64,000 nucleotides of DNA from Limnochordia bacterium (GCA_050951545.1 JBMNJG010000007.1:32001-96000), one strand, 5' to 3'; numbered from the stretch's first letter, positions 1 to 64,000 are shown. Numbers and translations: made by a program. Notes: generated by a model not told the origin, from the sequence alone.

Positions 1-361
1 TCGGTTTCTTGAGGAGCATCCCAAGGTAGAACGGGTGTTGTACCCCGGCTTGCCCAGCCATCCTCAGTATGATCTGGGCAGAAAACAGATGAGTGGGTAC
101 AGCGCCCTGCTCAGTTTCGTCCCCAAGGGGACCGATAGGGAGATCGCCAGCATGGTCGATGCTCTGCGCTACTTTCAGAAGGGGCCGAGTTGGGGAGGCT
201 TTGAAAGCTTGGTGTCACCAGCGGGCGTGGGACTGAGCGAAGAGGAGTCCCTACAGCGGGGCATTCCCCAAGGTCTCGTGCGCATACATGTCGGTTTGGA
301 GAATGTGTCCACCCTCATGGAGGATCTGGATAGGGCGCTTCGCTTAGTAGGAGTGGCTTAG
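1..361 (+). CDS. PLP-dependent Cys/Met metabolism lyase (cystathionine beta/gamma-lyase family), 3' part only
   Basis: YPGLPSHPQY, SWGGFESL and LVRIHVGLE motifs; ORF runs in from the window edge. Confidence 0.85.
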   Translation, partial: RFLEEHPKVERVLYPGLPSHPQYDLGRKQMSGYSALLSFVPKGTDREIASMVDALRYFQKGPSWGGFESLVSPAGVGLSEEESLQRGIPQGLVRIHVGLENVSTLMEDLDRALRLVGVA

Positions 362-595
362 GGCAAGGGATCCCGCCCTTGCAGCAGACATTGGTGGACT
401 CGACCCAGATGCGGGTGTAGTGATCTGGTGATCTGGGCCGTACGCTGTACGGCGGCGGCCCCAACCATCGACCGACAACAGCGGGCCAGTGCCGCCTTAC
501 CCAATGACCCGCTAAGTTTGCGAGTGGGGGTCGGGAGCCACTTCCATAGGCAGACTCCTCGCGGCTGGCCTAAGATGCCCCAGAGCCACACTAGG

Positions 596-716
596 TCGCC
601 CAATAGCTGGTGCCCTCGGCAGCCAGACGCCTTTCTCCACCTGATTGATCCCCCGGCAGCGATGAAACCAGCGAGCATCGGCCGCTTTTTGCCGAGTTGG
701 GTGATGTAACCAGCCT
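596..716 (+). repeat. Degenerate upstream copy of the repeat found at 2160-2645
   Basis: GAAACCAGCGAGCATCGGCCGCTTTTTGCCGAGTTGGGTGATGTAACC aligns with GAAACCAGTGAGCATCGCCCCCTTCTTGCCAAATCAGGCGATGTAACC (~2592-2639); CGCCCAATAGCT also occurs at 2162. Confidence 0.7.
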
Positions 717-872
717 GTGCATCGCCCACGACGGCCTAGCACTGTTCTACCCTGATGCCCCCATTACGACCGGAAAACGTGCCATCGCGCCTCGCTTTGA
801 AGAGCTGGGTTCACGCCCCTATGCGTTTTGTCTGAATCGACCTTTTGATGAAGGGACTCTACCGGAGTGTGT

Positions 873-905
873 CGAACATGTATTCGGGAACCGAACAGAC
901 ATTCT
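873..905 (+). promoter_or_regulatory. Tandem LexA/SOS (Cheo) box-like operators
   Basis: CGAACATGTATTCG (873-886) and CGAACAGACATTCT (892-905) vs Firmicute consensus CGAAC-N4-GTTCG; immediately upstream of GGAGGTG RBS. Confidence 0.7.
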
Positions 906-922
906 GGCTGGAGGTGGCACCC

Positions 923-1951
923 TTGGATATCGAAGAGGTTCGCGTGCCGATCTCGTTGCTGCTCACTAGCCAGTTAAGAGCGACGGATAAGGTAGTCTGG
1001 CTGGCCCTCACACTCGACGCTGAGTTGGGGGAGCGAGCTCGTCTGTCGCCCACTCGCTTGGCTGCTCGTACCGGTTTGTCCCGACCCACCGTCCGCAAGG
1101 CTACGACAAGGCTAACCACTGAGGGCTGGTATAACCTGCCCACAGGCGTCAACCAGGCCCCAGCAAAAGAGCTGTCGGGACCAAGGGTGGTCATGCCTAC
1201 TGAGCTGATCATTGCCACCGAAGTCAGTGCTCAGGCCAAGGTGGTCTATGGTGCACTGCAGGCCACGCTCGATTACCGTAATCTGCAGGGCGTGTTCACA
1301 TATGCATCTGTGGCCCGGATGATGAGTCTAGACGCCAAGACGGTCAAGCGGGCCGCTCGACAACTGGCCAAGCTGGGCTGGCTGGAGATGCAGCAAGAGC
1401 ACAAGCAGGCTCCCATTTGCTTCAGCCTCTGCAACCCAGTCGCCCGCAGGTACATGGATGAACTGCTAGCGGCGCAGCAGCGACTCGACGAGGCTGAGTT
1501 CTTCGGACAGGCCTTGATGCAGGAATACCTATCGGCTATTTTCGACTCCGATGACCACAAAGACAACGCGTCTCCCCGTTTTCTAGTCAACCCGGCTACT
1601 GGCATGTTACTGGAGCTCGACCGCCACTATGACCTCGAGGCGGTGGCTTTTGAGTTTAACGGGCCACAACACTACACCCCTACCAAACGGTTCTCGGCTG
1701 ACGTGGTCGCCAAGCAGATGGAACGTGACAAGACCAAGCGTGAATTGTGTGAGAAGAACAAAGTCACGTTGGTTGTGATCCATGCCAAGGACCTGTCCTG
1801 GCTCACCATGAAGTTCAAGGCCGGCCAACTGCTGCCGTTGCGAAGCGACCTTAACAAGAAACTCCTCAGGTACCTCGATCTGAGGAGTCGCTTCTACCGC
1901 GAGACGGCTAAGGGTGGCTGGGCGCCCACCAGTGACGCTGCCAGCGAGTAG
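923..1951 (+). CDS. Tandem winged-HTH protein with C-terminal Vsr/DUF559/EDxHD-like nuclease domain (paralog 1)
   Basis: Two HTH-like segments (SPTRLAARTGLSRPTVRKA; TYASVARMMSLDAKTVKRA) and nuclease-like motif LELD...AFEFNGPQHY...QMERDKTK; TTG start 923 after GGAGGTG, preferred over track start 845. Confidence 0.75.
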   Translation: MDIEEVRVPISLLLTSQLRATDKVVWLALTLDAELGERARLSPTRLAARTGLSRPTVRKATTRLTTEGWYNLPTGVNQAPAKELSGPRVVMPTELIIATEVSAQAKVVYGALQATLDYRNLQGVFTYASVARMMSLDAKTVKRAARQLAKLGWLEMQQEHKQAPICFSLCNPVARRYMDELLAAQQRLDEAEFFGQALMQEYLSAIFDSDDHKDNASPRFLVNPATGMLLELDRHYDLEAVAFEFNGPQHYTPTKRFSADVVAKQMERDKTKRELCEKNKVTLVVIHAKDLSWLTMKFKAGQLLPLRSDLNKKLLRYLDLRSRFYRETAKGGWAPTSDAASE

Positions 1952-2224
1952 CCAACGGCGACGAAGAGTGCGCCATAGCCTCGAATCATCTCTCCCCCTT
2001 CACCGATAGGGGTCTCAGCAACCTCTCGCTGCCGCTCGCTAAAGCGGGTGTCGCTATGCCCTCGCCAGGTGCCCTCGGCACGAGTCGTGACAATAGCAGA
2101 CCCGTGGTGCGCCAACGGGCGCTGCGCTTCCTGCTGTAACCGCCTCGAAATCACAATGTTCCGCCCAATAGCTATTTGCCTTGCCCAGAGCCCGCCTCGT
2201 CGCCTGGTCGGCCTCCTGTGATCG

Positions 2225-2645
2225 AAGATGAGACTGGCCAGCAACGGCCCCTTCTTGCCGATTTGGGCAATGTAACCGACCTGCGCCCCGACCCGGACCC
2301 CGACCCGGACCCCGACTCACCAGCCGGGTCCGGGACTGACGGAAGCGAAATCGATGGGCATCGCCCCCTTCTTGCCGATTTGGGCAATGTAACCGACCTG
2401 CGCCCCGACCGACCAGCCGGGTCCGGGACTGACGGAAGTGAAATCGATGGGCATCGCCCCCTTCTTGCCGATTTGGGCAATGTAACCGACCTGCGCCCCG
2501 ACCCGGACCCCGACCCGGCCCCGACCCGGACCCCGACCCGGACCCCGACCCGGACCCCGACTCACCAGCCGGGTCCGGGACTGACGGAAGCGAAACCAGT
2601 GAGCATCGCCCCCTTCTTGCCAAATCAGGCGATGTAACCGACCCG
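2225..2645 (+). repeat. Tandem array of four units with embedded 12-bp microsatellite (CCCCGACCCGGA)n
   Basis: Core CTTCTTGCCGATTTGGGCAATGTAACCGACC at 2251, 2368, 2461 and (diverged) 2613; 2, 0 and 5 microsatellite units between cores. Confidence 0.95.
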
Positions 2646-2824
2646 GGCCTCGAGCCGGGCCCCGACCTGTGCCCCGGTAACGTGAAGCTTGTCAGGTACC
2701 TAGAACGGTTGATCTTTCTGCTACAAGGGAGGAAGTGTACGTTACATGCGTAACCTCAGTGTAAGCGAGAGACTTCGCGGCAGGGCCGCATTTCGGACCT
2801 AAGCCGCAGTATAGAACGGGGGCC

Positions 2825-4210
2825 ATGCCCATGGCTGTAGCGGACCTAAGACCGTACGCGGCACTCTTAACGGGGTACACCGAATTACGGCTACAGGAGA
2901 ACAGGTCAACTGGTGTGTCTTTTCTCAACGGTAGTAACACCGGTAACTCGCGCAGTAGCTCACGCGGGGTATCTGCTCGCGTCTACCGAAACGGCTCATG
3001 GGGCTTTGCATCTAGCCCAGATCCCAACGATGAGAGCATTAGGGCCGTCATCCGGTTAGCTCAGGATAATGCCGCCTTTCTTCACTCGCGGGGCGATCGG
3101 GACCGGGGGCCCTTGCCTTTCACGACAGCCAACGCAGAAAGCGACTTTTCTACGACGAGATCTAGATTTGCGCAGAAGGACTTGCTCGCTTTCGGCAAGG
3201 AAGCCGATAGCTACATTGCGGAGAAGTACCCGGATCTGACGAGTAGGACCGTCCATTTGAGTAGCCTTGAAATGGAAAAAACGGCACTTAACTCGGAGGG
3301 TTCTTGCTTTCACTCGCTTACACCCAGAAGCTATGTCTACATCCGTCTGGCCACACAGGCTGACGATGGGCCGGTGGAGGTGGGTGATCTCATCGGAGGA
3401 CTAGGCCAGTTTGAGGATACTCTTCCCTCGCCTGGGGACCTGCACGAGATGGTGGACCAGCTTTATGAGCACCTGATGCGCAAGAGGGAGGGTGTATTTG
3501 CCGAGGCCGGGGAAAAGATCTGTATTCTCGATGCCAAACTGGGTGGCATCTTGGCGCACGAGGCCATTGGGCACACAACTGAGGCAGATCTGGTACTCTC
3601 CGGGTCGGTGGCTGGTCGCCTGCTGAATCAGGAAGTGGCCAGCCCCTTGGTAACCTTGGTTGATTTTGCCCATACGGCGTTTGGCGAGGTGTGTCCCGTA
3701 CCAGTGTACGTTGACGACGAGGGCACGGTTGCCCAGGACGTCACCATTATTGAGCACGGTGTGCTCAAAGGCTTCATGCACAACAAGGAGTCGGCACGAT
3801 TGTTTGGCGTGGCCCCTACCGGCAACGCCAGAGCTTATACCTTCGCCGATGAGCCCCTTATCAGGATGCGCAATACAGCCATTGTTCCAGGCGCCAGCAA
3901 GCTGGACGACATGATCGCCTCTGTTGACGACGGCTACTATCTCATTCAGGCCAGTAACGGCCAAGCGGACTCCACGAGCGAGTTCATGTTCGGCGTTGTG
4001 CTGGGATATGAGATCAAGAATGGCAAACTGGGCAAGGCGCTCCGGGATACCACCATCTCTGGGGTGGCCTACGACGTGCTGAAGACGGTCACCATGGTCT
4101 CGGACCAGCTCTGGTGGAGCAATGGCGGCATGTGCGGCAAGAAACAGGCTATCCCAGTTGGCATGGGCGGACCGGCCATCAGGTGTCAGATCACTCTAGG
4201 AGGGCGATAA
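2825..4210 (+). CDS. tldD: TldD metalloprotease subunit
   Basis: HEAIGH zinc motif, DDEG, RMRNT, CGKKQ...PVGMGGP. Confidence 0.93.
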   Translation: MPMAVADLRPYAALLTGYTELRLQENRSTGVSFLNGSNTGNSRSSSRGVSARVYRNGSWGFASSPDPNDESIRAVIRLAQDNAAFLHSRGDRDRGPLPFTTANAESDFSTTRSRFAQKDLLAFGKEADSYIAEKYPDLTSRTVHLSSLEMEKTALNSEGSCFHSLTPRSYVYIRLATQADDGPVEVGDLIGGLGQFEDTLPSPGDLHEMVDQLYEHLMRKREGVFAEAGEKICILDAKLGGILAHEAIGHTTEADLVLSGSVAGRLLNQEVASPLVTLVDFAHTAFGEVCPVPVYVDDEGTVAQDVTIIEHGVLKGFMHNKESARLFGVAPTGNARAYTFADEPLIRMRNTAIVPGASKLDDMIASVDDGYYLIQASNGQADSTSEFMFGVVLGYEIKNGKLGKALRDTTISGVAYDVLKTVTMVSDQLWWSNGGMCGKKQAIPVGMGGPAIRCQITLGGR

Positions 4211-4212
4211 TC

Positions 4213-5508
4213 ATGAACCGTCACGATGAAGCCGCTCATCTGGCGCTTGGTGCACTGCTGAAGGCCGGGGCTGATAAGGCTAGCTGTGGGGTGAGTACAT
4301 CCACCACGCATGAGTTAAACGTGGAACGGGCAGAGATAGGCCTGCTACGCACGACGATGGACGTCGGGGTGCACCTGATGGCCATTAAGGACCAGAAAAA
4401 GGGGAGCATGAACCTCAACAGTCTGGAGCAACCAGCCATAGACCAAGGGGTTGCAGACACCCTCGCCATGGCAGCGGCATCTCAGCCTGACCCGGCCTTC
4501 GACATCGCCGAGGCTCAGGAGCCAGCTCGCTTCGAGTCTGGGAGCAGCGAACCTGATCTGGACGGGATGTATGATCGGGTCAAGGAGTTCTTGGCTGCAG
4601 TGGCGGCCAAGTACCCTAGCGTAATGCTGCGCCAGGCCTACCTAAGCTTCGGGCACCGCAACATGAGCCTAGTCAACTCCAACGGGATCCACTTTCAGAC
4701 CGCCCAGGGGACCTACCACTTCACGGCCCTGTTTTCGGGGCGGGAAGGCGACGATGTCTCCTCGTTTAACTACACCGGATTCTCGATGCGTGACTTGGAG
4801 CGGAAACTGTTGGAGTGTGGATCGCTGGATACCATGCTGCGTCAAGCTACGGAGCAAGTGCGTACGCGCCCGGTGCAGGGCAAGTTCACAGGGGATCTGG
4901 TCATTGCACCGGATTGCCTGGGTACCTTAATCGGCTTTCTCACCGGGCCGCTGACTGATGGGCCACTTATCTCCGGCACCAGCCTCTACAAGGACAGTCT
5001 GGGCGAGGAGATTGCTAGTCCTCAGTTTACGCTTCATTCCCGGCCAGTCTCTTCTGAGATCGCTAGCGGGTATTTTGTCACGGGTGACGGATATGCTGCC
5101 GAGAACAGTACGATCATTGACCGCGGCGTTCTCCGGACTTATTTGCTCAGCCTGTACGGTGCCAACAAGACGGGCCGGCAAAGAGCGCCGAACAGAGGCG
5201 GCGCTTATGTAGTTGAGCCGGGCGATATCTCCTTAGAGGGCCTGATCGGCCAGGTGAAGCAAGGGGTGCTGTTGACTCGCTTCTCAGGTGGGTCACCTAG
5301 CTCTAACGGCGACTTTTCTGGTGTCGCCAAGAACAGCTACTACATCGAAGACGGAAGAATTGCCTATCCTATTAGGGAGACAATGGTGTCTGGCAATTTC
5401 GCGGAGGCTGTCCGCAACTTGACGGCGATTTCCAAAGAGCGAGTGGACTACGGTTCGGCTATTCTACCTTGGGTTTCGATGCCAGGCATCACCATTTCGG
5501 GCAGGTAG
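4213..5508 (+). CDS. pmbA: PmbA/TldE protease subunit
   Basis: Follows tldD; GDFSG, I.DG.I.YPI.ETMVSGN motifs; no HExxH; ATG at 4213. Confidence 0.9.
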   Translation: MNRHDEAAHLALGALLKAGADKASCGVSTSTTHELNVERAEIGLLRTTMDVGVHLMAIKDQKKGSMNLNSLEQPAIDQGVADTLAMAAASQPDPAFDIAEAQEPARFESGSSEPDLDGMYDRVKEFLAAVAAKYPSVMLRQAYLSFGHRNMSLVNSNGIHFQTAQGTYHFTALFSGREGDDVSSFNYTGFSMRDLERKLLECGSLDTMLRQATEQVRTRPVQGKFTGDLVIAPDCLGTLIGFLTGPLTDGPLISGTSLYKDSLGEEIASPQFTLHSRPVSSEIASGYFVTGDGYAAENSTIIDRGVLRTYLLSLYGANKTGRQRAPNRGGAYVVEPGDISLEGLIGQVKQGVLLTRFSGGSPSSNGDFSGVAKNSYYIEDGRIAYPIRETMVSGNFAEAVRNLTAISKERVDYGSAILPWVSMPGITISGR

Positions 5509-5538
5509 GAGCCGCACCTCACCCTCAGTGCAGTGTGG

Positions 5539-5567
5539 TTGCCTGTGTTGTCCAATCGTGATATACT
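5539..5567 (+). promoter_or_regulatory. SigA promoter of rpsF operon
   Basis: TTGCCT-17 bp-TATACT with extended TG. Confidence 0.65.
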
Positions 5568-5573
5568 TTGGCG

Positions 5574-5630
5574 TAACCCTGCTCCAGGGTGGCGCCTGGG
5601 GCCGTCATGTCCAGAGGGAGGAGGTGTGCC
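5574..5630 (+). promoter_or_regulatory. Probable S6:S18 ribosomal protein leader RNA
   Basis: GC hairpin (CCAGG..CCTGG) and CCG between promoter and the rpsF RBS; position matches the known autoregulatory leader. Confidence 0.5.
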
Positions 5631-5634
5631 AACG

Positions 5635-5928
5635 GTGCGTCCTTACGAAGTGGTGACCATTTACAACCCTGGTCTAGAAAGTGAAGAAGCCTACGACGCT
5701 CAGATCGAGCGCTTTGCGTCTCTTATCGCCAATGAAGGCGGCGAGCTCGTCAATGTGGAGAAGTGGGGTAGGCGGCGGCTCGCTTACGAGATTGCAGGAC
5801 TAACCGAGGGCTACTATGTGATGATGCGGTTCAACGCGGAGCCAGCAGTGGCTGGCGAGCTTGAGCGCGTCATGAAGATCACTGATACAGTAGTCCGGCA
5901 CCTGTTGGTTCGGCTGGAGGAAAACTAG
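5635..5928 (+). CDS. rpsF: 30S ribosomal protein S6
   Basis: RPYEVVTI, WGRRRLAYEI; GTG start after GGAGGTG. Confidence 0.97.
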   Translation: MRPYEVVTIYNPGLESEEAYDAQIERFASLIANEGGELVNVEKWGRRRLAYEIAGLTEGYYVMMRFNAEPAVAGELERVMKITDTVVRHLLVRLEEN

Positions 5929-5967
5929 GCCCCGGGCGCAAGTATTCCACGGGGAGTGTGATTCAGC

Positions 5968-6360
5968 ATGCTGAACAGAATAGTGCTCATTGGGCGATTG
6001 GTTGCGGACCCACAATTGCGTTATACCCACAGCGGTGTAGCGGTTGCGAATATGCGAATCGCCGTAGACAGGCCTTTCACGAACCAACAGGGCGAACGAG
6101 AGACTGATTTCATTGACATAGTCTGTTGGCGCAAACTGGGGGAAACTGTGGCCAATCATCTCACCAAGGGTCGGCTGATCGCCGTCGATGGACGGCTTCA
6201 GATTCGGCAGTATGAGTGGGAAGGTCAGAAACGTCAGGCCGCAGAGGTGTATGCAGATGACGTGCGCTTCCTCGATAGCAAACGCGATGCTGGCGGCGCG
6301 CCACCTGCTGGCGCACCTGGCGATTTCCCAGAGCCAGGTATTGATGAGGTCCCGTTCTGA
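5968..6360 (+). CDS. ssb: Single-stranded DNA-binding protein
   Basis: MLNRIVLIGRLVADP; acidic tail DEVPF. Confidence 0.97.
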   Translation: MLNRIVLIGRLVADPQLRYTHSGVAVANMRIAVDRPFTNQQGERETDFIDIVCWRKLGETVANHLTKGRLIAVDGRLQIRQYEWEGQKRQAAEVYADDVRFLDSKRDAGGAPPAGAPGDFPEPGIDEVPF

Positions 6361-6406
6361 TGGATCGTAGAGGCTAGTGCGGCGCTTGTCATGAGGAGGG
6401 TTCATT

Positions 6407-6634
6407 TTGGCAAGAGAGCGCGGCAGGAAGCGCAGGAAGGTTTGTAGCTTCTGCGTGGATAAGGTAACAGCAATTGATTACAAAGAGGTAGGGCGGCTGC
6501 GCCGTTTCTTGACGGAGCGCGGGAAGATTCTTCCTCGTCGCATCTCGGGAAACTGTGCAGGTCATCAAAGACAGCTTACGCAGGCTATCAAGCGGGCGAG
6601 GCAACTGGCCATGCTGCCTTACTCTGCGGACTAA
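6407..6634 (+). CDS. rpsR: 30S ribosomal protein S18 (zinc-binding form)
   Basis: CSFC...IDYK...[17 protein letters not shown]. Confidence 0.97.
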
Positions 6635-6841
6635 CTGGTGACGAACGAGCCTCTTTCCACAAAGAGTACTGTCGGCACCGTGAACGCACGGTACCGACGG
6701 TGGTTGGCAAACGGGCTGCAATAGCGGCCCGTTCGTCGTCGCTGACGGGGTCTTCTCACTGCCTGAATGCACTAGGTGTGGATGAGGCAGGACAAGGCTC
6801 TTGTTTCGAGGAACTGATGCCGAGGCAATAATAGCGCGAGG

Positions 6842-7762
6842 GTGGGCCGTATGTCCTCTGATCCTGGGGCGCAGATGGGTCGTGAGCGCCTGATACTGAT
6901 CTTCATCACTCTGATCACGGCCGTCTTGGGCACGATATTTTCTTCCATGCTTGTGTTCGCTCCGGCCCCCTTGGCAGTGCTTCTGTACAGACATGGGTTG
7001 CGCTCCGGCATATCTACAGCTCTGCTGTCAGGGCTCGTCGTTGGGGGATTGATGCAACACCCGATTCCGATGATACTCGTCCTGTTTGTGCTAGGGTTGG
7101 GGGTTGCGATCGGCGAAGCGTGGCGCGACGGGCTGACGCTGCGGCAGACTCTGACAGTGGGCTGGGGGGCTGCTTTCCTGGCTTTCGCAGCTTTCTTCAT
7201 CGTGTCGAAACTGGTGTTCGGCATCGATCTGCTAGATGAGGCTTTGAAGCTGTGGGTTGAGCAATTGGGCCGCATAGGTACTGTTGGCGGAGCCCTGCCT
7301 CTTTCGGAGGCTGAGTTGGCGAAGATCTCCAAGCACCTACGGACGGTGTGGCCGGGAATGATGGCTATGTCGTCCGCGTGTATCTGTTTTGCGAATTACT
7401 GGCTAGCTGGGCGTTGGCTCTTGCGCTTGGGGGCGGACGTGCCTTGGTTTCCACCCTTTGCTCACTGGCGTTTCCCGTGGTATTTCACCTGGGGCTACAT
7501 CGCCGGGATAGGGTTGCCTCTGCTTCCGGCTGGTCTGCAGACGTCGTGGTTGCTTGCCCTGGCGGCCAATCTAGAGATGATATTCCGGTTTGTGTTTGCG
7601 GTTCAAGGGCTGGCTGTGGTTTGGTTCTATCTATCTAGATGGGGTGTTCGCAAGTGGGTGACCATCATCATTGCGGTGCTTTCCACGATACTGATGCCCC
7701 TGCTGGTTTTTGTGGGATTGCTAGACTCCTGGTTTGACCTAAGGCGCCTCGATCTGCTATAG
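6842..7762 (+). CDS. yybS: YybS/DUF2232 membrane protein
   Basis: Polytopic hydrophobic protein, QGLAV and GLLDSWFDLRR; conserved position between rpsR and rplI; start uncertain. Confidence 0.85.
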   Translation: MGRMSSDPGAQMGRERLILIFITLITAVLGTIFSSMLVFAPAPLAVLLYRHGLRSGISTALLSGLVVGGLMQHPIPMILVLFVLGLGVAIGEAWRDGLTLRQTLTVGWGAAFLAFAAFFIVSKLVFGIDLLDEALKLWVEQLGRIGTVGGALPLSEAELAKISKHLRTVWPGMMAMSSACICFANYWLAGRWLLRLGADVPWFPPFAHWRFPWYFTWGYIAGIGLPLLPAGLQTSWLLALAANLEMIFRFVFAVQGLAVVWFYLSRWGVRKWVTIIIAVLSTILMPLLVFVGLLDSWFDLRRLDLL

Positions 7763-7829
7763 ATGGTGAAATAGAGGGTGCTGATGGCAATAGTGCAAGC
7801 TGAGAACGATCATCATCGGGGGGTTGAGC

Positions 7830-8276
7830 ATGCGTATCATCCTAACTCAGGACGTAGAAAAAATCGGCAACAGAGGCGACATCGTGAATGTGGCCGATGG
7901 CTATGCACGTAACTACCTCATGCCGCGCGGGATGGCTATTCAGGCCACCAAGGCCAATTTGCGGCAGTGGGAGCATGAGAAGAATGTCGCGGGCAAAAAG
8001 GTGCTGAAAGAGGAAGAGGAGGCCAAGGCGCTGGCTGAGCGCTTGTCTGGAGTCACGGTAACGATCACCGCGAAGACAGGCGAAGGTGGCCGTCTTTTTG
8101 GCTCTGTGACCTCTCAGGATGTAGCCGATGCTGTGCAGAGTGCCTGCGATGTGGAGCTAGACAAGCGGCGCATTGACATGGCTGAGCCCATCAAGAACTT
8201 GGGTGAGTATGTGGTTCCCGTAAAGCTTTACCAAGGGGTTAACGCAGAGGTTATGGTGAAAGTGGTTGCTGAGTAG
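7830..8276 (+). CDS. rplI: 50S ribosomal protein L9
   Basis: MRIILTQDV..G..GD.V.VADGYARNYL; GRLFGSVT. Confidence 0.97.
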   Translation: MRIILTQDVEKIGNRGDIVNVADGYARNYLMPRGMAIQATKANLRQWEHEKNVAGKKVLKEEEEAKALAERLSGVTVTITAKTGEGGRLFGSVTSQDVADAVQSACDVELDKRRIDMAEPIKNLGEYVVPVKLYQGVNAEVMVKVVAE

Positions 8277-8377
8277 CAACCCATGGGCTGGCCGGGCTGG
8301 CCCGCGTGCAGGTTTGGGGGGCTAACCTCACAGATGCCCGCTTGGGGGGGAGGGCGGCGCCCGGTGCCGCAAGGTTC

Positions 8378-10441
8378 ATGAGACTGTCATGGCATAGAAG
8401 GCAGAAGGCAAAGCCGAAACTTCGTCGCATTTCATCTTCTGAGAAGCAGAAGCTTCTTCGTAGAGTGGACGCGTTGTATGATGTGCTGGCCAGCATTATC
8501 GGGACAGACAGGCTTGTCTTAAAGGCTGGTAAGCTCGATGCTCTGGACCTGATGCGTTCAAAAGAGGTCTCTGAGCGTGTGTTGGGGCTGCGGCGCATCG
8601 TCTTCGAGGACCCCACCATCGATGATCTGGGTGGTAGCGACGATATCTTCCAGGTGCTTGATGCGATCGAGGAAGAGCTGGCCGAGCTTGTGGCGCGGCG
8701 AAGCGTGGAAGATTCCCTCGAGAAAAAAGTGGCTGTCAAGATGCAGGCGCGACATGATGATTACCTTAAGGAGTTGCGCATGCAGGTATTGCGAGAGGAG
8801 AGCGGCCCCGATAACGCCCAGACTTTGCGCAAATATGCCGAACTAGAGAAATTGGATCGCCGGCACCTGGCCCGCTCTGCCGTGGAGCTGTTACGGCCGA
8901 GTTCCATTGATGAGGTGGTAGGTCAGCAACAAGCCATCGCGGCTCTGTTCGCCAAGATCGCATCGCCATTTCCTCAGCATGTGCTCTTGTACGGTCCGCC
9001 TGGTGTAGGTAAGACGACCGTGGCTCGTCTTGCTCTGGAGTATGCTAAGTCGTTGGCATTCACCCCCTTCGATGCCGAGGCGCACTTTGTTGAAGTCAAT
9101 GGAGCGACGTTGCGCTGGGATCCCAGAGAAGCTACTAATCCTCTCTTGGGTTCGGTTCACGATCCCATCTACCAGGGTGCCCGGCGCGATCTGGCTGATG
9201 CAGCAGTGCCGGAGCCGAAGCCGGGTTTGGTCACCGAGGCCCACGGCGGTGTGCTTTTTATCGACGAAATAGGCGAACTCGATCCGATGCTCCAGAGCAA
9301 GCTGCTAAAGGTTCTAGAAGACAAACGGGTTCATTTCGAGTCTGCCTACTATGATCCCACAGATCCCAATGTGCCGAAGTACATCCACAAGCTCTTTGAG
9401 GAAGGAGCCCCAGCGGATTTCCTGCTTATTGGGGCCACCACTCGTGATCCGTCCGAGATCAACATGGCCCTGCGGTCAAGGTGTGCCGAGGTTTTCTTCG
9501 AACCCCTGACTTCCGATCAGGTAATCACCATTGTGGAGAATGCTGCACATAAGCTCAACGTACACCTCGAGCCAGGTAGTGCGAAGCTGATCAGTACGTA
9601 CACCGTGGAGGGGCGTAAGGCTACCAGCGTGCTTGCAGATGCCTACGGTGTGGCCCTCCAACGCGTCTATGGCGGCGATCGTCAAGTTCCCGACGAGCAG
9701 GCACTCCCTACGGTTCCGGCAGTGGTTCCCATTGGGCGCCAGGATGTCGAGGAAGTAGCGCGTGTGAGTCGCCTTCTGCCATATGCGCATGTGCGGGGTT
9801 CTCATAAGGCAGAAATTGGCAAGATCCTTGGTCTGGCCGTGAGCGGCTACCTCGGATCGGTCTTGGAGATCGAAGCCGTCGCTTTTCCAGCCACTCAACC
9901 GGGTAAAGGCTCGTTGCGCTTCAATCAGACAGCGGGATCAATGGCGCAGGATTCGGTCTTCAATGCCGCTGCGGTTGTGCGATTGCTCACTGGGGAGAAT
10001 CTGGCGAACTGGGATGTCCACGTCAACGTGGTAGGTGGAGGGCGTATCGATGGTCCCTCGGCTGGTGCAGCGGTGGTCATGGCCATTACGAGCGCCATCT
10101 TAGAGTGGCCGATCCGGCAGGATGTGGCCGTGACCGGGGAACTCTCGATTCAGGGATACGTCAAGCCTGTGGGTGGAGTATACGAGAAGCTCTTTGGCGC
10201 GAAACAGGCCGGGATCGTCTGCGCTGTGGTGCCACATGGGAATCTGGCGGAACTACCAGCGAAGTTGCCAGGCCTAAAAGTGGTTACGGTCTCCCATGTT
10301 CAGGAGATGCTTCCCGTTCTCTTCCATGGCGAACCAGGGCGCCGCCCCTTGGGTTACCTCAACCAGGTGGCAGCGGCTCATGATCCAGCGGCAGAGGTAG
10401 ATCCGCCACCCTTGCCTGCGCGCCGTGCCCCTGGGGTCTAG
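8378..10441 (+). CDS. lonC: Sporulation-type Lon family ATP-dependent protease
   Basis: Walker A GPPGVGKT, FIDEIGE, LRWDPRE, catalytic DGPSAG; follows rplI; start uncertain (8306 or 8378). Confidence 0.9.
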   Translation: MRLSWHRRQKAKPKLRRISSSEKQKLLRRVDALYDVLASIIGTDRLVLKAGKLDALDLMRSKEVSERVLGLRRIVFEDPTIDDLGGSDDIFQVLDAIEEELAELVARRSVEDSLEKKVAVKMQARHDDYLKELRMQVLREESGPDNAQTLRKYAELEKLDRRHLARSAVELLRPSSIDEVVGQQQAIAALFAKIASPFPQHVLLYGPPGVGKTTVARLALEYAKSLAFTPFDAEAHFVEVNGATLRWDPREATNPLLGSVHDPIYQGARRDLADAAVPEPKPGLVTEAHGGVLFIDEIGELDPMLQSKLLKVLEDKRVHFESAYYDPTDPNVPKYIHKLFEEGAPADFLLIGATTRDPSEINMALRSRCAEVFFEPLTSDQVITIVENAAHKLNVHLEPGSAKLISTYTVEGRKATSVLADAYGVALQRVYGGDRQVPDEQALPTVPAVVPIGRQDVEEVARVSRLLPYAHVRGSHKAEIGKILGLAVSGYLGSVLEIEAVAFPATQPGKGSLRFNQTAGSMAQDSVFNAAAVVRLLTGENLANWDVHVNVVGGGRIDGPSAGAAVVMAITSAILEWPIRQDVAVTGELSIQGYVKPVGGVYEKLFGAKQAGIVCAVVPHGNLAELPAKLPGLKVVTVSHVQEMLPVLFHGEPGRRPLGYLNQVAAAHDPAAEVDPPPLPARRAPGV

Positions 10442-10456
10442 CTAGGAGGGCTAGCT

Positions 10457-11389
10457 GTGCTCACTGCTATGCCTATCGATGGTTGCACACGTGTAGTAGG
10501 GGTCTTCGGAGATCCAGTAGAGCACACACTGTCGCCACCTATGCAGAACAGGGCTTTCGTCGCTATGGGCTTGCCTTATGTCTATGTGCCCTGGCATGTA
10601 CTAGCTCAGCGCCTAGCTGACGCAGTGAGCGCCATTCGAGCCTTGGGGTTGGCGGGTGTGAATGTCACCATACCGCATAAGGTGGCGGTGATGGGGCTAC
10701 TCGATGAGTTGACGCCGGAGGCTCGCCTGATCGGCGCCGTAAATACCATTGAAAACCGAGACGGGTGGCTGGTCGGTCATAACACGGACGGCCCGGGTTT
10801 TCTGCGATCGCTCACCGGCGAAGCGGGTGTGAGCCCGCAGGATCGGCGAGTTCTGCTTTTGGGGGCTGGCGGTGCTGCGCGGGCGATTGCCGTGCAGATG
10901 CTATTGGCGGGCGTTCATAGCCTGGTTCTTGCCAATCGCACCTTGGAGCGGGCTCGGCAACTGCAGCAGTTGCTGGGCGGGGTAGCGCCGCAAACCTTGG
11001 TAGAAGTTGTTCCGCTAGACACTAGCTCATCGGCTTTTTTGTGGGAACTCAGCACAGCAGACATCTTGGTGAACACTACGTCTGCAGGTATGTATCCCCA
11101 CCATACCGAGCCAGCGTTGCTTTCGGCGGCGCTGTTGCGTAGTGAGCTTCTCGTCTGCGATATCGTCTATTCGCCGCGGCGCACGTCACTATTGGTTGAG
11201 GCCGAGCGGGCTGGGTGCACAGTCTTGCCGGGACTGGGCATGTTGGCCCATCAAGGGGCTATGGCCATTGAGATCTGGACGGGTAGGAAGGCCCCGGTGC
11301 AGCTGATGAAGGAAACCCTGGACGAAGAGCTAGCCAGGCGCGAACTGAAAAGCGATGCTTCGGAGGGAAGATGCGATGTCAGAGACTAA
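10457..11389 (+). CDS. aroE: Shikimate dehydrogenase
   Basis: HTLSP, NVTIPHK, GAVNT, NTDG, GAGGAA. Confidence 0.95.
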   Translation: MLTAMPIDGCTRVVGVFGDPVEHTLSPPMQNRAFVAMGLPYVYVPWHVLAQRLADAVSAIRALGLAGVNVTIPHKVAVMGLLDELTPEARLIGAVNTIENRDGWLVGHNTDGPGFLRSLTGEAGVSPQDRRVLLLGAGGAARAIAVQMLLAGVHSLVLANRTLERARQLQQLLGGVAPQTLVEVVPLDTSSSAFLWELSTADILVNTTSAGMYPHHTEPALLSAALLRSELLVCDIVYSPRRTSLLVEAERAGCTVLPGLGMLAHQGAMAIEIWTGRKAPVQLMKETLDEELARRELKSDASEGRCDVRD

Positions 11390-12626
11390 AGGATGCCCGC
11401 AGCAGGGGGCAGATGGCGACCTGGTAGTGCGGCAAGGATGCGTCTACACATCGGAGGGTTTCGTAGAGAATGGCAGCGTGGTGATTTGCGAAGGGCGCAT
11501 TGTCTTTGCCGGGCCGGACGGCCAACTGCCGGAGATGGTGGATGTACCTTGGAGCGGGCGCCAGGTCCGTGTGCCGGATCTACCCACGCTGAACGCCTGT
11601 GACTGCATCGTCTGCCCAGGGCTGATCGATGTACACATGCACGGTGGTGCGGGCCGCGACGTGATGGATGCTCGCCTCGACTCGCTACAGATGATGGCGG
11701 CAGCGCATGGCAGGCACGGCACCACCACGTTTCTGGCTGGATCGATCACGGCGTCTCAGGAGGCGCTAGAGGCGGTTGCCTGGACCGTAAAGGAGGCCAT
11801 GCGAGCTTCACAGCAGCCTGATTGGGGTGGAGCGCAGATTGTCGGTCTGCATCTTGAGGGGCCCTACCTGAGTGTGGAGAAGGCTGGGGCACAAAACCCG
11901 GCCTACCTGCGTCGTCCCTGTCGCCATGAGATTCAGCGTCTTTTTGACATTTTGGGCCCTGGTCTGCGCCATATCACGCTGGCGCCGGAGTTGCCGGGAG
12001 CCTTAGAGATCATCCCTTGGCTGCGGCAGCAGGGCATGCGGGTAGCCATAGGTCACACCGCTGCCAGCTACGAGATCGCCATGGAGGCCATCGCCGCTGG
12101 CGCTGATCACGCCACCCACACCTTCAACGGTATGGTCTCTTTGCATCATCGGGAACCCGGGGTGCTGGGCGCAGTCTTGGGGTCTACAGGGGTGACGGCG
12201 GAGCTCATAGCGGACGGGATCCATATCCATCCGGGTGCCATGCGGGTAGTGTGGCAGGCCAAAGGAAGCTCCCATGTCTGCTTGGTTACCGATTCTGGGA
12301 TGGCCATGGATATGCCAGATGGGCGCTACCTGCTTGGCGAACTGCCTGTGGAAGTCAAAGATGGCGTATGTCGCCTGGTGGATGGCGGAGCGTTGGCCAG
12401 CAGCACATTGGGCATGGATCAGGCAGTGCGCAACATGGTGCAGCTTGTAGGGGTGCCTCTAGCGGAGGCTGTGGACATGGCCACTGCAGTGCCAGCCCGT
12501 CAGTTGGGCATGAGCGATCGCAACGGTTCGGTGCAGGTGGGCAAAGATGGCGACCTATGCTTGCTGGGGCCTGATCTGCTGTGTCGGGAGACGGTGGTTG
12601 CTGGCAGAGTCTTACCGCGCGTCTAG
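11376..12626 (+). CDS. nagA: N-acetylglucosamine-6-phosphate deacetylase
   Basis: PGLIDVHMHG, HLEGPY, TLAPE, ATHTFNGM, DGIH, LASS. Confidence 0.93.
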   Translation: MSETKGCPQQGADGDLVVRQGCVYTSEGFVENGSVVICEGRIVFAGPDGQLPEMVDVPWSGRQVRVPDLPTLNACDCIVCPGLIDVHMHGGAGRDVMDARLDSLQMMAAAHGRHGTTTFLAGSITASQEALEAVAWTVKEAMRASQQPDWGGAQIVGLHLEGPYLSVEKAGAQNPAYLRRPCRHEIQRLFDILGPGLRHITLAPELPGALEIIPWLRQQGMRVAIGHTAASYEIAMEAIAAGADHATHTFNGMVSLHHREPGVLGAVLGSTGVTAELIADGIHIHPGAMRVVWQAKGSSHVCLVTDSGMAMDMPDGRYLLGELPVEVKDGVCRLVDGGALASSTLGMDQAVRNMVQLVGVPLAEAVDMATAVPARQLGMSDRNGSVQVGKDGDLCLLGPDLLCRETVVAGRVLPRV

Positions 12627-13757
12627 CTCTTGGTTCGTCAGCCTTTTCTGGTCATACATGGCCCTGTCAGCCTCATACAGGGCTGCAGGGATATCGGCAG
12701 TGTCGATGGCATGGGCGTAGCCCATGCTAGCAGAGACCCTGATTCCTCTGGCTGACCATTCCTCTTCAAAGCTCTCGGTGACACGGAGCAAAAGCTGCTG
12801 CAGGTCACCCATTTCTTGATGCGTTCGCTGGGTGAGCAAGACGACGAACTCGTCTCCCCCAAAGCGAAACACATGCTCGCCTCCGGCAGCGGCAGCCAGA
12901 TATTTGGCAAAGGACCTCAGTACTCGGTCGCCCATGGCGTGACCGAAGGCATCATTGGCGGCCTTTAGACCGTTGAGATCAAAGGTGGCTAGAAAGTAGG
13001 GGGCATCGGGACGCTGCATCAGGCTGCCCAGTCGCTCATCCCAGGCGTGCCGGTTACCCACCTCTGTCAGAGCATCGCGATGAGCCAGACGCGTGAGGCG
13101 CTTGCGTTGAGCGTACAGCCGGGTGCACTGCCCTGTGCTAAAGACGGTGGCGGATGCTACCAGCAGCGAGGATGCGCCAGCATACTGATAGGCGAGGGCA
13201 GTCAAGATTCCCGTCAGCTGCATGCTCGGACCAGCCCAGCCCTCTGCCAGGATCAGATCATGCAGTATGTCCCACGGGTGGCAGCCTTTTTCTCTAGCGA
13301 CACAAAGACTCGTGGCGATTAGGTTCAGCAGCCAGCGCACGAAGAGCACCCCCACAGCCGCAGCCATACCAGCCCCGCTATATGGGCCAGTCCGATAGCC
13401 CGATAGAGTAAAGAGACCTCCTGCAAGGAATGTGGGGAGGATGCTATTGGCGAGGTTCAGGAGGAGCTTTTGGGGAGGCTGGTGGAGGCGCCAGGCGACA
13501 CGTAGAGTCACACAGGTGTCCATAAGCACTGCGAGGTGGGTGGGCAAGAGCAGGCGCCCAGCGGCCGTAATGGGGGCGCTGACAGGAGACAGGACGCCTC
13601 CCTCTAACTTCAGGTGCCAGTGGGACAGCAGAAGGGCAAGGGCGACAAAGAGGCCTAGTGTATCAAGCTGGGTGATCTCAACCTGGGAGATGGCCCAGAC
13701 TAGCACGACGCTTGCCGCAGCGATGAAGGTAGTCAACAGCATACGGGTCAGCCGCAA
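12612..13757 (-). CDS. Membrane-anchored diguanylate cyclase (GGDEF)
   Basis: Multi-TM N-terminus, DALTEVGNR, DLNGLKAANDAFGHAMGD, RFGGDEF; no RxxD I-site; TTG start after AGGAGG. Confidence 0.9.
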   Translation of the reverse strand: MRLTRMLLTTFIAAASVVLVWAISQVEITQLDTLGLFVALALLLSHWHLKLEGGVLSPVSAPITAAGRLLLPTHLAVLMDTCVTLRVAWRLHQPPQKLLLNLANSILPTFLAGGLFTLSGYRTGPYSGAGMAAAVGVLFVRWLLNLIATSLCVAREKGCHPWDILHDLILAEGWAGPSMQLTGILTALAYQYAGASSLLVASATVFSTGQCTRLYAQRKRLTRLAHRDALTEVGNRHAWDERLGSLMQRPDAPYFLATFDLNGLKAANDAFGHAMGDRVLRSFAKYLAAAAGGEHVFRFGGDEFVVLLTQRTHQEMGDLQQLLLRVTESFEEEWSARGIRVSASMGYAHAIDTADIPAALYEADRAMYDQKRLTNQELDAR

Positions 13758-13963
13758 TGCGGACACCTCCTAGTCCTACCTAGGGCATTGGTCCTAGTCC
13801 ACAATGATATGAGTGTAAGGTTTGCGTATCGCGGGTCATGGCCTTCCTAGAAAAGACAGACATGACTTTGGGCATTTGCCAACATGGCCTAAGACGGGAT
13901 GAGCTCCGGTGATGGATTTCGGGGCTCACAGCGATCACCAGGCTGGCGGGGCACCCTACAGGC

Positions 13964-14395
13964 ATGTGGGTACGTTTTGTCGTCTACGGCATCTTAGGGT
14001 GGACCGTCGAGATTATCTGGACGGGCTTGGGAGGCATACTGCGCGGCGACCCGCGGCTGGCGGGGCGTACCTATCTTTGGATGTTCCTTATCTATGGTCT
14101 GGCTGCACCTGTGCTCGAGCCCATACATGCCCTTGTGGAGTCATGGATCTGGCCTCTACGGGGTCTGGCCTGGATGCTGAGTATCTTCGCCATCGAGTAT
14201 GTCACAGGATGGTTGCTGCAAGAGTTCACTGGGACTTGCCCTTGGGATTACACGGGTGTTCGTTTTTCTGTCCACGGGTTGATCCGCCTGGACTATGCTC
14301 CGGCCTGGTTTGTCTTGGGCCTACTCTTTGAGCGGTTACACCGCCTCTTGATCACCCTCACCCCATCAATTCTGCAGGTACTGCGCCTGCGATAG
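13964..14395 (+). CDS. Putative ABC transporter permease-like membrane protein (CmpB/TMEM229 type)
   Basis: YGILGW.VE, WMFLIYG, EYVTGW, PWDY, GLIRL. Confidence 0.75.
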   Translation: MWVRFVVYGILGWTVEIIWTGLGGILRGDPRLAGRTYLWMFLIYGLAAPVLEPIHALVESWIWPLRGLAWMLSIFAIEYVTGWLLQEFTGTCPWDYTGVRFSVHGLIRLDYAPAWFVLGLLFERLHRLLITLTPSILQVLRLR

Positions 14396-14462
14396 GTCTC
14401 TTTGCTGGAAACGGAAAGGACAAATGCCGGGTCATGGCTAACACCTGTCTCAGCACGTCTTC

Positions 14463-15764
14463 GTGAGAGAAACCGAAGGCACAAAAGGGGACAGACTCTC
14501 GGTGGAAGACAGCCTGCGCAGTGGTGAGCCATGTCTGGGTGAGCCCGATTTCCGCCCCACCGTACTTCTGCTTTGGCTGGGTTATGTGGGGTACTATCTG
14601 GGGCGGGCCAATCTGGCCCTGGCTCTGCCCGTACTTCTCAAGCAGTACGACATTCCTTACACACTAGCTGGTGCCGTCGCTACGGCTGGGTACGTTTGTT
14701 ACGCCGTCGGCCAGCCTGTTCACGGCATGCTTATCGATCGTTTCGGCGCCAAACCCTTCTTTCTGTTGGGGCTGGCTGTCTCTGCAGTGGCCAATCTTGC
14801 CATTGGGTGCATGTCGGCTCCTGTCTGGATGGCAGTCGTGTGGGGGATAAACGGGTTTTTCCAGGCCTGCGGGTGGCCAGCGTTGGTCAAAGTGGCGGAT
14901 GCCTGGTTGCCAGCTAGAGGTCGGGGCCGATTGATGAGTGTGTTGGCAACCAGCGCGCATGTCGGTAGTGTGCTGTCGTGGGCCGTGGCCTCTCTGATGG
15001 TCATCCGCTTTGGCTGGCGCTATGTCTTCTGGGTGCCGGCGTTGGCGGTAGGTCTGGTCTGGGTGGTCAGCTTGCTTTTTTTGCGTGAGCGTCCCGCAAG
15101 ATCATCGGTGGCGGCAAAACTCAGCGAGAAGGAAGTGCTCCCCTTTGCACAGCAGGTGGTTCAGATCGTAGGCAACCCGCAGATTCGGTGGACGGCGTTC
15201 ATCTTAGCCTGCGTCAACTTGATCTACAACGCTGTCTTGGCCTGGTTGCCGACGTATCTGATGGATGCGGGCTTAGCCTTAGCCAACGTGGGTTGGCGTT
15301 CCGTGGCTTTTCCTGTGACCAATGCCATGGGTGCCCTGCTGGTGGGCAGGCTGCTTGATGCTCGGGGCAATGGTCGCCAGACGGGGGTGCTCGTTCTAGT
15401 TCAGGCGGGGCTAGCTTTGGCGTTGTCGGGCCTTCTTCTGGCCCAGCCTAGTTCGATCTGGGCTCTAGTCAGTCTGGCTATGGTGGGCTTATGTATCGCA
15501 GGGGCCAACTTCCTGGTAACTGGGCCCATTCCACTTATGATCAGTATGGGCTCCAGTCAGGGTTTTACTGTCGGTATCATCAACGGCTTTGGCTATGTGG
15601 GTGCCTCTTTGGGGAGTTTCTTGACGGGTTGGTTGGTGCAAACAAGCGGCTGGTCGTCCGCACTGCGGCTGTGGTTGGTCGTGGCCCTTATGGCGTGGGC
15701 GGGCGCGGTTCGCTGTTGCCGCAGCATGACGCAGCGGCAGATCACATATGGAGGTGTGGTATGA
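14463..15764 (+). CDS. MFS transporter, GlpT/UhpC-like
   Basis: YYLGRAN, G.LIDRFG, NGFFQACGWP, W.P...RG; about 12 TM segments. Confidence 0.85.
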   Translation: MRETEGTKGDRLSVEDSLRSGEPCLGEPDFRPTVLLLWLGYVGYYLGRANLALALPVLLKQYDIPYTLAGAVATAGYVCYAVGQPVHGMLIDRFGAKPFFLLGLAVSAVANLAIGCMSAPVWMAVVWGINGFFQACGWPALVKVADAWLPARGRGRLMSVLATSAHVGSVLSWAVASLMVIRFGWRYVFWVPALAVGLVWVVSLLFLRERPARSSVAAKLSEKEVLPFAQQVVQIVGNPQIRWTAFILACVNLIYNAVLAWLPTYLMDAGLALANVGWRSVAFPVTNAMGALLVGRLLDARGNGRQTGVLVLVQAGLALALSGLLLAQPSSIWALVSLAMVGLCIAGANFLVTGPIPLMISMGSSQGFTVGIINGFGYVGASLGSFLTGWLVQTSGWSSALRLWLVVALMAWAGAVRCCRSMTQRQITYGGVV

Positions 15765-16618
15765 GCTTCCCATTATGGGTACGTTTCGGTGAACAGCTTC
15801 TCGAGCACATTGACCGAACAAAGACGCCTCCGGGCTCTCTGGCTATTTGGTATTTGGGGCAGATGGGTCTGGTGCTCAAGGGCGCAGAGACGACAGTTTA
15901 TGTCGATCCCTACTTGAGTGATCCGCATAGAAAGGACGAGACAGGCCGTCAGGTTCCTAGGCGGAAATTCCCGCCGCCGTTTTCAGGCAGTGATATTCGC
16001 CATGCCGATGTTGTGCTTGGTACGCATAACCACAGTGATCACATCGACTTGCCTGCCCTGCAGCTGATAGCCGCCAGTTCTGCACAGGCGCGCTTTGTGG
16101 TACCAGCACCGCATGTCGATGTACTGACGGGGGCTGGCATCGCTGCTTCCAGGGTGCTGGCAGCCCGGGTGGGCCAGACGTTCAAGTATGGTCCGCTGAC
16201 GGTAACGCCGATCCCTGCTGCGCATGAGGAGTTGGAGCGTGATCGTCAAGGCGATTATACATGCGTGGGCTATGTTCTGCAGCTAAACGGCGTGACACTG
16301 TATCACGCGGGCGATACCGTTGAGTACCCGGATCTGCTGTCCACACTGCGTGAATGGCAGCTTGACGTGGCCTGTCTGCCCATCAACGGCCGCGACTTGC
16401 TGCGCAATCGCCGCAGTATCGTCGGGAACATGAACTTTCGCGAAGCAGTCGATGTCGCCTGCGGTGCGGGTGCAGGGCTGATCATCCCCATGCATTACGA
16501 CATGTTCGCTCACAACAGCGAGAACCCAGCTTTCTTCGTCGACTATCTGTATCGCACGTACCCGGCTCAGTCTTTCAAGATCATGGTGCCGGGGGAGCGC
16601 TTGGTGTATGTGCAGTAG
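15761..16618 (+). CDS. Metallo-beta-lactamase-fold hydrolase (UlaG-like)
   Basis: THNHSDHID, YHAGDT, LPING, IPMHYD; ATG 15761 after GGAGGTG. Confidence 0.85.
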   Translation: MSFPLWVRFGEQLLEHIDRTKTPPGSLAIWYLGQMGLVLKGAETTVYVDPYLSDPHRKDETGRQVPRRKFPPPFSGSDIRHADVVLGTHNHSDHIDLPALQLIAASSAQARFVVPAPHVDVLTGAGIAASRVLAARVGQTFKYGPLTVTPIPAAHEELERDRQGDYTCVGYVLQLNGVTLYHAGDTVEYPDLLSTLREWQLDVACLPINGRDLLRNRRSIVGNMNFREAVDVACGAGAGLIIPMHYDMFAHNSENPAFFVDYLYRTYPAQSFKIMVPGERLVYVQ

Positions 16619-16632
16619 CGTGAGATAGGAGG

Positions 16633-19600
16633 ATGCGTATGTGTCGAAAAAGCGTGTTTGTCAGCACCGCAGTACTGTGTGCTTGTGCCGTGCTGTTCGG
16701 GTCAGCAGCTACAGCTCCGATCCATGCGAAAAACGGAACGAACTTGCTGACGGCAGAGGAGATGGCGACAATCCGGACATCACAGGCCTGGTCTGGTGTA
16801 AACACCTCAGCGGTGATCACTCTTGCGGATCGCTGGATGAAGTATACGCCGCAGCAATTGCGAGACATGGTGCCACCCGCTAGCGTGCCTCGCGCCTTTG
16901 ACACGCACTTTCTTCAGTGCCCCCAACACAGCGAAGAGATCAAGGCCTTTGGTAGCTATCCGTGGATCATCGATCCGGATAGGCCCTACAAGCTCATCTG
17001 CCCGGTGGGCGGCGAAGCTTATCCGACCAATGACTTTGATCACCACCACCACGGTGGGCCGGATGATGTCTCGTCCGAGCCTTACGTCGACACGGGTTGG
17101 GGGTGGCGCGACCCAAACCATCCCCAAAAGTACTGGTTTGTCGCTTACTACGCGCACTGGCTGTATCACGCTCATCTACGTCCAGCAGCGGTGGCCTTGG
17201 GGCAAGCCTATGTGCTCACTGGTGATGTGCGCTATGCCACGCAAGGGGCGGCACTGCTAGATCGCATTGCCGAAGAGTATCCAGACATGGACCACGTCAA
17301 ACAGTCTCGCTATGGTACCGAGATCCAGGTGGGCACCTACCAGGGCCGCATTCTGAACTGCATTTGGGAGACGGGCATGGCGCGTGATCTCGCCGTGGCC
17401 TATGACTACGTGTATTCAGGTATGGACGGCAACCGGGCCTTGGAGGAGGCGACAGGCAAGAGCATCGCTCGAATTCGGCAGAACATCGAGGTTAACCTGT
17501 TGGAGAGTGCTGCCCAATCGATTTACACGATGGATGGGCGCATCCGGGGCAATTTCGGTATGCACCATAGCGCCCTGGCCACTCTGGCTATTGTCCTCGA
17601 CAATCACATGACCGATCGTTATCTTGACTTCGTGCTCTATGCCACGGGGTTGGGCTCTTATCCCTATGAGGGGATTATCATGGGGCTGTCCAACCTCGTC
17701 TATCGAGACGGGGCACCCTTCGAAAGCTCCCCTGGCTATAACTCACTGTGGATTGGTCAGTTCAATGCGGTAGCGGAGCTGTTCTTGCGTCGGGGGATCA
17801 ATGTGTACCAGCAAGAGCCTAAGCTGAAGCGGCTCTTTGATTACCCGCTGAAGATCGTGATGGCTGATCAGTTCACCCCAAATATCGGTGACGAAGGCAG
17901 CGTAAAGGCGAAGGGTATCACTGGCTGGCGGGCTTCTACCTACAAGACGGCTTTTGAGCAGTGGGATGAGCGGGCCTATGTAACTGGTAGGCCGTTGACG
18001 ACGGCCAGTGACAACATGAGCGCTTACGGCTTGGCCATGTTGCGCAGTGGCAGCGGTTCGAATGCCACGGGTTTGAGCCTATACTACGGTCCTGCTGGAG
18101 GCCATGGTCACTATGATCGGCTAAACATTGAGCTTTTCGCTAAAGGCGAGCGTCTGCTGCCTGATCTGGGCTATCCGGAGTACATGAGTGGATTCCACAA
18201 GAAGCTCTGTGGCTGGACAGGTCACACCATCAGCCACAACACAGTCTTGGTGAATGAACGGCGGCAGCTCAGCAAGAACGGCGGTCGCCTGCAGCTTTTC
18301 AGTGGCTCACCCAAAGTCCAGTATGTTGACGTGCGGGCAGAAGAGGCCTACCAGGGCATCGCCAGCCGGTACCAACGGTCTGTAGCCATGGTTAGTGCCA
18401 CCGCAAGCGATGTCTATGTCGTCGATGTCTTTCGCGTGCATGGCGGCCATCAGCACGACTTCTCCATCCATGGGCCTGATGGGGCGTTTTCTGTGCAAGA
18501 TCTGACCTTGACACCGCCGCGCCCGGAGGGCACATTGGCGGGTACTGACGTGCCCTTCGGCTATCTCTACGATGCTGCTCATTTGGAGCGACCGGGCTAC
18601 ACAGGTGGCTACGGAAGCTACCAGGGTAGCGGTTTTTCGTATCTGCGTTCTGTGCAAAAGGGACAGCCGGAAGGGGTATGGCACGCCGATTGGGCGCTTG
18701 AGGCTAGAAAGGGAGTTCGCCTGAGCTTCGTTCCGGAGGCGGGCACGGAAGTCTTTGTCGCCGATGGAGAGCCGCCACAGAATAAGGCAGGCAACCCGCC
18801 GACGCTCAAGTATGTGTTGGCCCGTAGGAAGACGGAGGCAGGGGACGCCCTGGGTAGCACTTTCGTCACAGTGCTGCAACCCCACGAGGGTGTGCCTTTT
18901 GTTGACGACATCCGGCGGCTAGAGGCGGCGGATGGCGGCGATCAAGGTGTGGTGGCGCTACAGATCTCGCATGCCCACGGCGAGGATCTCGTCTTGCAGA
19001 GCGTCGATGCGGCCAGTGCATTCCGTGGCACTGACGGCACGTGTTTCAGCGGCTTGCTCGGGGTACTCTCGCGAACCACTGGTGGGATAGTCAACCACGC
19101 TCAGCTACTAGGCGGCGGCGTGCTTCAGCACAACGACTTCCTTCTTGAATCGGCAAGATCCTATACAGGAAGCGTCGTGGCTGCGGACTACGGGGCAGGT
19201 ACCATCATCGTCAAACTCGATCCCGATGCCCCAGCCATGCCCCTGGCGAAGCTGCTAGACGGTCAGCGTATCGTAGTCTCCAACGAGAGGCACGCTTCGG
19301 AGTTTGTGGTCAGTCAGGTAGAGGCCCTCGACGGGCGGCGCTATAAGGTCACCTTTCAAGAGCCAGTGGATCTGACAGGCCAGGGAAAAGTGACTGGCAT
19401 TGCGCCACAGTCTGTCAGCACCAGCACTCCGCTACCCTTGGGTAACTACTACGTGGGTCAGCAGCTGGTCAACCCGACAACCGGGCAAGCCGTACGCATC
19501 GCGAGCATTTCCGGTGCCAACATACGGCTGGAATCTAGAGACAGTGATGTAAGGCCGGGCGAGATGTTTCACATCTACGACTTCGGAGCCGGAGATCGCT

Positions 19601-20487
19601 TCCAGATTGCCAGCTCAATTCATCTGCATAGCGTGGACGGCAGCGGTCTCTATCAGGTGAGTAGTAACACCACAGGCCGCGTGGCTCTTTGGGATGGGCA
19701 GGAGCATCGTCTCGAGCCTGGCGAATGCCAGATTCGGGTGCCAACGATCAGCGTGGAGGTGCTCTCGCCCCTCTATGACGACCAGATCGTGGGCACACTG
19801 AAACCCGAGATCAGGCTCGGGATACCCCGGGAGCTCTCCTTGGCACATGTCGAGGTTACCTTCGCCGGACAGACTGTCTACAGCGGTGCACAGATGCCTG
19901 CTTCTGAGGCATTGGCCTTTGACACAAGAGCTCTTGAGGACGGCCAGTATTTGCTCACTGTGGAAGTGACGGATTCGTTGGGGAAGATCACCGCTAAGAG
20001 GATGCCTCTGCGTGTGCAGAACTGGTGGACTCTCGTGGCAGATCTGTGGGAGCCTCTAGCGAGCGGTTGGTTTGGTGATTTCGACTTCAACGAGATCTAT
20101 GATCGCTCACCAGGTTGGGTGTTTGTCAAGGATGAAGCAGAGGCTTTTCATGACGACCCACATCGCATGACTCGCACAGGGCCCACTGACGAGTACCTGA
20201 TTTGGGAAAGTCCAGCTCTGCAGCGCTTTGAGCTCGTCTTTTTCGCTAAGCAGGTGCTGGCCCCTGAGGATGTGGAATGCGCGATCTCGACCGATGGGGT
20301 GCAGTGGCAGCCGATTCCCTACAGCCTACATGCGGGAGGGGTCTCCCAGTCGGGTTGGCGGCTCTTGGAGCTGTGCGGTGAACAGGCGCCGGACCCGGCC
20401 ACCGGGTTCTTCCGGGTGCAGCTGCGGGCTGGCGCACCCGCCGAATTGCAGCTGGGGCGAGTCAGTTTGAGAGGGCAGCAACCCTAG
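16633..20487 (+). CDS. Large secreted heparinase II/III-like lyase with C-terminal Ig-like/accessory domains
   Basis: Signal peptide; E.SPGYN, GHGHYDRL, PDLGYP, SHNTVLVN motifs. Confidence 0.75.
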   Translation: MRMCRKSVFVSTAVLCACAVLFGSAATAPIHAKNGTNLLTAEEMATIRTSQAWSGVNTSAVITLADRWMKYTPQQLRDMVPPASVPRAFDTHFLQCPQHSEEIKAFGSYPWIIDPDRPYKLICPVGGEAYPTNDFDHHHHGGPDDVSSEPYVDTGWGWRDPNHPQKYWFVAYYAHWLYHAHLRPAAVALGQAYVLTGDVRYATQGAALLDRIAEEYPDMDHVKQSRYGTEIQVGTYQGRILNCIWETGMARDLAVAYDYVYSGMDGNRALEEATGKSIARIRQNIEVNLLESAAQSIYTMDGRIRGNFGMHHSALATLAIVLDNHMTDRYLDFVLYATGLGSYPYEGIIMGLSNLVYRDGAPFESSPGYNSLWIGQFNAVAELFLRRGINVYQQEPKLKRLFDYPLKIVMADQFTPNIGDEGSVKAKGITGWRASTYKTAFEQWDERAYVTGRPLTTASDNMSAYGLAMLRSGSGSNATGLSLYYGPAGGHGHYDRLNIELFAKGERLLPDLGYPEYMSGFHKKLCGWTGHTISHNTVLVNERRQLSKNGGRLQLFSGSPKVQYVDVRAEEAYQGIASRYQRSVAMVSATASDVYVVDVFRVHGGHQHDFSIHGPDGAFSVQDLTLTPPRPEGTLAGTDVPFGYLYDAAHLERPGYTGGYGSYQGSGFSYLRSVQKGQPEGVWHADWALEARKGVRLSFVPEAGTEVFVADGEPPQNKAGNPPTLKYVLARRKTEAGDALGSTFVTVLQPHEGVPFVDDIRRLEAADGGDQGVVALQISHAHGEDLVLQSVDAASAFRGTDGTCFSGLLGVLSRTTGGIVNHAQLLGGGVLQHNDFLLESARSYTGSVVAADYGAGTIIVKLDPDAPAMPLAKLLDGQRIVVSNERHASEFVVSQVEALDGRRYKVTFQEPVDLTGQGKVTGIAPQSVSTSTPLPLGNYYVGQQLVNPTTGQAVRIASISGANIRLESRDSDVRPGEMFHIYDFGAGDRFQIASSIHLHSVDGSGLYQVSSNTTGRVALWDGQEHRLEPGECQIRVPTISVEVLSPLYDDQIVGTLKPEIRLGIPRELSLAHVEVTFAGQTVYSGAQMPASEALAFDTRALEDGQYLLTVEVTDSLGKITAKRMPLRVQNWWTLVADLWEPLASGWFGDFDFNEIYDRSPGWVFVKDEAEAFHDDPHRMTRTGPTDEYLIWESPALQRFELVFFAKQVLAPEDVECAISTDGVQWQPIPYSLHAGGVSQSGWRLLELCGEQAPDPATGFFRVQLRAGAPAELQLGRVSLRGQQP

Positions 20488-20513
20488 AGAGCTGAACCAG
20501 AAGGGGTGTTACA

Positions 20514-22460
20514 ATGCACATCAAAGACTACCTGAACGATATAGCTGAGCAGATCACAGCTGGGGCGCCAGCGCAGTTGCCGCCGCCCGAGATGTGGGAG
20601 GCGTGGAGACGCCAGCGCCAACAGCAGTACCTGAAGATGATGGGGTTAGATCGTCATCTGGCAGTGCCGCGGTCGCCGCTTAATGTGCAGGTTACGCAGA
20701 CTCATCAGCGTGAGGGCTATCGTATCGAGTGTCTGAGCTATGAGAGCTTACCTGGGCTCATGGTGGCCGCCAACTGCTATATCCCTGATGGCGCTGTCAA
20801 TGCACCAGCCATTCTCTATGTGTGTGGCCACTCACTCTTGCAGAAGGCCTCTCACTACCAAGAGCATGCGCGGCGTTATGCGCAGCTGGGCTTTGTCACG
20901 CTTATCGTGGACACCATCGAGTTGGGAGAGGTGCGGGGTTACCACCACGGCACCTATAGCTATGGTGCTTTCCAGTGGGTCAGCCGTGGCTACACGCCGG
21001 CGGCGGTGGAAGTCTGGAATGGCATTCGCGGTATTGATCTGTTAAGCGCCCGTCCGGAGGTCGATGCGTCACGCATTGGCGTGACGGGGACATCTGGCGG
21101 GGGGGCCATCACCTGGTGGCTGTCCTGCGCTGACGACCGGGTGAAGGCCGCCTCTTCGTCGTGCGGTACGAGTACCATTGCCGCCCATGTCCGTGAGCGG
21201 ACGATCGATGGTCACTGCGACTGCATGTTTCCCATGAATCCCCAGGGGTGGTCACTCGTCGATTTCGCTGCCCTGGTGGCCCCGCGACCGATGCTTATTG
21301 TCTCGGCAGACCGTGACGGTATCTTCACTATCGATTCCATCAACGATTTCCGCGATCGCTTGGCCAAGGTATATGAGCATCTTGGGGCGCCGGAGAGTCT
21401 CGATCTGTTCACATTCCGGGCTCATCACTCTTACCAGCCGATGTCTCGCAAGGTCACCTTCCAGTGGTTCTTGCGCCATCTGGCAGGCAAGCAGCTAGCC
21501 ATTGAGGAGATCGCTGACATCGACGGGCATGTGGAAGAGGCCAGCACCTTGGCTGTGTTCGGTGGTCGGCTGCCAGCAAAAGACCGAGCATCGACCGTGC
21601 AGGATTGGTTTGTGCCGGTAGCCACCCCACCCCAGATCAACGATACCGTAGTCCTAAAGAAGGAACGCGAGCGAGTGATCGCCGCTCTGAAAGAGGAGAC
21701 CTTCGCTACTTTCCCTGATCCTTTGCCAGATCCCAAGCCGCAGGTGACCATGGAGGATTTCACTGGCGGAGGATACAAGAATGTCCACTTGCGTTACACG
21801 CCGGAAGCCAACTGGAGCTTGGCTGCTTCTTTGCACATTCCCCTGGGCGGAGAAGAGCAAGCACCAGTTGTCGTCGATCTGGCAGATGCGGACGATGTGC
21901 GCCTACAGCCGGGGCGTCGTGTCTCAGCCATTTGCCCCAGCGCTTGGTGGCGCGCCTCGCTCTCGCCGCGGGGAACAGGTGATACAGGATGGAGCCGCTC
22001 GCTTCACTGGCATTTGCGGCGTTCGGCGGCCCTGACCGGTAGAACACTGGCCTCGTTGCGCGTGCTTGATGTGCTACAGGGCTTGAGGGCCCTGAGGCAG
22101 CAGCCCGGTGTAGACCCGAAGAGGTTCTATCTGGCGGCTCGCGGTGAGATGGCAGCAGTAGCTTTGTATGCAGCTTTGCTTGATGGGCAAGTGGCCGGGG
22201 TGATCTTGAGCGATCCACCTGCTACACAGAACGCACCGGACAGCGAAGTCGGTGTGGGTCCGTTAGTGGAGATGCTGGATTGCTTGCGGATCACGGATTT
22301 GCCTCAGGTGGCGGGGCTGTTGTGGCCTGCGGCGTTGGTCTTTTTGGGCCCACGGCCGCAGAGTTACATGTGGGCGGAGGATCTGTACAACCGTCTGGGA
22401 GCGCCGGGAGGCTGTTGGAATGTGTCGCCGCGCAATGCGGCGTGGCGTCCCGAGCAGTAG
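20514..22460 (+). CDS. Two-domain alpha/beta hydrolase (acetylxylan esterase-like)
   Basis: YESLPG, LYVCGH, nucleophile elbow GTSGGG, HCDC, ALVAPRP; second degenerate domain. Confidence 0.75.
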   Translation: MHIKDYLNDIAEQITAGAPAQLPPPEMWEAWRRQRQQQYLKMMGLDRHLAVPRSPLNVQVTQTHQREGYRIECLSYESLPGLMVAANCYIPDGAVNAPAILYVCGHSLLQKASHYQEHARRYAQLGFVTLIVDTIELGEVRGYHHGTYSYGAFQWVSRGYTPAAVEVWNGIRGIDLLSARPEVDASRIGVTGTSGGGAITWWLSCADDRVKAASSSCGTSTIAAHVRERTIDGHCDCMFPMNPQGWSLVDFAALVAPRPMLIVSADRDGIFTIDSINDFRDRLAKVYEHLGAPESLDLFTFRAHHSYQPMSRKVTFQWFLRHLAGKQLAIEEIADIDGHVEEASTLAVFGGRLPAKDRASTVQDWFVPVATPPQINDTVVLKKERERVIAALKEETFATFPDPLPDPKPQVTMEDFTGGGYKNVHLRYTPEANWSLAASLHIPLGGEEQAPVVVDLADADDVRLQPGRRVSAICPSAWWRASLSPRGTGDTGWSRSLHWHLRRSAALTGRTLASLRVLDVLQGLRALRQQPGVDPKRFYLAARGEMAAVALYAALLDGQVAGVILSDPPATQNAPDSEVGVGPLVEMLDCLRITDLPQVAGLLWPAALVFLGPRPQSYMWAEDLYNRLGAPGGCWNVSPRNAAWRPEQ

Positions 22461-22631
22461 CGGCTGGCTGGTGGGGCTGGTGACGCAGGGACCTCTCGGC
22501 ACGACTTCCGTACCGGGGGGGATGATTCTACGGAAAGTGTTGCTAAGCAAGCCTTACGTCACCAGCGTAACCAGAACAGGCTGCACCACCTCCCTAGGAA
22601 TCTCGATTTCCACAGCCTCCACCAGTGGATG

Positions 22632-22652
22632 AAAAAGACCCTGTGAAGGGTC
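22632..22652 (-). terminator. Intrinsic terminator of the riboswitch expression platform
   Basis: Minus strand GACCCT-TCAC-AGGGTC-TTTTT. Confidence 0.75.
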
Positions 22653-22675
22653 CCCGTGCGCACTGTTGTCGCATT

Positions 22676-22760
22676 CCCTTCGGTAACCCGGCTGTCTGAA
22701 GAGTCCAGACCCGTGGCTTTGCGTCTCTGCCTCACGACGGAGTTGCCCGTATCGGGGAAG
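22676..22760 (-). ncRNA. Cyclic di-GMP-I (GEMM) riboswitch
   Basis: Minus strand GGGCAACTCCGTC-GTGA-GGCAGAG-ACGCAAAGCCACGGGTCTG..CAGACAGCCGGGTTACCGAAGG matches GEMM-I architecture (GGGCAA, GNRA loop, CGCAAAGCC, GGGTTACCGA). Confidence 0.88.
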
Positions 22761-22930
22761 CTGCAGTTAGGACTACCATGTTGATTGTAGCAGGACCCTT
22801 GGCCTTTGTGGGTGTCTCCTGAGGATGTGGGACCAAAATGAGACCATCTAGGGCAAAAGGTCTATGGCTCAGGGTAGAGATAGCACATGCCCGCACAACA
22901 CAACCCGATTTCGGGAAGGAGCGATTGGCA

Positions 22931-24157
22931 ATGGCTGCCCCCAAACGCGATGTGAACTACGACGAAAACAAGGTGCCCGTCTTTAGTCTGCCCGATCCTC
23001 TGACACTAGGGGATGGTGAGCCAGTGACGGATGCTCAGACCTGGTTTCGCCGTCGCCGGCCCGAGGTGCTGGAACTATTCAAGACTCAGGTATATGGCAA
23101 GGTACCTGGACCTCCCAAGCAGCTGTTCTATGAAGTATTTGAACAGGATTCCAGTGCTCTGGAAGGCCAGGCCGTGCGCAAACAGGTCTGGATCAGCTTC
23201 ACTGGCCAAAAGGAAGGTCCGGGCATGGAGATGCTTATCTATCTGCCAAAGGAAGCTAAGCAGCCAGTCCCGCTGTTTTTGGGGCTAAACTTTCACGGCA
23301 ACCATACGGTGCATCCAGATCCCAAGATCAAGCTTCCCGATAGCTGGGTGCGACCCAGTGAGGGAGCTGTCGATAACCGGGCTACGGAAAGTGGGCGGGG
23401 CCTGTCGGCTAGCCGCTGGGCCGTGGAGCTGATTCTCTCCCGCGGCTACGGCTTGGCCACGGTCTACTATGGAGACATCGACCCAGACTACCATGACGGC
23501 TTTCAAAACGGAGTGCACCCTCTTTTCTACAGAGAAGGGCAAACGGAGCCCGCTCCCGATGAGTGGGGGTCTATCGGGGCCTGGGCCTGGGGTCTCAGTC
23601 GCGCCTTGGACTACTGTGAGCAGGACCCGCAGATTGATGCGGAGCGGGTCAGCGTCATGGGGCACTCTCGGCTGGGCAAGACCGCCCTGTGGGCGGGAGC
23701 GCTCGATGGCCGGTTTGCCTTGGTGATCTCCAATAACTCAGGTTGTGGCGGGGCTTCGCTCAGCCGCAGACGCTTTGGCGAGACAGTGGAGATCATCAAC
23801 AACGCCTTCCCTCATTGGTTCTGCAGGAACTTTTGGCAGTACAACGGCCGCGAAAACGCGCTGCCAGTGGATCAGCATATGCTCATCGCTCTGATCGCTC
23901 CCCGGCCCGTCTATGTGGCCAGTGCGGAAGAGGACCGCTGGGCTGACCCCCGGGGCGAGTTTCTGGCGGCGAAGGGAGCAGATGCCACCTACCGCCTGCT
24001 GGGCACCGATGGCTTGGCAGCCACTGAGATGCCAGCACTCAGTGAACCGGTGCACAGCACAATTGGCTATCACATCCGTCCTGGTCGACACGATGTGACG
24101 GAATACGACTGGCAGCAGTACCTGGATTTTGCAGACCGGCACTTGCGCTCCGAGTGA
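22931..24157 (+). CDS. Glucuronoyl esterase-like hydrolase (CE15)
   Basis: [38 protein letters not shown]. Confidence 0.85.
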
Positions 24158-24185
24158 CGCCGGGACAACGCGCAGACAGCCGGAG

Positions 24186-24213
24186 TAGGGGGTAACCCCT
24201 ATGTTGTTATTTT
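24186..24213 (+). terminator. Probable terminator after CE15 gene
   Basis: TAGGGG-GTAA-CCCCTA followed by T-rich tract. Confidence 0.55.
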
Positions 24214-24389
24214 CCACATATGGTATTATAAGGGTAGATTCCAGGTCCTAGGGCTTAGGTCCCAGTTTTGGCAAGGTCAGGGACGATCCTCAGACCAGCA
24301 CAGTGGGACAAGCTTCAGCAAGTGCTATCGTTAGCTCGCACGATGATCAGAGAACAACAGTAAGACCGCGAAACGGGGGTCGGAAACAC

Positions 24390-24851
24390 ATGAATAAATG
24401 GTTGGCAAAGGATGAGCAAGGCTTCACGTTAGTAGAACTGATGATGGTCATCGTCATCCTGGCGATTCTCACTGGCGTGGCGGTGCCGATGGTCAGCAGG
24501 ATGCAGAAGAATGCGTGGAAGGCGAAGCTAACCAGCTTGGCCGATTCGTTGGGGTCGGCGATTGTCGTTGACGCGATGATGGCTATGGATGATGCGGTGA
24601 CTGGGGCGTACTATGCTGGCTGAAGATCGATGAGGCGAGAGGGCTTGTCTCGCTGCCAAAGGATGTTGACGTAGCGACGGACGCTGCTGGTACGGGCGCT
24701 GCGAATGACGGATGCCAAGGCGTACCTGGTTGTCGCCGGAGCGACGAGGATGCGAAGGCGGTGACCATAACGGGCTATCGGAAAGGCAAGAGCTACGGAC
24801 CAACTCTTGCCCGACGGAGGAATGGTGTTCTCCTGGGCCGAGGCCAGCTGA
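24390..24851 (+). pseudogene. pilA: Type IV major pilin, frameshifted as assembled (open frame 24390-24623)
   Basis: Class III signal KDEQG|FTLVELMMVIVILAIL; stop at 24621, protein-like continuation alternates between two frames up to in-frame TGA 24849. Confidence 0.75.
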
Positions 24852-24893
24852 GTAACACCCCCTAACCACACCATAGCTAGCAGGTGAACACAT

Positions 24894-26624
24894 ATGGGCC
24901 CCATGCGCCGACGTAGATTAGGCGATATTCTCATCGAAAGAGGGGTCCTGACAGCGGAGCAACTGGGGAAAGCATTAGAGCGCCAGCTTGAAACCAGGGC
25001 ACCACTCGGCGCGGTACTTGTAGAGATGGGGTTGATCAAGGCAGATGTCTTGGCCGACGCCTTGGCAGAGCATCTCGGAGTGCCGCGAGCGGAATGGCGC
25101 CTGGGTAGTCCGGACCCGGAGCTGGCGCTTTTGATACCCATGGAGTTGCTGCGCGAGGGCCGCATCTTTCCCCTGAGTCGTGAAGGCGACTGCCTGCGTC
25201 TGGCGATGGCCGATCCGCTGGATATCTTCACGATCGATGCGGTACGTCAGGTGACTGGGCTTTTCGTAGAACCGGCCGTGGCTACGGAGGCGGAGATCAA
25301 GGCGGCTTTTGATCGGGTCTTCAACTTGTCCTCTGCAGCCCATGAGGTGATCGCTGAGATCGAGGAAGAGCCTGTTGAGGAGAAGTCGCTGGAATCGCTG
25401 ATGGAACAGCAGGTGGACTCCCCTGGGGTGAAGATGGTCAACCTGATCCTGGTCCAAGCGGTGCGCGACCGAGTCAGCGATATCCATATCGAGCCGCGGG
25501 AAGACCGAGTGATCGTCCGTTTTCGAGTGGACGGCGTGCTGCGGGAAGAGATGCGCTTGCCCAGGCAGATCCATTCGGATGTCACCCTGCGACTGAAGGT
25601 GATGGCCGGACTGGACATCACTGAGCGGCGGCGCCCTCAGGATGGACGAATCAAGATCACCATTGAGGGTCAGTCCATCGACTTGCGTATGTCGGTGCTG
25701 CCCACCATCTATGGCGAGAAGACTGTACTGCGTCTTCTAGACAAAAGTAGCGTAGTGTTGCGGGTGGCCGAGATGGGCTACCTTCCTGGTAGCCAAGATG
25801 CCGTGGAACAGATGCTGCGCCTTTCTACAGGCCTGATTCTCGTCACCGGCCCCACAGGCAGCGGCAAAACAACGACGCAGTATGCTCTCTTAAATGAACT
25901 GAACACTCCGGGGCGCAACATCATCACTGTTGAAGATCCAGTGGAGTACAGAATGGACGGGGTCAACCAGGTCCAGGTAAATGCCCGCATCGGTGTCGGC
26001 TTTGCATCTAGTCTGCGGGCCGTGTTGCGGCAGGACCCTGATGTGGTCGTGGTCGGTGAGGTGCGTGATCGCGAGACCGCCGAAATCGCTGTGCGCGCCG
26101 CTCTGACCGGACACTTGGTTCTGGCCACCGTGCACACCAACTCAGCTTGTGCTACACCCGCCCGCTTGATCGACATGGGTGTGGAGCCCTTCCTGGTCTC
26201 AGCTACAATGATCGGTGTGATCTCTCAGAGGCTGGTACGGCGTATCTGCCCCGAATGCAGGGAACAGGTGGGCGTTCTCGACCCGGCAGAGGAGACCTTC
26301 CTCGCTTCCTTTGGAGTGCATAAGCCGCAGCTGTGGCGGGGGCGTGGCTGCCCGGGATGTCGAGGCACAGGCTACCGCGGGCGCCTACCAGTAGAAGAGG
26401 TGCTGACGATCACGCGGGGCGTCCGCCGCTTGCTAGGAGCTCGTGTGTCTGAGGAGCAGGTGGAAGAGGCTGCACGGCATGACGGTTTTCGCACGATGAT
26501 TGAAAACGGTGTCGATAAAGTCTTGGCAGGTCTGACGACGCTTCAGGAGCTCTGGCGGGCGGTGTACTCATTGGAGGACGCTCTAGAGCAACAGCGGCAG
26601 ACAGAAAGCAGGATGAGCACTTGA
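24894..26624 (+). CDS. pilB: Type IV pilus assembly ATPase with N-terminal MshEN domain
   Basis: RLGDILIERG..QL..AL.RQ, SDIHIEP, GPTGSGKT, LRQDPD, tetra-Cys motif. Confidence 0.95.
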   Translation: MGPMRRRRLGDILIERGVLTAEQLGKALERQLETRAPLGAVLVEMGLIKADVLADALAEHLGVPRAEWRLGSPDPELALLIPMELLREGRIFPLSREGDCLRLAMADPLDIFTIDAVRQVTGLFVEPAVATEAEIKAAFDRVFNLSSAAHEVIAEIEEEPVEEKSLESLMEQQVDSPGVKMVNLILVQAVRDRVSDIHIEPREDRVIVRFRVDGVLREEMRLPRQIHSDVTLRLKVMAGLDITERRRPQDGRIKITIEGQSIDLRMSVLPTIYGEKTVLRLLDKSSVVLRVAEMGYLPGSQDAVEQMLRLSTGLILVTGPTGSGKTTTQYALLNELNTPGRNIITVEDPVEYRMDGVNQVQVNARIGVGFASSLRAVLRQDPDVVVVGEVRDRETAEIAVRAALTGHLVLATVHTNSACATPARLIDMGVEPFLVSATMIGVISQRLVRRICPECREQVGVLDPAEETFLASFGVHKPQLWRGRGCPGCRGTGYRGRLPVEEVLTITRGVRRLLGARVSEEQVEEAARHDGFRTMIENGVDKVLAGLTTLQELWRAVYSLEDALEQQRQTESRMST

Positions 26625-27658
26625 TGAGCCTGGATATCCACGACATACTGCAGCGGGCTGTAGAGCACAAAGCCTCCGATTTGCATCTCACCGTAGGCAT
26701 TCCACCGACGTTGCGTGTGCGCGGGCAGCTGCAAGCGCTGGCTGGCTTCTCGCGGCTTTTGCCTGCAGACACTGAGCTGCTGACGCATCAACTAGTCAAA
26801 CCTGAGATGTGGGAGCGCTTAGCAAACGGTGGGGAGCTAGACTTCTCTTATAGCCTCGGCCAAGTGGGTCGCTTTCGCTGTTGTGCTTACCGGCAAAGAG
26901 GCAGCCTGGGGCTGGCCATTCGTCTAGTTTCCCTTCAGGTGGCGGCCTTGGAGGCACTGGGACTCCCTAAGGTGATCTGCGAGCTGTGCGACAGGCCCGA
27001 TGGTCTGATTCTCGTCACTGGCCCGACGGGGAGTGGCAAGTCTACTACCTTGGCAGCGATGATTGACGTGATGAATCAGACGCGCAACGATGTGATCATC
27101 ACCCTTGAGGATCCGATCGAGTATGTGCACCGGCACAACAAGTCGATTATCAATCAGCGGGAGATCGGTACCGACAGCGAGTCCTACGCGGCGGCGTTAC
27201 GAGCGGCGTTGCGCAGTGACCCGGATGTGATTCTGGTAGGTGAGATGCGCGACTTGGAGACCATCTCCACTGCTCTCACGGCGGCAGAGACCGGACACTT
27301 GGTGCTCTCGACGCTGCATACGCGCGGTGGGCCTCAGACGGTGGAGCGGATCATCGATGTCTTTCCGCCGCACCAGCAGCAGCAGGTGCGAGTGCAGTTG
27401 GCCGGGTCGCTACAGGCGGTTATCTCGCAGCAGCTACTGCGCAGTGCGGATGGTCAACGCATGGTACCAGCTGTAGAGGTGATGGTCGGTACCATCGGTA
27501 TTCGCAATCTGATTCGTGAGAACAAGACGCACCAGATCATGGGTCTGATGGAAACAGGGGCTCGTTTTGGCATGCAGACCTTGGAGGCCTCGCTGGAGCA
27601 GTTGGTGCGCCAAGGGCTTATCGATCCTCAAGAGCTGGAGTCACGACGTCGACGTTGA
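26621..27658 (+). CDS. pilT: Pilus retraction ATPase
   Basis: ASDLHL, GPTGSGKST, EDPIE, AAETGHLV, IRNLIRE, GMQT. Confidence 0.95.
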   Translation: MMSLDIHDILQRAVEHKASDLHLTVGIPPTLRVRGQLQALAGFSRLLPADTELLTHQLVKPEMWERLANGGELDFSYSLGQVGRFRCCAYRQRGSLGLAIRLVSLQVAALEALGLPKVICELCDRPDGLILVTGPTGSGKSTTLAAMIDVMNQTRNDVIITLEDPIEYVHRHNKSIINQREIGTDSESYAAALRAALRSDPDVILVGEMRDLETISTALTAAETGHLVLSTLHTRGGPQTVERIIDVFPPHQQQQVRVQLAGSLQAVISQQLLRSADGQRMVPAVEVMVGTIGIRNLIRENKTHQIMGLMETGARFGMQTLEASLEQLVRQGLIDPQELESRRRR

Positions 27659-27688
27659 CACGAGATGGAGATGATCCGGAGGAAGACG

Positions 27689-28915
27689 ATGCTGCAGCCA
27701 CAAACCTTTTCATATAAAGTACGTACACGGCGGGGGCAGGTTCTGGAAGGAGTCCTTGTGGATCGCAGTAGAGCCGCTGTCGAAAAGCGCCTTCTGGCAC
27801 AAGGCTACAGTGTACTTTCCATCGATAGTCCGGAGCGTCGATCCTTTCTGGAAAGACTGCGACAACCGCGCGGCCATGTGCCTGCGTCTACGATGGCCAT
27901 CTTTTGCCGTCAGTTTGCGATTATGCTCAGCAGCGGCCTGTCTGTAATCGACAGCCTGGCCTTGGTGAGTGAGTTGATGCGCGATCAACGGCTGAAGCGG
28001 GGCCTGGAAGCAGCGCGAGAGAGCGTCCTTGCGGGCAGCAGTTTTGCTGCGGCTCTCGGCGCCCGCAGTGAGGTCTTTCCCCCGATGGTGATCCAGATGG
28101 TAGAGGCTGGTGAGGCGACGGGCGCCCTAAACGAAGTGATGGAACGTTTGGCCATCTATTACGAAAGAGACGCCGAGATACGGGCCAAGGTGAAAGAGGC
28201 CATGACCTACCCGACGGTCGTCGTCTTCGTGGCCATCTTCGCCATCATCGTTATTGTCTTCTTCGTGCTGCCGACGTTCGTCGATGTCTTCCGGAGTATG
28301 GAGATGGAGCTGCCCTTGATCACCCGTGTGCTGATCGGTGTAAGTGAGTTCTTTATCCGTTGGTGGTGGCTGATTGCTGTAGGCTTGCTGGCGGGTTTGA
28401 GCCTACTGCGACGCTGGTTGGGCTCACTTGAGGGCAGTGCGACCAAAGATCGCCTGCTCTTGCGGGCCCCTCTACTGGGGCCGACGGTAAGTAAGCTCGT
28501 CTTTAGCCGACTAAGCAGGGCGTTGAGTCTGTTGGTGCGCAGCGGGGTGCCCATGGTCGAGGCCTTGCGCATGACCCAGCGCTTAGTGATGAGCGTGCCT
28601 GCGTCGCAGGCAGTTGCTCGGGCGACTCGATTGGTTGAACAGGGATACTCGCTTACTGCTGCATTGTCAAAGGAACCGATTTTCCCTCGCATGTTTCTCC
28701 AGATGGTGCAGGTGGGTGAGGAGACGGGATCCATTGACGTCACACTGGACCATCTCGCCGACTTTTACGACCGTGAGGCAGGCTATGCCATCAAGAACTT
28801 GACGACGTTGATTGAGCCAATAGTCATTATTGGGTTGACTATGATGGTGCTTTTCTTGGCTCTGGCCGTGGTCATACCGATGTTCCAGATGACCACCACG
28901 GTACCCAACACTTAG
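27689..28915 (+). CDS. pilC: Type IV pilus inner-membrane platform protein
   Basis: F.RQFA.ML.SG, GEATG, A.TYP, GEETG, LIEP. Confidence 0.93.
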   Translation: MLQPQTFSYKVRTRRGQVLEGVLVDRSRAAVEKRLLAQGYSVLSIDSPERRSFLERLRQPRGHVPASTMAIFCRQFAIMLSSGLSVIDSLALVSELMRDQRLKRGLEAARESVLAGSSFAAALGARSEVFPPMVIQMVEAGEATGALNEVMERLAIYYERDAEIRAKVKEAMTYPTVVVFVAIFAIIVIVFFVLPTFVDVFRSMEMELPLITRVLIGVSEFFIRWWWLIAVGLLAGLSLLRRWLGSLEGSATKDRLLLRAPLLGPTVSKLVFSRLSRALSLLVRSGVPMVEALRMTQRLVMSVPASQAVARATRLVEQGYSLTAALSKEPIFPRMFLQMVQVGEETGSIDVTLDHLADFYDREAGYAIKNLTTLIEPIVIIGLTMMVLFLALAVVIPMFQMTTTVPNT

Positions 28916-28943
28916 GACTGATCGCGGCAAAGGGGGCGTTATT

Positions 28944-29987
28944 TTGGCCCGAGCAGCTATCGGTATTGACTTCGGTCATTCGCATGTCAAATTGGTTGAG
29001 CTGAGGCGAAGCGGTCGCCAAGTCCAGCTGAAGAGGGCGTCACTGTTGCCTCTGCCCCCGGCGACATTGCGGGCGGGCGAGGTGGCTGATGAAAAGGTGT
29101 TGGCCGATTCGCTGTCGGACTTGATTCCTGGGTTACGCATGGAGCGAGCTGCGGTGGTTGCGGGTTGTAGTGGTCCTGCCGTTGCTGTGCGGGCTATGAC
29201 CCTGCAAACGGCTCCCAACGAGGATCTCGATCTGGCTGTGTACCAGGAGCTGGCCGCCTTGTTACGTCTTGAGCCAGCGCGCATGGAAGAGTACTATTTC
29301 GATTACCACGTCTTGCCCTCCAACGGCCCGAGTGAGCAAGAGGTCGTGGCGGTGGGTGTGGAAAGGAAAGTGGTTGAGGGCTATCTGAGGCCGCTGCGCA
29401 CGGCTCATCTAGATGCCCATGTGCTCGATGTCGCTGCGTTTGCTTTGCCTCGCGTAGAGGCGTTACCCGGACAAGTCTGCTACATAGATATCGGGGCTGA
29501 GTACACTGAGGTGATGGTCACCTCTGATCAGGAGTACGTGGTTTTCCGACGGATCCCCGGTGGTATGAACCACCTGATCTCTGCTGCAGCGGTTGGGTAC
29601 AGCATCTCTCAGTCAGAGGCCCGGAAGCTGTGTGAACAGACACACATCGATGAGCTGGTAACAGAGGCTCCTGGTGATCGCACGCATCTGCAGCGTGTGC
29701 TTCAGGAGATTGCGGGAGGTGTCGTGCAGACGTTGGAGTTTCTGCGCGTAAGACAGCGGGCTTCTTCGATCACCGAGCTCCTGGCCGCAGCGTTGGTTTG
29801 TGGCGGCGGCGCGCTGCAACCGGGCATGGTGCAGATGCTTCGTGAAGAGCTGGGCCTACACGTCGAGGTGATGCGCCCGCTCTCTTCCTTGTCTGGCGCG
29901 GAGGGATTATCCCCAAACACAGTGGCTACGGAGCCGCTTTTCGCGAGCGCAGTCGGTTTGGCTATGCGTGGAGTTGAAGACCTATGA
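28944..29987 (+). CDS. pilM: PilM actin-like alignment protein
   Basis: IGIDFG...VK.VEL, IDIGA, CGGGA, AVGLAMR. Confidence 0.9.
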   Translation: MARAAIGIDFGHSHVKLVELRRSGRQVQLKRASLLPLPPATLRAGEVADEKVLADSLSDLIPGLRMERAAVVAGCSGPAVAVRAMTLQTAPNEDLDLAVYQELAALLRLEPARMEEYYFDYHVLPSNGPSEQEVVAVGVERKVVEGYLRPLRTAHLDAHVLDVAAFALPRVEALPGQVCYIDIGAEYTEVMVTSDQEYVVFRRIPGGMNHLISAAAVGYSISQSEARKLCEQTHIDELVTEAPGDRTHLQRVLQEIAGGVVQTLEFLRVRQRASSITELLAAALVCGGGALQPGMVQMLREELGLHVEVMRPLSSLSGAEGLSPNTVATEPLFASAVGLAMRGVEDL

Positions 29988-30544
29988 TCCGGATTAACCT
30001 CATACCCCCAAGCGAACGGGCATCACTGAAGGTGATTCGACCGACCATCATTTTCGTGGTTTTGGCTGCTTTAGTGGTCGCCGCCTTGACTTCTGCCACT
30101 GTCTACATGCGCTGGCAGGTCGCCAACGAGAAGAGTCGTTTGGCGAGTTACAAAGACACCGTGGCTGCAGTAGGGCGCTATCGCCAAGAGCAGGCCTCAC
30201 TAGAGCAGAAGACGCGGGAGCTCGTCACTCTAGCACATCCGCTGCAAGAGGAGCTGGCGGGGCGGCAGCTGGCTCTAGATTTGGAGCTGTTGTTGTCCAG
30301 GGCGGCGAACAAGGCTGCTGGTAGTAACGTCTGGTTGCGAGAGCTGATCCTGCAAAGAGATGGTGCCCTTTCTCTAACGGGCTATGCGGTCGAGTTTGGC
30401 GATGTCTCACGGTTTTTGACGGCTGTAGGCCAGGATCCGTTCACAGTTCAGTCAAGCAGTACGGAGTGGGTAGAGCGAGACGGCGCTCGCTTGCTGGAGT
30501 TCTCCGCTCGGATAGCAGCGGTGAAGGGGGGCGCTGAGACGTGA
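29984..30544 (+). CDS. pilN: PilN
   Basis: IRINLIP motif, single TM, coiled coil, VWLREL. Confidence 0.85.
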   Translation: MIRINLIPPSERASLKVIRPTIIFVVLAALVVAALTSATVYMRWQVANEKSRLASYKDTVAAVGRYRQEQASLEQKTRELVTLAHPLQEELAGRQLALDLELLLSRAANKAAGSNVWLRELILQRDGALSLTGYAVEFGDVSRFLTAVGQDPFTVQSSSTEWVERDGARLLEFSARIAAVKGGAET

Positions 30545-31515
30545 GCATCCAGCTGACCCGTCTGGAGGGTGAGGGACGGCACGTGGTCCTGTTCGTGTTG
30601 GGGAGTCTCGCGCTGTTGGTGGCCTTTTGGCTACTCGTGTATATGCCGTCTAAGGCAGAGTTGACGCAACTACGTGCAGAGATCGCGGGGATCAAAGACA
30701 GCCTTGGTGCCGCAGAGGCGGTACAGCACCAGCATGGGGCTACTATGTCTTCCTATCGAGAGGCTCGCCACCAGGCCGGGAATCTGCTGAGCAAATTCCC
30801 CCGTGAAGACGACCTGCCCGAAATCATGGAAGCGTTTGACAAGGTAGCGCGCAGTCAAGGCGCCAGAATAGAGACTACCGACTACTCAGCAGTGAAGTGG
30901 GACCCTGTCTTGGGGCGCGTGCAGGTGACGGCTATGCTCAGAGGCGGCTACCCGGCGATAGGGGCCACGGCGATCAACATCGCGCGTGTGCTGCCCTCCG
31001 CTCGCTTGGAGCAGATGCGTGTCAACGCCCGGCAAGCGGCTGAAGCAAAGGGTCAGAACGCCGCTACGGATCTCCGGGTGGACTACCTTGAAGCGGAGAT
31101 GGTTTTTTCCATCTTGCTCGTGGCCAGTAGAGGCACCGAGCGGACAGACGGCGCTGATGACAATCAGCCGCCTCGAGGCGATCCGCGATTGGTTCAGCTT
31201 CTGGAGAACCAAGGAAGTTGGTACCCCAGACCAGCAGGCGGCACGTCCTTGGGGACGTACGATCTCTTTCGGCCTTCTGCAAAGGCAAGGGAAATGATAG
31301 CGCTGCTGCAGACGTTGGAGAGGTATCAGAAGGCACGGGTAAGCGGGATCGCGCAGAGCGGTGCTCGTCAGATCGCTACAGTCAACTTTGAGGGTCGCAC
31401 GTACCGATTACAGCCTGGAGATCAGTTGGTGCAGGCTCGGGTGAGCAGTGTCAGTAGAGATGGAGTTACGCTGAGTATTGCAGGGCGGACCTTGATGCTT
31501 AGATTGGGGGAGTAA
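30541..31515 (+). CDS. pilO: PilO-like protein with C-terminal PilP/GspC-like extension
   Basis: N-terminal TM, coiled coil, P...DLP, GGY; tail SGIA..G...A.V...G..Y.L.PGD. Confidence 0.6.
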   Translation: MSIQLTRLEGEGRHVVLFVLGSLALLVAFWLLVYMPSKAELTQLRAEIAGIKDSLGAAEAVQHQHGATMSSYREARHQAGNLLSKFPREDDLPEIMEAFDKVARSQGARIETTDYSAVKWDPVLGRVQVTAMLRGGYPAIGATAINIARVLPSARLEQMRVNARQAAEAKGQNAATDLRVDYLEAEMVFSILLVASRGTERTDGADDNQPPRGDPRLVQLLENQGSWYPRPAGGTSLGTYDLFRPSAKAREMIALLQTLERYQKARVSGIAQSGARQIATVNFEGRTYRLQPGDQLVQARVSSVSRDGVTLSIAGRTLMLRLGE

Positions 31516-31517
31516 GA

Positions 31518-32654
31518 GTGAATAGACATGTGCTACATGTGATGTTGTGTGTCATGCTCTTGGTCATGGTACAAGCTGTCGTGGTAGCAGATGCCTCGCA
31601 GCCACCGTTGGTTGATCTCGAGTTTCGGGATGCGGAGATCCTAGATATCTACCAGGTGTTGGGTGATCTGGCAGGCTGGAACGTCGTTGCCGATCAGAGT
31701 GTCAAGGGCAAGTTTGGCTTATCGTTGCGTGCCACTCCCCTCACCCAAGCCCTAGACCTAGTAGCGCAATCGACGGGTTTTGGTTACCACCTCATGGGTA
31801 ATACGCTGGTCGTGGTACCAGCAAGTCGCCTGAAGGCGATGGCTCCCCGCGATTTCGCCCTGCTTTCTGTGAGACACATGGCACTGGAGACCGCCAAGGC
31901 GCTGTTGGAGGCTGGAGTGCCGGGCGTCACTGTCAGTTTGGACCAGAGACAGCGGGCAGTGCTCGTGCAGGGGACGGCTGCGGAGGTGCAAGATGCCCAA
32001 GCGGTACTGGCCAAATATGACGTGGCTCCCACCGAAAACGAGTTTGACTTTGTCGACCAGTCAGTAGCCGAAATACTACGCACGCTGGCCAAGAGTGCAG
32101 GGCTCAATGTGCTCGTGGAAGGGGCGATCAGTGGTCGGCTGACCATCTATCTGAAGGATGTCTCGGCACGTGAGGCGATCAACCTGGTAGCAGAAAGAAC
32201 AGGTGTGGTTCAAGAAGAGACGGCAGACAACATCCTGATTTTGCGCCAAGGCACCGCCAAACCAGCGCTGGTGGAGCCAGTCGATAGCCGTATTCTTCCC
32301 CTAAAGTACCTACCGCTTAATACAGGAAAGGAACTGATTGTAGCAGCCTTTCCACGCATGGATGTCCGTACCGGTCAGGGTGGCAACTTTTTGGTGGTGC
32401 AGGGGCCTGCCAGTCAGCTCGATGCAGTGGAGGCCTTCTTGGCCGAGCAGGATTTCCCCGTCGTCCGTCTGGTTGGCTTAGTCCAGCACGACACAGGTCT
32501 GAGGGCGTTACTAGAGATCGCTGGTCGTTCGCATATCGTGCGCGAGGGCCAGGTCCTAGATGATCTGGTGGTGGAGCGCATCACACAGACGAGTGTTGTC
32601 GTACGTAAGGGAGAGCGGACACAGACCCTGACGGCAGGTGGTGCAGGCCAGTGA
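31518..32654 (+). CDS. Secreted protein of secretin N-terminal (STN/N) domains lacking the pore domain
   Basis: Signal peptide; two copies of L.F.D..I..I...LA...G.NV motif, each followed by an N-domain-like segment. Confidence 0.65.
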   Translation: MNRHVLHVMLCVMLLVMVQAVVVADASQPPLVDLEFRDAEILDIYQVLGDLAGWNVVADQSVKGKFGLSLRATPLTQALDLVAQSTGFGYHLMGNTLVVVPASRLKAMAPRDFALLSVRHMALETAKALLEAGVPGVTVSLDQRQRAVLVQGTAAEVQDAQAVLAKYDVAPTENEFDFVDQSVAEILRTLAKSAGLNVLVEGAISGRLTIYLKDVSAREAINLVAERTGVVQEETADNILILRQGTAKPALVEPVDSRILPLKYLPLNTGKELIVAAFPRMDVRTGQGGNFLVVQGPASQLDAVEAFLAEQDFPVVRLVGLVQHDTGLRALLEIAGRSHIVREGQVLDDLVVERITQTSVVVRKGERTQTLTAGGAGQ

Positions 32655-34342
32655 AGAGTGTGACGGGTGCCAGACACACAGCTTTCATCGGGCGACTGAT
32701 CGTGGCAGTCGTCTGCACCCTGGGGTGGTTGTTGGCTGCGGGGCCATCTGCTGTAGCAGCCCAACCACTGGCACCAGAAGCCTCAGGCTTAGTTACTCTC
32801 TCGCTACATGACGCTGATGCCAAGAGCGTGTTTACGCTCTTGGCTGAGCTGGCGGGTCTTAATCTCGTCGTGGACCCTGCAGTACAAATGCCTGTGACCA
32901 TCTCACTGCGTGAGGTGCCTGTGCGAGAGGCGATAGCCCTCAGTGCCAAAGCTGCCCGAGCTTCGGCTGTGATCACGGGGGATCTCCTTGTGGTGAGCGC
33001 AGTCGAGTCGATGGAGGGTGACCGGCCTTCGTTGGAGGCAGTGCTGACGAACGTCTACATGTTACAGCACGTTGAGCCAAACAAGGTGGTCGAACTGGCC
33101 AACCTGGTGGTGCCCACACTCAAGGTCAGTGGTGATGAGACCACCAAGCGCCTGGTTGCTCGGGGCACGATGGCTGAGCAAGAGGAGTTCGCGCAGTTTC
33201 TCAGCCAGTTTGATCGCCCATTGCGGCAAGTGCTTATCGAGGCCCGGGTGGAGGAAGTATCACGCGAAAGTGCGCGTTCTCTTGGTGTGCGATGGAGTAT
33301 ACCCAAGATTTCGGCTCAGTGGAATGCCGAAATTGGCTCACTGCCGTTCTCTGTGGAGAAGCTTGAGGCTCAGCTGGATGCGTTGGAGGAGACTGGGCAT
33401 GCTCGCCTATTGGCCCGACCGAATATCACGGCGGTTAGCGGCGAGAAGGCCACCATATTCGTCGGCGATCGCATCCCGATTGTCCTCAAGGGTGGGCCGG
33501 AAGAGCGCGACCGCATCGAGTACATCGAGGCTGGCATACAGCTAGAGATCGTGGCCAGAGTGGGTGATGATGGCCTAATCACCACTCACGTGAAGCCGCA
33601 GGTCAGTAGTATTGTCGGTCAGACAGCCACGGAAGGCCTACCACACATTCGTACCCGGACTGCAGAAACGACGGTGCGTGTTGTTGATGGCGAATCGATC
33701 GTTATCGGTGGCCTGATTCAAGAAGAAGACCGGGAAGGTATGGCTGGTTTGCCCGGCCTGGGGAGCTTGCCTATCGTGGGAACGCTGTTTCAGAGGGATG
33801 AGATCAAGGGCAGGCAGTTTGAGACCCTGATTATCCTTACGCCCCACATTGTCGATGGGGCATCAGGGGAGGTCGCCTACAGAGATCGTGTGCAGCAAGA
33901 TCATGACTGGCTCACTCCACTGCCCGCCGTCGATATAGAGACCCGAGAGAGGCGGTTTGCCCCGCGGGCGGTGCTCAGCATAGCCTTACCAGCCTCTGCG
34001 CAGGGGGAGGTAGCTCTTGGCTGGGCCAATCAGTGGTCGCGTTGGGAGATGCGTTTGGCCTTGGCCTTTCAGGACACGGAAACCGACAATCTGCGCTGTG
34101 GCCTAGGGTGGCGTATTGACGATCGCTGGGCATGGTTGCGCGTGGGGGGCGACGCAGTGCTCTCCACCGATGCTCTCGCGAAGCGGCCGCGGTGGGAAGC
34201 GGAACTCGCGGTGGGGCTTAATCTGACGCCACGCAGCGATGTCTTCGTTGAGCCTTGGGCCAGCATGACATGGCCCGTAAACAGCCAAGGTTTCGGCGCC
34301 ATGCGCCCAGCTATCGGTCTTTCGCTTGGCGTGCGTAACTAG
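32651..34342 (+). CDS. pilQ: Secretin (PilQ/GspD family)
   Basis: FDRPLRQVLIEARVEEV, LARPNI, A.IFVGDRIP, GESIVIGGL, LPGLG.LP..G.LF, IILTPHIV. Confidence 0.88.
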   Translation: MKSVTGARHTAFIGRLIVAVVCTLGWLLAAGPSAVAAQPLAPEASGLVTLSLHDADAKSVFTLLAELAGLNLVVDPAVQMPVTISLREVPVREAIALSAKAARASAVITGDLLVVSAVESMEGDRPSLEAVLTNVYMLQHVEPNKVVELANLVVPTLKVSGDETTKRLVARGTMAEQEEFAQFLSQFDRPLRQVLIEARVEEVSRESARSLGVRWSIPKISAQWNAEIGSLPFSVEKLEAQLDALEETGHARLLARPNITAVSGEKATIFVGDRIPIVLKGGPEERDRIEYIEAGIQLEIVARVGDDGLITTHVKPQVSSIVGQTATEGLPHIRTRTAETTVRVVDGESIVIGGLIQEEDREGMAGLPGLGSLPIVGTLFQRDEIKGRQFETLIILTPHIVDGASGEVAYRDRVQQDHDWLTPLPAVDIETRERRFAPRAVLSIALPASAQGEVALGWANQWSRWEMRLALAFQDTETDNLRCGLGWRIDDRWAWLRVGGDAVLSTDALAKRPRWEAELAVGLNLTPRSDVFVEPWASMTWPVNSQGFGAMRPAIGLSLGVRN

Positions 34343-34358
34343 GAGGTGACAGATACCT

Positions 34359-34832
34359 GTGGGTAGAGCCAGAACCAGAGCCGCTGAGGCGGGGTATACC
34401 CTCTTAGAGGTGATCGTGGTGATCACCGTGCTCATGATACTGAGCGGGGCGGCGCTCAGCATGATGCGCAGTGGCACCACCTCTGCAGCTCGCTTCAGGT
34501 ATCTGTTCAACGCTCAGACCCGTCTGACCAGGGTTATCAAGGAGATCAGCTACGGCTATGGGGGTAGCCAAGGTGCAGCAGGTGCGTCCAAGGTTGAGAA
34601 ACTGGAGGATGGCTCTTTGCGCATCGATGACGTGGAGTACTTCATGGAGGGCAGTACGTTGAAGCGTAGGCGGGCGGGAAACGAGAGCGTTGTTCTAACT
34701 GGGGTCGAGAGCTTTGAGCCCACAGTGACTGGGCAAGTGCTCAGCATCATCTTGGCCGAGGCTCCCGCAAAGGCTGGGGGCCAGGGATTACGCGTGACCC
34801 AACGCGTCTTCCTGCGAGGTGTTGGCCCATGA
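34359..34832 (+). CDS. Minor pilin
   Basis: Prepilin motif AG|YTLLEVIVVI. Confidence 0.8.
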   Translation: MGRARTRAAEAGYTLLEVIVVITVLMILSGAALSMMRSGTTSAARFRYLFNAQTRLTRVIKEISYGYGGSQGAAGASKVEKLEDGSLRIDDVEYFMEGSTLKRRRAGNESVVLTGVESFEPTVTGQVLSIILAEAPAKAGGQGLRVTQRVFLRGVGP

Positions 34833-35182
34833 GAGGTGACGATCGTGGAGCGACCCTTATCGAAGTGATCATGGGTATTGTGCTTCTGGGCCTCTTGGCA
34901 CCTGTCATCTTCTATATGGTTTTCTCGATCAGCCAGAGCTTCAGGCGGACCATGGAGCAGGAGCAAGTCTACCAGTTGGTGCAGTCAGCGATAGAACAAG
35001 CGAAAGCCACTGGTCCTGAGACAGTCGGTGAAAAGATCGCAACCTCCCTGCCACCCGGCTACTCCGTCGAGGTGGCCCAAGAGGATCCGCAAGTGGACGA
35101 ACTCGATGTGGCGGCTTATCGTGTGAGGGTTGCCAAAAGCGATGGCACAAGGTTCGAATTCGCGTATTACTGGAAACCGTAG
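34829..35182 (+). CDS. Minor pilin (PilV-like)
   Basis: RG|ATLIEVIMGI. Confidence 0.8.
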   Translation: MRGDDRGATLIEVIMGIVLLGLLAPVIFYMVFSISQSFRRTMEQEQVYQLVQSAIEQAKATGPETVGEKIATSLPPGYSVEVAQEDPQVDELDVAAYRVRVAKSDGTRFEFAYYWKP

Positions 35183-35214
35183 GGCGCAGCCTGCGGATGG
35201 AAAGGAGTTAGCCT

Positions 35215-36567
35215 ATGCTATCTACGGGCAGAACCACCAGGATTCTCGCCAAGGAAGAGCGGGGTTCTGTGATGATCACCGTTATGATCTCTTTCTTGCT
35301 CGCTGCCTCAATTCTGGGGGCGACCACGGTGATGGTGCCAGTGCTCTGGCGCAATACGACAGCCTTTGGTCGCCAGATGCTGGCCATGCAAGCTGCGGAA
35401 TCCGGACTGGAGCATGCCAAAGCGTGGATAAAGGTGAATGGGCTAGCCAAGTTCGGTGGGGAATACCCTCACACGCCCACGAAGGCTCAGCATGCCGTCG
35501 CTGATGGGGGTTCGTTTGCGGTGGTGTACGCGGACGGCAGACTGATCTCAACGGCCACCTACGCTGGTGTGAAGCGCACTGTAAGTGCCGCGGTGGCGAA
35601 CACAGGTCACCCTACGGCGGCGATCTATGGCACGAGCGGAGATGACGGGAAGTGTTTCGAGATGATGGGGTCGGCAAAGATCGACGGCTCCGTGGCCGTT
35701 GCGGCAACAGGAAGAAACTCCGTCTCTCTGAAGGGCAGTTCCGAGGTGACTGGAGATTTCCTTGTCGGCCCTGGAGGAAATCCAGCTCAGGTGATCTCCG
35801 GGCGGGAGCACATCAGAGGAGATGTTGACGCCCTCGCAGCGACGCCGAGCTACCTTCTCCCCCCCTTCCCGTCGTTTCCCAAGGACAAGTCACCTCGCGA
35901 TGACGTCAGCACGAAGACGAAGAAAGAGATCACCGAGAGCGGGTACTACCCAAAGATAACGGTTGAGAAAGGTGACACACTGACCTTTGATGTCTCAGCG
36001 GGCGACCTGGAGATCTGGACGAGTAGCTTGGACCTCAAGAACGGTCACATTCAGTTGGTAGGGGAGCACAGGCTGTATCTGTACGTGGATGGCAAGGTTA
36101 ATCTTCAGCAAGGCTCGACCATCAACAGCGGGGGTGACTCCGAGGCCTTGGTGGTCTACTACAGCGACAAGCACCAGATCAAGTTTCACAAAGACACGAC
36201 CTTTGTGGGAACGCTGTATGTCGGAAGCAAGGACGCGAAGCTCGAATTCGCCAGCGATGATTCCGAGTCCGAGGAGAACATCCTCGGTGGTAGTCGTTTT
36301 AGGGGCAGCATAATCTCCGCTGGTGAGTCCATTACGTTCAAACACGGAGCGTCGTTTGAGGGAATGCTCTACGCGCCGGACGCTCGTTTGTCGATGCGAA
36401 ACAGCGCGTCCATTAGCGGGAGCCTCGTCAGCAAGAGCATAGAGATGCGTCACGCATCGATGGTTACCTATGAACCCGTCGATGTCGCTGGTATACCTGG
36501 TATCGGTATCCCCGCCTTCGAGGACGGCGAGATCTCCTTCGCGGGGTGGCGCGTGGTCAACCCTTAA
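35215..36567 (+). CDS. PilX-like minor pilin/adhesin with beta-solenoid-like C-terminus
   Basis: ERG|SVMITVM, A.QAAESG.E.A, repeated F.G.LY/G.LYAP strands. Confidence 0.75.
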   Translation: MLSTGRTTRILAKEERGSVMITVMISFLLAASILGATTVMVPVLWRNTTAFGRQMLAMQAAESGLEHAKAWIKVNGLAKFGGEYPHTPTKAQHAVADGGSFAVVYADGRLISTATYAGVKRTVSAAVANTGHPTAAIYGTSGDDGKCFEMMGSAKIDGSVAVAATGRNSVSLKGSSEVTGDFLVGPGGNPAQVISGREHIRGDVDALAATPSYLLPPFPSFPKDKSPRDDVSTKTKKEITESGYYPKITVEKGDTLTFDVSAGDLEIWTSSLDLKNGHIQLVGEHRLYLYVDGKVNLQQGSTINSGGDSEALVVYYSDKHQIKFHKDTTFVGTLYVGSKDAKLEFASDDSESEENILGGSRFRGSIISAGESITFKHGASFEGMLYAPDARLSMRNSASISGSLVSKSIEMRHASMVTYEPVDVAGIPGIGIPAFEDGEISFAGWRVVNP

Positions 36568-36751
36568 GTCAGAGGAGTACACACGGAAAATAGCCGCGAA
36601 CTGCCGCTCGCGCCGTCGCCGTGTCTCTTGGTACACCCGAAAATCAGTGCAGACGTGTAGCCCTGATCGCCGGCGGCGGGTGGACGCGCACTAGCATTGG
36701 CTGCACGGCTGATGTGAGCCCTGACGAAGTGGACGAGGTTACCCAGGGTGA

Positions 36752-37813
36752 TTACTCGTCTTGCGTTTCCTCTGATTCGCTGGCGGTTCCCCAGCCACGT
36801 TCATCTATTCTTTGCTGGTACTCACCGCATCTACACTCGAGATAGTTGATGAGCTTCCGGTTGAAGTCCTGACCGCGCCGGAATGGCAGCCGCCTGTGAA
36901 TCTTGCGCTTGATGATCTTGCAGGACAGCTCGTGAGCCTGAATCACGATCAGCTTGATCTTCTTCTTAGCGCAGATCTGCTGTTTGGTCTGGTCACGGCA
37001 TTGCTGCTTATGGACCTGCTCAGCCGAATTCCGCTCCGTGACGCGGTAGTGTTGCGCCCCATTGAACTCCATGGCCGTATTGTGCAAGTAATAGAAGAGA
37101 TCGACCTCCAGACGCTTGCCAGTTGCTGGGTTCCTCATGAAACCTGGGCGCATTCCGTCGTCGAAGTCAAGGCAATCGACAAGCGCCAAGAAGATAGCCT
37201 GCATGAGAGCCTCTCCGAGGTGCGTAGCGCGGTGGAGCTCATCCTGCACGTCTAGTATTTCTTTTACATTTCGCTTATCAACCGGGTTGTGGAGAGTGAA
37301 GCGAATCGGTGCCCGCTTGTGCGCCTGCTCCATCTCCAGCCAACCATGCTTGGCCAACTGACGAGCCGCGTGTTTGATGGTTTGGGGGCTCAGACTCATC
37401 CGGCCGGCTAACTCAGCGTATGTGAACTGCCTTTTGCGAGGTGGGTCCGTAGGTTTGGACAGCAGTAGGGCATAAACCAATTTGGCCTGTGCATGGATTT
37501 CAGTAGCCATGACTAGCTCGACAGGCACGGAGACCCTGTCCGGGGATGGCTTCTGTGCCGCGGTCTGGCTAGGTCCCCGCCTAGCCGGTGGAGCAAACCA
37601 GCCCTCGGTGGTTAGCTTGGCTGTCGCCCTGCGAACGGTAGGCCGGGACATACCCGTGCGCCGCCCCAGGCGGCTGGGCGAGAAAAGGAAACTTTCCTCC
37701 AGCTGATCATCCATCGTTAAGGCCATCCAAACGATCTTCTCGCTGGCTTTTAGCTCGCGAGTCAGTAGCAGTGAGAGCGGCACGTTCACCTCATCTACAT
37801 AGAGAGAGTACAA
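36752..37813 (-). CDS. Tandem winged-HTH protein with C-terminal Vsr/DUF559/EDxHD-like nuclease domain (paralog 2)
   Basis: Aligns end to end with 923-1951 (SPSRLGRRTGMSRPTVRRA; NPATGKRLEVD..AMEFNGAQHY..RDQTK); TTG start 37813 after GAGGTG. Confidence 0.75.
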   Translation of the reverse strand: MYSLYVDEVNVPLSLLLTRELKASEKIVWMALTMDDQLEESFLFSPSRLGRRTGMSRPTVRRATAKLTTEGWFAPPARRGPSQTAAQKPSPDRVSVPVELVMATEIHAQAKLVYALLLSKPTDPPRKRQFTYAELAGRMSLSPQTIKHAARQLAKHGWLEMEQAHKRAPIRFTLHNPVDKRNVKEILDVQDELHRATHLGEALMQAIFLALVDCLDFDDGMRPGFMRNPATGKRLEVDLFYYLHNTAMEFNGAQHYRVTERNSAEQVHKQQCRDQTKQQICAKKKIKLIVIQAHELSCKIIKRKIHRRLPFRRGQDFNRKLINYLECRCGEYQQRIDERGWGTASESEETQDE

Positions 37814-37831
37814 GGGCCTCACCTCACACAA

Positions 37832-37866
37832 CGACCGTGTGTTCGATTGTCTCGATGCGATGTTCG
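37832..37866 (-). promoter_or_regulatory. Tandem LexA/SOS box-like operators
   Basis: Minus strand CGAACATCGCATCG (37866-37853) and CGAACACACGGTCG (37845-37832) just upstream of the RBS. Confidence 0.55.
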
Positions 37867-37976
37867 GTACGTGAGGCCAGAATCCTTCCACAGACAATAG
37901 TTCTTCGCTGACTGCGCGCGCATTGCCAGCCAAGACCCGGTGGCCACCGAAAGTGAAATGCGTTTCCCGTTCGGAT

Positions 37977-39543
37977 CATCGGCTGAGCGGCAAAAGGCTA
38001 TCGCCACCGTTCAGGTTATGTACCGCCCAGAAGGCTCCAGAAGGGCCGCCAGGGCGGGAAAGCGTGCCCTTGGGCGGGGAAAGGAGCCCTTCGGGCGCTC
38101 AAGATGAGCAAAAAGGGCTTCGCGAAGGCCGCATCGCTGCACTTTTACCACGTACATTGGGCCCGGGGGTTAATGGGGCGGCTCTTCTGCCATCGCCGTC
38201 CGATCCTTGGCCCCGACTCACGTACCAAATCCGGGTGCATCTGGCCGACTACCGAGCCAGTCTCGCGAGCGTGTGCATGGTGTCCGTCCACCCTTTTCGA
38301 AACACACCGACCGGGATAGCAGTGAAGGTGGGTCCGCAGAGGGACCCGAGTGAGCCCGCCGTGATCGCGCACTGGGGAGCTGACCCCATCGACTGAGTGG
38401 GAAAAAGGTATCACCACCGTCGGGTTATGTACCGTCCGGAAGCTCCAGAAGGGCCACCAGGGCGGGAAAGCGCGCTCTTATGGCGGGGAAAAGAGTCCTT
38501 CAGGCCGTCTAAACCAGCCAAAAGGGCTCCGCGAAGGCCGCATCGCTGCACTCTTACCACGTACATTGGGCCCGGGGGTTAATGAGGCGGCTCTCTTGCC
38601 ATCGCGGCCACATCCTTAGCCCGGCCTCACATACCAATCCGGCTGGTGTCTGACTGCAGGGCCTGTTTCGCGAGCGCGTCCATTGCATCTGTCCACCTTT
38701 TTCGAAATACACCGACCAGGGCAACACCGAAGGGGCGGTTCGCAGAGGGACCCGAGTGAGCCCGCCGTGATCGCGCACTGGGGAGCTGACCCCATCGACT
38801 GAGTGGGAAAAGGCTATCGACATTGTCTGGTTATGTACTGCCCAGTAGCTCCAGAAGGGCCACCAGGGCGGGAAAGCGCGCTCTTTTGGGGGGAAAAGAG
38901 CCCTTCAGGCCGTCCAAACCAGCCAAAAGGGCTCCGCGAAGGCCGCATCGCTGCGCTTTTACCACGCATCTGGCCTCGGGGGATACGCTTCACTTCGACC
39001 CTACCAGAATGGCCTAGAAAGCTCACGGTAAGCTAGGCTGACAAAACAGCGCGCTCACCAAAAACCTGCCATCGATCCAGACCCCAAGCTGCGGGCCATG
39101 GATTCTGATGGACAACTCCTCCATGAGTTGCCCACAGACTCCACAGCCCCGACCAAAGACATCCATTGATTCATTTATTCGTTGTTTCTGGCTGTTATCT
39201 AGTTGGGCACGCAGTTGTTTTCTTCGCGATGGTGCGCTGCCGCGGTAGGGGCCAACCCCCGGAATGCAGAAAACCCTCTTCTCGGGAAAAGAGTGAGCGT
39301 TCGAAGCATCCCCTCCAAACGGCTTGGTCGAGTGAGCCCGCCGTGATCGCGCACTGGGGAGCTGACCCCAATCGACTGAGTGGGAAAAGGCTATCGACAC
39401 TGTTCGGTTATGTACCGTCCGGAAGCCCCAGAAGGGCCACCAAGGCGGGAAAGTGTGCTCTCAGGCGGCGAAAAGCACCCTTCAGGCGGTCCAAACCAGC
39501 CAAAAGGGTTCCGCGAAGGCAGCATCACTGCGCTTTTGCCACC
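37977..39543. repeat. Array of four long direct repeats (periods 410, 406, 577 bp)
   Basis: CATCG.CTGAG.GG.AAA.G.TATC anchor at 37977, 38387, 38793, 39370; identical 42-bp block at 38347, 38753, 39329. Confidence 0.95.
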
Positions 39544-39565
39544 AACCCAAGTGAACGTAGGCAGA

Positions 39566-40270
39566 TCACCGCGGTTTTGCACGTGGCCCTGCCGAGGTGT
39601 TTCGAAGGTACTTGAGCACCGCGGTGACGCGGGGCTGTGTGTGAGGGTCGCTAGTATCGATGTTGAGCTGGCGGTAGATCTGGCTGATGTGGTTTTCTAC
39701 CGACTTGGATGCCAGGAACAGTTTGTCGGCAATGGCTTCGTTGGTGAAGCCTTGGGCTATCAGCGCCAGGACTTCGTGCTGTCTGGGAGTCAGGCTCTCC
39801 AGTACACTACCTTTCCGTGTTGCTGCCTTTTCGACGATGCCAGGGTCCAGTACCAGCAGGCCAGCAGCGACGCCCGTGATAGCGCGGGTGAGGGTAGGCA
39901 GGTCACCTACGGATTTCTTGCGCAGGTAGGCCCATCCGGCGCTAGCCGTAGCAGGTACCGCAGCTAGATAGGCGGGGTCTTGATGGTTTGACAGCAAGAC
40001 AATGCCCAGCGCAGGCAGGTGCTCTCGTAGCTCGAGGCCCAAGCGTACACCGTTCATGGAGCCGCCCAGTTCGATATCCAAGAGCGCCGCATCCGGACAA
40101 AGGCCCGGGGCCTTCTGCAGGGCCGTCTCAGCGTCGCCGAAGGCGCCAACCACCTCCAGTTGCTTCTCTTGCGACAGACCAACTTGGAGAAGCTCCCGAA
40201 AGAGCCCTTCATCCTCAACGATGAGCACTCGCGTTATCCGTCTGACAGATACTACAGCATCCGCTCCCAT
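39566..40270 (-). CDS. NarL/LuxR family response regulator
   Basis: VLIVEDE, LLDI, YLRK, LTPRQHEVL.LIAQGFTNEAIA.KL; ATG 40270 after AAGGGGGTG. Confidence 0.92.
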   Translation of the reverse strand: MGADAVVSVRRITRVLIVEDEGLFRELLQVGLSQEKQLEVVGAFGDAETALQKAPGLCPDAALLDIELGGSMNGVRLGLELREHLPALGIVLLSNHQDPAYLAAVPATASAGWAYLRKKSVGDLPTLTRAITGVAAGLLVLDPGIVEKAATRKGSVLESLTPRQHEVLALIAQGFTNEAIADKLFLASKSVENHISQIYRQLNIDTSDPHTQPRVTAVLKYLRNTSAGPRAKPR

Positions 40271-40427
40271 CTGTGGCACCCCCTTGCTTACGTGCCGCCG
40301 TACCGCCTGTGCTGCTATGTCCGTCGCTCGTGGGGCGGTTTTCGTCATATTCTGCAGGAAATCCTTCCCTGGCGGCGGCCGTGCCAGGACAACGACCGCT
40401 ATATAGCGAAAGGCGCTCTTACTCGAG

Positions 40428-43091
40428 GTGACCCAGATGGTGAGGAGAGTGCTGAAGCGGCAGAGCCAAGCCAGGCAGATGTGGCAGGGCTTTTTGGTGT
40501 GGGCGGCTTTAGTGCTCCTAACACGCAGTATGGCCATGGCGGCGGGTGCCTCACCCCTAGCCGTTGACGGGCTGCTCGATCTCTCCGATTGGAGCTGGGA
40601 TAGCGACGGCATCGTCGCCCTCAACGGTGCCTGGGAGTTCTACTGGAGCCAGCTGCTTTGCCCCGAGGATTTCACCAGGGATCTCCAGGCGAGTGGGTTC
40701 GTGGACACCCCAGGTGCTTGGAACGGTCATCGGGTGAACGGTGAAAGGCTAGGGGGCATGGGCTACGCTACCTACCGGCTGCGGATCACGCTTCCACAGA
40801 GTATCCAGCCCCTGGCGTTGAGCCTGCCTGCTATATCCACCGCCTATCGTCTGTGGGTAGACGGTGAGGAGGTGGCCTCAAGGGGCACAGTAGGTACCAC
40901 CCGCAAGGAGAGCGTACCACAAGACGTGCCGTCTGTGGTCACTTTCACGCCCACGTCATCTGTGACGGAGCTGGTCCTTCAGATCTCCAATTTCAGCCAT
41001 CGCCGAGGTGGCATGAGACGAAGCGTGGTGCTCGGTACAAAGGCCCAGATGTTTCGGCACCGTGGCTTCGATTTCGCAGTACACGCGGCTTTGCTAGGGG
41101 CTGCTTTGGTCTTGGGTCTGTTGCACATAAGCACGTATTACCTGCGTCCTCAGACGCGGGCCTGGCTCTACTCAGGTCTTTTCTCCCTCTTGATGAGTAT
41201 CCGTGAGCTTTTTGTGGGCCCTGCTCTGTTTCTCCAGGCGTTCCCTGCTTTTGGCTGGGAACTGGCGCTGAAGGTGGAGTATCTCACAGTCTATCTTGGC
41301 ATGCCTGTGGCCGTGCTCTTCTTCTTTGCCATGTATCCCCAAGAGCTGTCTAGACGGGCCGTGCGCCTCTGCCTATACGTATGCGGCGCTTTTGCGGTCA
41401 CAGTCGTGGCCAGTCCTGGGCGCGTCTTCTCTCAGGCGCTCGGCGCCTTTCACGTGGTGCAGCTGAGCTTCATGCTCTATCTGCTGCATGTCTTGGTGTT
41501 GGCGACCTTCAGAAAGCGCGAAGGAGCCAGCCTTCTGCTTGCTGGTTACCTACTGGTTGCCCTTGCTGTCTCTAATGATCTTCTCTTCTACCGTGAGAAG
41601 GTGGCCAGTCTGGATCTCTCCGTGGTGGGACTTCTGGTTTTTCTCTTCTTTCAGTCCTACGCGATCTCTACGCGCTTTGCTCATGGCTTTTCAGAAACGG
41701 AGCAGTTTGCTCGCAAGCTACAGGTATCCGATCGGCTCAAGAGTGACTTCCTGACTCAGATGTCGACGGGGTTGGGCACGCCTCTCAGTGCGATTGCCGC
41801 GATGATAGAAGATATGCTTCACGAGGCTTCGGGGGCAGTGAACACTGGGCTTCAGGAGAATCTGGGGCTCATGCTGGCCTCTGCCAGAAGGCTGTCGCTT
41901 ATGGTGGACGACATGTCGGTGATTGCTTCACTACTCACAAACAGCTTGAGCTTGCACCCGGAGCCGTGTGATCTGAAGCACACAGTGGACACCGTCTTAG
42001 GCCATATGGCACCGTTGGTAGGTAACAGGGGTCTTCGGCTGCGCAACGCTGTCCCAGATGGGTTGTCTTCTGTCGTCGCAGATCCTGATCGCCTGCAACA
42101 GACTCTGTGTGATCTGGTGATGCAGGCCATACGACTCTCTGAAGCAGGGGAGATCTCAGTGTCGGCCCTCGATGATGCAGCCATGGTCAAGATAGCGGTA
42201 CATGCTTCGGACCCCGCTATCTCTTCCAAGCAGATGACCCAGATTCTCGGAGGTGGTACCGCTGACTACGAGGGGATGGGTATGGGTCTGCGTGTCGTTC
42301 GGAGGCTTGTGGATCTGCACGGCGGTCGTATCTGGGTTGACTCTGCGATAGGTAAGGGCCTGCGTGTGATCTTCACCTTGCAGAGAGTTGTACTGCGAGA
42401 CAGATGCGAGCTGGAACGGGCACAGCGCATGCTGATCTCTTCAGAAGAACATGTCAAGCGCGAGGTGGCGGAAGCGCTGCATGGGACGGTGCAGACTCGG
42501 CTCTTGGTTGCTTGGCATAGGTTGGGTCAGTGTGAGGAACTGATCTCAAGCGATCCAAAAAAGGCAGCAGCGCTGATTCGTAGTGTTCGAGATGAGATCG
42601 ACAGACTACGCGAAGAGGATATCCGCAGCATAAGCCGCCTGTTACACCCTTCGATCATCGATGTAGGACTCATCCCGGCCATAGAGTCGCTGACCAGTGT
42701 CTTCGCCGAAAGCATGCCGATCCATCTGGATGTGGACGAAGCCGTAGCCCAACTGGATGACCCGGTGGACAATCGCATTTCGTCGGCAGTACGGCTCACC
42801 GCTTATCGCGTACTGGAGGATGTGTTGAGTAACGCACAGCTTCACGCCAAAGCTACGGAGGTAAAGGTTGTACTCCGCTTGGAGGCGGGGGATCTGGTGC
42901 TTGTCGTACGAGACAACGGTGTTGGGTTTGACATGGCTAGCACAGGGCCAGGTCTAGGGTTTCAGGTCATCTCGGCGCGAGTCAGCCTGCGCGGAGGCAG
43001 CTGGAGCGTGAAAAGTGAGCTTGGCGAAGGGACTTGTGTGTGCATGCGTTTGCCTTTGGTGAGCGCGCCTAGCGAAGACCAAGCGCTGTAA
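40428..43091 (+). CDS. 7TM-DISM sensor histidine kinase with degenerate first and intact second (HisKA_3) kinase module
   Basis: LNGAWEFYW, GYATYRL, 7 TM segments, FLTQMSTGLGTPL (His lost), EALHGTVQ, SNAQLHA, DNGVGF; start uncertain. Confidence 0.85.
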   Translation: MTQMVRRVLKRQSQARQMWQGFLVWAALVLLTRSMAMAAGASPLAVDGLLDLSDWSWDSDGIVALNGAWEFYWSQLLCPEDFTRDLQASGFVDTPGAWNGHRVNGERLGGMGYATYRLRITLPQSIQPLALSLPAISTAYRLWVDGEEVASRGTVGTTRKESVPQDVPSVVTFTPTSSVTELVLQISNFSHRRGGMRRSVVLGTKAQMFRHRGFDFAVHAALLGAALVLGLLHISTYYLRPQTRAWLYSGLFSLLMSIRELFVGPALFLQAFPAFGWELALKVEYLTVYLGMPVAVLFFFAMYPQELSRRAVRLCLYVCGAFAVTVVASPGRVFSQALGAFHVVQLSFMLYLLHVLVLATFRKREGASLLLAGYLLVALAVSNDLLFYREKVASLDLSVVGLLVFLFFQSYAISTRFAHGFSETEQFARKLQVSDRLKSDFLTQMSTGLGTPLSAIAAMIEDMLHEASGAVNTGLQENLGLMLASARRLSLMVDDMSVIASLLTNSLSLHPEPCDLKHTVDTVLGHMAPLVGNRGLRLRNAVPDGLSSVVADPDRLQQTLCDLVMQAIRLSEAGEISVSALDDAAMVKIAVHASDPAISSKQMTQILGGGTADYEGMGMGLRVVRRLVDLHGGRIWVDSAIGKGLRVIFTLQRVVLRDRCELERAQRMLISSEEHVKREVAEALHGTVQTRLLVAWHRLGQCEELISSDPKKAAALIRSVRDEIDRLREEDIRSISRLLHPSIIDVGLIPAIESLTSVFAESMPIHLDVDEAVAQLDDPVDNRISSAVRLTAYRVLEDVLSNAQLHAKATEVKVVLRLEAGDLVLVVRDNGVGFDMASTGPGLGFQVISARVSLRGGSWSVKSELGEGTCVCMRLPLVSAPSEDQAL

Positions 43092-43851
43092 GGAGTCTGG
43101 CAACGCCTGTCTTCTCGTCATTCGGTAGCCAAGTGACGTAGCGAACCTCGGTATGCTGGAACACAGTATTGACGGAGGTCCACTCATCAAAGCACGTCAT
43201 GATGCGTCGCGTGACGATTTTGGCTTGGTGAAGCGTGGCCCCAATCAGGATGATAAGAAAGTCGCCCGATTGGCTGGCCCCCAGCAAGTCGGTCATGCGA
43301 CACAAGGCTCGCAGCTTGCGCGCGATGGAGTTCCAGAGCTCAGCGTCGACATGGCACAGGGGTTGGCCGTTGCTGTGAGTCATGCGTAGCAGGGCCACGC
43401 TCAGTGGGAGGCGTTTCTGCCGACAGGTGGTCACTGCCTGTTCGAGCAGCACTTCGGTAGCCCTTGGGTCCGGAAAATCGTCGCTGGGCCGAGATTCCCT
43501 GTCAGTTGGGCGGGCCGAAGTTGGTGCTGAAGCTTTGGACTCGGGAACAAGACAGGCCACGACGGTAGTTCCACCTTCTAAGGGGAACGAGCGCCATAGG
43601 ATGCGTATGTCTCCCTCCGTGCTACGATATGTCTGGTGGCCTCGATCGCCGCCTTCCCGCGAGGCCGAAGCTAGCAATGCTGAGCTCAGGCTTCCAGCGG
43701 GAAGTGCAGCGGGGTAGATGCTGGGCTTGGCAGCGCCAGCCGTTTGCCAAAAGGAGGGCGTAGCCGCGATGACCTGACCCGTGGTTCTGAAGACGACCGT
43801 GGCCATTGGCAGAGCGTCGAGCAGTACCTGCGCGGAAACCTCAGGATTCAC
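43069..43851 (-). CDS. PAS-like plus degenerate GGDEF-domain protein
   Basis: LLDALP.A..VF N-terminus; PLSVALL, CRMTDLLG.SQSGDFLIIL. Confidence 0.65.
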   Translation of the reverse strand: MNPEVSAQVLLDALPMATVVFRTTGQVIAATPSFWQTAGAAKPSIYPAALPAGSLSSALLASASREGGDRGHQTYRSTEGDIRILWRSFPLEGGTTVVACLVPESKASAPTSARPTDRESRPSDDFPDPRATEVLLEQAVTTCRQKRLPLSVALLRMTHSNGQPLCHVDAELWNSIARKLRALCRMTDLLGASQSGDFLIILIGATLHQAKIVTRRIMTCFDEWTSVNTVFQHTEVRYVTWLPNDEKTGVARLLTALGLR

Positions 43852-43935
43852 CCCAGCGCCCCCCTTCATATCAGCTGATCTCAGTCATAGTTTGGCCTCA
43901 GAAGACTCGAATCCTGCCTAAGGGGTCGTGTCGGG

Positions 43936-45366
43936 TTAGGTGCCCAGACCCATGATCAGCCGAGCCATCTCGAAGTAGATCAGCAGTCCGACGCCGTCAG
44001 CGATGGTGGTGATGAGGGGTGCGGAGAAAACTGCAGGGTCCGCACCGAATTTCTGACCGATAATCGGCAGGGTAGCGCCTATCGTCGAGCTAATAAGCAC
44101 GATGGCTGCCAGGCTGACTGCCACAGTCAGTCCCAAAGCTGGTGCATTGCCGAGCAAGAGAGCCCTTCCAAAGGCTAAGGCACCCATGGTAACGCCTAAC
44201 AGCAGTCCTAAGCGCGCTTCGCGCCAGATCACTTTCATAAAGTGTTGAGGGGTCACCTCACCCAGGGCCATCGCTCTGATGACCAAGGTGGAGGCCTGCG
44301 AACCGGAGTTTCCTCCGGCGTCAATCAAAAGAGGTATGAAGAAGGCTAAAGCGATGACCTCGCTGAGAAAGTCCTCGAAGTGGCTCATGATAGAACCTGT
44401 CAAGTAGCCAGCAAAGAGCAGCACGACGAGCCAGACGATTCGCTTGCGGAATAGCTCTTGTAGCGGCACCTTGAGGTACGGGCTATCAATCGGAGAGGTA
44501 CCGCCCAGGCGCTGAATATCTTCCGTGGCCTCTTCTTCCACAACGTCCAGAATGTCATCTGCGGTGATGATGCCGACCATTCGTCCCACTTCATCGGCGA
44601 CTGGCAAAGCGGCGAAGTCGTACTGGCTAAGCAGCCGGGCCGCTTCCTCTTGGTCCGCGTGGACAGGGATGGAGATAGTCTTGGTGAACATGATCTCCGA
44701 TACGGGGGTGGCAGGGTGGGCCAGGATAACCTCACGCATAGAGACTACCCCTACCAGCCGGCCATCTCGATCGACCACATAGACGTAGCTAGCCTCTTCT
44801 ACTTCGTGGCCAACTTTGCGGAAGTGAGCGATCACCTGTTCGGCGGTCCAGTTTGCACGGGCAGCCAGATAGCTGACGGTCATCAGGCCGCCGGCCGATT
44901 CATCGGAGTAGGCCATCATCTGGCGGATATGACCTAGGTCTTCCGGTGGCAGTCGCCTAAGGATCTCCCTGGCTTGCAGGGGGTGGATGGCGCCAAGCAA
45001 GTCAACGAGCGAGTCACTGGGCATCTCAGCCACAATGGCACGGGTCACTGACTCCTCGAGGTGGTCCAGTAGTTGGTACTGGTGATCGTGATCGAGGTGG
45101 CCGAAAACCTCGGCAGCTGAGTCTGCGGGAAGAACGGTGAGTAGTGCCAGCTGCTTGGGCTTATCCAGTGCGAGGAGCACGGAGGCCAGATCAAATGGCT
45201 GCAGCTCATTGAGGTACTCCGTTAGGGCGGCTCTTGGCGACAGGGGTTGCTGATCTGCATCGGTTTTGCCGTCGACTGGTGGACGCTGTTCCTCCTCGGA
45301 CAAGGCGTCCAAAAAACGGTCAATAGTGGCAACGAGCACATCGAGATCAAGGGTCTGTTCGAGCAT
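43936..45366 (-). CDS. mgtE: Magnesium transporter MgtE
   Basis: SAGGLM, CBS pair, GIITADD, EEATEDI, GGNSGSQ, DPAVFSAPLITTIAD. Confidence 0.96.
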   Translation of the reverse strand: MLEQTLDLDVLVATIDRFLDALSEEEQRPPVDGKTDADQQPLSPRAALTEYLNELQPFDLASVLLALDKPKQLALLTVLPADSAAEVFGHLDHDHQYQLLDHLEESVTRAIVAEMPSDSLVDLLGAIHPLQAREILRRLPPEDLGHIRQMMAYSDESAGGLMTVSYLAARANWTAEQVIAHFRKVGHEVEEASYVYVVDRDGRLVGVVSMREVILAHPATPVSEIMFTKTISIPVHADQEEAARLLSQYDFAALPVADEVGRMVGIITADDILDVVEEEATEDIQRLGGTSPIDSPYLKVPLQELFRKRIVWLVVLLFAGYLTGSIMSHFEDFLSEVIALAFFIPLLIDAGGNSGSQASTLVIRAMALGEVTPQHFMKVIWREARLGLLLGVTMGALAFGRALLLGNAPALGLTVAVSLAAIVLISSTIGATLPIIGQKFGADPAVFSAPLITTIADGVGLLIYFEMARLIMGLGT

Positions 45367-45742
45367 AGGCCTCTCCTCCGTTCGTTGATGAGGTCGAGGC
45401 CACTGCCCGTGGGCCTATGGCATACACCATAGGCGACTCAAAGAGGTGGCTGGGCCGACCCCATCATGGAATATTGTGTGATACTGAGGTGTTCGCAACT
45501 ACTAGGGCCAGCCTCCAAAGCTCAATCACCCCTTTTGGCCCGAGAGTATCAGCCTTCCCCAGTATAATACATTCGTGCAGTCTTGGCACGGGTTGACGGG
45601 GTTTCTAGCGTCTTTGTGCCATGCAGGCACCTGCAGGATTCGGCCGGAATTTGCCAAAACAAGGTGTTGGCGGGCTCCATATGAAGGACATACACGACAG
45701 ATCGAGGAACAGTCGTTCAGCGAAGACTGTGAGGTGTAGATA

Positions 45743-46936
45743 ATGAAGCACGTGAAGCAACAGCTTCTGCCTTTCGAAAGGCTCACGCGTGAGCCTGAGC
45801 AATCCTTTTTCGGTTACTATGATCTGCAGCCATGGAGCGGCGATGGTCGCTTTCATCTGTGTCAGCGCGTTGACTTCCGAGATCGCATGCCGACCGGGGC
45901 AGATCCTGCGGAATTGGGCATGATTCAGATGGCAGGTGACCAGCGTTTCATACCCCTGGCACGCTCGTACGCCTGGAACTTTCAGCAGGGGGCCATGCTG
46001 CAATGGCATCCCCTGCACAGTAGCGATGAGGTGATCTTCAACACGCGCATCGGTGGTGAGTTCAAGGCGGTTATCCGCAATGTCTGGTCGGGCGAGGAAC
46101 GGCTGCTGTCGCGAGCCGTGGCCAGTGTCGATCCGCAGGGGCGCTGGGCACTGAGCGTGAACTTCAGCCGCATGTACGATTTTCGTCCGGGCTATGGCTA
46201 TGCGGGCATCACTGACCCCTTCTTCGACGAAAAGCAGCCTGAAGATGACGGGGTCTTCCTGATTGACCTCGAAGACGGCAGCAGCCGCCTGATCATTTCG
46301 TATCGCGACATCGCTCGCTTCTTTAGCGGGCACGGCTGGCTAGCAGATGCTAAGTTATTGGTGAACCACATCACCTTTAACAACGATGGCTCGCGTTTCG
46401 TCTTTCTGGTGAGGAACTTCCCACAACGGGGGCGGCGATCGTGGCAGACGGCGGTGTTGACAGCGGCCACTGATGGTAGTGATCTGCGCTGTCTCATCGA
46501 CTTCGGTCTGGCATCACACTATTGGTGGCGTGATCCGCAGCATCTCGTGATCTTCGCAGGGGTGGGCGAGCCCGCGATCAACGGTCTTTATGTGATCGAT
46601 GATGCTAGCGGCAATGCAGAGCTTATCGACGCAGGCTTCTTCCGACAAGATGGACACTGTAGCCATTCGCCCGACGGCACGCGCATTCTCTATGACAGCT
46701 ATCCCGATGGCGACGGATACCGGCGCCTTTACGCGTACGATCTGCGGAAAAAGAAGGGCGTCACCTTGGCCACGGTGCGCTCAGAACGCATCGGGCGCCT
46801 TTTTAGTGTCGACCTGCGGTGCGATTTGCACCCTCGTTGGAACCGCGACGGTAGTGCGATCTCGTTTGACTCCGTCCATGAGGGACATCGGCATGTCTAC
46901 TGGATGGATCTGACCAGTCTAGACGAGTTGGTATAG
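45743..46936 (+). CDS. Beta-propeller protein (TolB/oligogalacturonate-lyase-like)
   Basis: FFGYYD..PWS, AWNFQQG, DGHCS.SPDG, RCDLHPRW.RDG..ISFDS. Confidence 0.65.
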   Translation: MKHVKQQLLPFERLTREPEQSFFGYYDLQPWSGDGRFHLCQRVDFRDRMPTGADPAELGMIQMAGDQRFIPLARSYAWNFQQGAMLQWHPLHSSDEVIFNTRIGGEFKAVIRNVWSGEERLLSRAVASVDPQGRWALSVNFSRMYDFRPGYGYAGITDPFFDEKQPEDDGVFLIDLEDGSSRLIISYRDIARFFSGHGWLADAKLLVNHITFNNDGSRFVFLVRNFPQRGRRSWQTAVLTAATDGSDLRCLIDFGLASHYWWRDPQHLVIFAGVGEPAINGLYVIDDASGNAELIDAGFFRQDGHCSHSPDGTRILYDSYPDGDGYRRLYAYDLRKKKGVTLATVRSERIGRLFSVDLRCDLHPRWNRDGSAISFDSVHEGHRHVYWMDLTSLDELV

Positions 46937-47047
46937 CACTTCAGGTTATACAGGTACGCGTGTCGGCCGCCAACTGCAAGTCGAGGTGACAGGTCCCGAC
47001 ACGCCCGCACAGCGTAACACGATTTTCGGAGAAGAAGGGTGATTAAC

Positions 47048-47668
47048 ATGGCTCACAACGCATTGACTGAGGCTGAGCGGCAGGCGAATTGGAAACTGCT
47101 CTTTGACGGCAAGACTCTGCAGGGCTGGAAGAACACTGGCCGTCCCGAGGGGTGGAAAGTCTCCGACGAGGCTATCATGTGCACTGTCCAGCGTGGTGGC
47201 TACATCTATACGGAGGAGCAGTTTGAGGATTTTGATCTGTCTTTGGAGTTCAAGATCGCTCCCAAGACGAACAGTGGCATCTTTTTGCGCTGGTCCGATC
47301 TGAGCGATCCCGTGAACACTGGACTGGAAATACAGGTTCTAGATAGCTTTGGCGTAGAGACCCTGACCACACACAGCTGCGGGGCCATCTACGACCTTGT
47401 GGTACCCAGTGAACACGCCTTCAAACCAGCGGGTGAGTGGAATCAGGTGCTTATCACATGTGACGGTCCGTTGGTCTCTGTGACACTTAATGGCAAGAAA
47501 ATCGCCGAAATGGACATGGACAAATGGACGCAAGCGGGCCTTAACCCAGATGGTAGCAAGAATAAGTTCACCTATGCGTGGGCGGACATGCCCAGACTGG
47601 GACATATCGGGTTGCAGGATCACGGTGGTATGATCTGGTACCGCAACCTCAAACTAAGACCTCTGTAA
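47048..47668 (+). CDS. DUF1080 / 3-keto-disaccharide hydrolase family protein
   Basis: LLFDGKTLQGW, NSGIF, EIQVLD, GEWN, GHIGLQDHG...YRNLK. Confidence 0.88.
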   Translation: MAHNALTEAERQANWKLLFDGKTLQGWKNTGRPEGWKVSDEAIMCTVQRGGYIYTEEQFEDFDLSLEFKIAPKTNSGIFLRWSDLSDPVNTGLEIQVLDSFGVETLTTHSCGAIYDLVVPSEHAFKPAGEWNQVLITCDGPLVSVTLNGKKIAEMDMDKWTQAGLNPDGSKNKFTYAWADMPRLGHIGLQDHGGMIWYRNLKLRPL

Positions 47669-47731
47669 GCACAGGCCTGTGGATGACTAGAACGAGGGCG
47701 CTGCGCCAACCGCGTGCAGCGCTCCTGATTG

Positions 47732-48202
47732 TCAGGTGTCTTGGCGGGGTTCGCCTGCAATGCGTTCCTCGGTGTCGATTACCAAGTTGCCGCGGTGCAT
47801 GAAGCTGTGGTAGCTATCGAGTCCAGCGGTTGACGGGCCGCTTAGCCAGCGACCATGGATGTCGTAGCGGGCGTCGCTGCAGTAACTAGCGAAAACCTGT
47901 TCGTTTCGCAGCCAGCGCACCCGGCAGTTGTCGGAAGGATCAGTGCCGATGAGGACATGGTAGTTGCCCGCATCGTTGATGATGAAAAGCAGACTGCCCT
48001 TCTTGAGGGTTGTGTTCAGCGGGTAAATACCGCCTGGTGGGTACTGATCTGGTGATAGATAGATATAGCGGGTCTGCCCGGGCAGCAAGCGACCACCGAG
48101 AAAGTAGGCCAACACGAGGGCGATCAGAAGCATGCCGAGCTTAAGGGGCCGGCTAAGGTAGCCTCGCTGTCTATTATCAGGTGCAGATGGACGCTTTTTC
48201 AT
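47732..48202 (-). CDS. Membrane-anchored degenerate Rieske-fold protein
   Basis: N-terminal TM; C.V.W....VF...C..ARYD..G....GP....L..Y pattern without Fe-S ligands. Confidence 0.6.
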   Translation of the reverse strand: MKKRPSAPDNRQRGYLSRPLKLGMLLIALVLAYFLGGRLLPGQTRYIYLSPDQYPPGGIYPLNTTLKKGSLLFIINDAGNYHVLIGTDPSDNCRVRWLRNEQVFASYCSDARYDIHGRWLSGPSTAGLDSYHSFMHRGNLVIDTEERIAGEPRQDT

Positions 48203-48560
48203 GGCCTCTAGAGTGTATCATGATAGGCACAGGGCAGCAATCCATGTTGTCCTGGGCTCCTAATTAGTGCATAATGATATAGGAAACGACGAATGCCGTA
48301 GGTTTGCCGACGATATGGCGTTTGACCCCAGGGCCCTGGTCATTTGCCTCTATGAACCTTGTGCGACGAAGACTACGATAGTACGTGGGATAAACTGAGG
48401 CTCTGGGTCCCGCGTGTATCGCGTGGGGCAAATAGAGTTGCGATGCATGCAACAGGATGTGGCTTGACGGCACGCCCAGGTGTTTTGGCGCGTCGATGAT
48501 TCAAAACTAGATGCTGTGAGTCAAGGGAAATCGGCGATTATTTGCAGGAGGTGACGTCCC

Positions 48561-49199
48561 GTGAGTGTTGATTCCGAGACCGCTGTGCACGCACAAACGG
48601 AGAGAAACGACGAAGTCAGCGATGTAATCGAGATTCGCTGGCATGGGCGCGCGGGCCAGGGCGCCAAAACGGGTGCGCTACTGGTGGGCGAGGCAGCTTC
48701 GGGAGCAGGCAGGTACATTCAAGCCTTTCCGGAGTATGGTCCGGAGCGCATGGGGGCCCCTGTGGTGGCCTATAACCGCATTAGCAAGGATCCCATTACG
48801 CTGCACTGCGGTGTCGAGCATCCGCGTTACGTGGCCATACTGGATACCACTCTGGCTGGACAGGTCGATATGGCTGCGGGCATTCCCGATGGCGGTGCGT
48901 TGATTGTGAATGCCTCGTGGAGTCCAGCAGAGGCTCGCGAGAAGCTTGGTGTAACCAACCGTGCAGTTCGTATCTTTACGGTTGATGCCACCAGCATTTC
49001 GCAAGAGACTATCGGTCGACCTATTCCCAACACACCGATGTTGGGTGCGCTCAATCGCGTGGCAGGTCTGCTAGAGATCGACAGTCTCCTGGAAAGCGTG
49101 CGGCATAAGCTCCAGCAGAAGTTCCGCAACAGACCTGAGATTGTTGACGGCAACGTCGAGGCTGTAAAGCGGGCCTACCAGGAGGTGCAGGGGGAATGA
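48561..49199 (+). CDS. porC: 2-oxoacid (pyruvate):ferredoxin oxidoreductase gamma subunit
   Basis: EIRWHGRAGQG, QAFPEYGPERMGAP, PNTPMLG. Confidence 0.92.
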   Translation: MSVDSETAVHAQTERNDEVSDVIEIRWHGRAGQGAKTGALLVGEAASGAGRYIQAFPEYGPERMGAPVVAYNRISKDPITLHCGVEHPRYVAILDTTLAGQVDMAAGIPDGGALIVNASWSPAEAREKLGVTNRAVRIFTVDATSISQETIGRPIPNTPMLGALNRVAGLLEIDSLLESVRHKLQQKFRNRPEIVDGNVEAVKRAYQEVQGE

Positions 49200-49519
49200 G
49201 TGAAGCGGCCAAGACAAAGGCCAACCCCATCCGTCCGGGTGCCGGATGGAAGGAGTTGCCGTGGGGTGGCATCATTCCAGCAGGAGGCACGTCACGAGAG
49301 TTCAAGACCGGCGGCTGGCGCTCCAATCGCCCTATTTGGGACTCTGAGAAGTGTATTTCGTGCATGACCTGCTGGCTGTATTGCCCTGATATGGCTATTC
49401 AAGTGGAAAACGGCAAGATGATTGGTATCAACTTCGACCACTGTAAAGGGTGCGGCATCTGTGCTGCGGTCTGCCCTCCCCGCGTCAACGCTATTACCAT
49501 GGAACCCGAAGGTGCTTAG
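49196..49519 (+). CDS. porD: 2-oxoacid:ferredoxin oxidoreductase delta subunit
   Basis: TGGWR, CISCMTCWLYCPD, CKGCGICAAVCP. Confidence 0.92.
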   Translation: MSEAAKTKANPIRPGAGWKELPWGGIIPAGGTSREFKTGGWRSNRPIWDSEKCISCMTCWLYCPDMAIQVENGKMIGINFDHCKGCGICAAVCPPRVNAITMEPEGA

Positions 49520-49534
49520 AAAGGAGGTTGCCTG

Positions 49535-50737
49535 ATGGCTGTACAAAGAAGATCCGCTGCAGAGTCTGTAGCTATGACTGGAAACGAAGCTGTGGCTGAC
49601 GCGTTGCGTCAGATCAATCCGGATGTCGTGGCCGCCTATCCTATCACGCCGGCGACCGAGATCGTGCAGATATTCTCTAGCTATGGCGCCGATGGCCGTG
49701 TGGACACTGAGATGGTGTTAGCAGAGAGTGAGCACTCGGCAATGAGTGCTACCATCGCTGCGTCAGCTGCAGGAGCTCGCGCCATGACGGCCACCTCGTC
49801 GCAGGGGCTTCAGCTCATGCATGAGATGCTCTATGTTGCCTCGGGGAGCAGGCAGCCTATCGTAATGCCTGTGGTCAACCGCGCGGTGTCTGCCCCGCTC
49901 AATATCCATTGTGACCACTCAGATACGATGGGCTCTCGTGATGCGGGTTGGATTCAGATCTACAGCGAGAATGCTCAAGAGGCCTACGATAACCTAGTCC
50001 AGGCTGTGCGCATTGCAGAGCACGCACAAGTGCAGCTGCCTTGCATGGTCATGATGGACGGATTTATCATCAGTCATGGCATGGAGAACGTCTTTACCCT
50101 GCCCGACGATGTGGTCAAGGAGTTCATCGGTTGCCGTAAGGCTCAGTACCCGCTTCTCGACGTAGATAATCCCGTGACCTTTGGTCCAGTCGACTTCACT
50201 GACTACTACTTCGAGCACAAGAGGCAGCAGTTCGAGGGGATGCTACAGGCCAAATCTGCGATCCTCGAGGTTGCTGCGGAGTTCGAGAAGATATCCGGGC
50301 ATAGCTACGGTCTGTTCGAAACCTACAGACTCGAAGATGCTGAGATGGCTATTGTCGTGCTTAGCTCGGCTGCCGGAACATCACGTTACGTGGTTGATAA
50401 GCTCCGCCGGAAGGGCGAAAAGGTTGGTCTGCTCAAGCTCCGTGTCTTCAGGCCGTTCCCAGCTGAAGAGCTGGCTGAGGCTCTGAAGGACGTGCCTGTG
50501 CTGGCTATTATGGACCGCACCGACAGCTTTACGGGGCAAGGTGGGCCTCTTTTTGCTGAGACCCGTTCGGCGCTCTACGATTTGGAGAAGCGTCCGAAGA
50601 TGGTCAACTACATCTACGGCCTAGGTGGCCGCGACGTGCGTGTAGAGAGCATCGAGTCTGTCTATCGGGATCTAGATATTATCCGCAGAACCGGTGTGGT
50701 TGGGCCCAGGGTCCGCCACCTGGATGTGCGCGAGTAG
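49535..50737 (+). CDS. porA: 2-oxoacid:ferredoxin oxidoreductase alpha subunit
   Basis: AYPITP, ESEHSA, TATSSQG, RPFP, GLGGRD. Confidence 0.93.
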   Translation: MAVQRRSAAESVAMTGNEAVADALRQINPDVVAAYPITPATEIVQIFSSYGADGRVDTEMVLAESEHSAMSATIAASAAGARAMTATSSQGLQLMHEMLYVASGSRQPIVMPVVNRAVSAPLNIHCDHSDTMGSRDAGWIQIYSENAQEAYDNLVQAVRIAEHAQVQLPCMVMMDGFIISHGMENVFTLPDDVVKEFIGCRKAQYPLLDVDNPVTFGPVDFTDYYFEHKRQQFEGMLQAKSAILEVAAEFEKISGHSYGLFETYRLEDAEMAIVVLSSAAGTSRYVVDKLRRKGEKVGLLKLRVFRPFPAEELAEALKDVPVLAIMDRTDSFTGQGGPLFAETRSALYDLEKRPKMVNYIYGLGGRDVRVESIESVYRDLDIIRRTGVVGPRVRHLDVRE

Positions 50738-50750
50738 GAGGTAGCGGAAG

Positions 50751-51686
50751 ATGGTTGCACCACTTAAGGTACTGTCCACCCGCTCCGACCGCCTGACCAG
50801 CGGACATCGGGCCTGTCCGGGCTGCGGTTTTCCCATCGTGCTCAAGATGGTGCTCATGTCCACTGAGGATCCGGTCGTAGTGGCTAACGCAACAGGTTGT
50901 GCCGAAGTATGCACGAGCATTTTCCCGTACACGTCGTGGGATGTGCCCTGGATGCACAGCGCTTTTGAGAACGCTGCGGCTACGGCTAGTGGCCTCGAAG
51001 CGGCCTATCGGTCGCTGAAGCGCCAGGGGAAGATTGACTCGGAGCGTGACATCCGTTTTGTGGCTTTTGGCGGAGACGGTGGCACGTATGACATTGGTTT
51101 GCAGGCGCTCTCGGGTGCGATGGAGCGCGGTCATAATATGCTATATGTCTGTTATGACAACGGGGCGTACATGAACACGGGTATTCAGCGTTCGTCGGCG
51201 ACACCGGTGGGGGCGCACACGACAACCTCCCCTGCGGGCAAAGAGAGCACGGGCAAGCGCGAGGGTCGCAAGGACTTGGCCGCCATCATGGCTGCCCACG
51301 ATATTCCCTATGTTGCACAGGCGTCGATTCACAACCATCGCGACCTGATGCGTAAGGCCGAAAAAGGCCTGCATGTGGATGGTCCAGCGTTCCTCAACGT
51401 TCTGTCGCCGTGTCCTCTTGGTTGGGGCATTGACCCGTCAAAGGGCGTAGACTACTCTAGGCTCGCTGTAGAAAGCTGCTTCTGGCCGCTTTTTGAGGTG
51501 GAGAATGGTGAGTGGAAGCTCAGCTACAAACCGCGGAAAAAGCTGCCTGTAACTGACTTCATGAAGAACCAAGTCCGTTTCCGGCATCTGTTCAGAGGCC
51601 AAGACGACCTGCTGGAGGAGATCCAGGTTGGTGTCGATGAGCGCTGGCAGAAGCTCTTGAAGCGCTGCGGAGAGAGCGACGAGTAA
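50751..51686 (+). CDS. porB: 2-oxoacid:ferredoxin oxidoreductase beta subunit
   Basis: GHRACPGC, ATGC, GGDGG, YMNTGIQRS, SPCP.GW. Confidence 0.93.
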   Translation: MVAPLKVLSTRSDRLTSGHRACPGCGFPIVLKMVLMSTEDPVVVANATGCAEVCTSIFPYTSWDVPWMHSAFENAAATASGLEAAYRSLKRQGKIDSERDIRFVAFGGDGGTYDIGLQALSGAMERGHNMLYVCYDNGAYMNTGIQRSSATPVGAHTTTSPAGKESTGKREGRKDLAAIMAAHDIPYVAQASIHNHRDLMRKAEKGLHVDGPAFLNVLSPCPLGWGIDPSKGVDYSRLAVESCFWPLFEVENGEWKLSYKPRKKLPVTDFMKNQVRFRHLFRGQDDLLEEIQVGVDERWQKLLKRCGESDE

Positions 51687-51696
51687 GAGACAGAAG

Positions 51697-51733
51697 AAAG
51701 TGAGCGGAGCCTCGCGGCACCGCTCACTTTTTT
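51697..51733 (+). terminator. Intrinsic terminator after por operon
   Basis: AAAGTGAGCGG...CCGCTCACTTTTTT. Confidence 0.85.
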
Positions 51734-51734
51734 G

Positions 51735-53114
51735 TTATACCCAACCACATCTTCGCACGCAGAAGGTAATGGCAAAGGTGATCGCTACGGCGATGGCCAG
51801 CGGCAGCAGGGCCGCCAGAACAGTCCACCTGAGGCTCTTGGCTTCTTTGTGGATGGTAAGCAGCGTTGTAGCACACGGGTAATGCAGTAACGAGAAGAGC
51901 ATCACATTTAGCGCGGTCAGCCACGTCCAGCCGTGCTGGTCTACCAGTATTGCCTTCAAGGCCGTCAACCCGCTCACTTCGAGCAACGCCCCTTCCGCCA
52001 GATACCCCATCAACATGATGGGCATGACAATCTCATTGGCGGGTAGCCCCAGAATAAAAGCCACAAGAATCATGCCATCCATTCCCAGAGCCCTACCGAG
52101 GCCGTTCAGCGCAGCTGCAGAGTGGGCCAGAATGCTGGCATCGCCTATGTGTATGTTGGCGAGCATCCAGGTCAAGCCTCCAGCTGGGGCTGCGACAACC
52201 ACTGCGCGGTAGAGGACCGCCAGAGTGCGATCAAGCAAAGAGCGTATGATAACGCGGCCAGGCTGGGGTTTGCGGTAGGGCGGTAGCTCCAGGGTAAAGC
52301 GAGATGGCACTCCTCGTAGCAGGGTGCGCGAGAGCGCCCACGAGACGGCTAGGGTGGCCACGAAGCCGACCAGCACCATACCTACTACAGCTCCTGCGGC
52401 CAAAAGTGTTCCCTGCGCAGAGCCGCGACTGGCGGCCAGAAGTAGGGAAGCCATGGCAATGAGGGTAGGGAAGCGCCCATTGCACGGCACGAAGTTATTG
52501 GTCAAAATGGCAATAAGACGCTCTTTGGGCGACTCGATGATGCGAGCAGAGATGACTCCGGCCGCGTTGCAGCCGAAACCCATAGCCATCGTAAGGGCTT
52601 GCTTGCCGTGGGCGCCGACGCACCGAAACATGCGATCAAGGTTGAAGGCCACGCGTGGCAGATAGCCGATGTCCTCGAGAAGTGTGAACAGGGGAAAGAA
52701 GATGGCCATAGGCGGCAGCATTACTGAGATGACCCAGGCCAGACCTCTGTAGACCCCGAGAATGAGAAAACCATGCAACCACTCGGGGGCATGCGTGTTC
52801 CGAAAGAGAAAGGAAAGGCGCTCCTCCACGGCAAACAGGGCGCTGGCCAGGAACTGGGATGGGATGTTGGCCCCGACGATGGTCAGCCAGAAGACTGCGC
52901 CTAGAAGTAAGATCATTATGGGAAGTCCCCACAGCCGCGATGTCAGGACGTTGTCGATGCGTTGATCCCAGTCGATTCCCACTTTCTCGGTCTTCGTTGT
53001 CGCCAACTCAGCGAGTTCAGCCGCCTCCTCGTAGATACGGGTGAGAAGCTGCTCTCTCAGCTCAGAGGACCATCCGATTGTCTTTTGCGCAGGGGGCTGG
53101 CGGTTCTCGCTCAT
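51735..53114 (-). CDS. feoB: FeoB membrane (gate) half without GTPase domain
   Basis: LEDIGYLPRVAF, GFGCN, VPCNGR, ELPPYR.P, LHYPCATT; no G motifs. Confidence 0.85.
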   Translation of the reverse strand: MSENRQPPAQKTIGWSSELREQLLTRIYEEAAELAELATTKTEKVGIDWDQRIDNVLTSRLWGLPIMILLLGAVFWLTIVGANIPSQFLASALFAVEERLSFLFRNTHAPEWLHGFLILGVYRGLAWVISVMLPPMAIFFPLFTLLEDIGYLPRVAFNLDRMFRCVGAHGKQALTMAMGFGCNAAGVISARIIESPKERLIAILTNNFVPCNGRFPTLIAMASLLLAASRGSAQGTLLAAGAVVGMVLVGFVATLAVSWALSRTLLRGVPSRFTLELPPYRKPQPGRVIIRSLLDRTLAVLYRAVVVAAPAGGLTWMLANIHIGDASILAHSAAALNGLGRALGMDGMILVAFILGLPANEIVMPIMLMGYLAEGALLEVSGLTALKAILVDQHGWTWLTALNVMLFSLLHYPCATTLLTIHKEAKSLRWTVLAALLPLAIAVAITFAITFCVRRCGWV

Positions 53115-53267
53115 GCTGCATCCTCCATCGCCATGAGTAAAAGGCACGGTATGCTATGGTATGAAGGGAAATTGTGTTCCTGGCTTCATATGGCGGCTGA
53201 CAAGGTTTGGAACCCCTTTTGGAGAATAGCCAGCAGTGGAAACTCACAGGCAAGGGGGAAACAGTAG

Positions 53268-53756
53268 GTGCACAAGATCGTCGCCTATCGAGTTGAGCAT
53301 TTGCCCCGAATCTTGGAACTCACAGCAGAAGGCTTTCAAGGGGTAAGCATCGATCATATCGTGGAGCAACGCTTCGGCTTCATAGAGCCCGGGTGGCAAG
53401 AACGCAAACTGACGGATCTGCGAGCAGCCGCTGCCCGCGAGCCAGAGGGGATCTTTGTGGCCCTCAAGGAGGACGAGGTGATTGGATTCATTACGGTTAC
53501 CATCTCCCGTCAGAAATCCTTGGGGCGCATAGCGGATATGGTGGTGGATGCTCGTTACCGCAGGCAGGGCATTGGTTCGCGTCTCATTGAACGTGCCCTG
53601 CAATACATGAAAGAACAAGGTATGCGCTTGGCGAAGATCGAGACCCTCACCAACAATGAGGCGGGGCAAGCGGCCTATCCTAAGCACGGCTTTGTGGAAG
53701 TGGCTCGGCAGGTGCATTATATAATGCCGTTGCAGGATACGCCCGATACGAAATGA
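53268..53756 (+). CDS. GNAT family acetyltransferase
   Basis: VDARYRRQGIGSRL, N.AG..AY.K.GF. Confidence 0.88.
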   Translation: MHKIVAYRVEHLPRILELTAEGFQGVSIDHIVEQRFGFIEPGWQERKLTDLRAAAAREPEGIFVALKEDEVIGFITVTISRQKSLGRIADMVVDARYRRQGIGSRLIERALQYMKEQGMRLAKIETLTNNEAGQAAYPKHGFVEVARQVHYIMPLQDTPDTK

Positions 53757-54634
53757 GGTCTGACATGGAGCTGCTGGCCAAGGGCGAACAACTCACACAG
53801 CTGCTGCGGACGATGGGCAGTGCTCTCGTCGCCTTCTCTGGGGGTGTCGATAGTTCGCTGCTCTTGCACTTCTGCTTCCAAGCTCTGGGAACGCAGTGCG
53901 CAGCGGCTACGCTCCACTCGCAGGTGCATTCGCCGGAGGAGTTGGCGTCTGCCAAGGAAATGGCCAAGGAGATGGGTGTCAGGCATCTTGTGGTGGAAAG
54001 CGATGAACTTGATGATCCGAAGTTCGTAGCCAACCGGGCTGATCGCTGTTACGTATGTAAGAAGAGGATCTTCGCCAAGTTGCTGGCCTTGGCCCAAGAG
54101 TCCGGCTATGCATGCGTACTCGATGGCTCCAATGCTGATGACAAAGCAGACTTTCGTCCTGGTGCCCTAGCCGCTAAAGAGCTGGGGATACGCAGCCCGC
54201 TGCAAGAGGTGGGTATGACGAAAGCGGAAATCCGCCAGTTAGCAGCCCAGGTGGGCCTGCCGAACTGGGACAGGCCCTCGGCGGCCTGTCTGGCTTCACG
54301 GCTTCCCTATGGCGAGCGCATTACCGCGGAGAAGTTGCTGCAGGTGGCCGAGGCCGAAAAGGAGCTTCGGATCTTAGGACTGCAGCAACTTCGGGTTCGC
54401 TACCATGGTTGCTTGGCCAGAATTGAGGTGCCCATCCATGATATGGGGCGTGTGATGGCCAGCAAAGAAGATGTCGTGAAAAGACTCCGCCGCATAGGCT
54501 TTACCTACGTCACCCTTGATCTTTCCGGCTATCGCACAGGCAGCATGAACGAGGCACTGAGCACTGAGGCTATGCAGGATGCGCTACTGCCTGGGTTCGA
54601 TAATGAAAATCGGCGTATCAAAGGCCATCTCTAA
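53753..54634 (+). CDS. larE: LarE-family ATP-dependent sulfur transferase
   Basis: PP-loop AFSGGVDS, RCYVCK, RPG, ACLASRLPYG, GYRTGSMN. Confidence 0.9.
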   Translation: MRSDMELLAKGEQLTQLLRTMGSALVAFSGGVDSSLLLHFCFQALGTQCAAATLHSQVHSPEELASAKEMAKEMGVRHLVVESDELDDPKFVANRADRCYVCKKRIFAKLLALAQESGYACVLDGSNADDKADFRPGALAAKELGIRSPLQEVGMTKAEIRQLAAQVGLPNWDRPSAACLASRLPYGERITAEKLLQVAEAEKELRILGLQQLRVRYHGCLARIEVPIHDMGRVMASKEDVVKRLRRIGFTYVTLDLSGYRTGSMNEALSTEAMQDALLPGFDNENRRIKGHL

Positions 54635-55885
54635 GCCACCAACCCGCAAAACAACCTCACCGTACACAGCCTGATGGTTGACGCTCTGGCGGGTCACTCG
54701 AAAGGTGTGGCGTTCGCCGGGACCCACACTCTGGCACGACCACCTGGCGCTACGAAAATCGCGGCTAGGTGCCGTAGCAGACCATAGATTGAAGGCTACG
54801 GCAGGTCCCGGTGAGATGACGTCGAGGCTGAAATCACTTGTGCTTTCGGTCACGTTCCACTGCACAGGGGCCAGCTTTGGTCCTCGGGTCTGGGCAATGA
54901 AGAATGCACCTAAGGTAGCCAGTACGCGCTCGTAGTTAGACAGGTCATGTCCGGCGTTGGGGTCGTTGTGAATCCATGTCTCGCCAGGTAGGTCATCGAT
55001 GTACAAGCTCGTGGCGTCTGTAGGCCAGTAGGGATCGTTGCTGCCGCGGATGATCAGCTTGGGCAGTGTGTAGCGGTCTCTATAGGCGTAGGGATCGACG
55101 ATATCAACCAATTGCCGACCTTGCTCTGTCGCTAGCATCGACTGCAGGCCTCGCTCTGTGTAGTCGTGAATCTGGAGGCTGTAGGAGCCAAAGCTTATCA
55201 CGTGGTGCTCCATCTGGGCGTGGAGATCAAGGTTGTCGTAGGCGATCGGAGCGATTGCTGAGATGCGAGCATCAACAGCAGCGGCCAACCATGTGGTCCA
55301 ACCGCGTTTGGATCCGCCAGTGACGACGAAATCATCGACGGTTAGGTGCAGATGTGAGCGACTGAACTCCGTGATGGCGTCCATAGCCCGCACCGCAGAT
55401 TTGGTCATAGGCAACAGGGCAAGCCAGGTGGGATCTTTCGTTTCCAGGAACTTGTCGAAGGTAAGGGCGATCAAGGCATCTTCTTTCAGATTACCAAAGA
55501 GCGGCTGATTGGGTACGTCAAACAGCACGGCTACAGGGGCGCGGGCCTTTTGGGCGAGCTGTGACATGAGGGGGATTTCCGTCTTGCCCGAGCCGCTGCC
55601 TGTAATGAACAGAAGAGCGGAATGGCCCTCCAACGCTCCGTCAGGAACCACGATGAAGAGACGGTGTTGCCAGAGGGTCTCTTTCCATATCTGAGATGTG
55701 AACGACAGCTGATAAAGCGTACCGCCAAACGGCGAAGGCGAACTGCCGAGTAACTGCCAACTGAAGCAAGGATCTGGGGCTGTGAAGTACGCGTCAAGAG
55801 CTCGCGCACTTCCGGATGTGCTGAACGTCAGCAGCATCAGTCCGACAAGGGGAATGAGCCAAGCGTGCCTTCGACGGGTGTGCAC
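54584..55885 (-). CDS. PqaA-type (PhoPQ-activated pathogenicity-related) alpha/beta hydrolase, secreted
   Basis: Signal peptide; VPNQP, EDALIA, PMTKSAVRAMD, GGSKRGWTTW, VDPY. Confidence 0.85.
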   Translation of the reverse strand: MHTRRRHAWLIPLVGLMLLTFSTSGSARALDAYFTAPDPCFSWQLLGSSPSPFGGTLYQLSFTSQIWKETLWQHRLFIVVPDGALEGHSALLFITGSGSGKTEIPLMSQLAQKARAPVAVLFDVPNQPLFGNLKEDALIALTFDKFLETKDPTWLALLPMTKSAVRAMDAITEFSRSHLHLTVDDFVVTGGSKRGWTTWLAAAVDARISAIAPIAYDNLDLHAQMEHHVISFGSYSLQIHDYTERGLQSMLATEQGRQLVDIVDPYAYRDRYTLPKLIIRGSNDPYWPTDATSLYIDDLPGETWIHNDPNAGHDLSNYERVLATLGAFFIAQTRGPKLAPVQWNVTESTSDFSLDVISPGPAVAFNLWSATAPSRDFRSARWSCQSVGPGERHTFRVTRQSVNHQAVYGEVVLRVGGLEMAFDTPIFIIEPRQ

Positions 55886-56368
55886 AGTTCTCGCCTCCTT
55901 GAGTGCTTACTCTTCGTCGCTTTGCACGGCAACGGTGGCCTAACCACAGTAATAGTACTTGCTGTATCCACTCCTTCCTCTAGCAAGCGGCCAATATCAC
56001 ATAAAACTGAATGTATGAAGTAAACCTTTTGTTAACACCACCGGATAGTGTTGCTATCCAGCCTTTGCTCGGGCTAAAATGGCTCCAAAGGATGCTGGTT
56101 CGCCAATGCCATCTTCTGCTTTTCATGCTCAAACGGCTGTAACGCTCGTTTGAGAGGAACCTAGGCGTCCTTTCCAAATGGCAATCATCGCAGCAACGTA
56201 TGCACCCACTTTCATACAAGGACAAGCAGTTATGGTTTTCGAAGCGCCGCGGGGGATCGCTTTTACCAAGCTGAGCGGTCCTTCGTTGCGTTATGCGCCA
56301 GCCCCTTCCCCTTTTGCGCTTGACCTTGGGTTTTCTGTGCTATGATAGGCGGGAAGGGAGGGTTCTTG

Positions 56369-57283
56369 ATGGCTGCAACACGGCGTCAACTGGGTGCCGA
56401 TCCAGCCTTGAGTGTGCGCATGTTTATCACTATGCTGCTGCTTGCGGCGCTTTATGGTGCGTTTGTGTGGGTCCTGTGGGAAGTAGGGGCTAGCGCCATT
56501 ACGATCTTCGTCTTCGTCGCCTTGATGGCAGGAGTGCAGTACTTTTTTTCGGATCAGCTGGTGTTGTCTTCCATGCAGGCCCGTGTTGTAACACCGGCGC
56601 AAGAGCCCGAGCTGCACGCGACGCTGGAACGACTGTCTGCGATGGCAGACATGCCAACTCCACGTTTGGCCGTGATGGAGACCGATGTGCCGAATGCGTT
56701 TGCTACAGGGCGCAGTCCGAGGCACTCCGCGGTGGCTGTCACTCGGGGCTTGATGCGCCGCCTGAGCTCGGCTGAACTTGAGGCAGTCCTGGCCCACGAG
56801 TTGTCTCACATCAAGCATCGCGATGTCGCTGTAATGACTTTCGCTAGTTTTTTTGCCACCGTGGCCTCACTTATTGTGCAGAACATCTATTACATGCGTC
56901 GCTTCAGTCGGGTAGGGGGGCGGCGTGATGAGCGCTCGAGTCGGGGTGCAGCGGTGGTGCTTGTATGGCTGGCTGCCCTAGTGGTCTGGGTCATCAGCTA
57001 CTTTCTTATTCGGGCTCTGTCTCGTTACCGGGAGTTTGCTGCGGATCGCGGGGCCGCTGTCCTCACGGGTTCTCCTGCCAACCTGATGTCAGGGTTATTA
57101 GCGATTAGTGGGGCCATGGAGCGTATTCCTACCGAGGACATGCGCCAAATAGGAGGGCTGAACGCCTTTCTTATCGTGCCAGCATTGCGCCGGGAATCCC
57201 TCATGGAGCTTTTTTCCACGCATCCGTCATTGCAGCGGCGCTTAGCTCAGTTGCAGCGCATTGAGCAAGAGATGCATCACTAA
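56369..57283 (+). CDS. htpX: Zinc metalloprotease HtpX (M48)
   Basis: PNAFATGR, HELSH, SRYRE..AD, FSTHP. Confidence 0.93.
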   Translation: MAATRRQLGADPALSVRMFITMLLLAALYGAFVWVLWEVGASAITIFVFVALMAGVQYFFSDQLVLSSMQARVVTPAQEPELHATLERLSAMADMPTPRLAVMETDVPNAFATGRSPRHSAVAVTRGLMRRLSSAELEAVLAHELSHIKHRDVAVMTFASFFATVASLIVQNIYYMRRFSRVGGRRDERSSRGAAVVLVWLAALVVWVISYFLIRALSRYREFAADRGAAVLTGSPANLMSGLLAISGAMERIPTEDMRQIGGLNAFLIVPALRRESLMELFSTHPSLQRRLAQLQRIEQEMHH

Positions 57284-57329
57284 CATCACTCGAGGCAGAC
57301 ACACATTCTCAAGCAGAGGCGTGGAGCTT

Positions 57330-57902
57330 ATGCGGTTTTTCGATTGGTTGTTCGGGCGGACGCGCTTGGCGCGACCGCAGACGGAGCCGCTTTTTCGGCT
57401 GATCACTGCGCAGGTGGATCTGCAGGCCACCTTGGGATGGGTCTGTGCTGATAGGGCCGCTCTCTGCCTCAAGCCTATGGCCACAGTGCAGTTCAAAGAG
57501 ACAGAGAAGGAACTGCATGACCTTCTGCGGCTGGTGGTCGAGGAAAGTAGCACACGGCTGCACGTAGAGCTCGATGCCTACGGCTACTTATGGCTTATCT
57601 TTACGGATGAGGATTTCGAGGATCTGGTAGGCGTCATTCATATCGCTGGACAGGAGTTGGGGGAAAAAGGCTACGGTGAGCAGATGCTGGCCGCTGTCTT
57701 CCGTTTCTCAGGCCCTGAGGTTCAAGCGCCGCACTATCTGATATACAGCTACAAACGAGGGGCCTTCTATCCCTTTATCCCCTTGCCAGGCAAAAAGCGG
57801 GCCCATGCTCAGGAGCTGCGGGCAGGCTCGCTGCTTTCGGAGTTCTTGCCATATGAGGCTGATTACTCTCGCTGGTATCCGCTATGGGATTGCCCTGCAT
57901 AG
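57330..57902 (+). CDS. PspA-associated protein B (PspAB)-like
   Basis: D.YGY.W, DFEDLV, G.G.Q.LAAVF, YKRGAFYPF.P, RWYPLW; follows htpX. Confidence 0.75.
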   Translation: MRFFDWLFGRTRLARPQTEPLFRLITAQVDLQATLGWVCADRAALCLKPMATVQFKETEKELHDLLRLVVEESSTRLHVELDAYGYLWLIFTDEDFEDLVGVIHIAGQELGEKGYGEQMLAAVFRFSGPEVQAPHYLIYSYKRGAFYPFIPLPGKKRAHAQELRAGSLLSEFLPYEADYSRWYPLWDCPA

Positions 57903-57908
57903 ACCTTA

Positions 57909-57931
57909 AGGCCGCCCGGTATGGGCGGCCT
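57909..57931. terminator. Hairpin between convergent operons
   Basis: AGGCCGCCC-GGTAT-GGGCGGCCT. Confidence 0.7.
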
Positions 57932-57940
57932 CATATGTTC

Positions 57941-58219
57941 TTAGAACAGGTCTCGGGGATAGTCGGCGAACAGCTCCCGGGCTTCTTCCAGGCTAATATC
58001 CGGTGGCGGCAAGATCAGGTCGGATTCACACAGGCTGGTATCAGGGAGTCTGGTGCCCTCTGACCGGACGTGCGACAAGACATCTGCCAGGCTTTTTACG
58101 AAGGCTTCCGTGTCGCTTTTGGCGACGGCGTCGAGCACGAGATTATCCATGTCGTCAAGCTTGGTAAGCGCTTCCCCGCGCAGCTCGTACTGCCCCTCGG
58201 TCGATATGCGGATGATCAC
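57941..58219 (-). CDS. PspA-associated protein A (PspAA)-like
   Basis: MIIRISTEGQY, SDLILPPPD.SLEE; directly after pspA. Confidence 0.78.
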   Translation of the reverse strand: MIIRISTEGQYELRGEALTKLDDMDNLVLDAVAKSDTEAFVKSLADVLSHVRSEGTRLPDTSLCESDLILPPPDISLEEARELFADYPRDLF

Positions 58220-58923
58220 GAGCCTGAGACCTCCTTCTTGAGTCTGGCCAGATCGTCTTCTACGGCTTGACCTGCGGAAATGCGAGCCAACTCCTTGCTC
58301 ACATCGTCTTGAGAGCCGACCTGAATACTATCGATGAGGCTACCAGTCTCCACGAGCTCGTCGATGGCTGCCGCTCGGGCGCGCATGCGCTCTGTCTTCT
58401 CTTGTGCACGCTCTACCGCTAAGCCGACATCAGCGATCTCCTCCGAGAGACCAGTGGCCGCTTCGCCTATCTTCACTTGGGCTTCAGCAGCCGAGTACTG
58501 TGCTTTGATAACCTCTTTCTGCGTGCGGAAAGCCTGTACCTTGGCCTGAAGGCGGGCTTCTGTTGCCGCTAGCTTATCCTGCTCTTTTTGCAGTTCCGCG
58601 ATCTGCTCCTGAAGGCCTTGTAGCTGCTGCAGTGTAAGGGCACGGCGCTCCAAGGCCAAACGGGCTAGGTCTTCACGCTCATGGGTGAGTGCCTCACGGG
58701 CCTGCTCTTCTAGCTTGGCAGCAGACTCCTTGAGCTTTGCGTCTTGCAGTTCAAGACGTTTCTTGGATGCCACAACCTCGGTCAGACCGCGCTTGACGTT
58801 ACGTAGCAGCTCCAGCTGTTTTTCATAGCTGTACTCAAGAGTCTCATGGGGATTTTCAAAACGATCCATGAGCCGACTCATCTTCGCTTTGAAAATTGTA
58901 GACATGCGCGAAAAGATACCCAT
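58216..58923 (-). CDS. pspA: PspA/IM30 family protein
   Basis: MGIFSRMSTIFKAK, ENP, REDLARLAL, long coiled coil, ARAAAIDEL. Confidence 0.92.
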   Translation of the reverse strand: MGIFSRMSTIFKAKMSRLMDRFENPHETLEYSYEKQLELLRNVKRGLTEVVASKKRLELQDAKLKESAAKLEEQAREALTHEREDLARLALERRALTLQQLQGLQEQIAELQKEQDKLAATEARLQAKVQAFRTQKEVIKAQYSAAEAQVKIGEAATGLSEEIADVGLAVERAQEKTERMRARAAAIDELVETGSLIDSIQVGSQDDVSKELARISAGQAVEDDLARLKKEVSGS

Positions 58924-59016
58924 GGTTGGTGCCCCCTTTCCCAAATAGCCGTTGTCGGATCTTATTATAGCACTGGAGCAGGAATATCGGTGCGCTTTTC
59001 CGGAAGGACTGTGGCC

Positions 59017-59901
59017 TTGAGTAGCGTAGAATGGCTAGAGAGGATAATTACGCGGACTGTGGCGTTGCTCAGTCTGGGCATAGGAGGATGGCTGGCTGTG
59101 GGAGTGTATTTACCTTCTACCATTAATGAGCGAGCTCTGGAGCAAGCGCGCTGGGACGCTATGGCTGCATTCGCTCCGCAGTGGGTTGTAGTGACGAGTG
59201 GCTTTTTGGCGGGTTTCGTCGCCGCTTGGCTGCCTGGGCTCATCACCTTACCGTTGCTTTTTGTGTACCGTTACGCGTTTGGCGTTCAACCCTGGATGAC
59301 AGGCGAGGAGAAACTGGCTTCTGCGCTGGGTGGCTTGAGCAAGAACGTGGCAGCTTATTCCAGGGTAGCGATCTGGATAGCGATCGCTCTAGGTGTCTAT
59401 GGGGTGTTGCAGGCCCTCTTGCGGCAGAAGGCAGCGGTCACCAACCGCTACTTCACGATGGAGTTGAGCAAGTACGGCGAGGTCCGGGTGGGGCGCGACG
59501 GTCAGTTGACTATTTTGGGTTTTCCTTTCGTGGCTCTGATCGGACTTTGGGTAGCCGATAAGCTGGCAGTGCTTTTTGTCGCCCTGGTGGTCATTGTCTT
59601 GTCTGGCCTCTTCTACCATATTCTCTGGACGTGGCTCGACAACAGGTTCCTCTCCGTGTTGCACAGGCTGCGCTACGAAGAGCGGGTGGCTGAAGCCATG
59701 CGACTGCTGATTCCTCGGCACTGCGGCTGGGATAGCTGTACCATCCATAACGTAGAGGTCGATCGCGCGGGGAAAAGCATCCGGGTTGAAGGGGCGTTTG
59801 AGTCGGATCATGGCGAGCGAGAGGCTCGTGAGGTGGTGGGCCACTTCATGCGTGGTTATCATCCTATCTATCTTGTCAACACAAAAAAGCATAAGTCCTA
59901 G
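59017..59901 (+). CDS. Hypothetical membrane protein
   Basis: Long ORF with about 5 hydrophobic segments and soluble C-terminal domain; start approximate. Confidence 0.65.
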   Translation: MSSVEWLERIITRTVALLSLGIGGWLAVGVYLPSTINERALEQARWDAMAAFAPQWVVVTSGFLAGFVAAWLPGLITLPLLFVYRYAFGVQPWMTGEEKLASALGGLSKNVAAYSRVAIWIAIALGVYGVLQALLRQKAAVTNRYFTMELSKYGEVRVGRDGQLTILGFPFVALIGLWVADKLAVLFVALVVIVLSGLFYHILWTWLDNRFLSVLHRLRYEERVAEAMRLLIPRHCGWDSCTIHNVEVDRAGKSIRVEGAFESDHGEREAREVVGHFMRGYHPIYLVNTKKHKS

Positions 59902-60062
59902 GCAGCCGTCGGCGCTTCGGGCTGTGCATAAGCGTTTTGCCAACGCATACTAATAGGGAAGCCGTACCTTTTGCACGGGAACCCCAAGCGGTTCCCGTCT
60001 TTGTTCCGGAATTGATGCGTAGCGAGTAAGGCTCCAGCGGTCGAGCTCGTGTACTGTGGGGT

Positions 60063-61190
60063 GTGGGTGTGGGTGTGGAACGCCAGAAAAAGATTCGCTT
60101 AGCAGTTTTGTTTGGGGGACGCTCAGGTGAGCATGAAGTGAGCTTGATGTCGGCCGCTTCACTCATCCAGGCTGCAGATAAGTCTAAGTACGAGATCATT
60201 CCTATAGGTATCGATAAGAACGGGCGCTGGCTGATCGGCGGCGAGGCGATGGCTCTTCTCAGCCGAGGTGAGATGACTCTCGATCTGCCACAATCTGCGA
60301 CGGCCTCTACGAGCGGGGCCATGATGTTGCTGGATCCGATTCAAGACGGAACCCTTCGCCTAGCTGACCAGACCATCGACGTTGTCTTCCCCGCTTTGCA
60401 TGGTACCTACGGTGAAGACGGAAGTGTCCAAGGGCTCCTTGAGCTGGTCAACGTGCCCTACGTGGGAGCGGGCGTAGCAGGTTCAGCGGTGGGCATGGAC
60501 AAGGCTCTCATGAAAGCGTTGTTCCGAGATGCGGGGCTGCCAATTCTCGACTTTGTGGTGATGAAGCGTAGAGACTTGGACCACGATCCACAAGCCTGTG
60601 TACGCCGAGTGGAGAATCGTCTGGGCTATCCGTGTTTCGTCAAACCCGCGAATCTGGGCTCCAGTGTGGGGATCAGCAAGGTGCATCAGCGTGACGGCCT
60701 GATCCTGGCCTTAGAGCTGGCGGCCCGCTATGATGCGAAGATACTCGTGGAAGCAGCCGCCATTGATGCCCGCGAGATCGAAGTGAGCGTGCTAGGCAAC
60801 GATTCCCCGTCGGCCTCTGTGGTAGGGGAGATCATCCCGTCTCGGGAGTTCTACGATTACGAGGCAAAGTACAAAGATGCCAGATCGCAGCTGATCATCC
60901 CAGCTAGGCTTTCGGCAGAATGCACACGTCGTGTGCGTGACATGGCGTTGGCAGCTTTCCAGGCTTGCGATGGGGCGGGCTTGGCCAGAGTCGACTTTTT
61001 CGTGCACCGCACGTCAGAAGCGATCTGGCTTAACGAGATTAACACGATGCCGGGCTTCACCAGCATTAGCATGTACGCCAAGTTGTGGGAAGCGACTGGG
61101 CTGTCGTACAGCGCGCTTATAGACAGGTTGGTTGAGCTGGCCTTGGAGCGCTTTGCTGAGAAGGCACGCTCACAGACTAGCTATGAGTAG
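60063..61190 (+). CDS. ddl: D-alanine--D-alanine ligase
   Basis: GGRSGEHEVS, LHGTYGEDG, KPANLGSSVG, FYDYEAKY, NEINTMPG. Confidence 0.96.
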   Translation: MGVGVERQKKIRLAVLFGGRSGEHEVSLMSAASLIQAADKSKYEIIPIGIDKNGRWLIGGEAMALLSRGEMTLDLPQSATASTSGAMMLLDPIQDGTLRLADQTIDVVFPALHGTYGEDGSVQGLLELVNVPYVGAGVAGSAVGMDKALMKALFRDAGLPILDFVVMKRRDLDHDPQACVRRVENRLGYPCFVKPANLGSSVGISKVHQRDGLILALELAARYDAKILVEAAAIDAREIEVSVLGNDSPSASVVGEIIPSREFYDYEAKYKDARSQLIIPARLSAECTRRVRDMALAAFQACDGAGLARVDFFVHRTSEAIWLNEINTMPGFTSISMYAKLWEATGLSYSALIDRLVELALERFAEKARSQTSYE

Positions 61191-61217
61191 TACGTTGCTG
61201 GTGATGCGGTAGGGGGC

Positions 61218-61499
61218 ATGAGCATGGGCACGGAGGCGCGGTTTTGGCGATGGCTGAAACGGCTATGTTTGGCCGGCGCAAGTCTAGCTTGGGTCGTCCT
61301 TTTCTACCGCAATTATTGGGATGCAGCCGTTCCGGCCTATGGTGACATTACCATTCACCTGGCTGGGCTTAGGCAACTTTTTTGGCGCTATGTGGGGGCC
61401 GGGATCGTGCTAGGGGGCATGTGGTGGCTGGCGATTCGTCAGGCTAGCAGGAGGTTGGCCAGCCCAGAGCAAGAAAGGGTGCGGCAGCGGAGCAACTAG
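61218..61499 (+). CDS. Small hypothetical membrane protein
   Basis: Two hydrophobic segments, RBS present. Confidence 0.55.
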   Translation: MSMGTEARFWRWLKRLCLAGASLAWVVLFYRNYWDAAVPAYGDITIHLAGLRQLFWRYVGAGIVLGGMWWLAIRQASRRLASPEQERVRQRSN

Positions 61500-61505
61500 A
61501 GGGTG

Positions 61506-61533
61506 GCAGGAATAGCCGCACCTGCTATAGAAT
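61506..61533 (+). promoter_or_regulatory. Possible SigH-type promoter
   Basis: GCAGGAAT...TAGAAT, AGGA-N18-GAAT. Confidence 0.4.
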
Positions 61534-61689
61534 TCCTGTGGTGGCCATTGCTGTTTTCGATGTCTGATGCAAATGGTGAGGAAGAATCCCTGGTAGAAGG
61601 GGTATCTTCCTCTTTTCGCCTGTGGGGCCGACATCTGAATCAAAAGAGCCGGGCCTGTCTGGCCTGTCAGTAATGTGGAGGTGACACCT

Positions 61690-62604
61690 GTGAAGGCTGA
61701 TGTTCGGATCCGTATGGGCCGTAGGCGGCCTCTCCCGTTGCGTGTTCCTGGGGAGATCTTTGACGTCTACCAACCGCTCATGGGTGCACAAGCAACTCTG
61801 CTCTGGCTCAATATGCGTTGGCTGGAGCACGCGCAAATCAGCGGAGAGATCGAGGAGGCGCTGCAGGCCCGTTTGGACTTGCCTTTTGCGCAGCTTGCGG
61901 AGCCTTTGGACGAGCTGATGCGCTTTGGCCTCCTGGAGATTGGCACTGGCGGTGAGTACATACTGCATGAACCCCTCTCAGCAGAGGCCTTTGCTGCGCA
62001 GTTTGGTGATTCGGTAGTCACGATGGCGAATGCTGAGGTGGCGGCGACCGCCACTCGGGAGGTCGCGATAGACGATCACGTATCCGACCAACCTAAGCGC
62101 CTTCCAACGCAGCAGGACAAGGCAGATGCTGAGCAGTCTGATGTGGCCGTGGTCAAAGCCGAGGAGATCAGACCTTGGGAAACAGGGCACGAGAATCTCA
62201 GCGCGGATATGGAAGCTGTGATGGATCTCTACCACAGGAAAATTGGAATGGCCGGTCCTACGCAGTTTGACAAGCTTCGTTTCTGGGTTGAAGAGCAAGG
62301 GATGGAAGGGGAGGTAGTGGCGGCGGCTATCGAAGAGACCGTGCAATCAGCTCAGACACCGCGCATCAACTACCTCGAAGGCATTTTGCGCAACTGGTCC
62401 AATGATGGCATTCGTACTCTCAAGGATCTGGTCAGCAAGAAGGCATCGAAGGTGCTTTCCGGCGCTGGTGCTAGGGGGCTGGGGCAAGGGCAAGGGTCTC
62501 AGGGTTCCATGGAGGGGATGGCCAATGCTGACGCCTACCGGCGGGTCGACCCGAAAATGGTAAAAAAATGGAAGGAGCTTTACCCGGATGAGTATGACGG
62601 CTGA
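61690..62604 (+). CDS. DnaD/DnaB_C domain replication protein
   Basis: N-terminal YQPLMG wHTH-like region; C-terminal NYLEGILRNWSNDGIRT. Confidence 0.82.
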   Translation: MKADVRIRMGRRRPLPLRVPGEIFDVYQPLMGAQATLLWLNMRWLEHAQISGEIEEALQARLDLPFAQLAEPLDELMRFGLLEIGTGGEYILHEPLSAEAFAAQFGDSVVTMANAEVAATATREVAIDDHVSDQPKRLPTQQDKADAEQSDVAVVKAEEIRPWETGHENLSADMEAVMDLYHRKIGMAGPTQFDKLRFWVEEQGMEGEVVAAAIEETVQSAQTPRINYLEGILRNWSNDGIRTLKDLVSKKASKVLSGAGARGLGQGQGSQGSMEGMANADAYRRVDPKMVKKWKELYPDEYDG

Positions 62605-63970
62605 GTCAGTTCATGGTGGTTTCCTTGCTGCTGATATAGAGGCAGAGCGGCGCGTACTTGGCATTCTCATTAAGTACCCTCAAGCTGTGGACTCAGTAAT
62701 GGATCGTCTCAGGCCGGAGCATTTCAGCGACCCACTCTATCGGCGTATCTTTGAGACGATTGTAGACATATACAACAGCCGAGGGCGCATATCCTATACA
62801 CAGGTGTACAACCGCCTGCGAAAGGACTCTTCAGTATCAGCACCCGATCAGGTGCTGATCGGCCTCACAGAGAGTTTCGTCAGTCAGGTGGAGCTGACGC
62901 CGTCTATCGAGACACTGGTAGACAAGCACGGGCGGCGGGCGATTCTCGAGGCGCTGCAGCAGATTGAAAACATGATCGTCTCCGGAAAAGAGGAAACGCT
63001 GCAGGCTTGCCAGGCCAAGGCTCAAGAGCTGATCTTTGCCGCCACGCACGCCAGCGACGAAAGCGAAGTCAAGAACCTCATGGAGGTTCTCAACAAGTGC
63101 TATGCACGCTTGTTAGAGCGAAAAGAGGGAAAGAAGCCCTACGGTTTGGCTGTACGCTTCCCTGAGATCGACATGTTGACTACGGGGTTCAAGAACAAAG
63201 ACCTGATCATTTTGGCTGCGCGTCCGAGTATGGGAAAGACCTCTTTGGCCCTCAACTTCTCGGTCAATGTCGCCAAACGGGGCATCCCAGTTCTGATCTT
63301 CAGCTTAGAGATGGATGACGAGCAGATCGGTGATCGCTTAGTTATGGGCGAGTTATTTCAGTATCGGAACCCTGATGGCACGTATGAGATACCCTGGTCA
63401 GCATACGCGACTCGCTTGGATGATGAGCAGTTTGAGAAGGTAGGGGCGGTGTTTAGCGATCTGTATCCGCTGCCGATTTTCATGATAGACAAGCGCGGCC
63501 TAATGGTTAGCGAGATGAAGGCCAAGGCTCGAAAAGTAAAAGCAGAGCATCCCGATCTAGGACTAATCATCATAGACTATTTGCAGCTCATCAAACCACA
63601 CGCGGCGACGAATCGAAACTGGGCGCTCGTTGTCGGAGATATTGTCCGTGAGTTGCGAGATCTGGCTGGTGAGCTAAATGTCCCTCTTATCTTGCTCTCA
63701 CAACTGAACCGAGCAGTAGAGACGCGCGAGAACAAAAAGCCAGTGATGAGCGACCTGCGGGACAGTGGTAACATTGAAGAATTCGCTGACGTAGTCATGT
63801 TTCTCTATCGCGAAGACTACTACTACCCAGAGAAAGCGAGACAGGAAGGCATAGAAGGGCAGGTAGAGGTTATTTTCGCGAAACAGCGTAAGGGTCCCAC
63901 CGGCAGTGCGTATCTCAAGTTCATCAAAGAGTACACGCGTTTCGTGGAGGAAAGCCCGCGTCACGCATAG
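62588..63970 (+). CDS. dnaB: Replicative DNA helicase (DnaB family; DnaC in B. subtilis naming)
   Basis: EAER.VLG, AARPSMGKT, FSLEM, IIDYLQL, LSQLNR, DLRDSGNIE, KQRKGPTG. Confidence 0.95.
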   Translation: MSMTAESVHGGFLAADIEAERRVLGILIKYPQAVDSVMDRLRPEHFSDPLYRRIFETIVDIYNSRGRISYTQVYNRLRKDSSVSAPDQVLIGLTESFVSQVELTPSIETLVDKHGRRAILEALQQIENMIVSGKEETLQACQAKAQELIFAATHASDESEVKNLMEVLNKCYARLLERKEGKKPYGLAVRFPEIDMLTTGFKNKDLIILAARPSMGKTSLALNFSVNVAKRGIPVLIFSLEMDDEQIGDRLVMGELFQYRNPDGTYEIPWSAYATRLDDEQFEKVGAVFSDLYPLPIFMIDKRGLMVSEMKAKARKVKAEHPDLGLIIIDYLQLIKPHAATNRNWALVVGDIVRELRDLAGELNVPLILLSQLNRAVETRENKKPVMSDLRDSGNIEEFADVVMFLYREDYYYPEKARQEGIEGQVEVIFAKQRKGPTGSAYLKFIKEYTRFVEESPRHA

Positions 63971-64000
63971 GAAAGAAGAGTACAGGCAACAAAAGAAGAG

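Follow-up and report, generated by a model that had tools for sequence, protein, structure and literature searches.

We consider it somewhat probable that the two genes in the window, the whole stretch of 64,000 nt that was analysed (Limnochordia bacterium, GCA_050951545.1 JBMNJG010000007.1:32001-96000), are members of a single family of small transposable elements, which carry a gene for a protein with two winged helices and a Vsr-like nuclease domain (wHTH-wHTH-Vsr-like nuclease) and, mostly, an internal array. The host is a Bacillota (Limnochordia-like) bacterium. The A-type gene P0001 (923..1951, plus strand, 342 aa) was defined by its ORF, domain search, structure model and fold matches, and the B-type gene P0002 (36752..37813, minus strand, 353 aa) by its ORF, paralog alignment and domain search. 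As the initial annotation of this DNA had stated, they are paralogs on opposite strands: The proteins share 48% identity over 344 residues (E 1e-107), each contains two HTH repeats that match the HTH_36, HTH_24, MarR and GntR models at residues of about 18-70 and 105-165, and the motif NPATG..LE.D...A.EFNG.QHY...RD.TK..C is found in both. No transposase, integrase or methylase ORFs adjoin either copy in the window. The A-type gene has the ribosome-binding site GGAGGTG (910-916) followed by a TTG start codon at 923 (910..925, plus strand); homologues begin at the same place, and this arrangement is kept in all four subfamilies described below. The observation of paired genes with boxes and arrays is confirmed, and the interpretation that had been attached to it, a damage-inducible nuclease family that spreads with its repeats, is supported overall except for three parts: guidance by the repeats and the analogies to RAYT/REP and Rep/iteron pairs.

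The family is far larger than the window. The genome harbours 28 full-length copies plus fragments, and these fall into four subfamilies (A, 7; B, 15; C, 4; D, 2) with protein identities of 96-100% inside a subfamily and 47-55% across subfamilies. The elements are 1.5-4 kb in size with one gene each, they add up to about 75 kb (2.1% of the assembly), and a survey of the genome's repeats ranks them as the most abundant. In the window, the A-type element is the block at 674..2666 (plus strand) that is repeated at at least 88% identity in 7 genome loci, and the B-type element (36574..39590, minus strand) extends from a diverged R-like end (36574-36591) to an L end (39569-39590). The sequences around the copies differ and are unrelated from locus to locus; the earlier picture of two lone copies has to be replaced by one of 28. 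Among related genomes, 13 of 40 contain matches, with up to 17 in one of them and with stop codons in some copies, and this distribution is patchy and multicopy. Homologues are annotated in public sources as 'helix-turn-helix domain-containing protein' or as 'ArsR family transcriptional regulator'. The genome-wide count that had been proposed as a check has thus revealed a multicopy, mobile family, the opposite of the syntenic, vertically inherited single-copy genes that had been named as evidence against such a reading. Three DNA runs, each from a different study, show the A copy as fixed at the window locus, and contigs of sequencing runs revealed neither an empty site nor an excision joint or a circle junction.

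The genes are under purifying selection, as dN/dS among intact copies is 0.17 (78 B pairs, 15 A pairs), and frameshifted and stop-bearing copies are present as well. The selection on the gene and the regulator names carried by homologues would fit a host regulatory or DNA-repair paralog family that has grown by duplication and in which the repeats are regulatory sites. We regard this idea as extremely improbable: It is at odds with near-identical copies that have sharp ends and target duplications, with the frameshifted and stop-bearing copies, with the conserved nuclease active site, and with the lack of a match to the family in both genomes of the same genus (completeness 91% and 95%).

The tandem SOS-like boxes that had been noticed upstream of both genes turned out to be genuine matches to the Cheo-type LexA box, scored with what we take to be its consensus. 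The A gene is preceded by a pair at 873..905 on the plus strand, CGAACATGTATTCG (873-886, 1 mismatch) and CGAACAGACATTCT (892-905, 2 mismatches), and the B gene by a pair at 37832..37866 on the minus strand, CGAACACACGGTCG (37845-37832, 1 mismatch) and CGAACATCGCATCG (37866-37853, 2 mismatches). The host lexA gene itself has a perfect box, CGAACTTTTGTTCG, upstream. A box with no more than 1 mismatch lies 30-50 nt upstream of the start in 27 of the 28 copies, in all four subfamilies, against a whole-genome background of 134 such sites. In other genera, 9 of 20 copies are preceded by such a box at a distance of no more than 200 nt, and the 163 kb of loci from these relatives contain only 16 such sites in all. 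Judged by their sequence, the LexA boxes have been kept in different subfamilies and genera, and they suggest that LexA may control the genes and that DNA damage may induce them. A single RNA run gave no contig on the element, which is uninformative as to expression.

Two kinds of evidence, fold matches and homology to phage homing nucleases, support the earlier assignment of the C-terminal part to the Vsr/EDxHD nucleases. The structure models (pLDDT 93.5 for the full-length protein and 89.2 for the C-terminal domain alone) yielded the following matches of the C-terminal domain: Vsr (1cw0_A; Z 8.8, 104 residues aligned, rmsd 2.7), the homing endonuclease I-Bth0305I (3r3p_B; Z 8.7, 93/98 residues) and a DUF559 protein (3hrl_A; Z 7.9). 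These three head the ranking of 48,161 chains, in which a Z of at least 8 was reached in only 3, and the full-length model recovers the same nuclease fold matches. A Foldseek search of the PDB with the nuclease model gave no match at E <=0.001; in BFVD, 95 viral models match at this threshold, some of them named homing endonuclease, VSR endonuclease, DUF2726 or DUF559. Moreover, the 'homing nuclease' ORF194 of Bacillus phage 0305phi8-36 is 32% identical (BLASTP E 3e-14; hhalign probability 98.8%), the PHROG family phrog_9084 'homing endonuclease' matches at 1.2e-9, and the Pfam model DUF2726 matches 11 of 21 members, below threshold only, with a best E of 0.0016. The motif core (D233, E244, G247, Q249, H250, R268, D269, K272) is unchanged across 47 homologues, and D233, E244, N246, H250 and D269, which also align with ORF194, are invariant or at least 90% conserved (alignments A1, 47 sequences, and A2, 21 sequences). 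The D-to-N spacing of 13 equals that from D51 to H64 of Vsr (published numbering), and the spacing together with the published description, rather than a residue-level superposition, maps our residues to D196, N208, H213 and D222 of I-Bth0305I. According to the models, the C-terminal domain adopts the restriction-endonuclease fold in its Vsr-type variant, and it is probably catalytically active. Searches of Pfam and NCBIfam with the protein, the only one that the element encodes, returned HTH models only; none of the DDE, HUH, serine, tyrosine or DEDD transposase models and no recombinase model matched, and weak matches to IS21 and IS630 models fall on the HTH part and are far under the cut-off.

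Homology of the nuclease domain to phage homing nucleases raises the question whether the gene is a pure homing endonuclease gene, spread not by transposition but by homologous repair of the break that its product makes in a cognate empty site. The design of DNA-binding modules joined to a Vsr-like domain, as published for I-Bth0305I, would agree with this, and SOS induction would coincide with high recombination. We nevertheless judge it to be clearly unlikely: The unrelated flanks at 28 loci offer no homology for copying by repair, 9-bp target duplications (see below) are not a product of homing, and the gene lies outside any intron, intein or phage.

An array of direct repeats adjoins each gene, as had been described, and it is built from 37-nt cores in type A and from units of about 405 bp in type B. 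The A-type core (GCATCG...GTAACC), which is the heart of each array unit, occurs as a left copy at 675..711 (plus strand) and four more times in the array at 2241..2639 (plus strand), at a spacing of about 94 nt (2241-2277, 2358-2394, 2451-2487, 2603-2639). The B array (37992..39542, minus strand) lies upstream of its gene and is broken by a separate repeated insert of 343 bp (38981..39323). Across the family, the unit lengths are 94, 262 and 405 bp, and the arrays are subfamily-specific, lie inside the element ends and are present in most copies. In types A and B, the repeats co-occur with the paralogs: All A-type cores of the genome (33/33) are located inside the 7 A elements, and each B gene (15/15) has an upstream array. 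Array units are positionally orthologous between copies, with 92-93% identity in register as compared to 84-87% out of register. The family does spread with its repeats in the sense that these are part of the mobile unit and travel with the gene. In contrast, guidance of the protein by the repeats found no backing, as the 51 B units lack covariation that would support a structured RNA, and the analogy to RAYT/REP pairs is likewise unsupported, since the repeats are not dispersed away from the gene; membership in that class was rejected, with no Y1_Tnp match and all 33 A cores inside A elements. Beside homologues elsewhere, local direct repeats were detected at 6 of 20 loci, 4 of them long; long repeats next to the gene are not universal there. 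The repeats may be binding sites of the protein.

The arrays could also be read as iterons: The elements would then be integrated replicons, with the tandem winged helices as Rep initiator and the arrays as origin. Residues 1-173 indeed align with the Pi initiator on iteron DNA (Z 7.9, 163 residues, rmsd 4.0) and with RepE54 (TM 0.47, probability 0.99), and PHROG 'replication initiation protein' families match the winged-helix part at 3e-9. However, winged helices often give Z values of this order, the units of 94-405 bp compare with about 20 bp for iterons, and a replicon is at odds with 28 copies in the chromosome and their target duplications. A search of 72,556 plasmid records for the family gave 0 matches, and a circular form or excision joint was unseen in the contigs of sequencing runs. 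We therefore think that this origin is very unlikely, and the Rep/iteron analogy of the initial annotation finds no support.

New in this work are the ends common to the B, C and D elements, an L end GGGGCCACGCAAAAAACTGCGG and an R end ...CACGTGTGCACCC, and the 9-bp duplications around B copies. At the 8 B loci with two readable ends, the target-site duplication is perfect in 5, matches at 8 of 9 bp in one, is weak in one and absent in one; at one C locus, 6-7 of 9 positions match. Multicopy status, sharp boundaries and the B duplications are direct observations. Deletion derivatives retain both ends, a non-coding element of 437 bp bears the same ends, and the orientation of the gene relative to the ends is flipped between B and C types. 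L and the reverse complement of R match at 16 of 24 anchored positions (binomial probability of about 2e-5 to 2e-4); in a gapped global alignment they are no better than shuffles, and the likeness to an inverted repeat is weak. For the A type, to which the first gene of the window belongs, neither L/R ends nor a clear target duplication were found, and the B copy of the window has diverged ends and no recognisable duplication. Its L end (39569..39590, minus strand) deviates from GGGGCCACGCAAAAAACTGCGG at 5 positions. The same segment provides the final codons and the stop of a neighbouring response-regulator ORF. Since L/R ends were present in 0 of 20 loci of the relatives, they are not a family-wide feature. 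The shared ends and the 9-bp duplications of type B lead us to conclude that these are true transposons, with no recognisable transposase except the nuclease.

This leaves the question what moves them. They may be non-autonomous transposons with L/R ends that a conventional (e. g. DDE) transposase, absent from the assembly or unrecognised, moves in trans, and the nuclease would be cargo, either a selfish homing-type or addiction-type enzyme or an SOS function useful to the host. A 9-bp duplication, as observed here, and imperfect inverted ends form what we take to be the classical DDE signature, the ends are missing from the A type and from the relatives' loci, several IS families are present in the genome (IS4-like, IS1634-like and IS3-like ORFs, named by eye), and a matching transposase gene could be encoded in the missing part of the assembly, which is 94% complete. 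Yet we find this rather unlikely. All 44 few-mismatch matches to the L/R motifs are at B, C, D or X elements or at solo remnants, none of them flanks any other ORF, and none of the other repeat families of the genome has such ends. Three subfamilies whose proteins are about 50% different resemble each other in their ends and invariably carry this kind of gene, unlike variable cargo; the low dN/dS indicates that the protein matters for the multiplying lineages; and the A type and the copies of the relatives are multicopy without L/R ends.

We prefer the idea that the nuclease, rather than an unseen transposase, moves the element. LexA would occupy the promoter at its Cheo box, and expression would be held low by the weak TTG start. 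Upon DNA damage, LexA would be removed and the nuclease made; its winged helices would bind the element ends and the repeat units, and the nuclease would cut. The breaks, together with SOS-induced host repair or ligation, would move or copy the whole unit of array and gene into a new target site cut with a 9-nt stagger. It is tempting to speculate, and we do so tentatively, that the wHTH-wHTH-Vsr-like nuclease is the transposase of a new nuclease-only prokaryotic class that is derived from homing endonucleases, recognises ends and arrays by its winged helices and is switched by LexA. If true, a transposase would cut donor and target, the latter with the 9-nt stagger, and leave the joining to SOS-induced host repair. 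It speaks against the idea that the nuclease moves the element that a nuclease alone is incapable of strand transfer, so that joining would need host functions, and that, to our knowledge, no nuclease-only transposases are known.

Several known systems resemble these elements in part. The iteron-binding initiators RepE and Pi have two tandem winged helices and direct repeats beside the gene, with a middling likeness of the fold; unlike them, our elements are off plasmids, have units of 94-405 bp and encode an extra nuclease domain. TnsA, the subunit with restriction-endonuclease fold that acts in Tn7 transposition with the DDE protein TnsB as partner, has a PD-(D/E)xK-type nuclease fold and is among our fold matches (Z 6.8), whereas no partner gene is present in the elements studied here. 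The protein of the 13E12 family of Mycobacterium tuberculosis is of the HNH type. According to the accessible part of the source, this family consists of multicopy chromosomal repeats, termed insertion elements; LexA binds and controls them, and DNA damage induces them (PMC3381160). It shares with our family the link of a multicopy chromosomal repeat to LexA, which is an analogy only, and differs in its unrelated phylum and protein and in that tandem arrays are unreported in that part of the source (PMC3381160). Insertion sequences and MITEs similarly have many near-identical, sharp-ended copies with a 9-bp duplication and, as may be the case here, imperfect inverted ends, as well as deletion derivatives and non-coding relatives with the same ends, such as the 437-bp element; here, unlike in insertion sequences, no model of a known transposase class matches, and long tandem arrays inside the elements and the flipped gene orientation in B as compared to C set them apart from both. 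The EDxHD homing endonucleases (I-Bth0305I and the free-standing ORF194) have the Vsr-like catalytic fold, the conserved acidic, Asn and His positions of the active site, DNA-binding modules N-terminal to the nuclease and the behaviour of selfish elements, and with ORF194 of Bacillus phage 0305phi8-36 there is direct sequence homology of the nuclease domain. The habit of a homing endonuclease gene, residence in an intron, intein or phage gap with a cognate allele, was considered and rejected in view of 28 unrelated loci, 9-bp duplications and the lack of an intron or intein context. Homing endonucleases of this type are borne by phages, introns or inteins and use NUMOD motifs, whereas the elements described here are chromosomal, encode two winged helices, and combine 28 copies at unrelated sites with internal tandem arrays, a LexA box and, in type B, 9-bp target duplications and defined ends.

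The two genes in the window, P0001 (923-1951, + strand) and P0002 (36752-37813, - strand), belong to a family of transposable elements with one gene each, which encodes a nuclease of the homing-endonuclease type. The initial annotation had regarded the two open reading frames as paralogues. Both are indeed present, and their products share 48% identity over the whole length (E 1e-107). The proposed start, GGAGGTG followed by TTG, is kept in all subfamilies and agrees with where homologues begin. Across the entire assembly (3.64 Mb), 33 matches were obtained, and a tblastn census resulted in 28 full-length copies plus fragments. These fall into four subfamilies: A, to which P0001 belongs (seven copies, one frameshifted), B with P0002 (15 copies, two frameshifted), C (four copies) and D (two copies). 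Proteins are 96-100% identical inside a subfamily as compared to 47-55% across subfamilies. No other repeat families in this genome are as abundant; in total the elements occupy about 75 kb, and the window contains only the two copies that had been annotated initially. Elsewhere in the window, a c-di-GMP-I-GGC riboswitch was detected at 22678-22756 (- strand) with 60.4 bits (gathering score 59).

Each protein carries two winged-helix domains (Pfam: HTH_36, HTH_24, MarR, GntR and related models), as anticipated from the tandem HTH repeats. The proposal that the C-terminal part is a nuclease was supported by its predicted fold. The full-length model is of high quality (pLDDT 93.5, pTM 0.87), and a separate model of the C-terminal domain (pLDDT 89.2) resembles Vsr (Z 8.8, 104 residues, rmsd 2.7) and the catalytic domain of I-Bth0305I (Z 8.7, 93 of 98 residues). 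Further matches were a RAP-domain protein (Z 8.2) and the DUF559 protein 3hrl (Z 7.9); a Z of 8 was reached by just three of 48,161 chains. Moreover, the domain is homologous to the "homing nuclease" ORF194 from Bacillus phage 0305phi8-36, at 32% identity (E 3e-14; hhalign probability 98.8%), and it also hits PHROG families annotated as homing endonuclease and as intron-encoded nuclease. Among viral models, there were 95 matches at E 0.001 or better, some of them named homing endonuclease, VSR endonuclease, DUF2726 or DUF559. Foldseek with this domain against the PDB returned no match at E 0.001 or better, and a sequence-profile search of the PDB had no match for the nuclease domain. Over the last ~150 residues of P0001 and P0002, Pfam gave nothing above the cut-off; for the C-terminal domain its only matches were to DUF2726, below threshold. 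The NCBIfam search of the two proteins as well as PADLOC gave weak HTH rows only. Residues D233, E244, N246, H250 and D269 show little or no variation, and their spacing fits the published description of the Vsr/I-Bth0305I active site (PMC3239194). The N-terminal half resembles winged-helix replication initiators (Pi, Z 7.9; RepE, TM 0.47; PHROG "replication initiation protein", 3e-9), scores that are common for winged helices; no match to the gene was found in plasmid records.

The repeat arrays reported next to both genes were recovered, and they are part of the mobile unit. The A-type element of the window (674-2666; size range of the A type 1.85-2.0 kb) has 37-nt cores at ~94-nt spacing downstream of the gene (2241-2639) and one core upstream (675-711). 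The general A layout is one core, a leader of ~210 nt with LexA boxes, the gene, ~290 nt, and finally three to five tandem cores. All 33 A cores found in the genome, with up to nine mismatches in 37 allowed, lie inside the seven A elements. The B elements (2.3-4.1 kb) have their array upstream of the gene, with one to six units in all 15 cases; in the window, units of ~405 bp occupy 37992-39542 upstream of P0002. B units that occupy corresponding positions in separate copies share 92-93% identity, as compared to 84-87% for neighbours within one array; thus, the array predates the multiplication of the element and travels with the gene. In addition, about seven gene-less B-type arrays or solo units are present in the genome, and several of them are internal-deletion derivatives that retain both ends. 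The C type has a 262-bp array downstream of the gene, and a search for an array in the D type found none. We infer that the arrays may serve as binding sites for the winged helices. Several ideas on the arrays were not supported: for structured RNA in the B arrays, RNAalifold with 51 units gave a positive, i.e. penalising, covariation term on both strands, and an Rfam search of the A and B elements had no match. A motif that by eye seemed common to A, B and C units was not recovered, as a profile built from all 33 A cores (nhmmer) matched no B, C or D unit. Similarly, an origin of the arrays from duplicated ends was rejected: the likeness between the B end region and a unit is confined to 23 nt (score 26; shuffle maximum 27), and the B tail is unlike the B unit. 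The B array of the window is interrupted by a 343-bp repeated insert (38981-39323). Its three further copies (contig positions C13:19960-20302, C14:2153-2502 and C11:344587-344818) all lie in or adjoin elements of the family, and the insert is possibly a small element in its own right with these arrays as its target.

B elements are transposons. The B, C and D types share their end sequences, a left end L (GGGGCCACGCAAAAAACTGCGG, or GGGACCACGCAAAAGACAGCGG in the C type) and a right end R that terminates in ATTTCACGTGTGCACCC. At five of the eight B loci with both ends readable, the flanking 9 bp are identical (AGCTGCTTG, ACCATACGG, ACCTTCCCT, CTTCGCGAA and CACGCCCGA), and since the chance of a perfect anchored 9-mer is about 4e-6, we regard them as target-site duplications. 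Of the other three loci, one deletion derivative has an 8/9 match, one has a weak match and one has none. The window's B copy has diverged ends without a recognisable duplication. There, the final seven codons plus stop codon (39566-39590) of the neighbouring open reading frame for a LuxR-type response regulator (39566-40624, - strand) come from the L end; therefore, the insertion replaced the original 3' end of this gene. Compared with the reverse complement of R, L has the same base at 16 of 24 anchored positions (binomial ~2e-5 to 2e-4), and a gapped global alignment was no better than shuffles. In the C type, the gene has the opposite orientation with respect to L and R, and the array still adjoins L. 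A non-coding element of 437 bp (C7:457714-458150 plus ten partial copies) shares its L/R ends with the B type and occurs only at B 3' ends; one composite of the two has a single perfect 9-bp duplication around the whole. For the A type, neither an L/R motif nor a consistent duplication was detected, with shared 8-9-mers at inconsistent places. On the C5:322271 side of one A copy, GGGGCCACGCAA directly follows the last core, and it corresponds to the first 12 letters of the B L end, reading outward.

What moves these elements? Most likely, it is the nuclease itself. Three lines of evidence support this idea: no other repeat family of the genome has the L/R ends, three diverged subfamilies retain both ends and the gene, and purifying selection acts on the gene among the copies (dN/dS 0.17 among intact copies, the same in A and B). 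We consider it less likely that the elements are passengers on which an unseen conventional transposase acts in trans. Such an enzyme might lie in the part missing from the assembly, which is 94% complete, and a 9-bp duplication as observed here is a classical signature of DDE transposases. Moreover, the L/R ends are not family-wide, as they were found at none of 20 loci in relatives. With a degenerate L-end pattern, one contig of the genome contig collection was found, the same C-type locus in another MAG, and metagenome contigs gave no match. The genome also harbours conventional IS-like families of 2-5 copies with long open reading frames (e.g. C2:224847-226718, C9:24082-25803, C9:13347-15121 and C7:587472-588964), the ends of which are unlike L/R. 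A 12.8-kb duplicated block (C8:5946-18787 and C9:61618-74470) adjoins two C-type copies and may be a segmental duplication or the assembly of two haplotypes. The tuf gene is duplicated as well, with two identical EF-Tu-like copies (C4:227466-228662 and C4:243794-244990).

The homologues form 111 clusters at 90% identity, and 149 representatives score below 1e-30. Matches were present in 13 of 40 related genomes, with up to 17 in one genome and stop codons in some copies, and absent from the two same-genus genomes. Local direct repeats adjoin the gene at six of 20 loci in relatives, and they are long in four. Homologues that have a name at all are labelled HTH or ArsR regulator and come from MAGs of Bacillota; since databases use only these labels, a whole family of mobile elements has been missed by annotation. 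In the literature searched, no description of such an element was found. Metagenomes that contain the organism come from bioreactors, digesters and landfills, with at least half of the sampled words in 16 runs. In three DNA runs, the A copy is spanned by contigs at its two junctions, with an element depth several-fold that of the flanks; these contigs showed no empty-site or skipping joint, only array-collapse joints. One RNA run gave contigs on tldD/pmbA only. In the two same-genus genomes, only the tldD/pmbA side of the A site is shared (73-74% identity) and the upstream neighbours differ, and the B region has no match in either. The flanks have no second copy in the genome, and a 22-nt left-flank word did not match the metagenome contigs.

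The nuclease gene stands behind a LexA box, and its induction by DNA damage is predicted from sequence. The host lexA gene is preceded by a perfect CGAACTTTTGTTCG, and a box with at most one mismatch is present at -30 to -50 in 27 of the 28 copies, against a genome-wide background of 134 such sites. This holds for all four subfamilies, though their upstream DNA is otherwise unalignable. In eight other genomes, nine of 20 copies have a box within 200 nt upstream, with 16 such sites in those 163 kb of loci.

Homing endonucleases cut and are then copied by repair, and transposons are defined by ends and target duplication. Should the nuclease prove to drive the movement, it would connect these two types of selfish DNA, normally treated as separate, and would represent a further class of transposases on a restriction-endonuclease fold. 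The element is a compact one-protein system with a predicted built-in damage switch, open to direct assay. Even on a cautious reading, the family is the dominant repeat of this genome (2.1% of the assembly) and is multicopy across related Bacillota from anaerobic digesters. A parallel is provided by the 13E12 repeats of M. tuberculosis, which are reported to be multicopy and LexA-controlled (PMC3381160); they are an analogue of the elements studied here in behaviour only.
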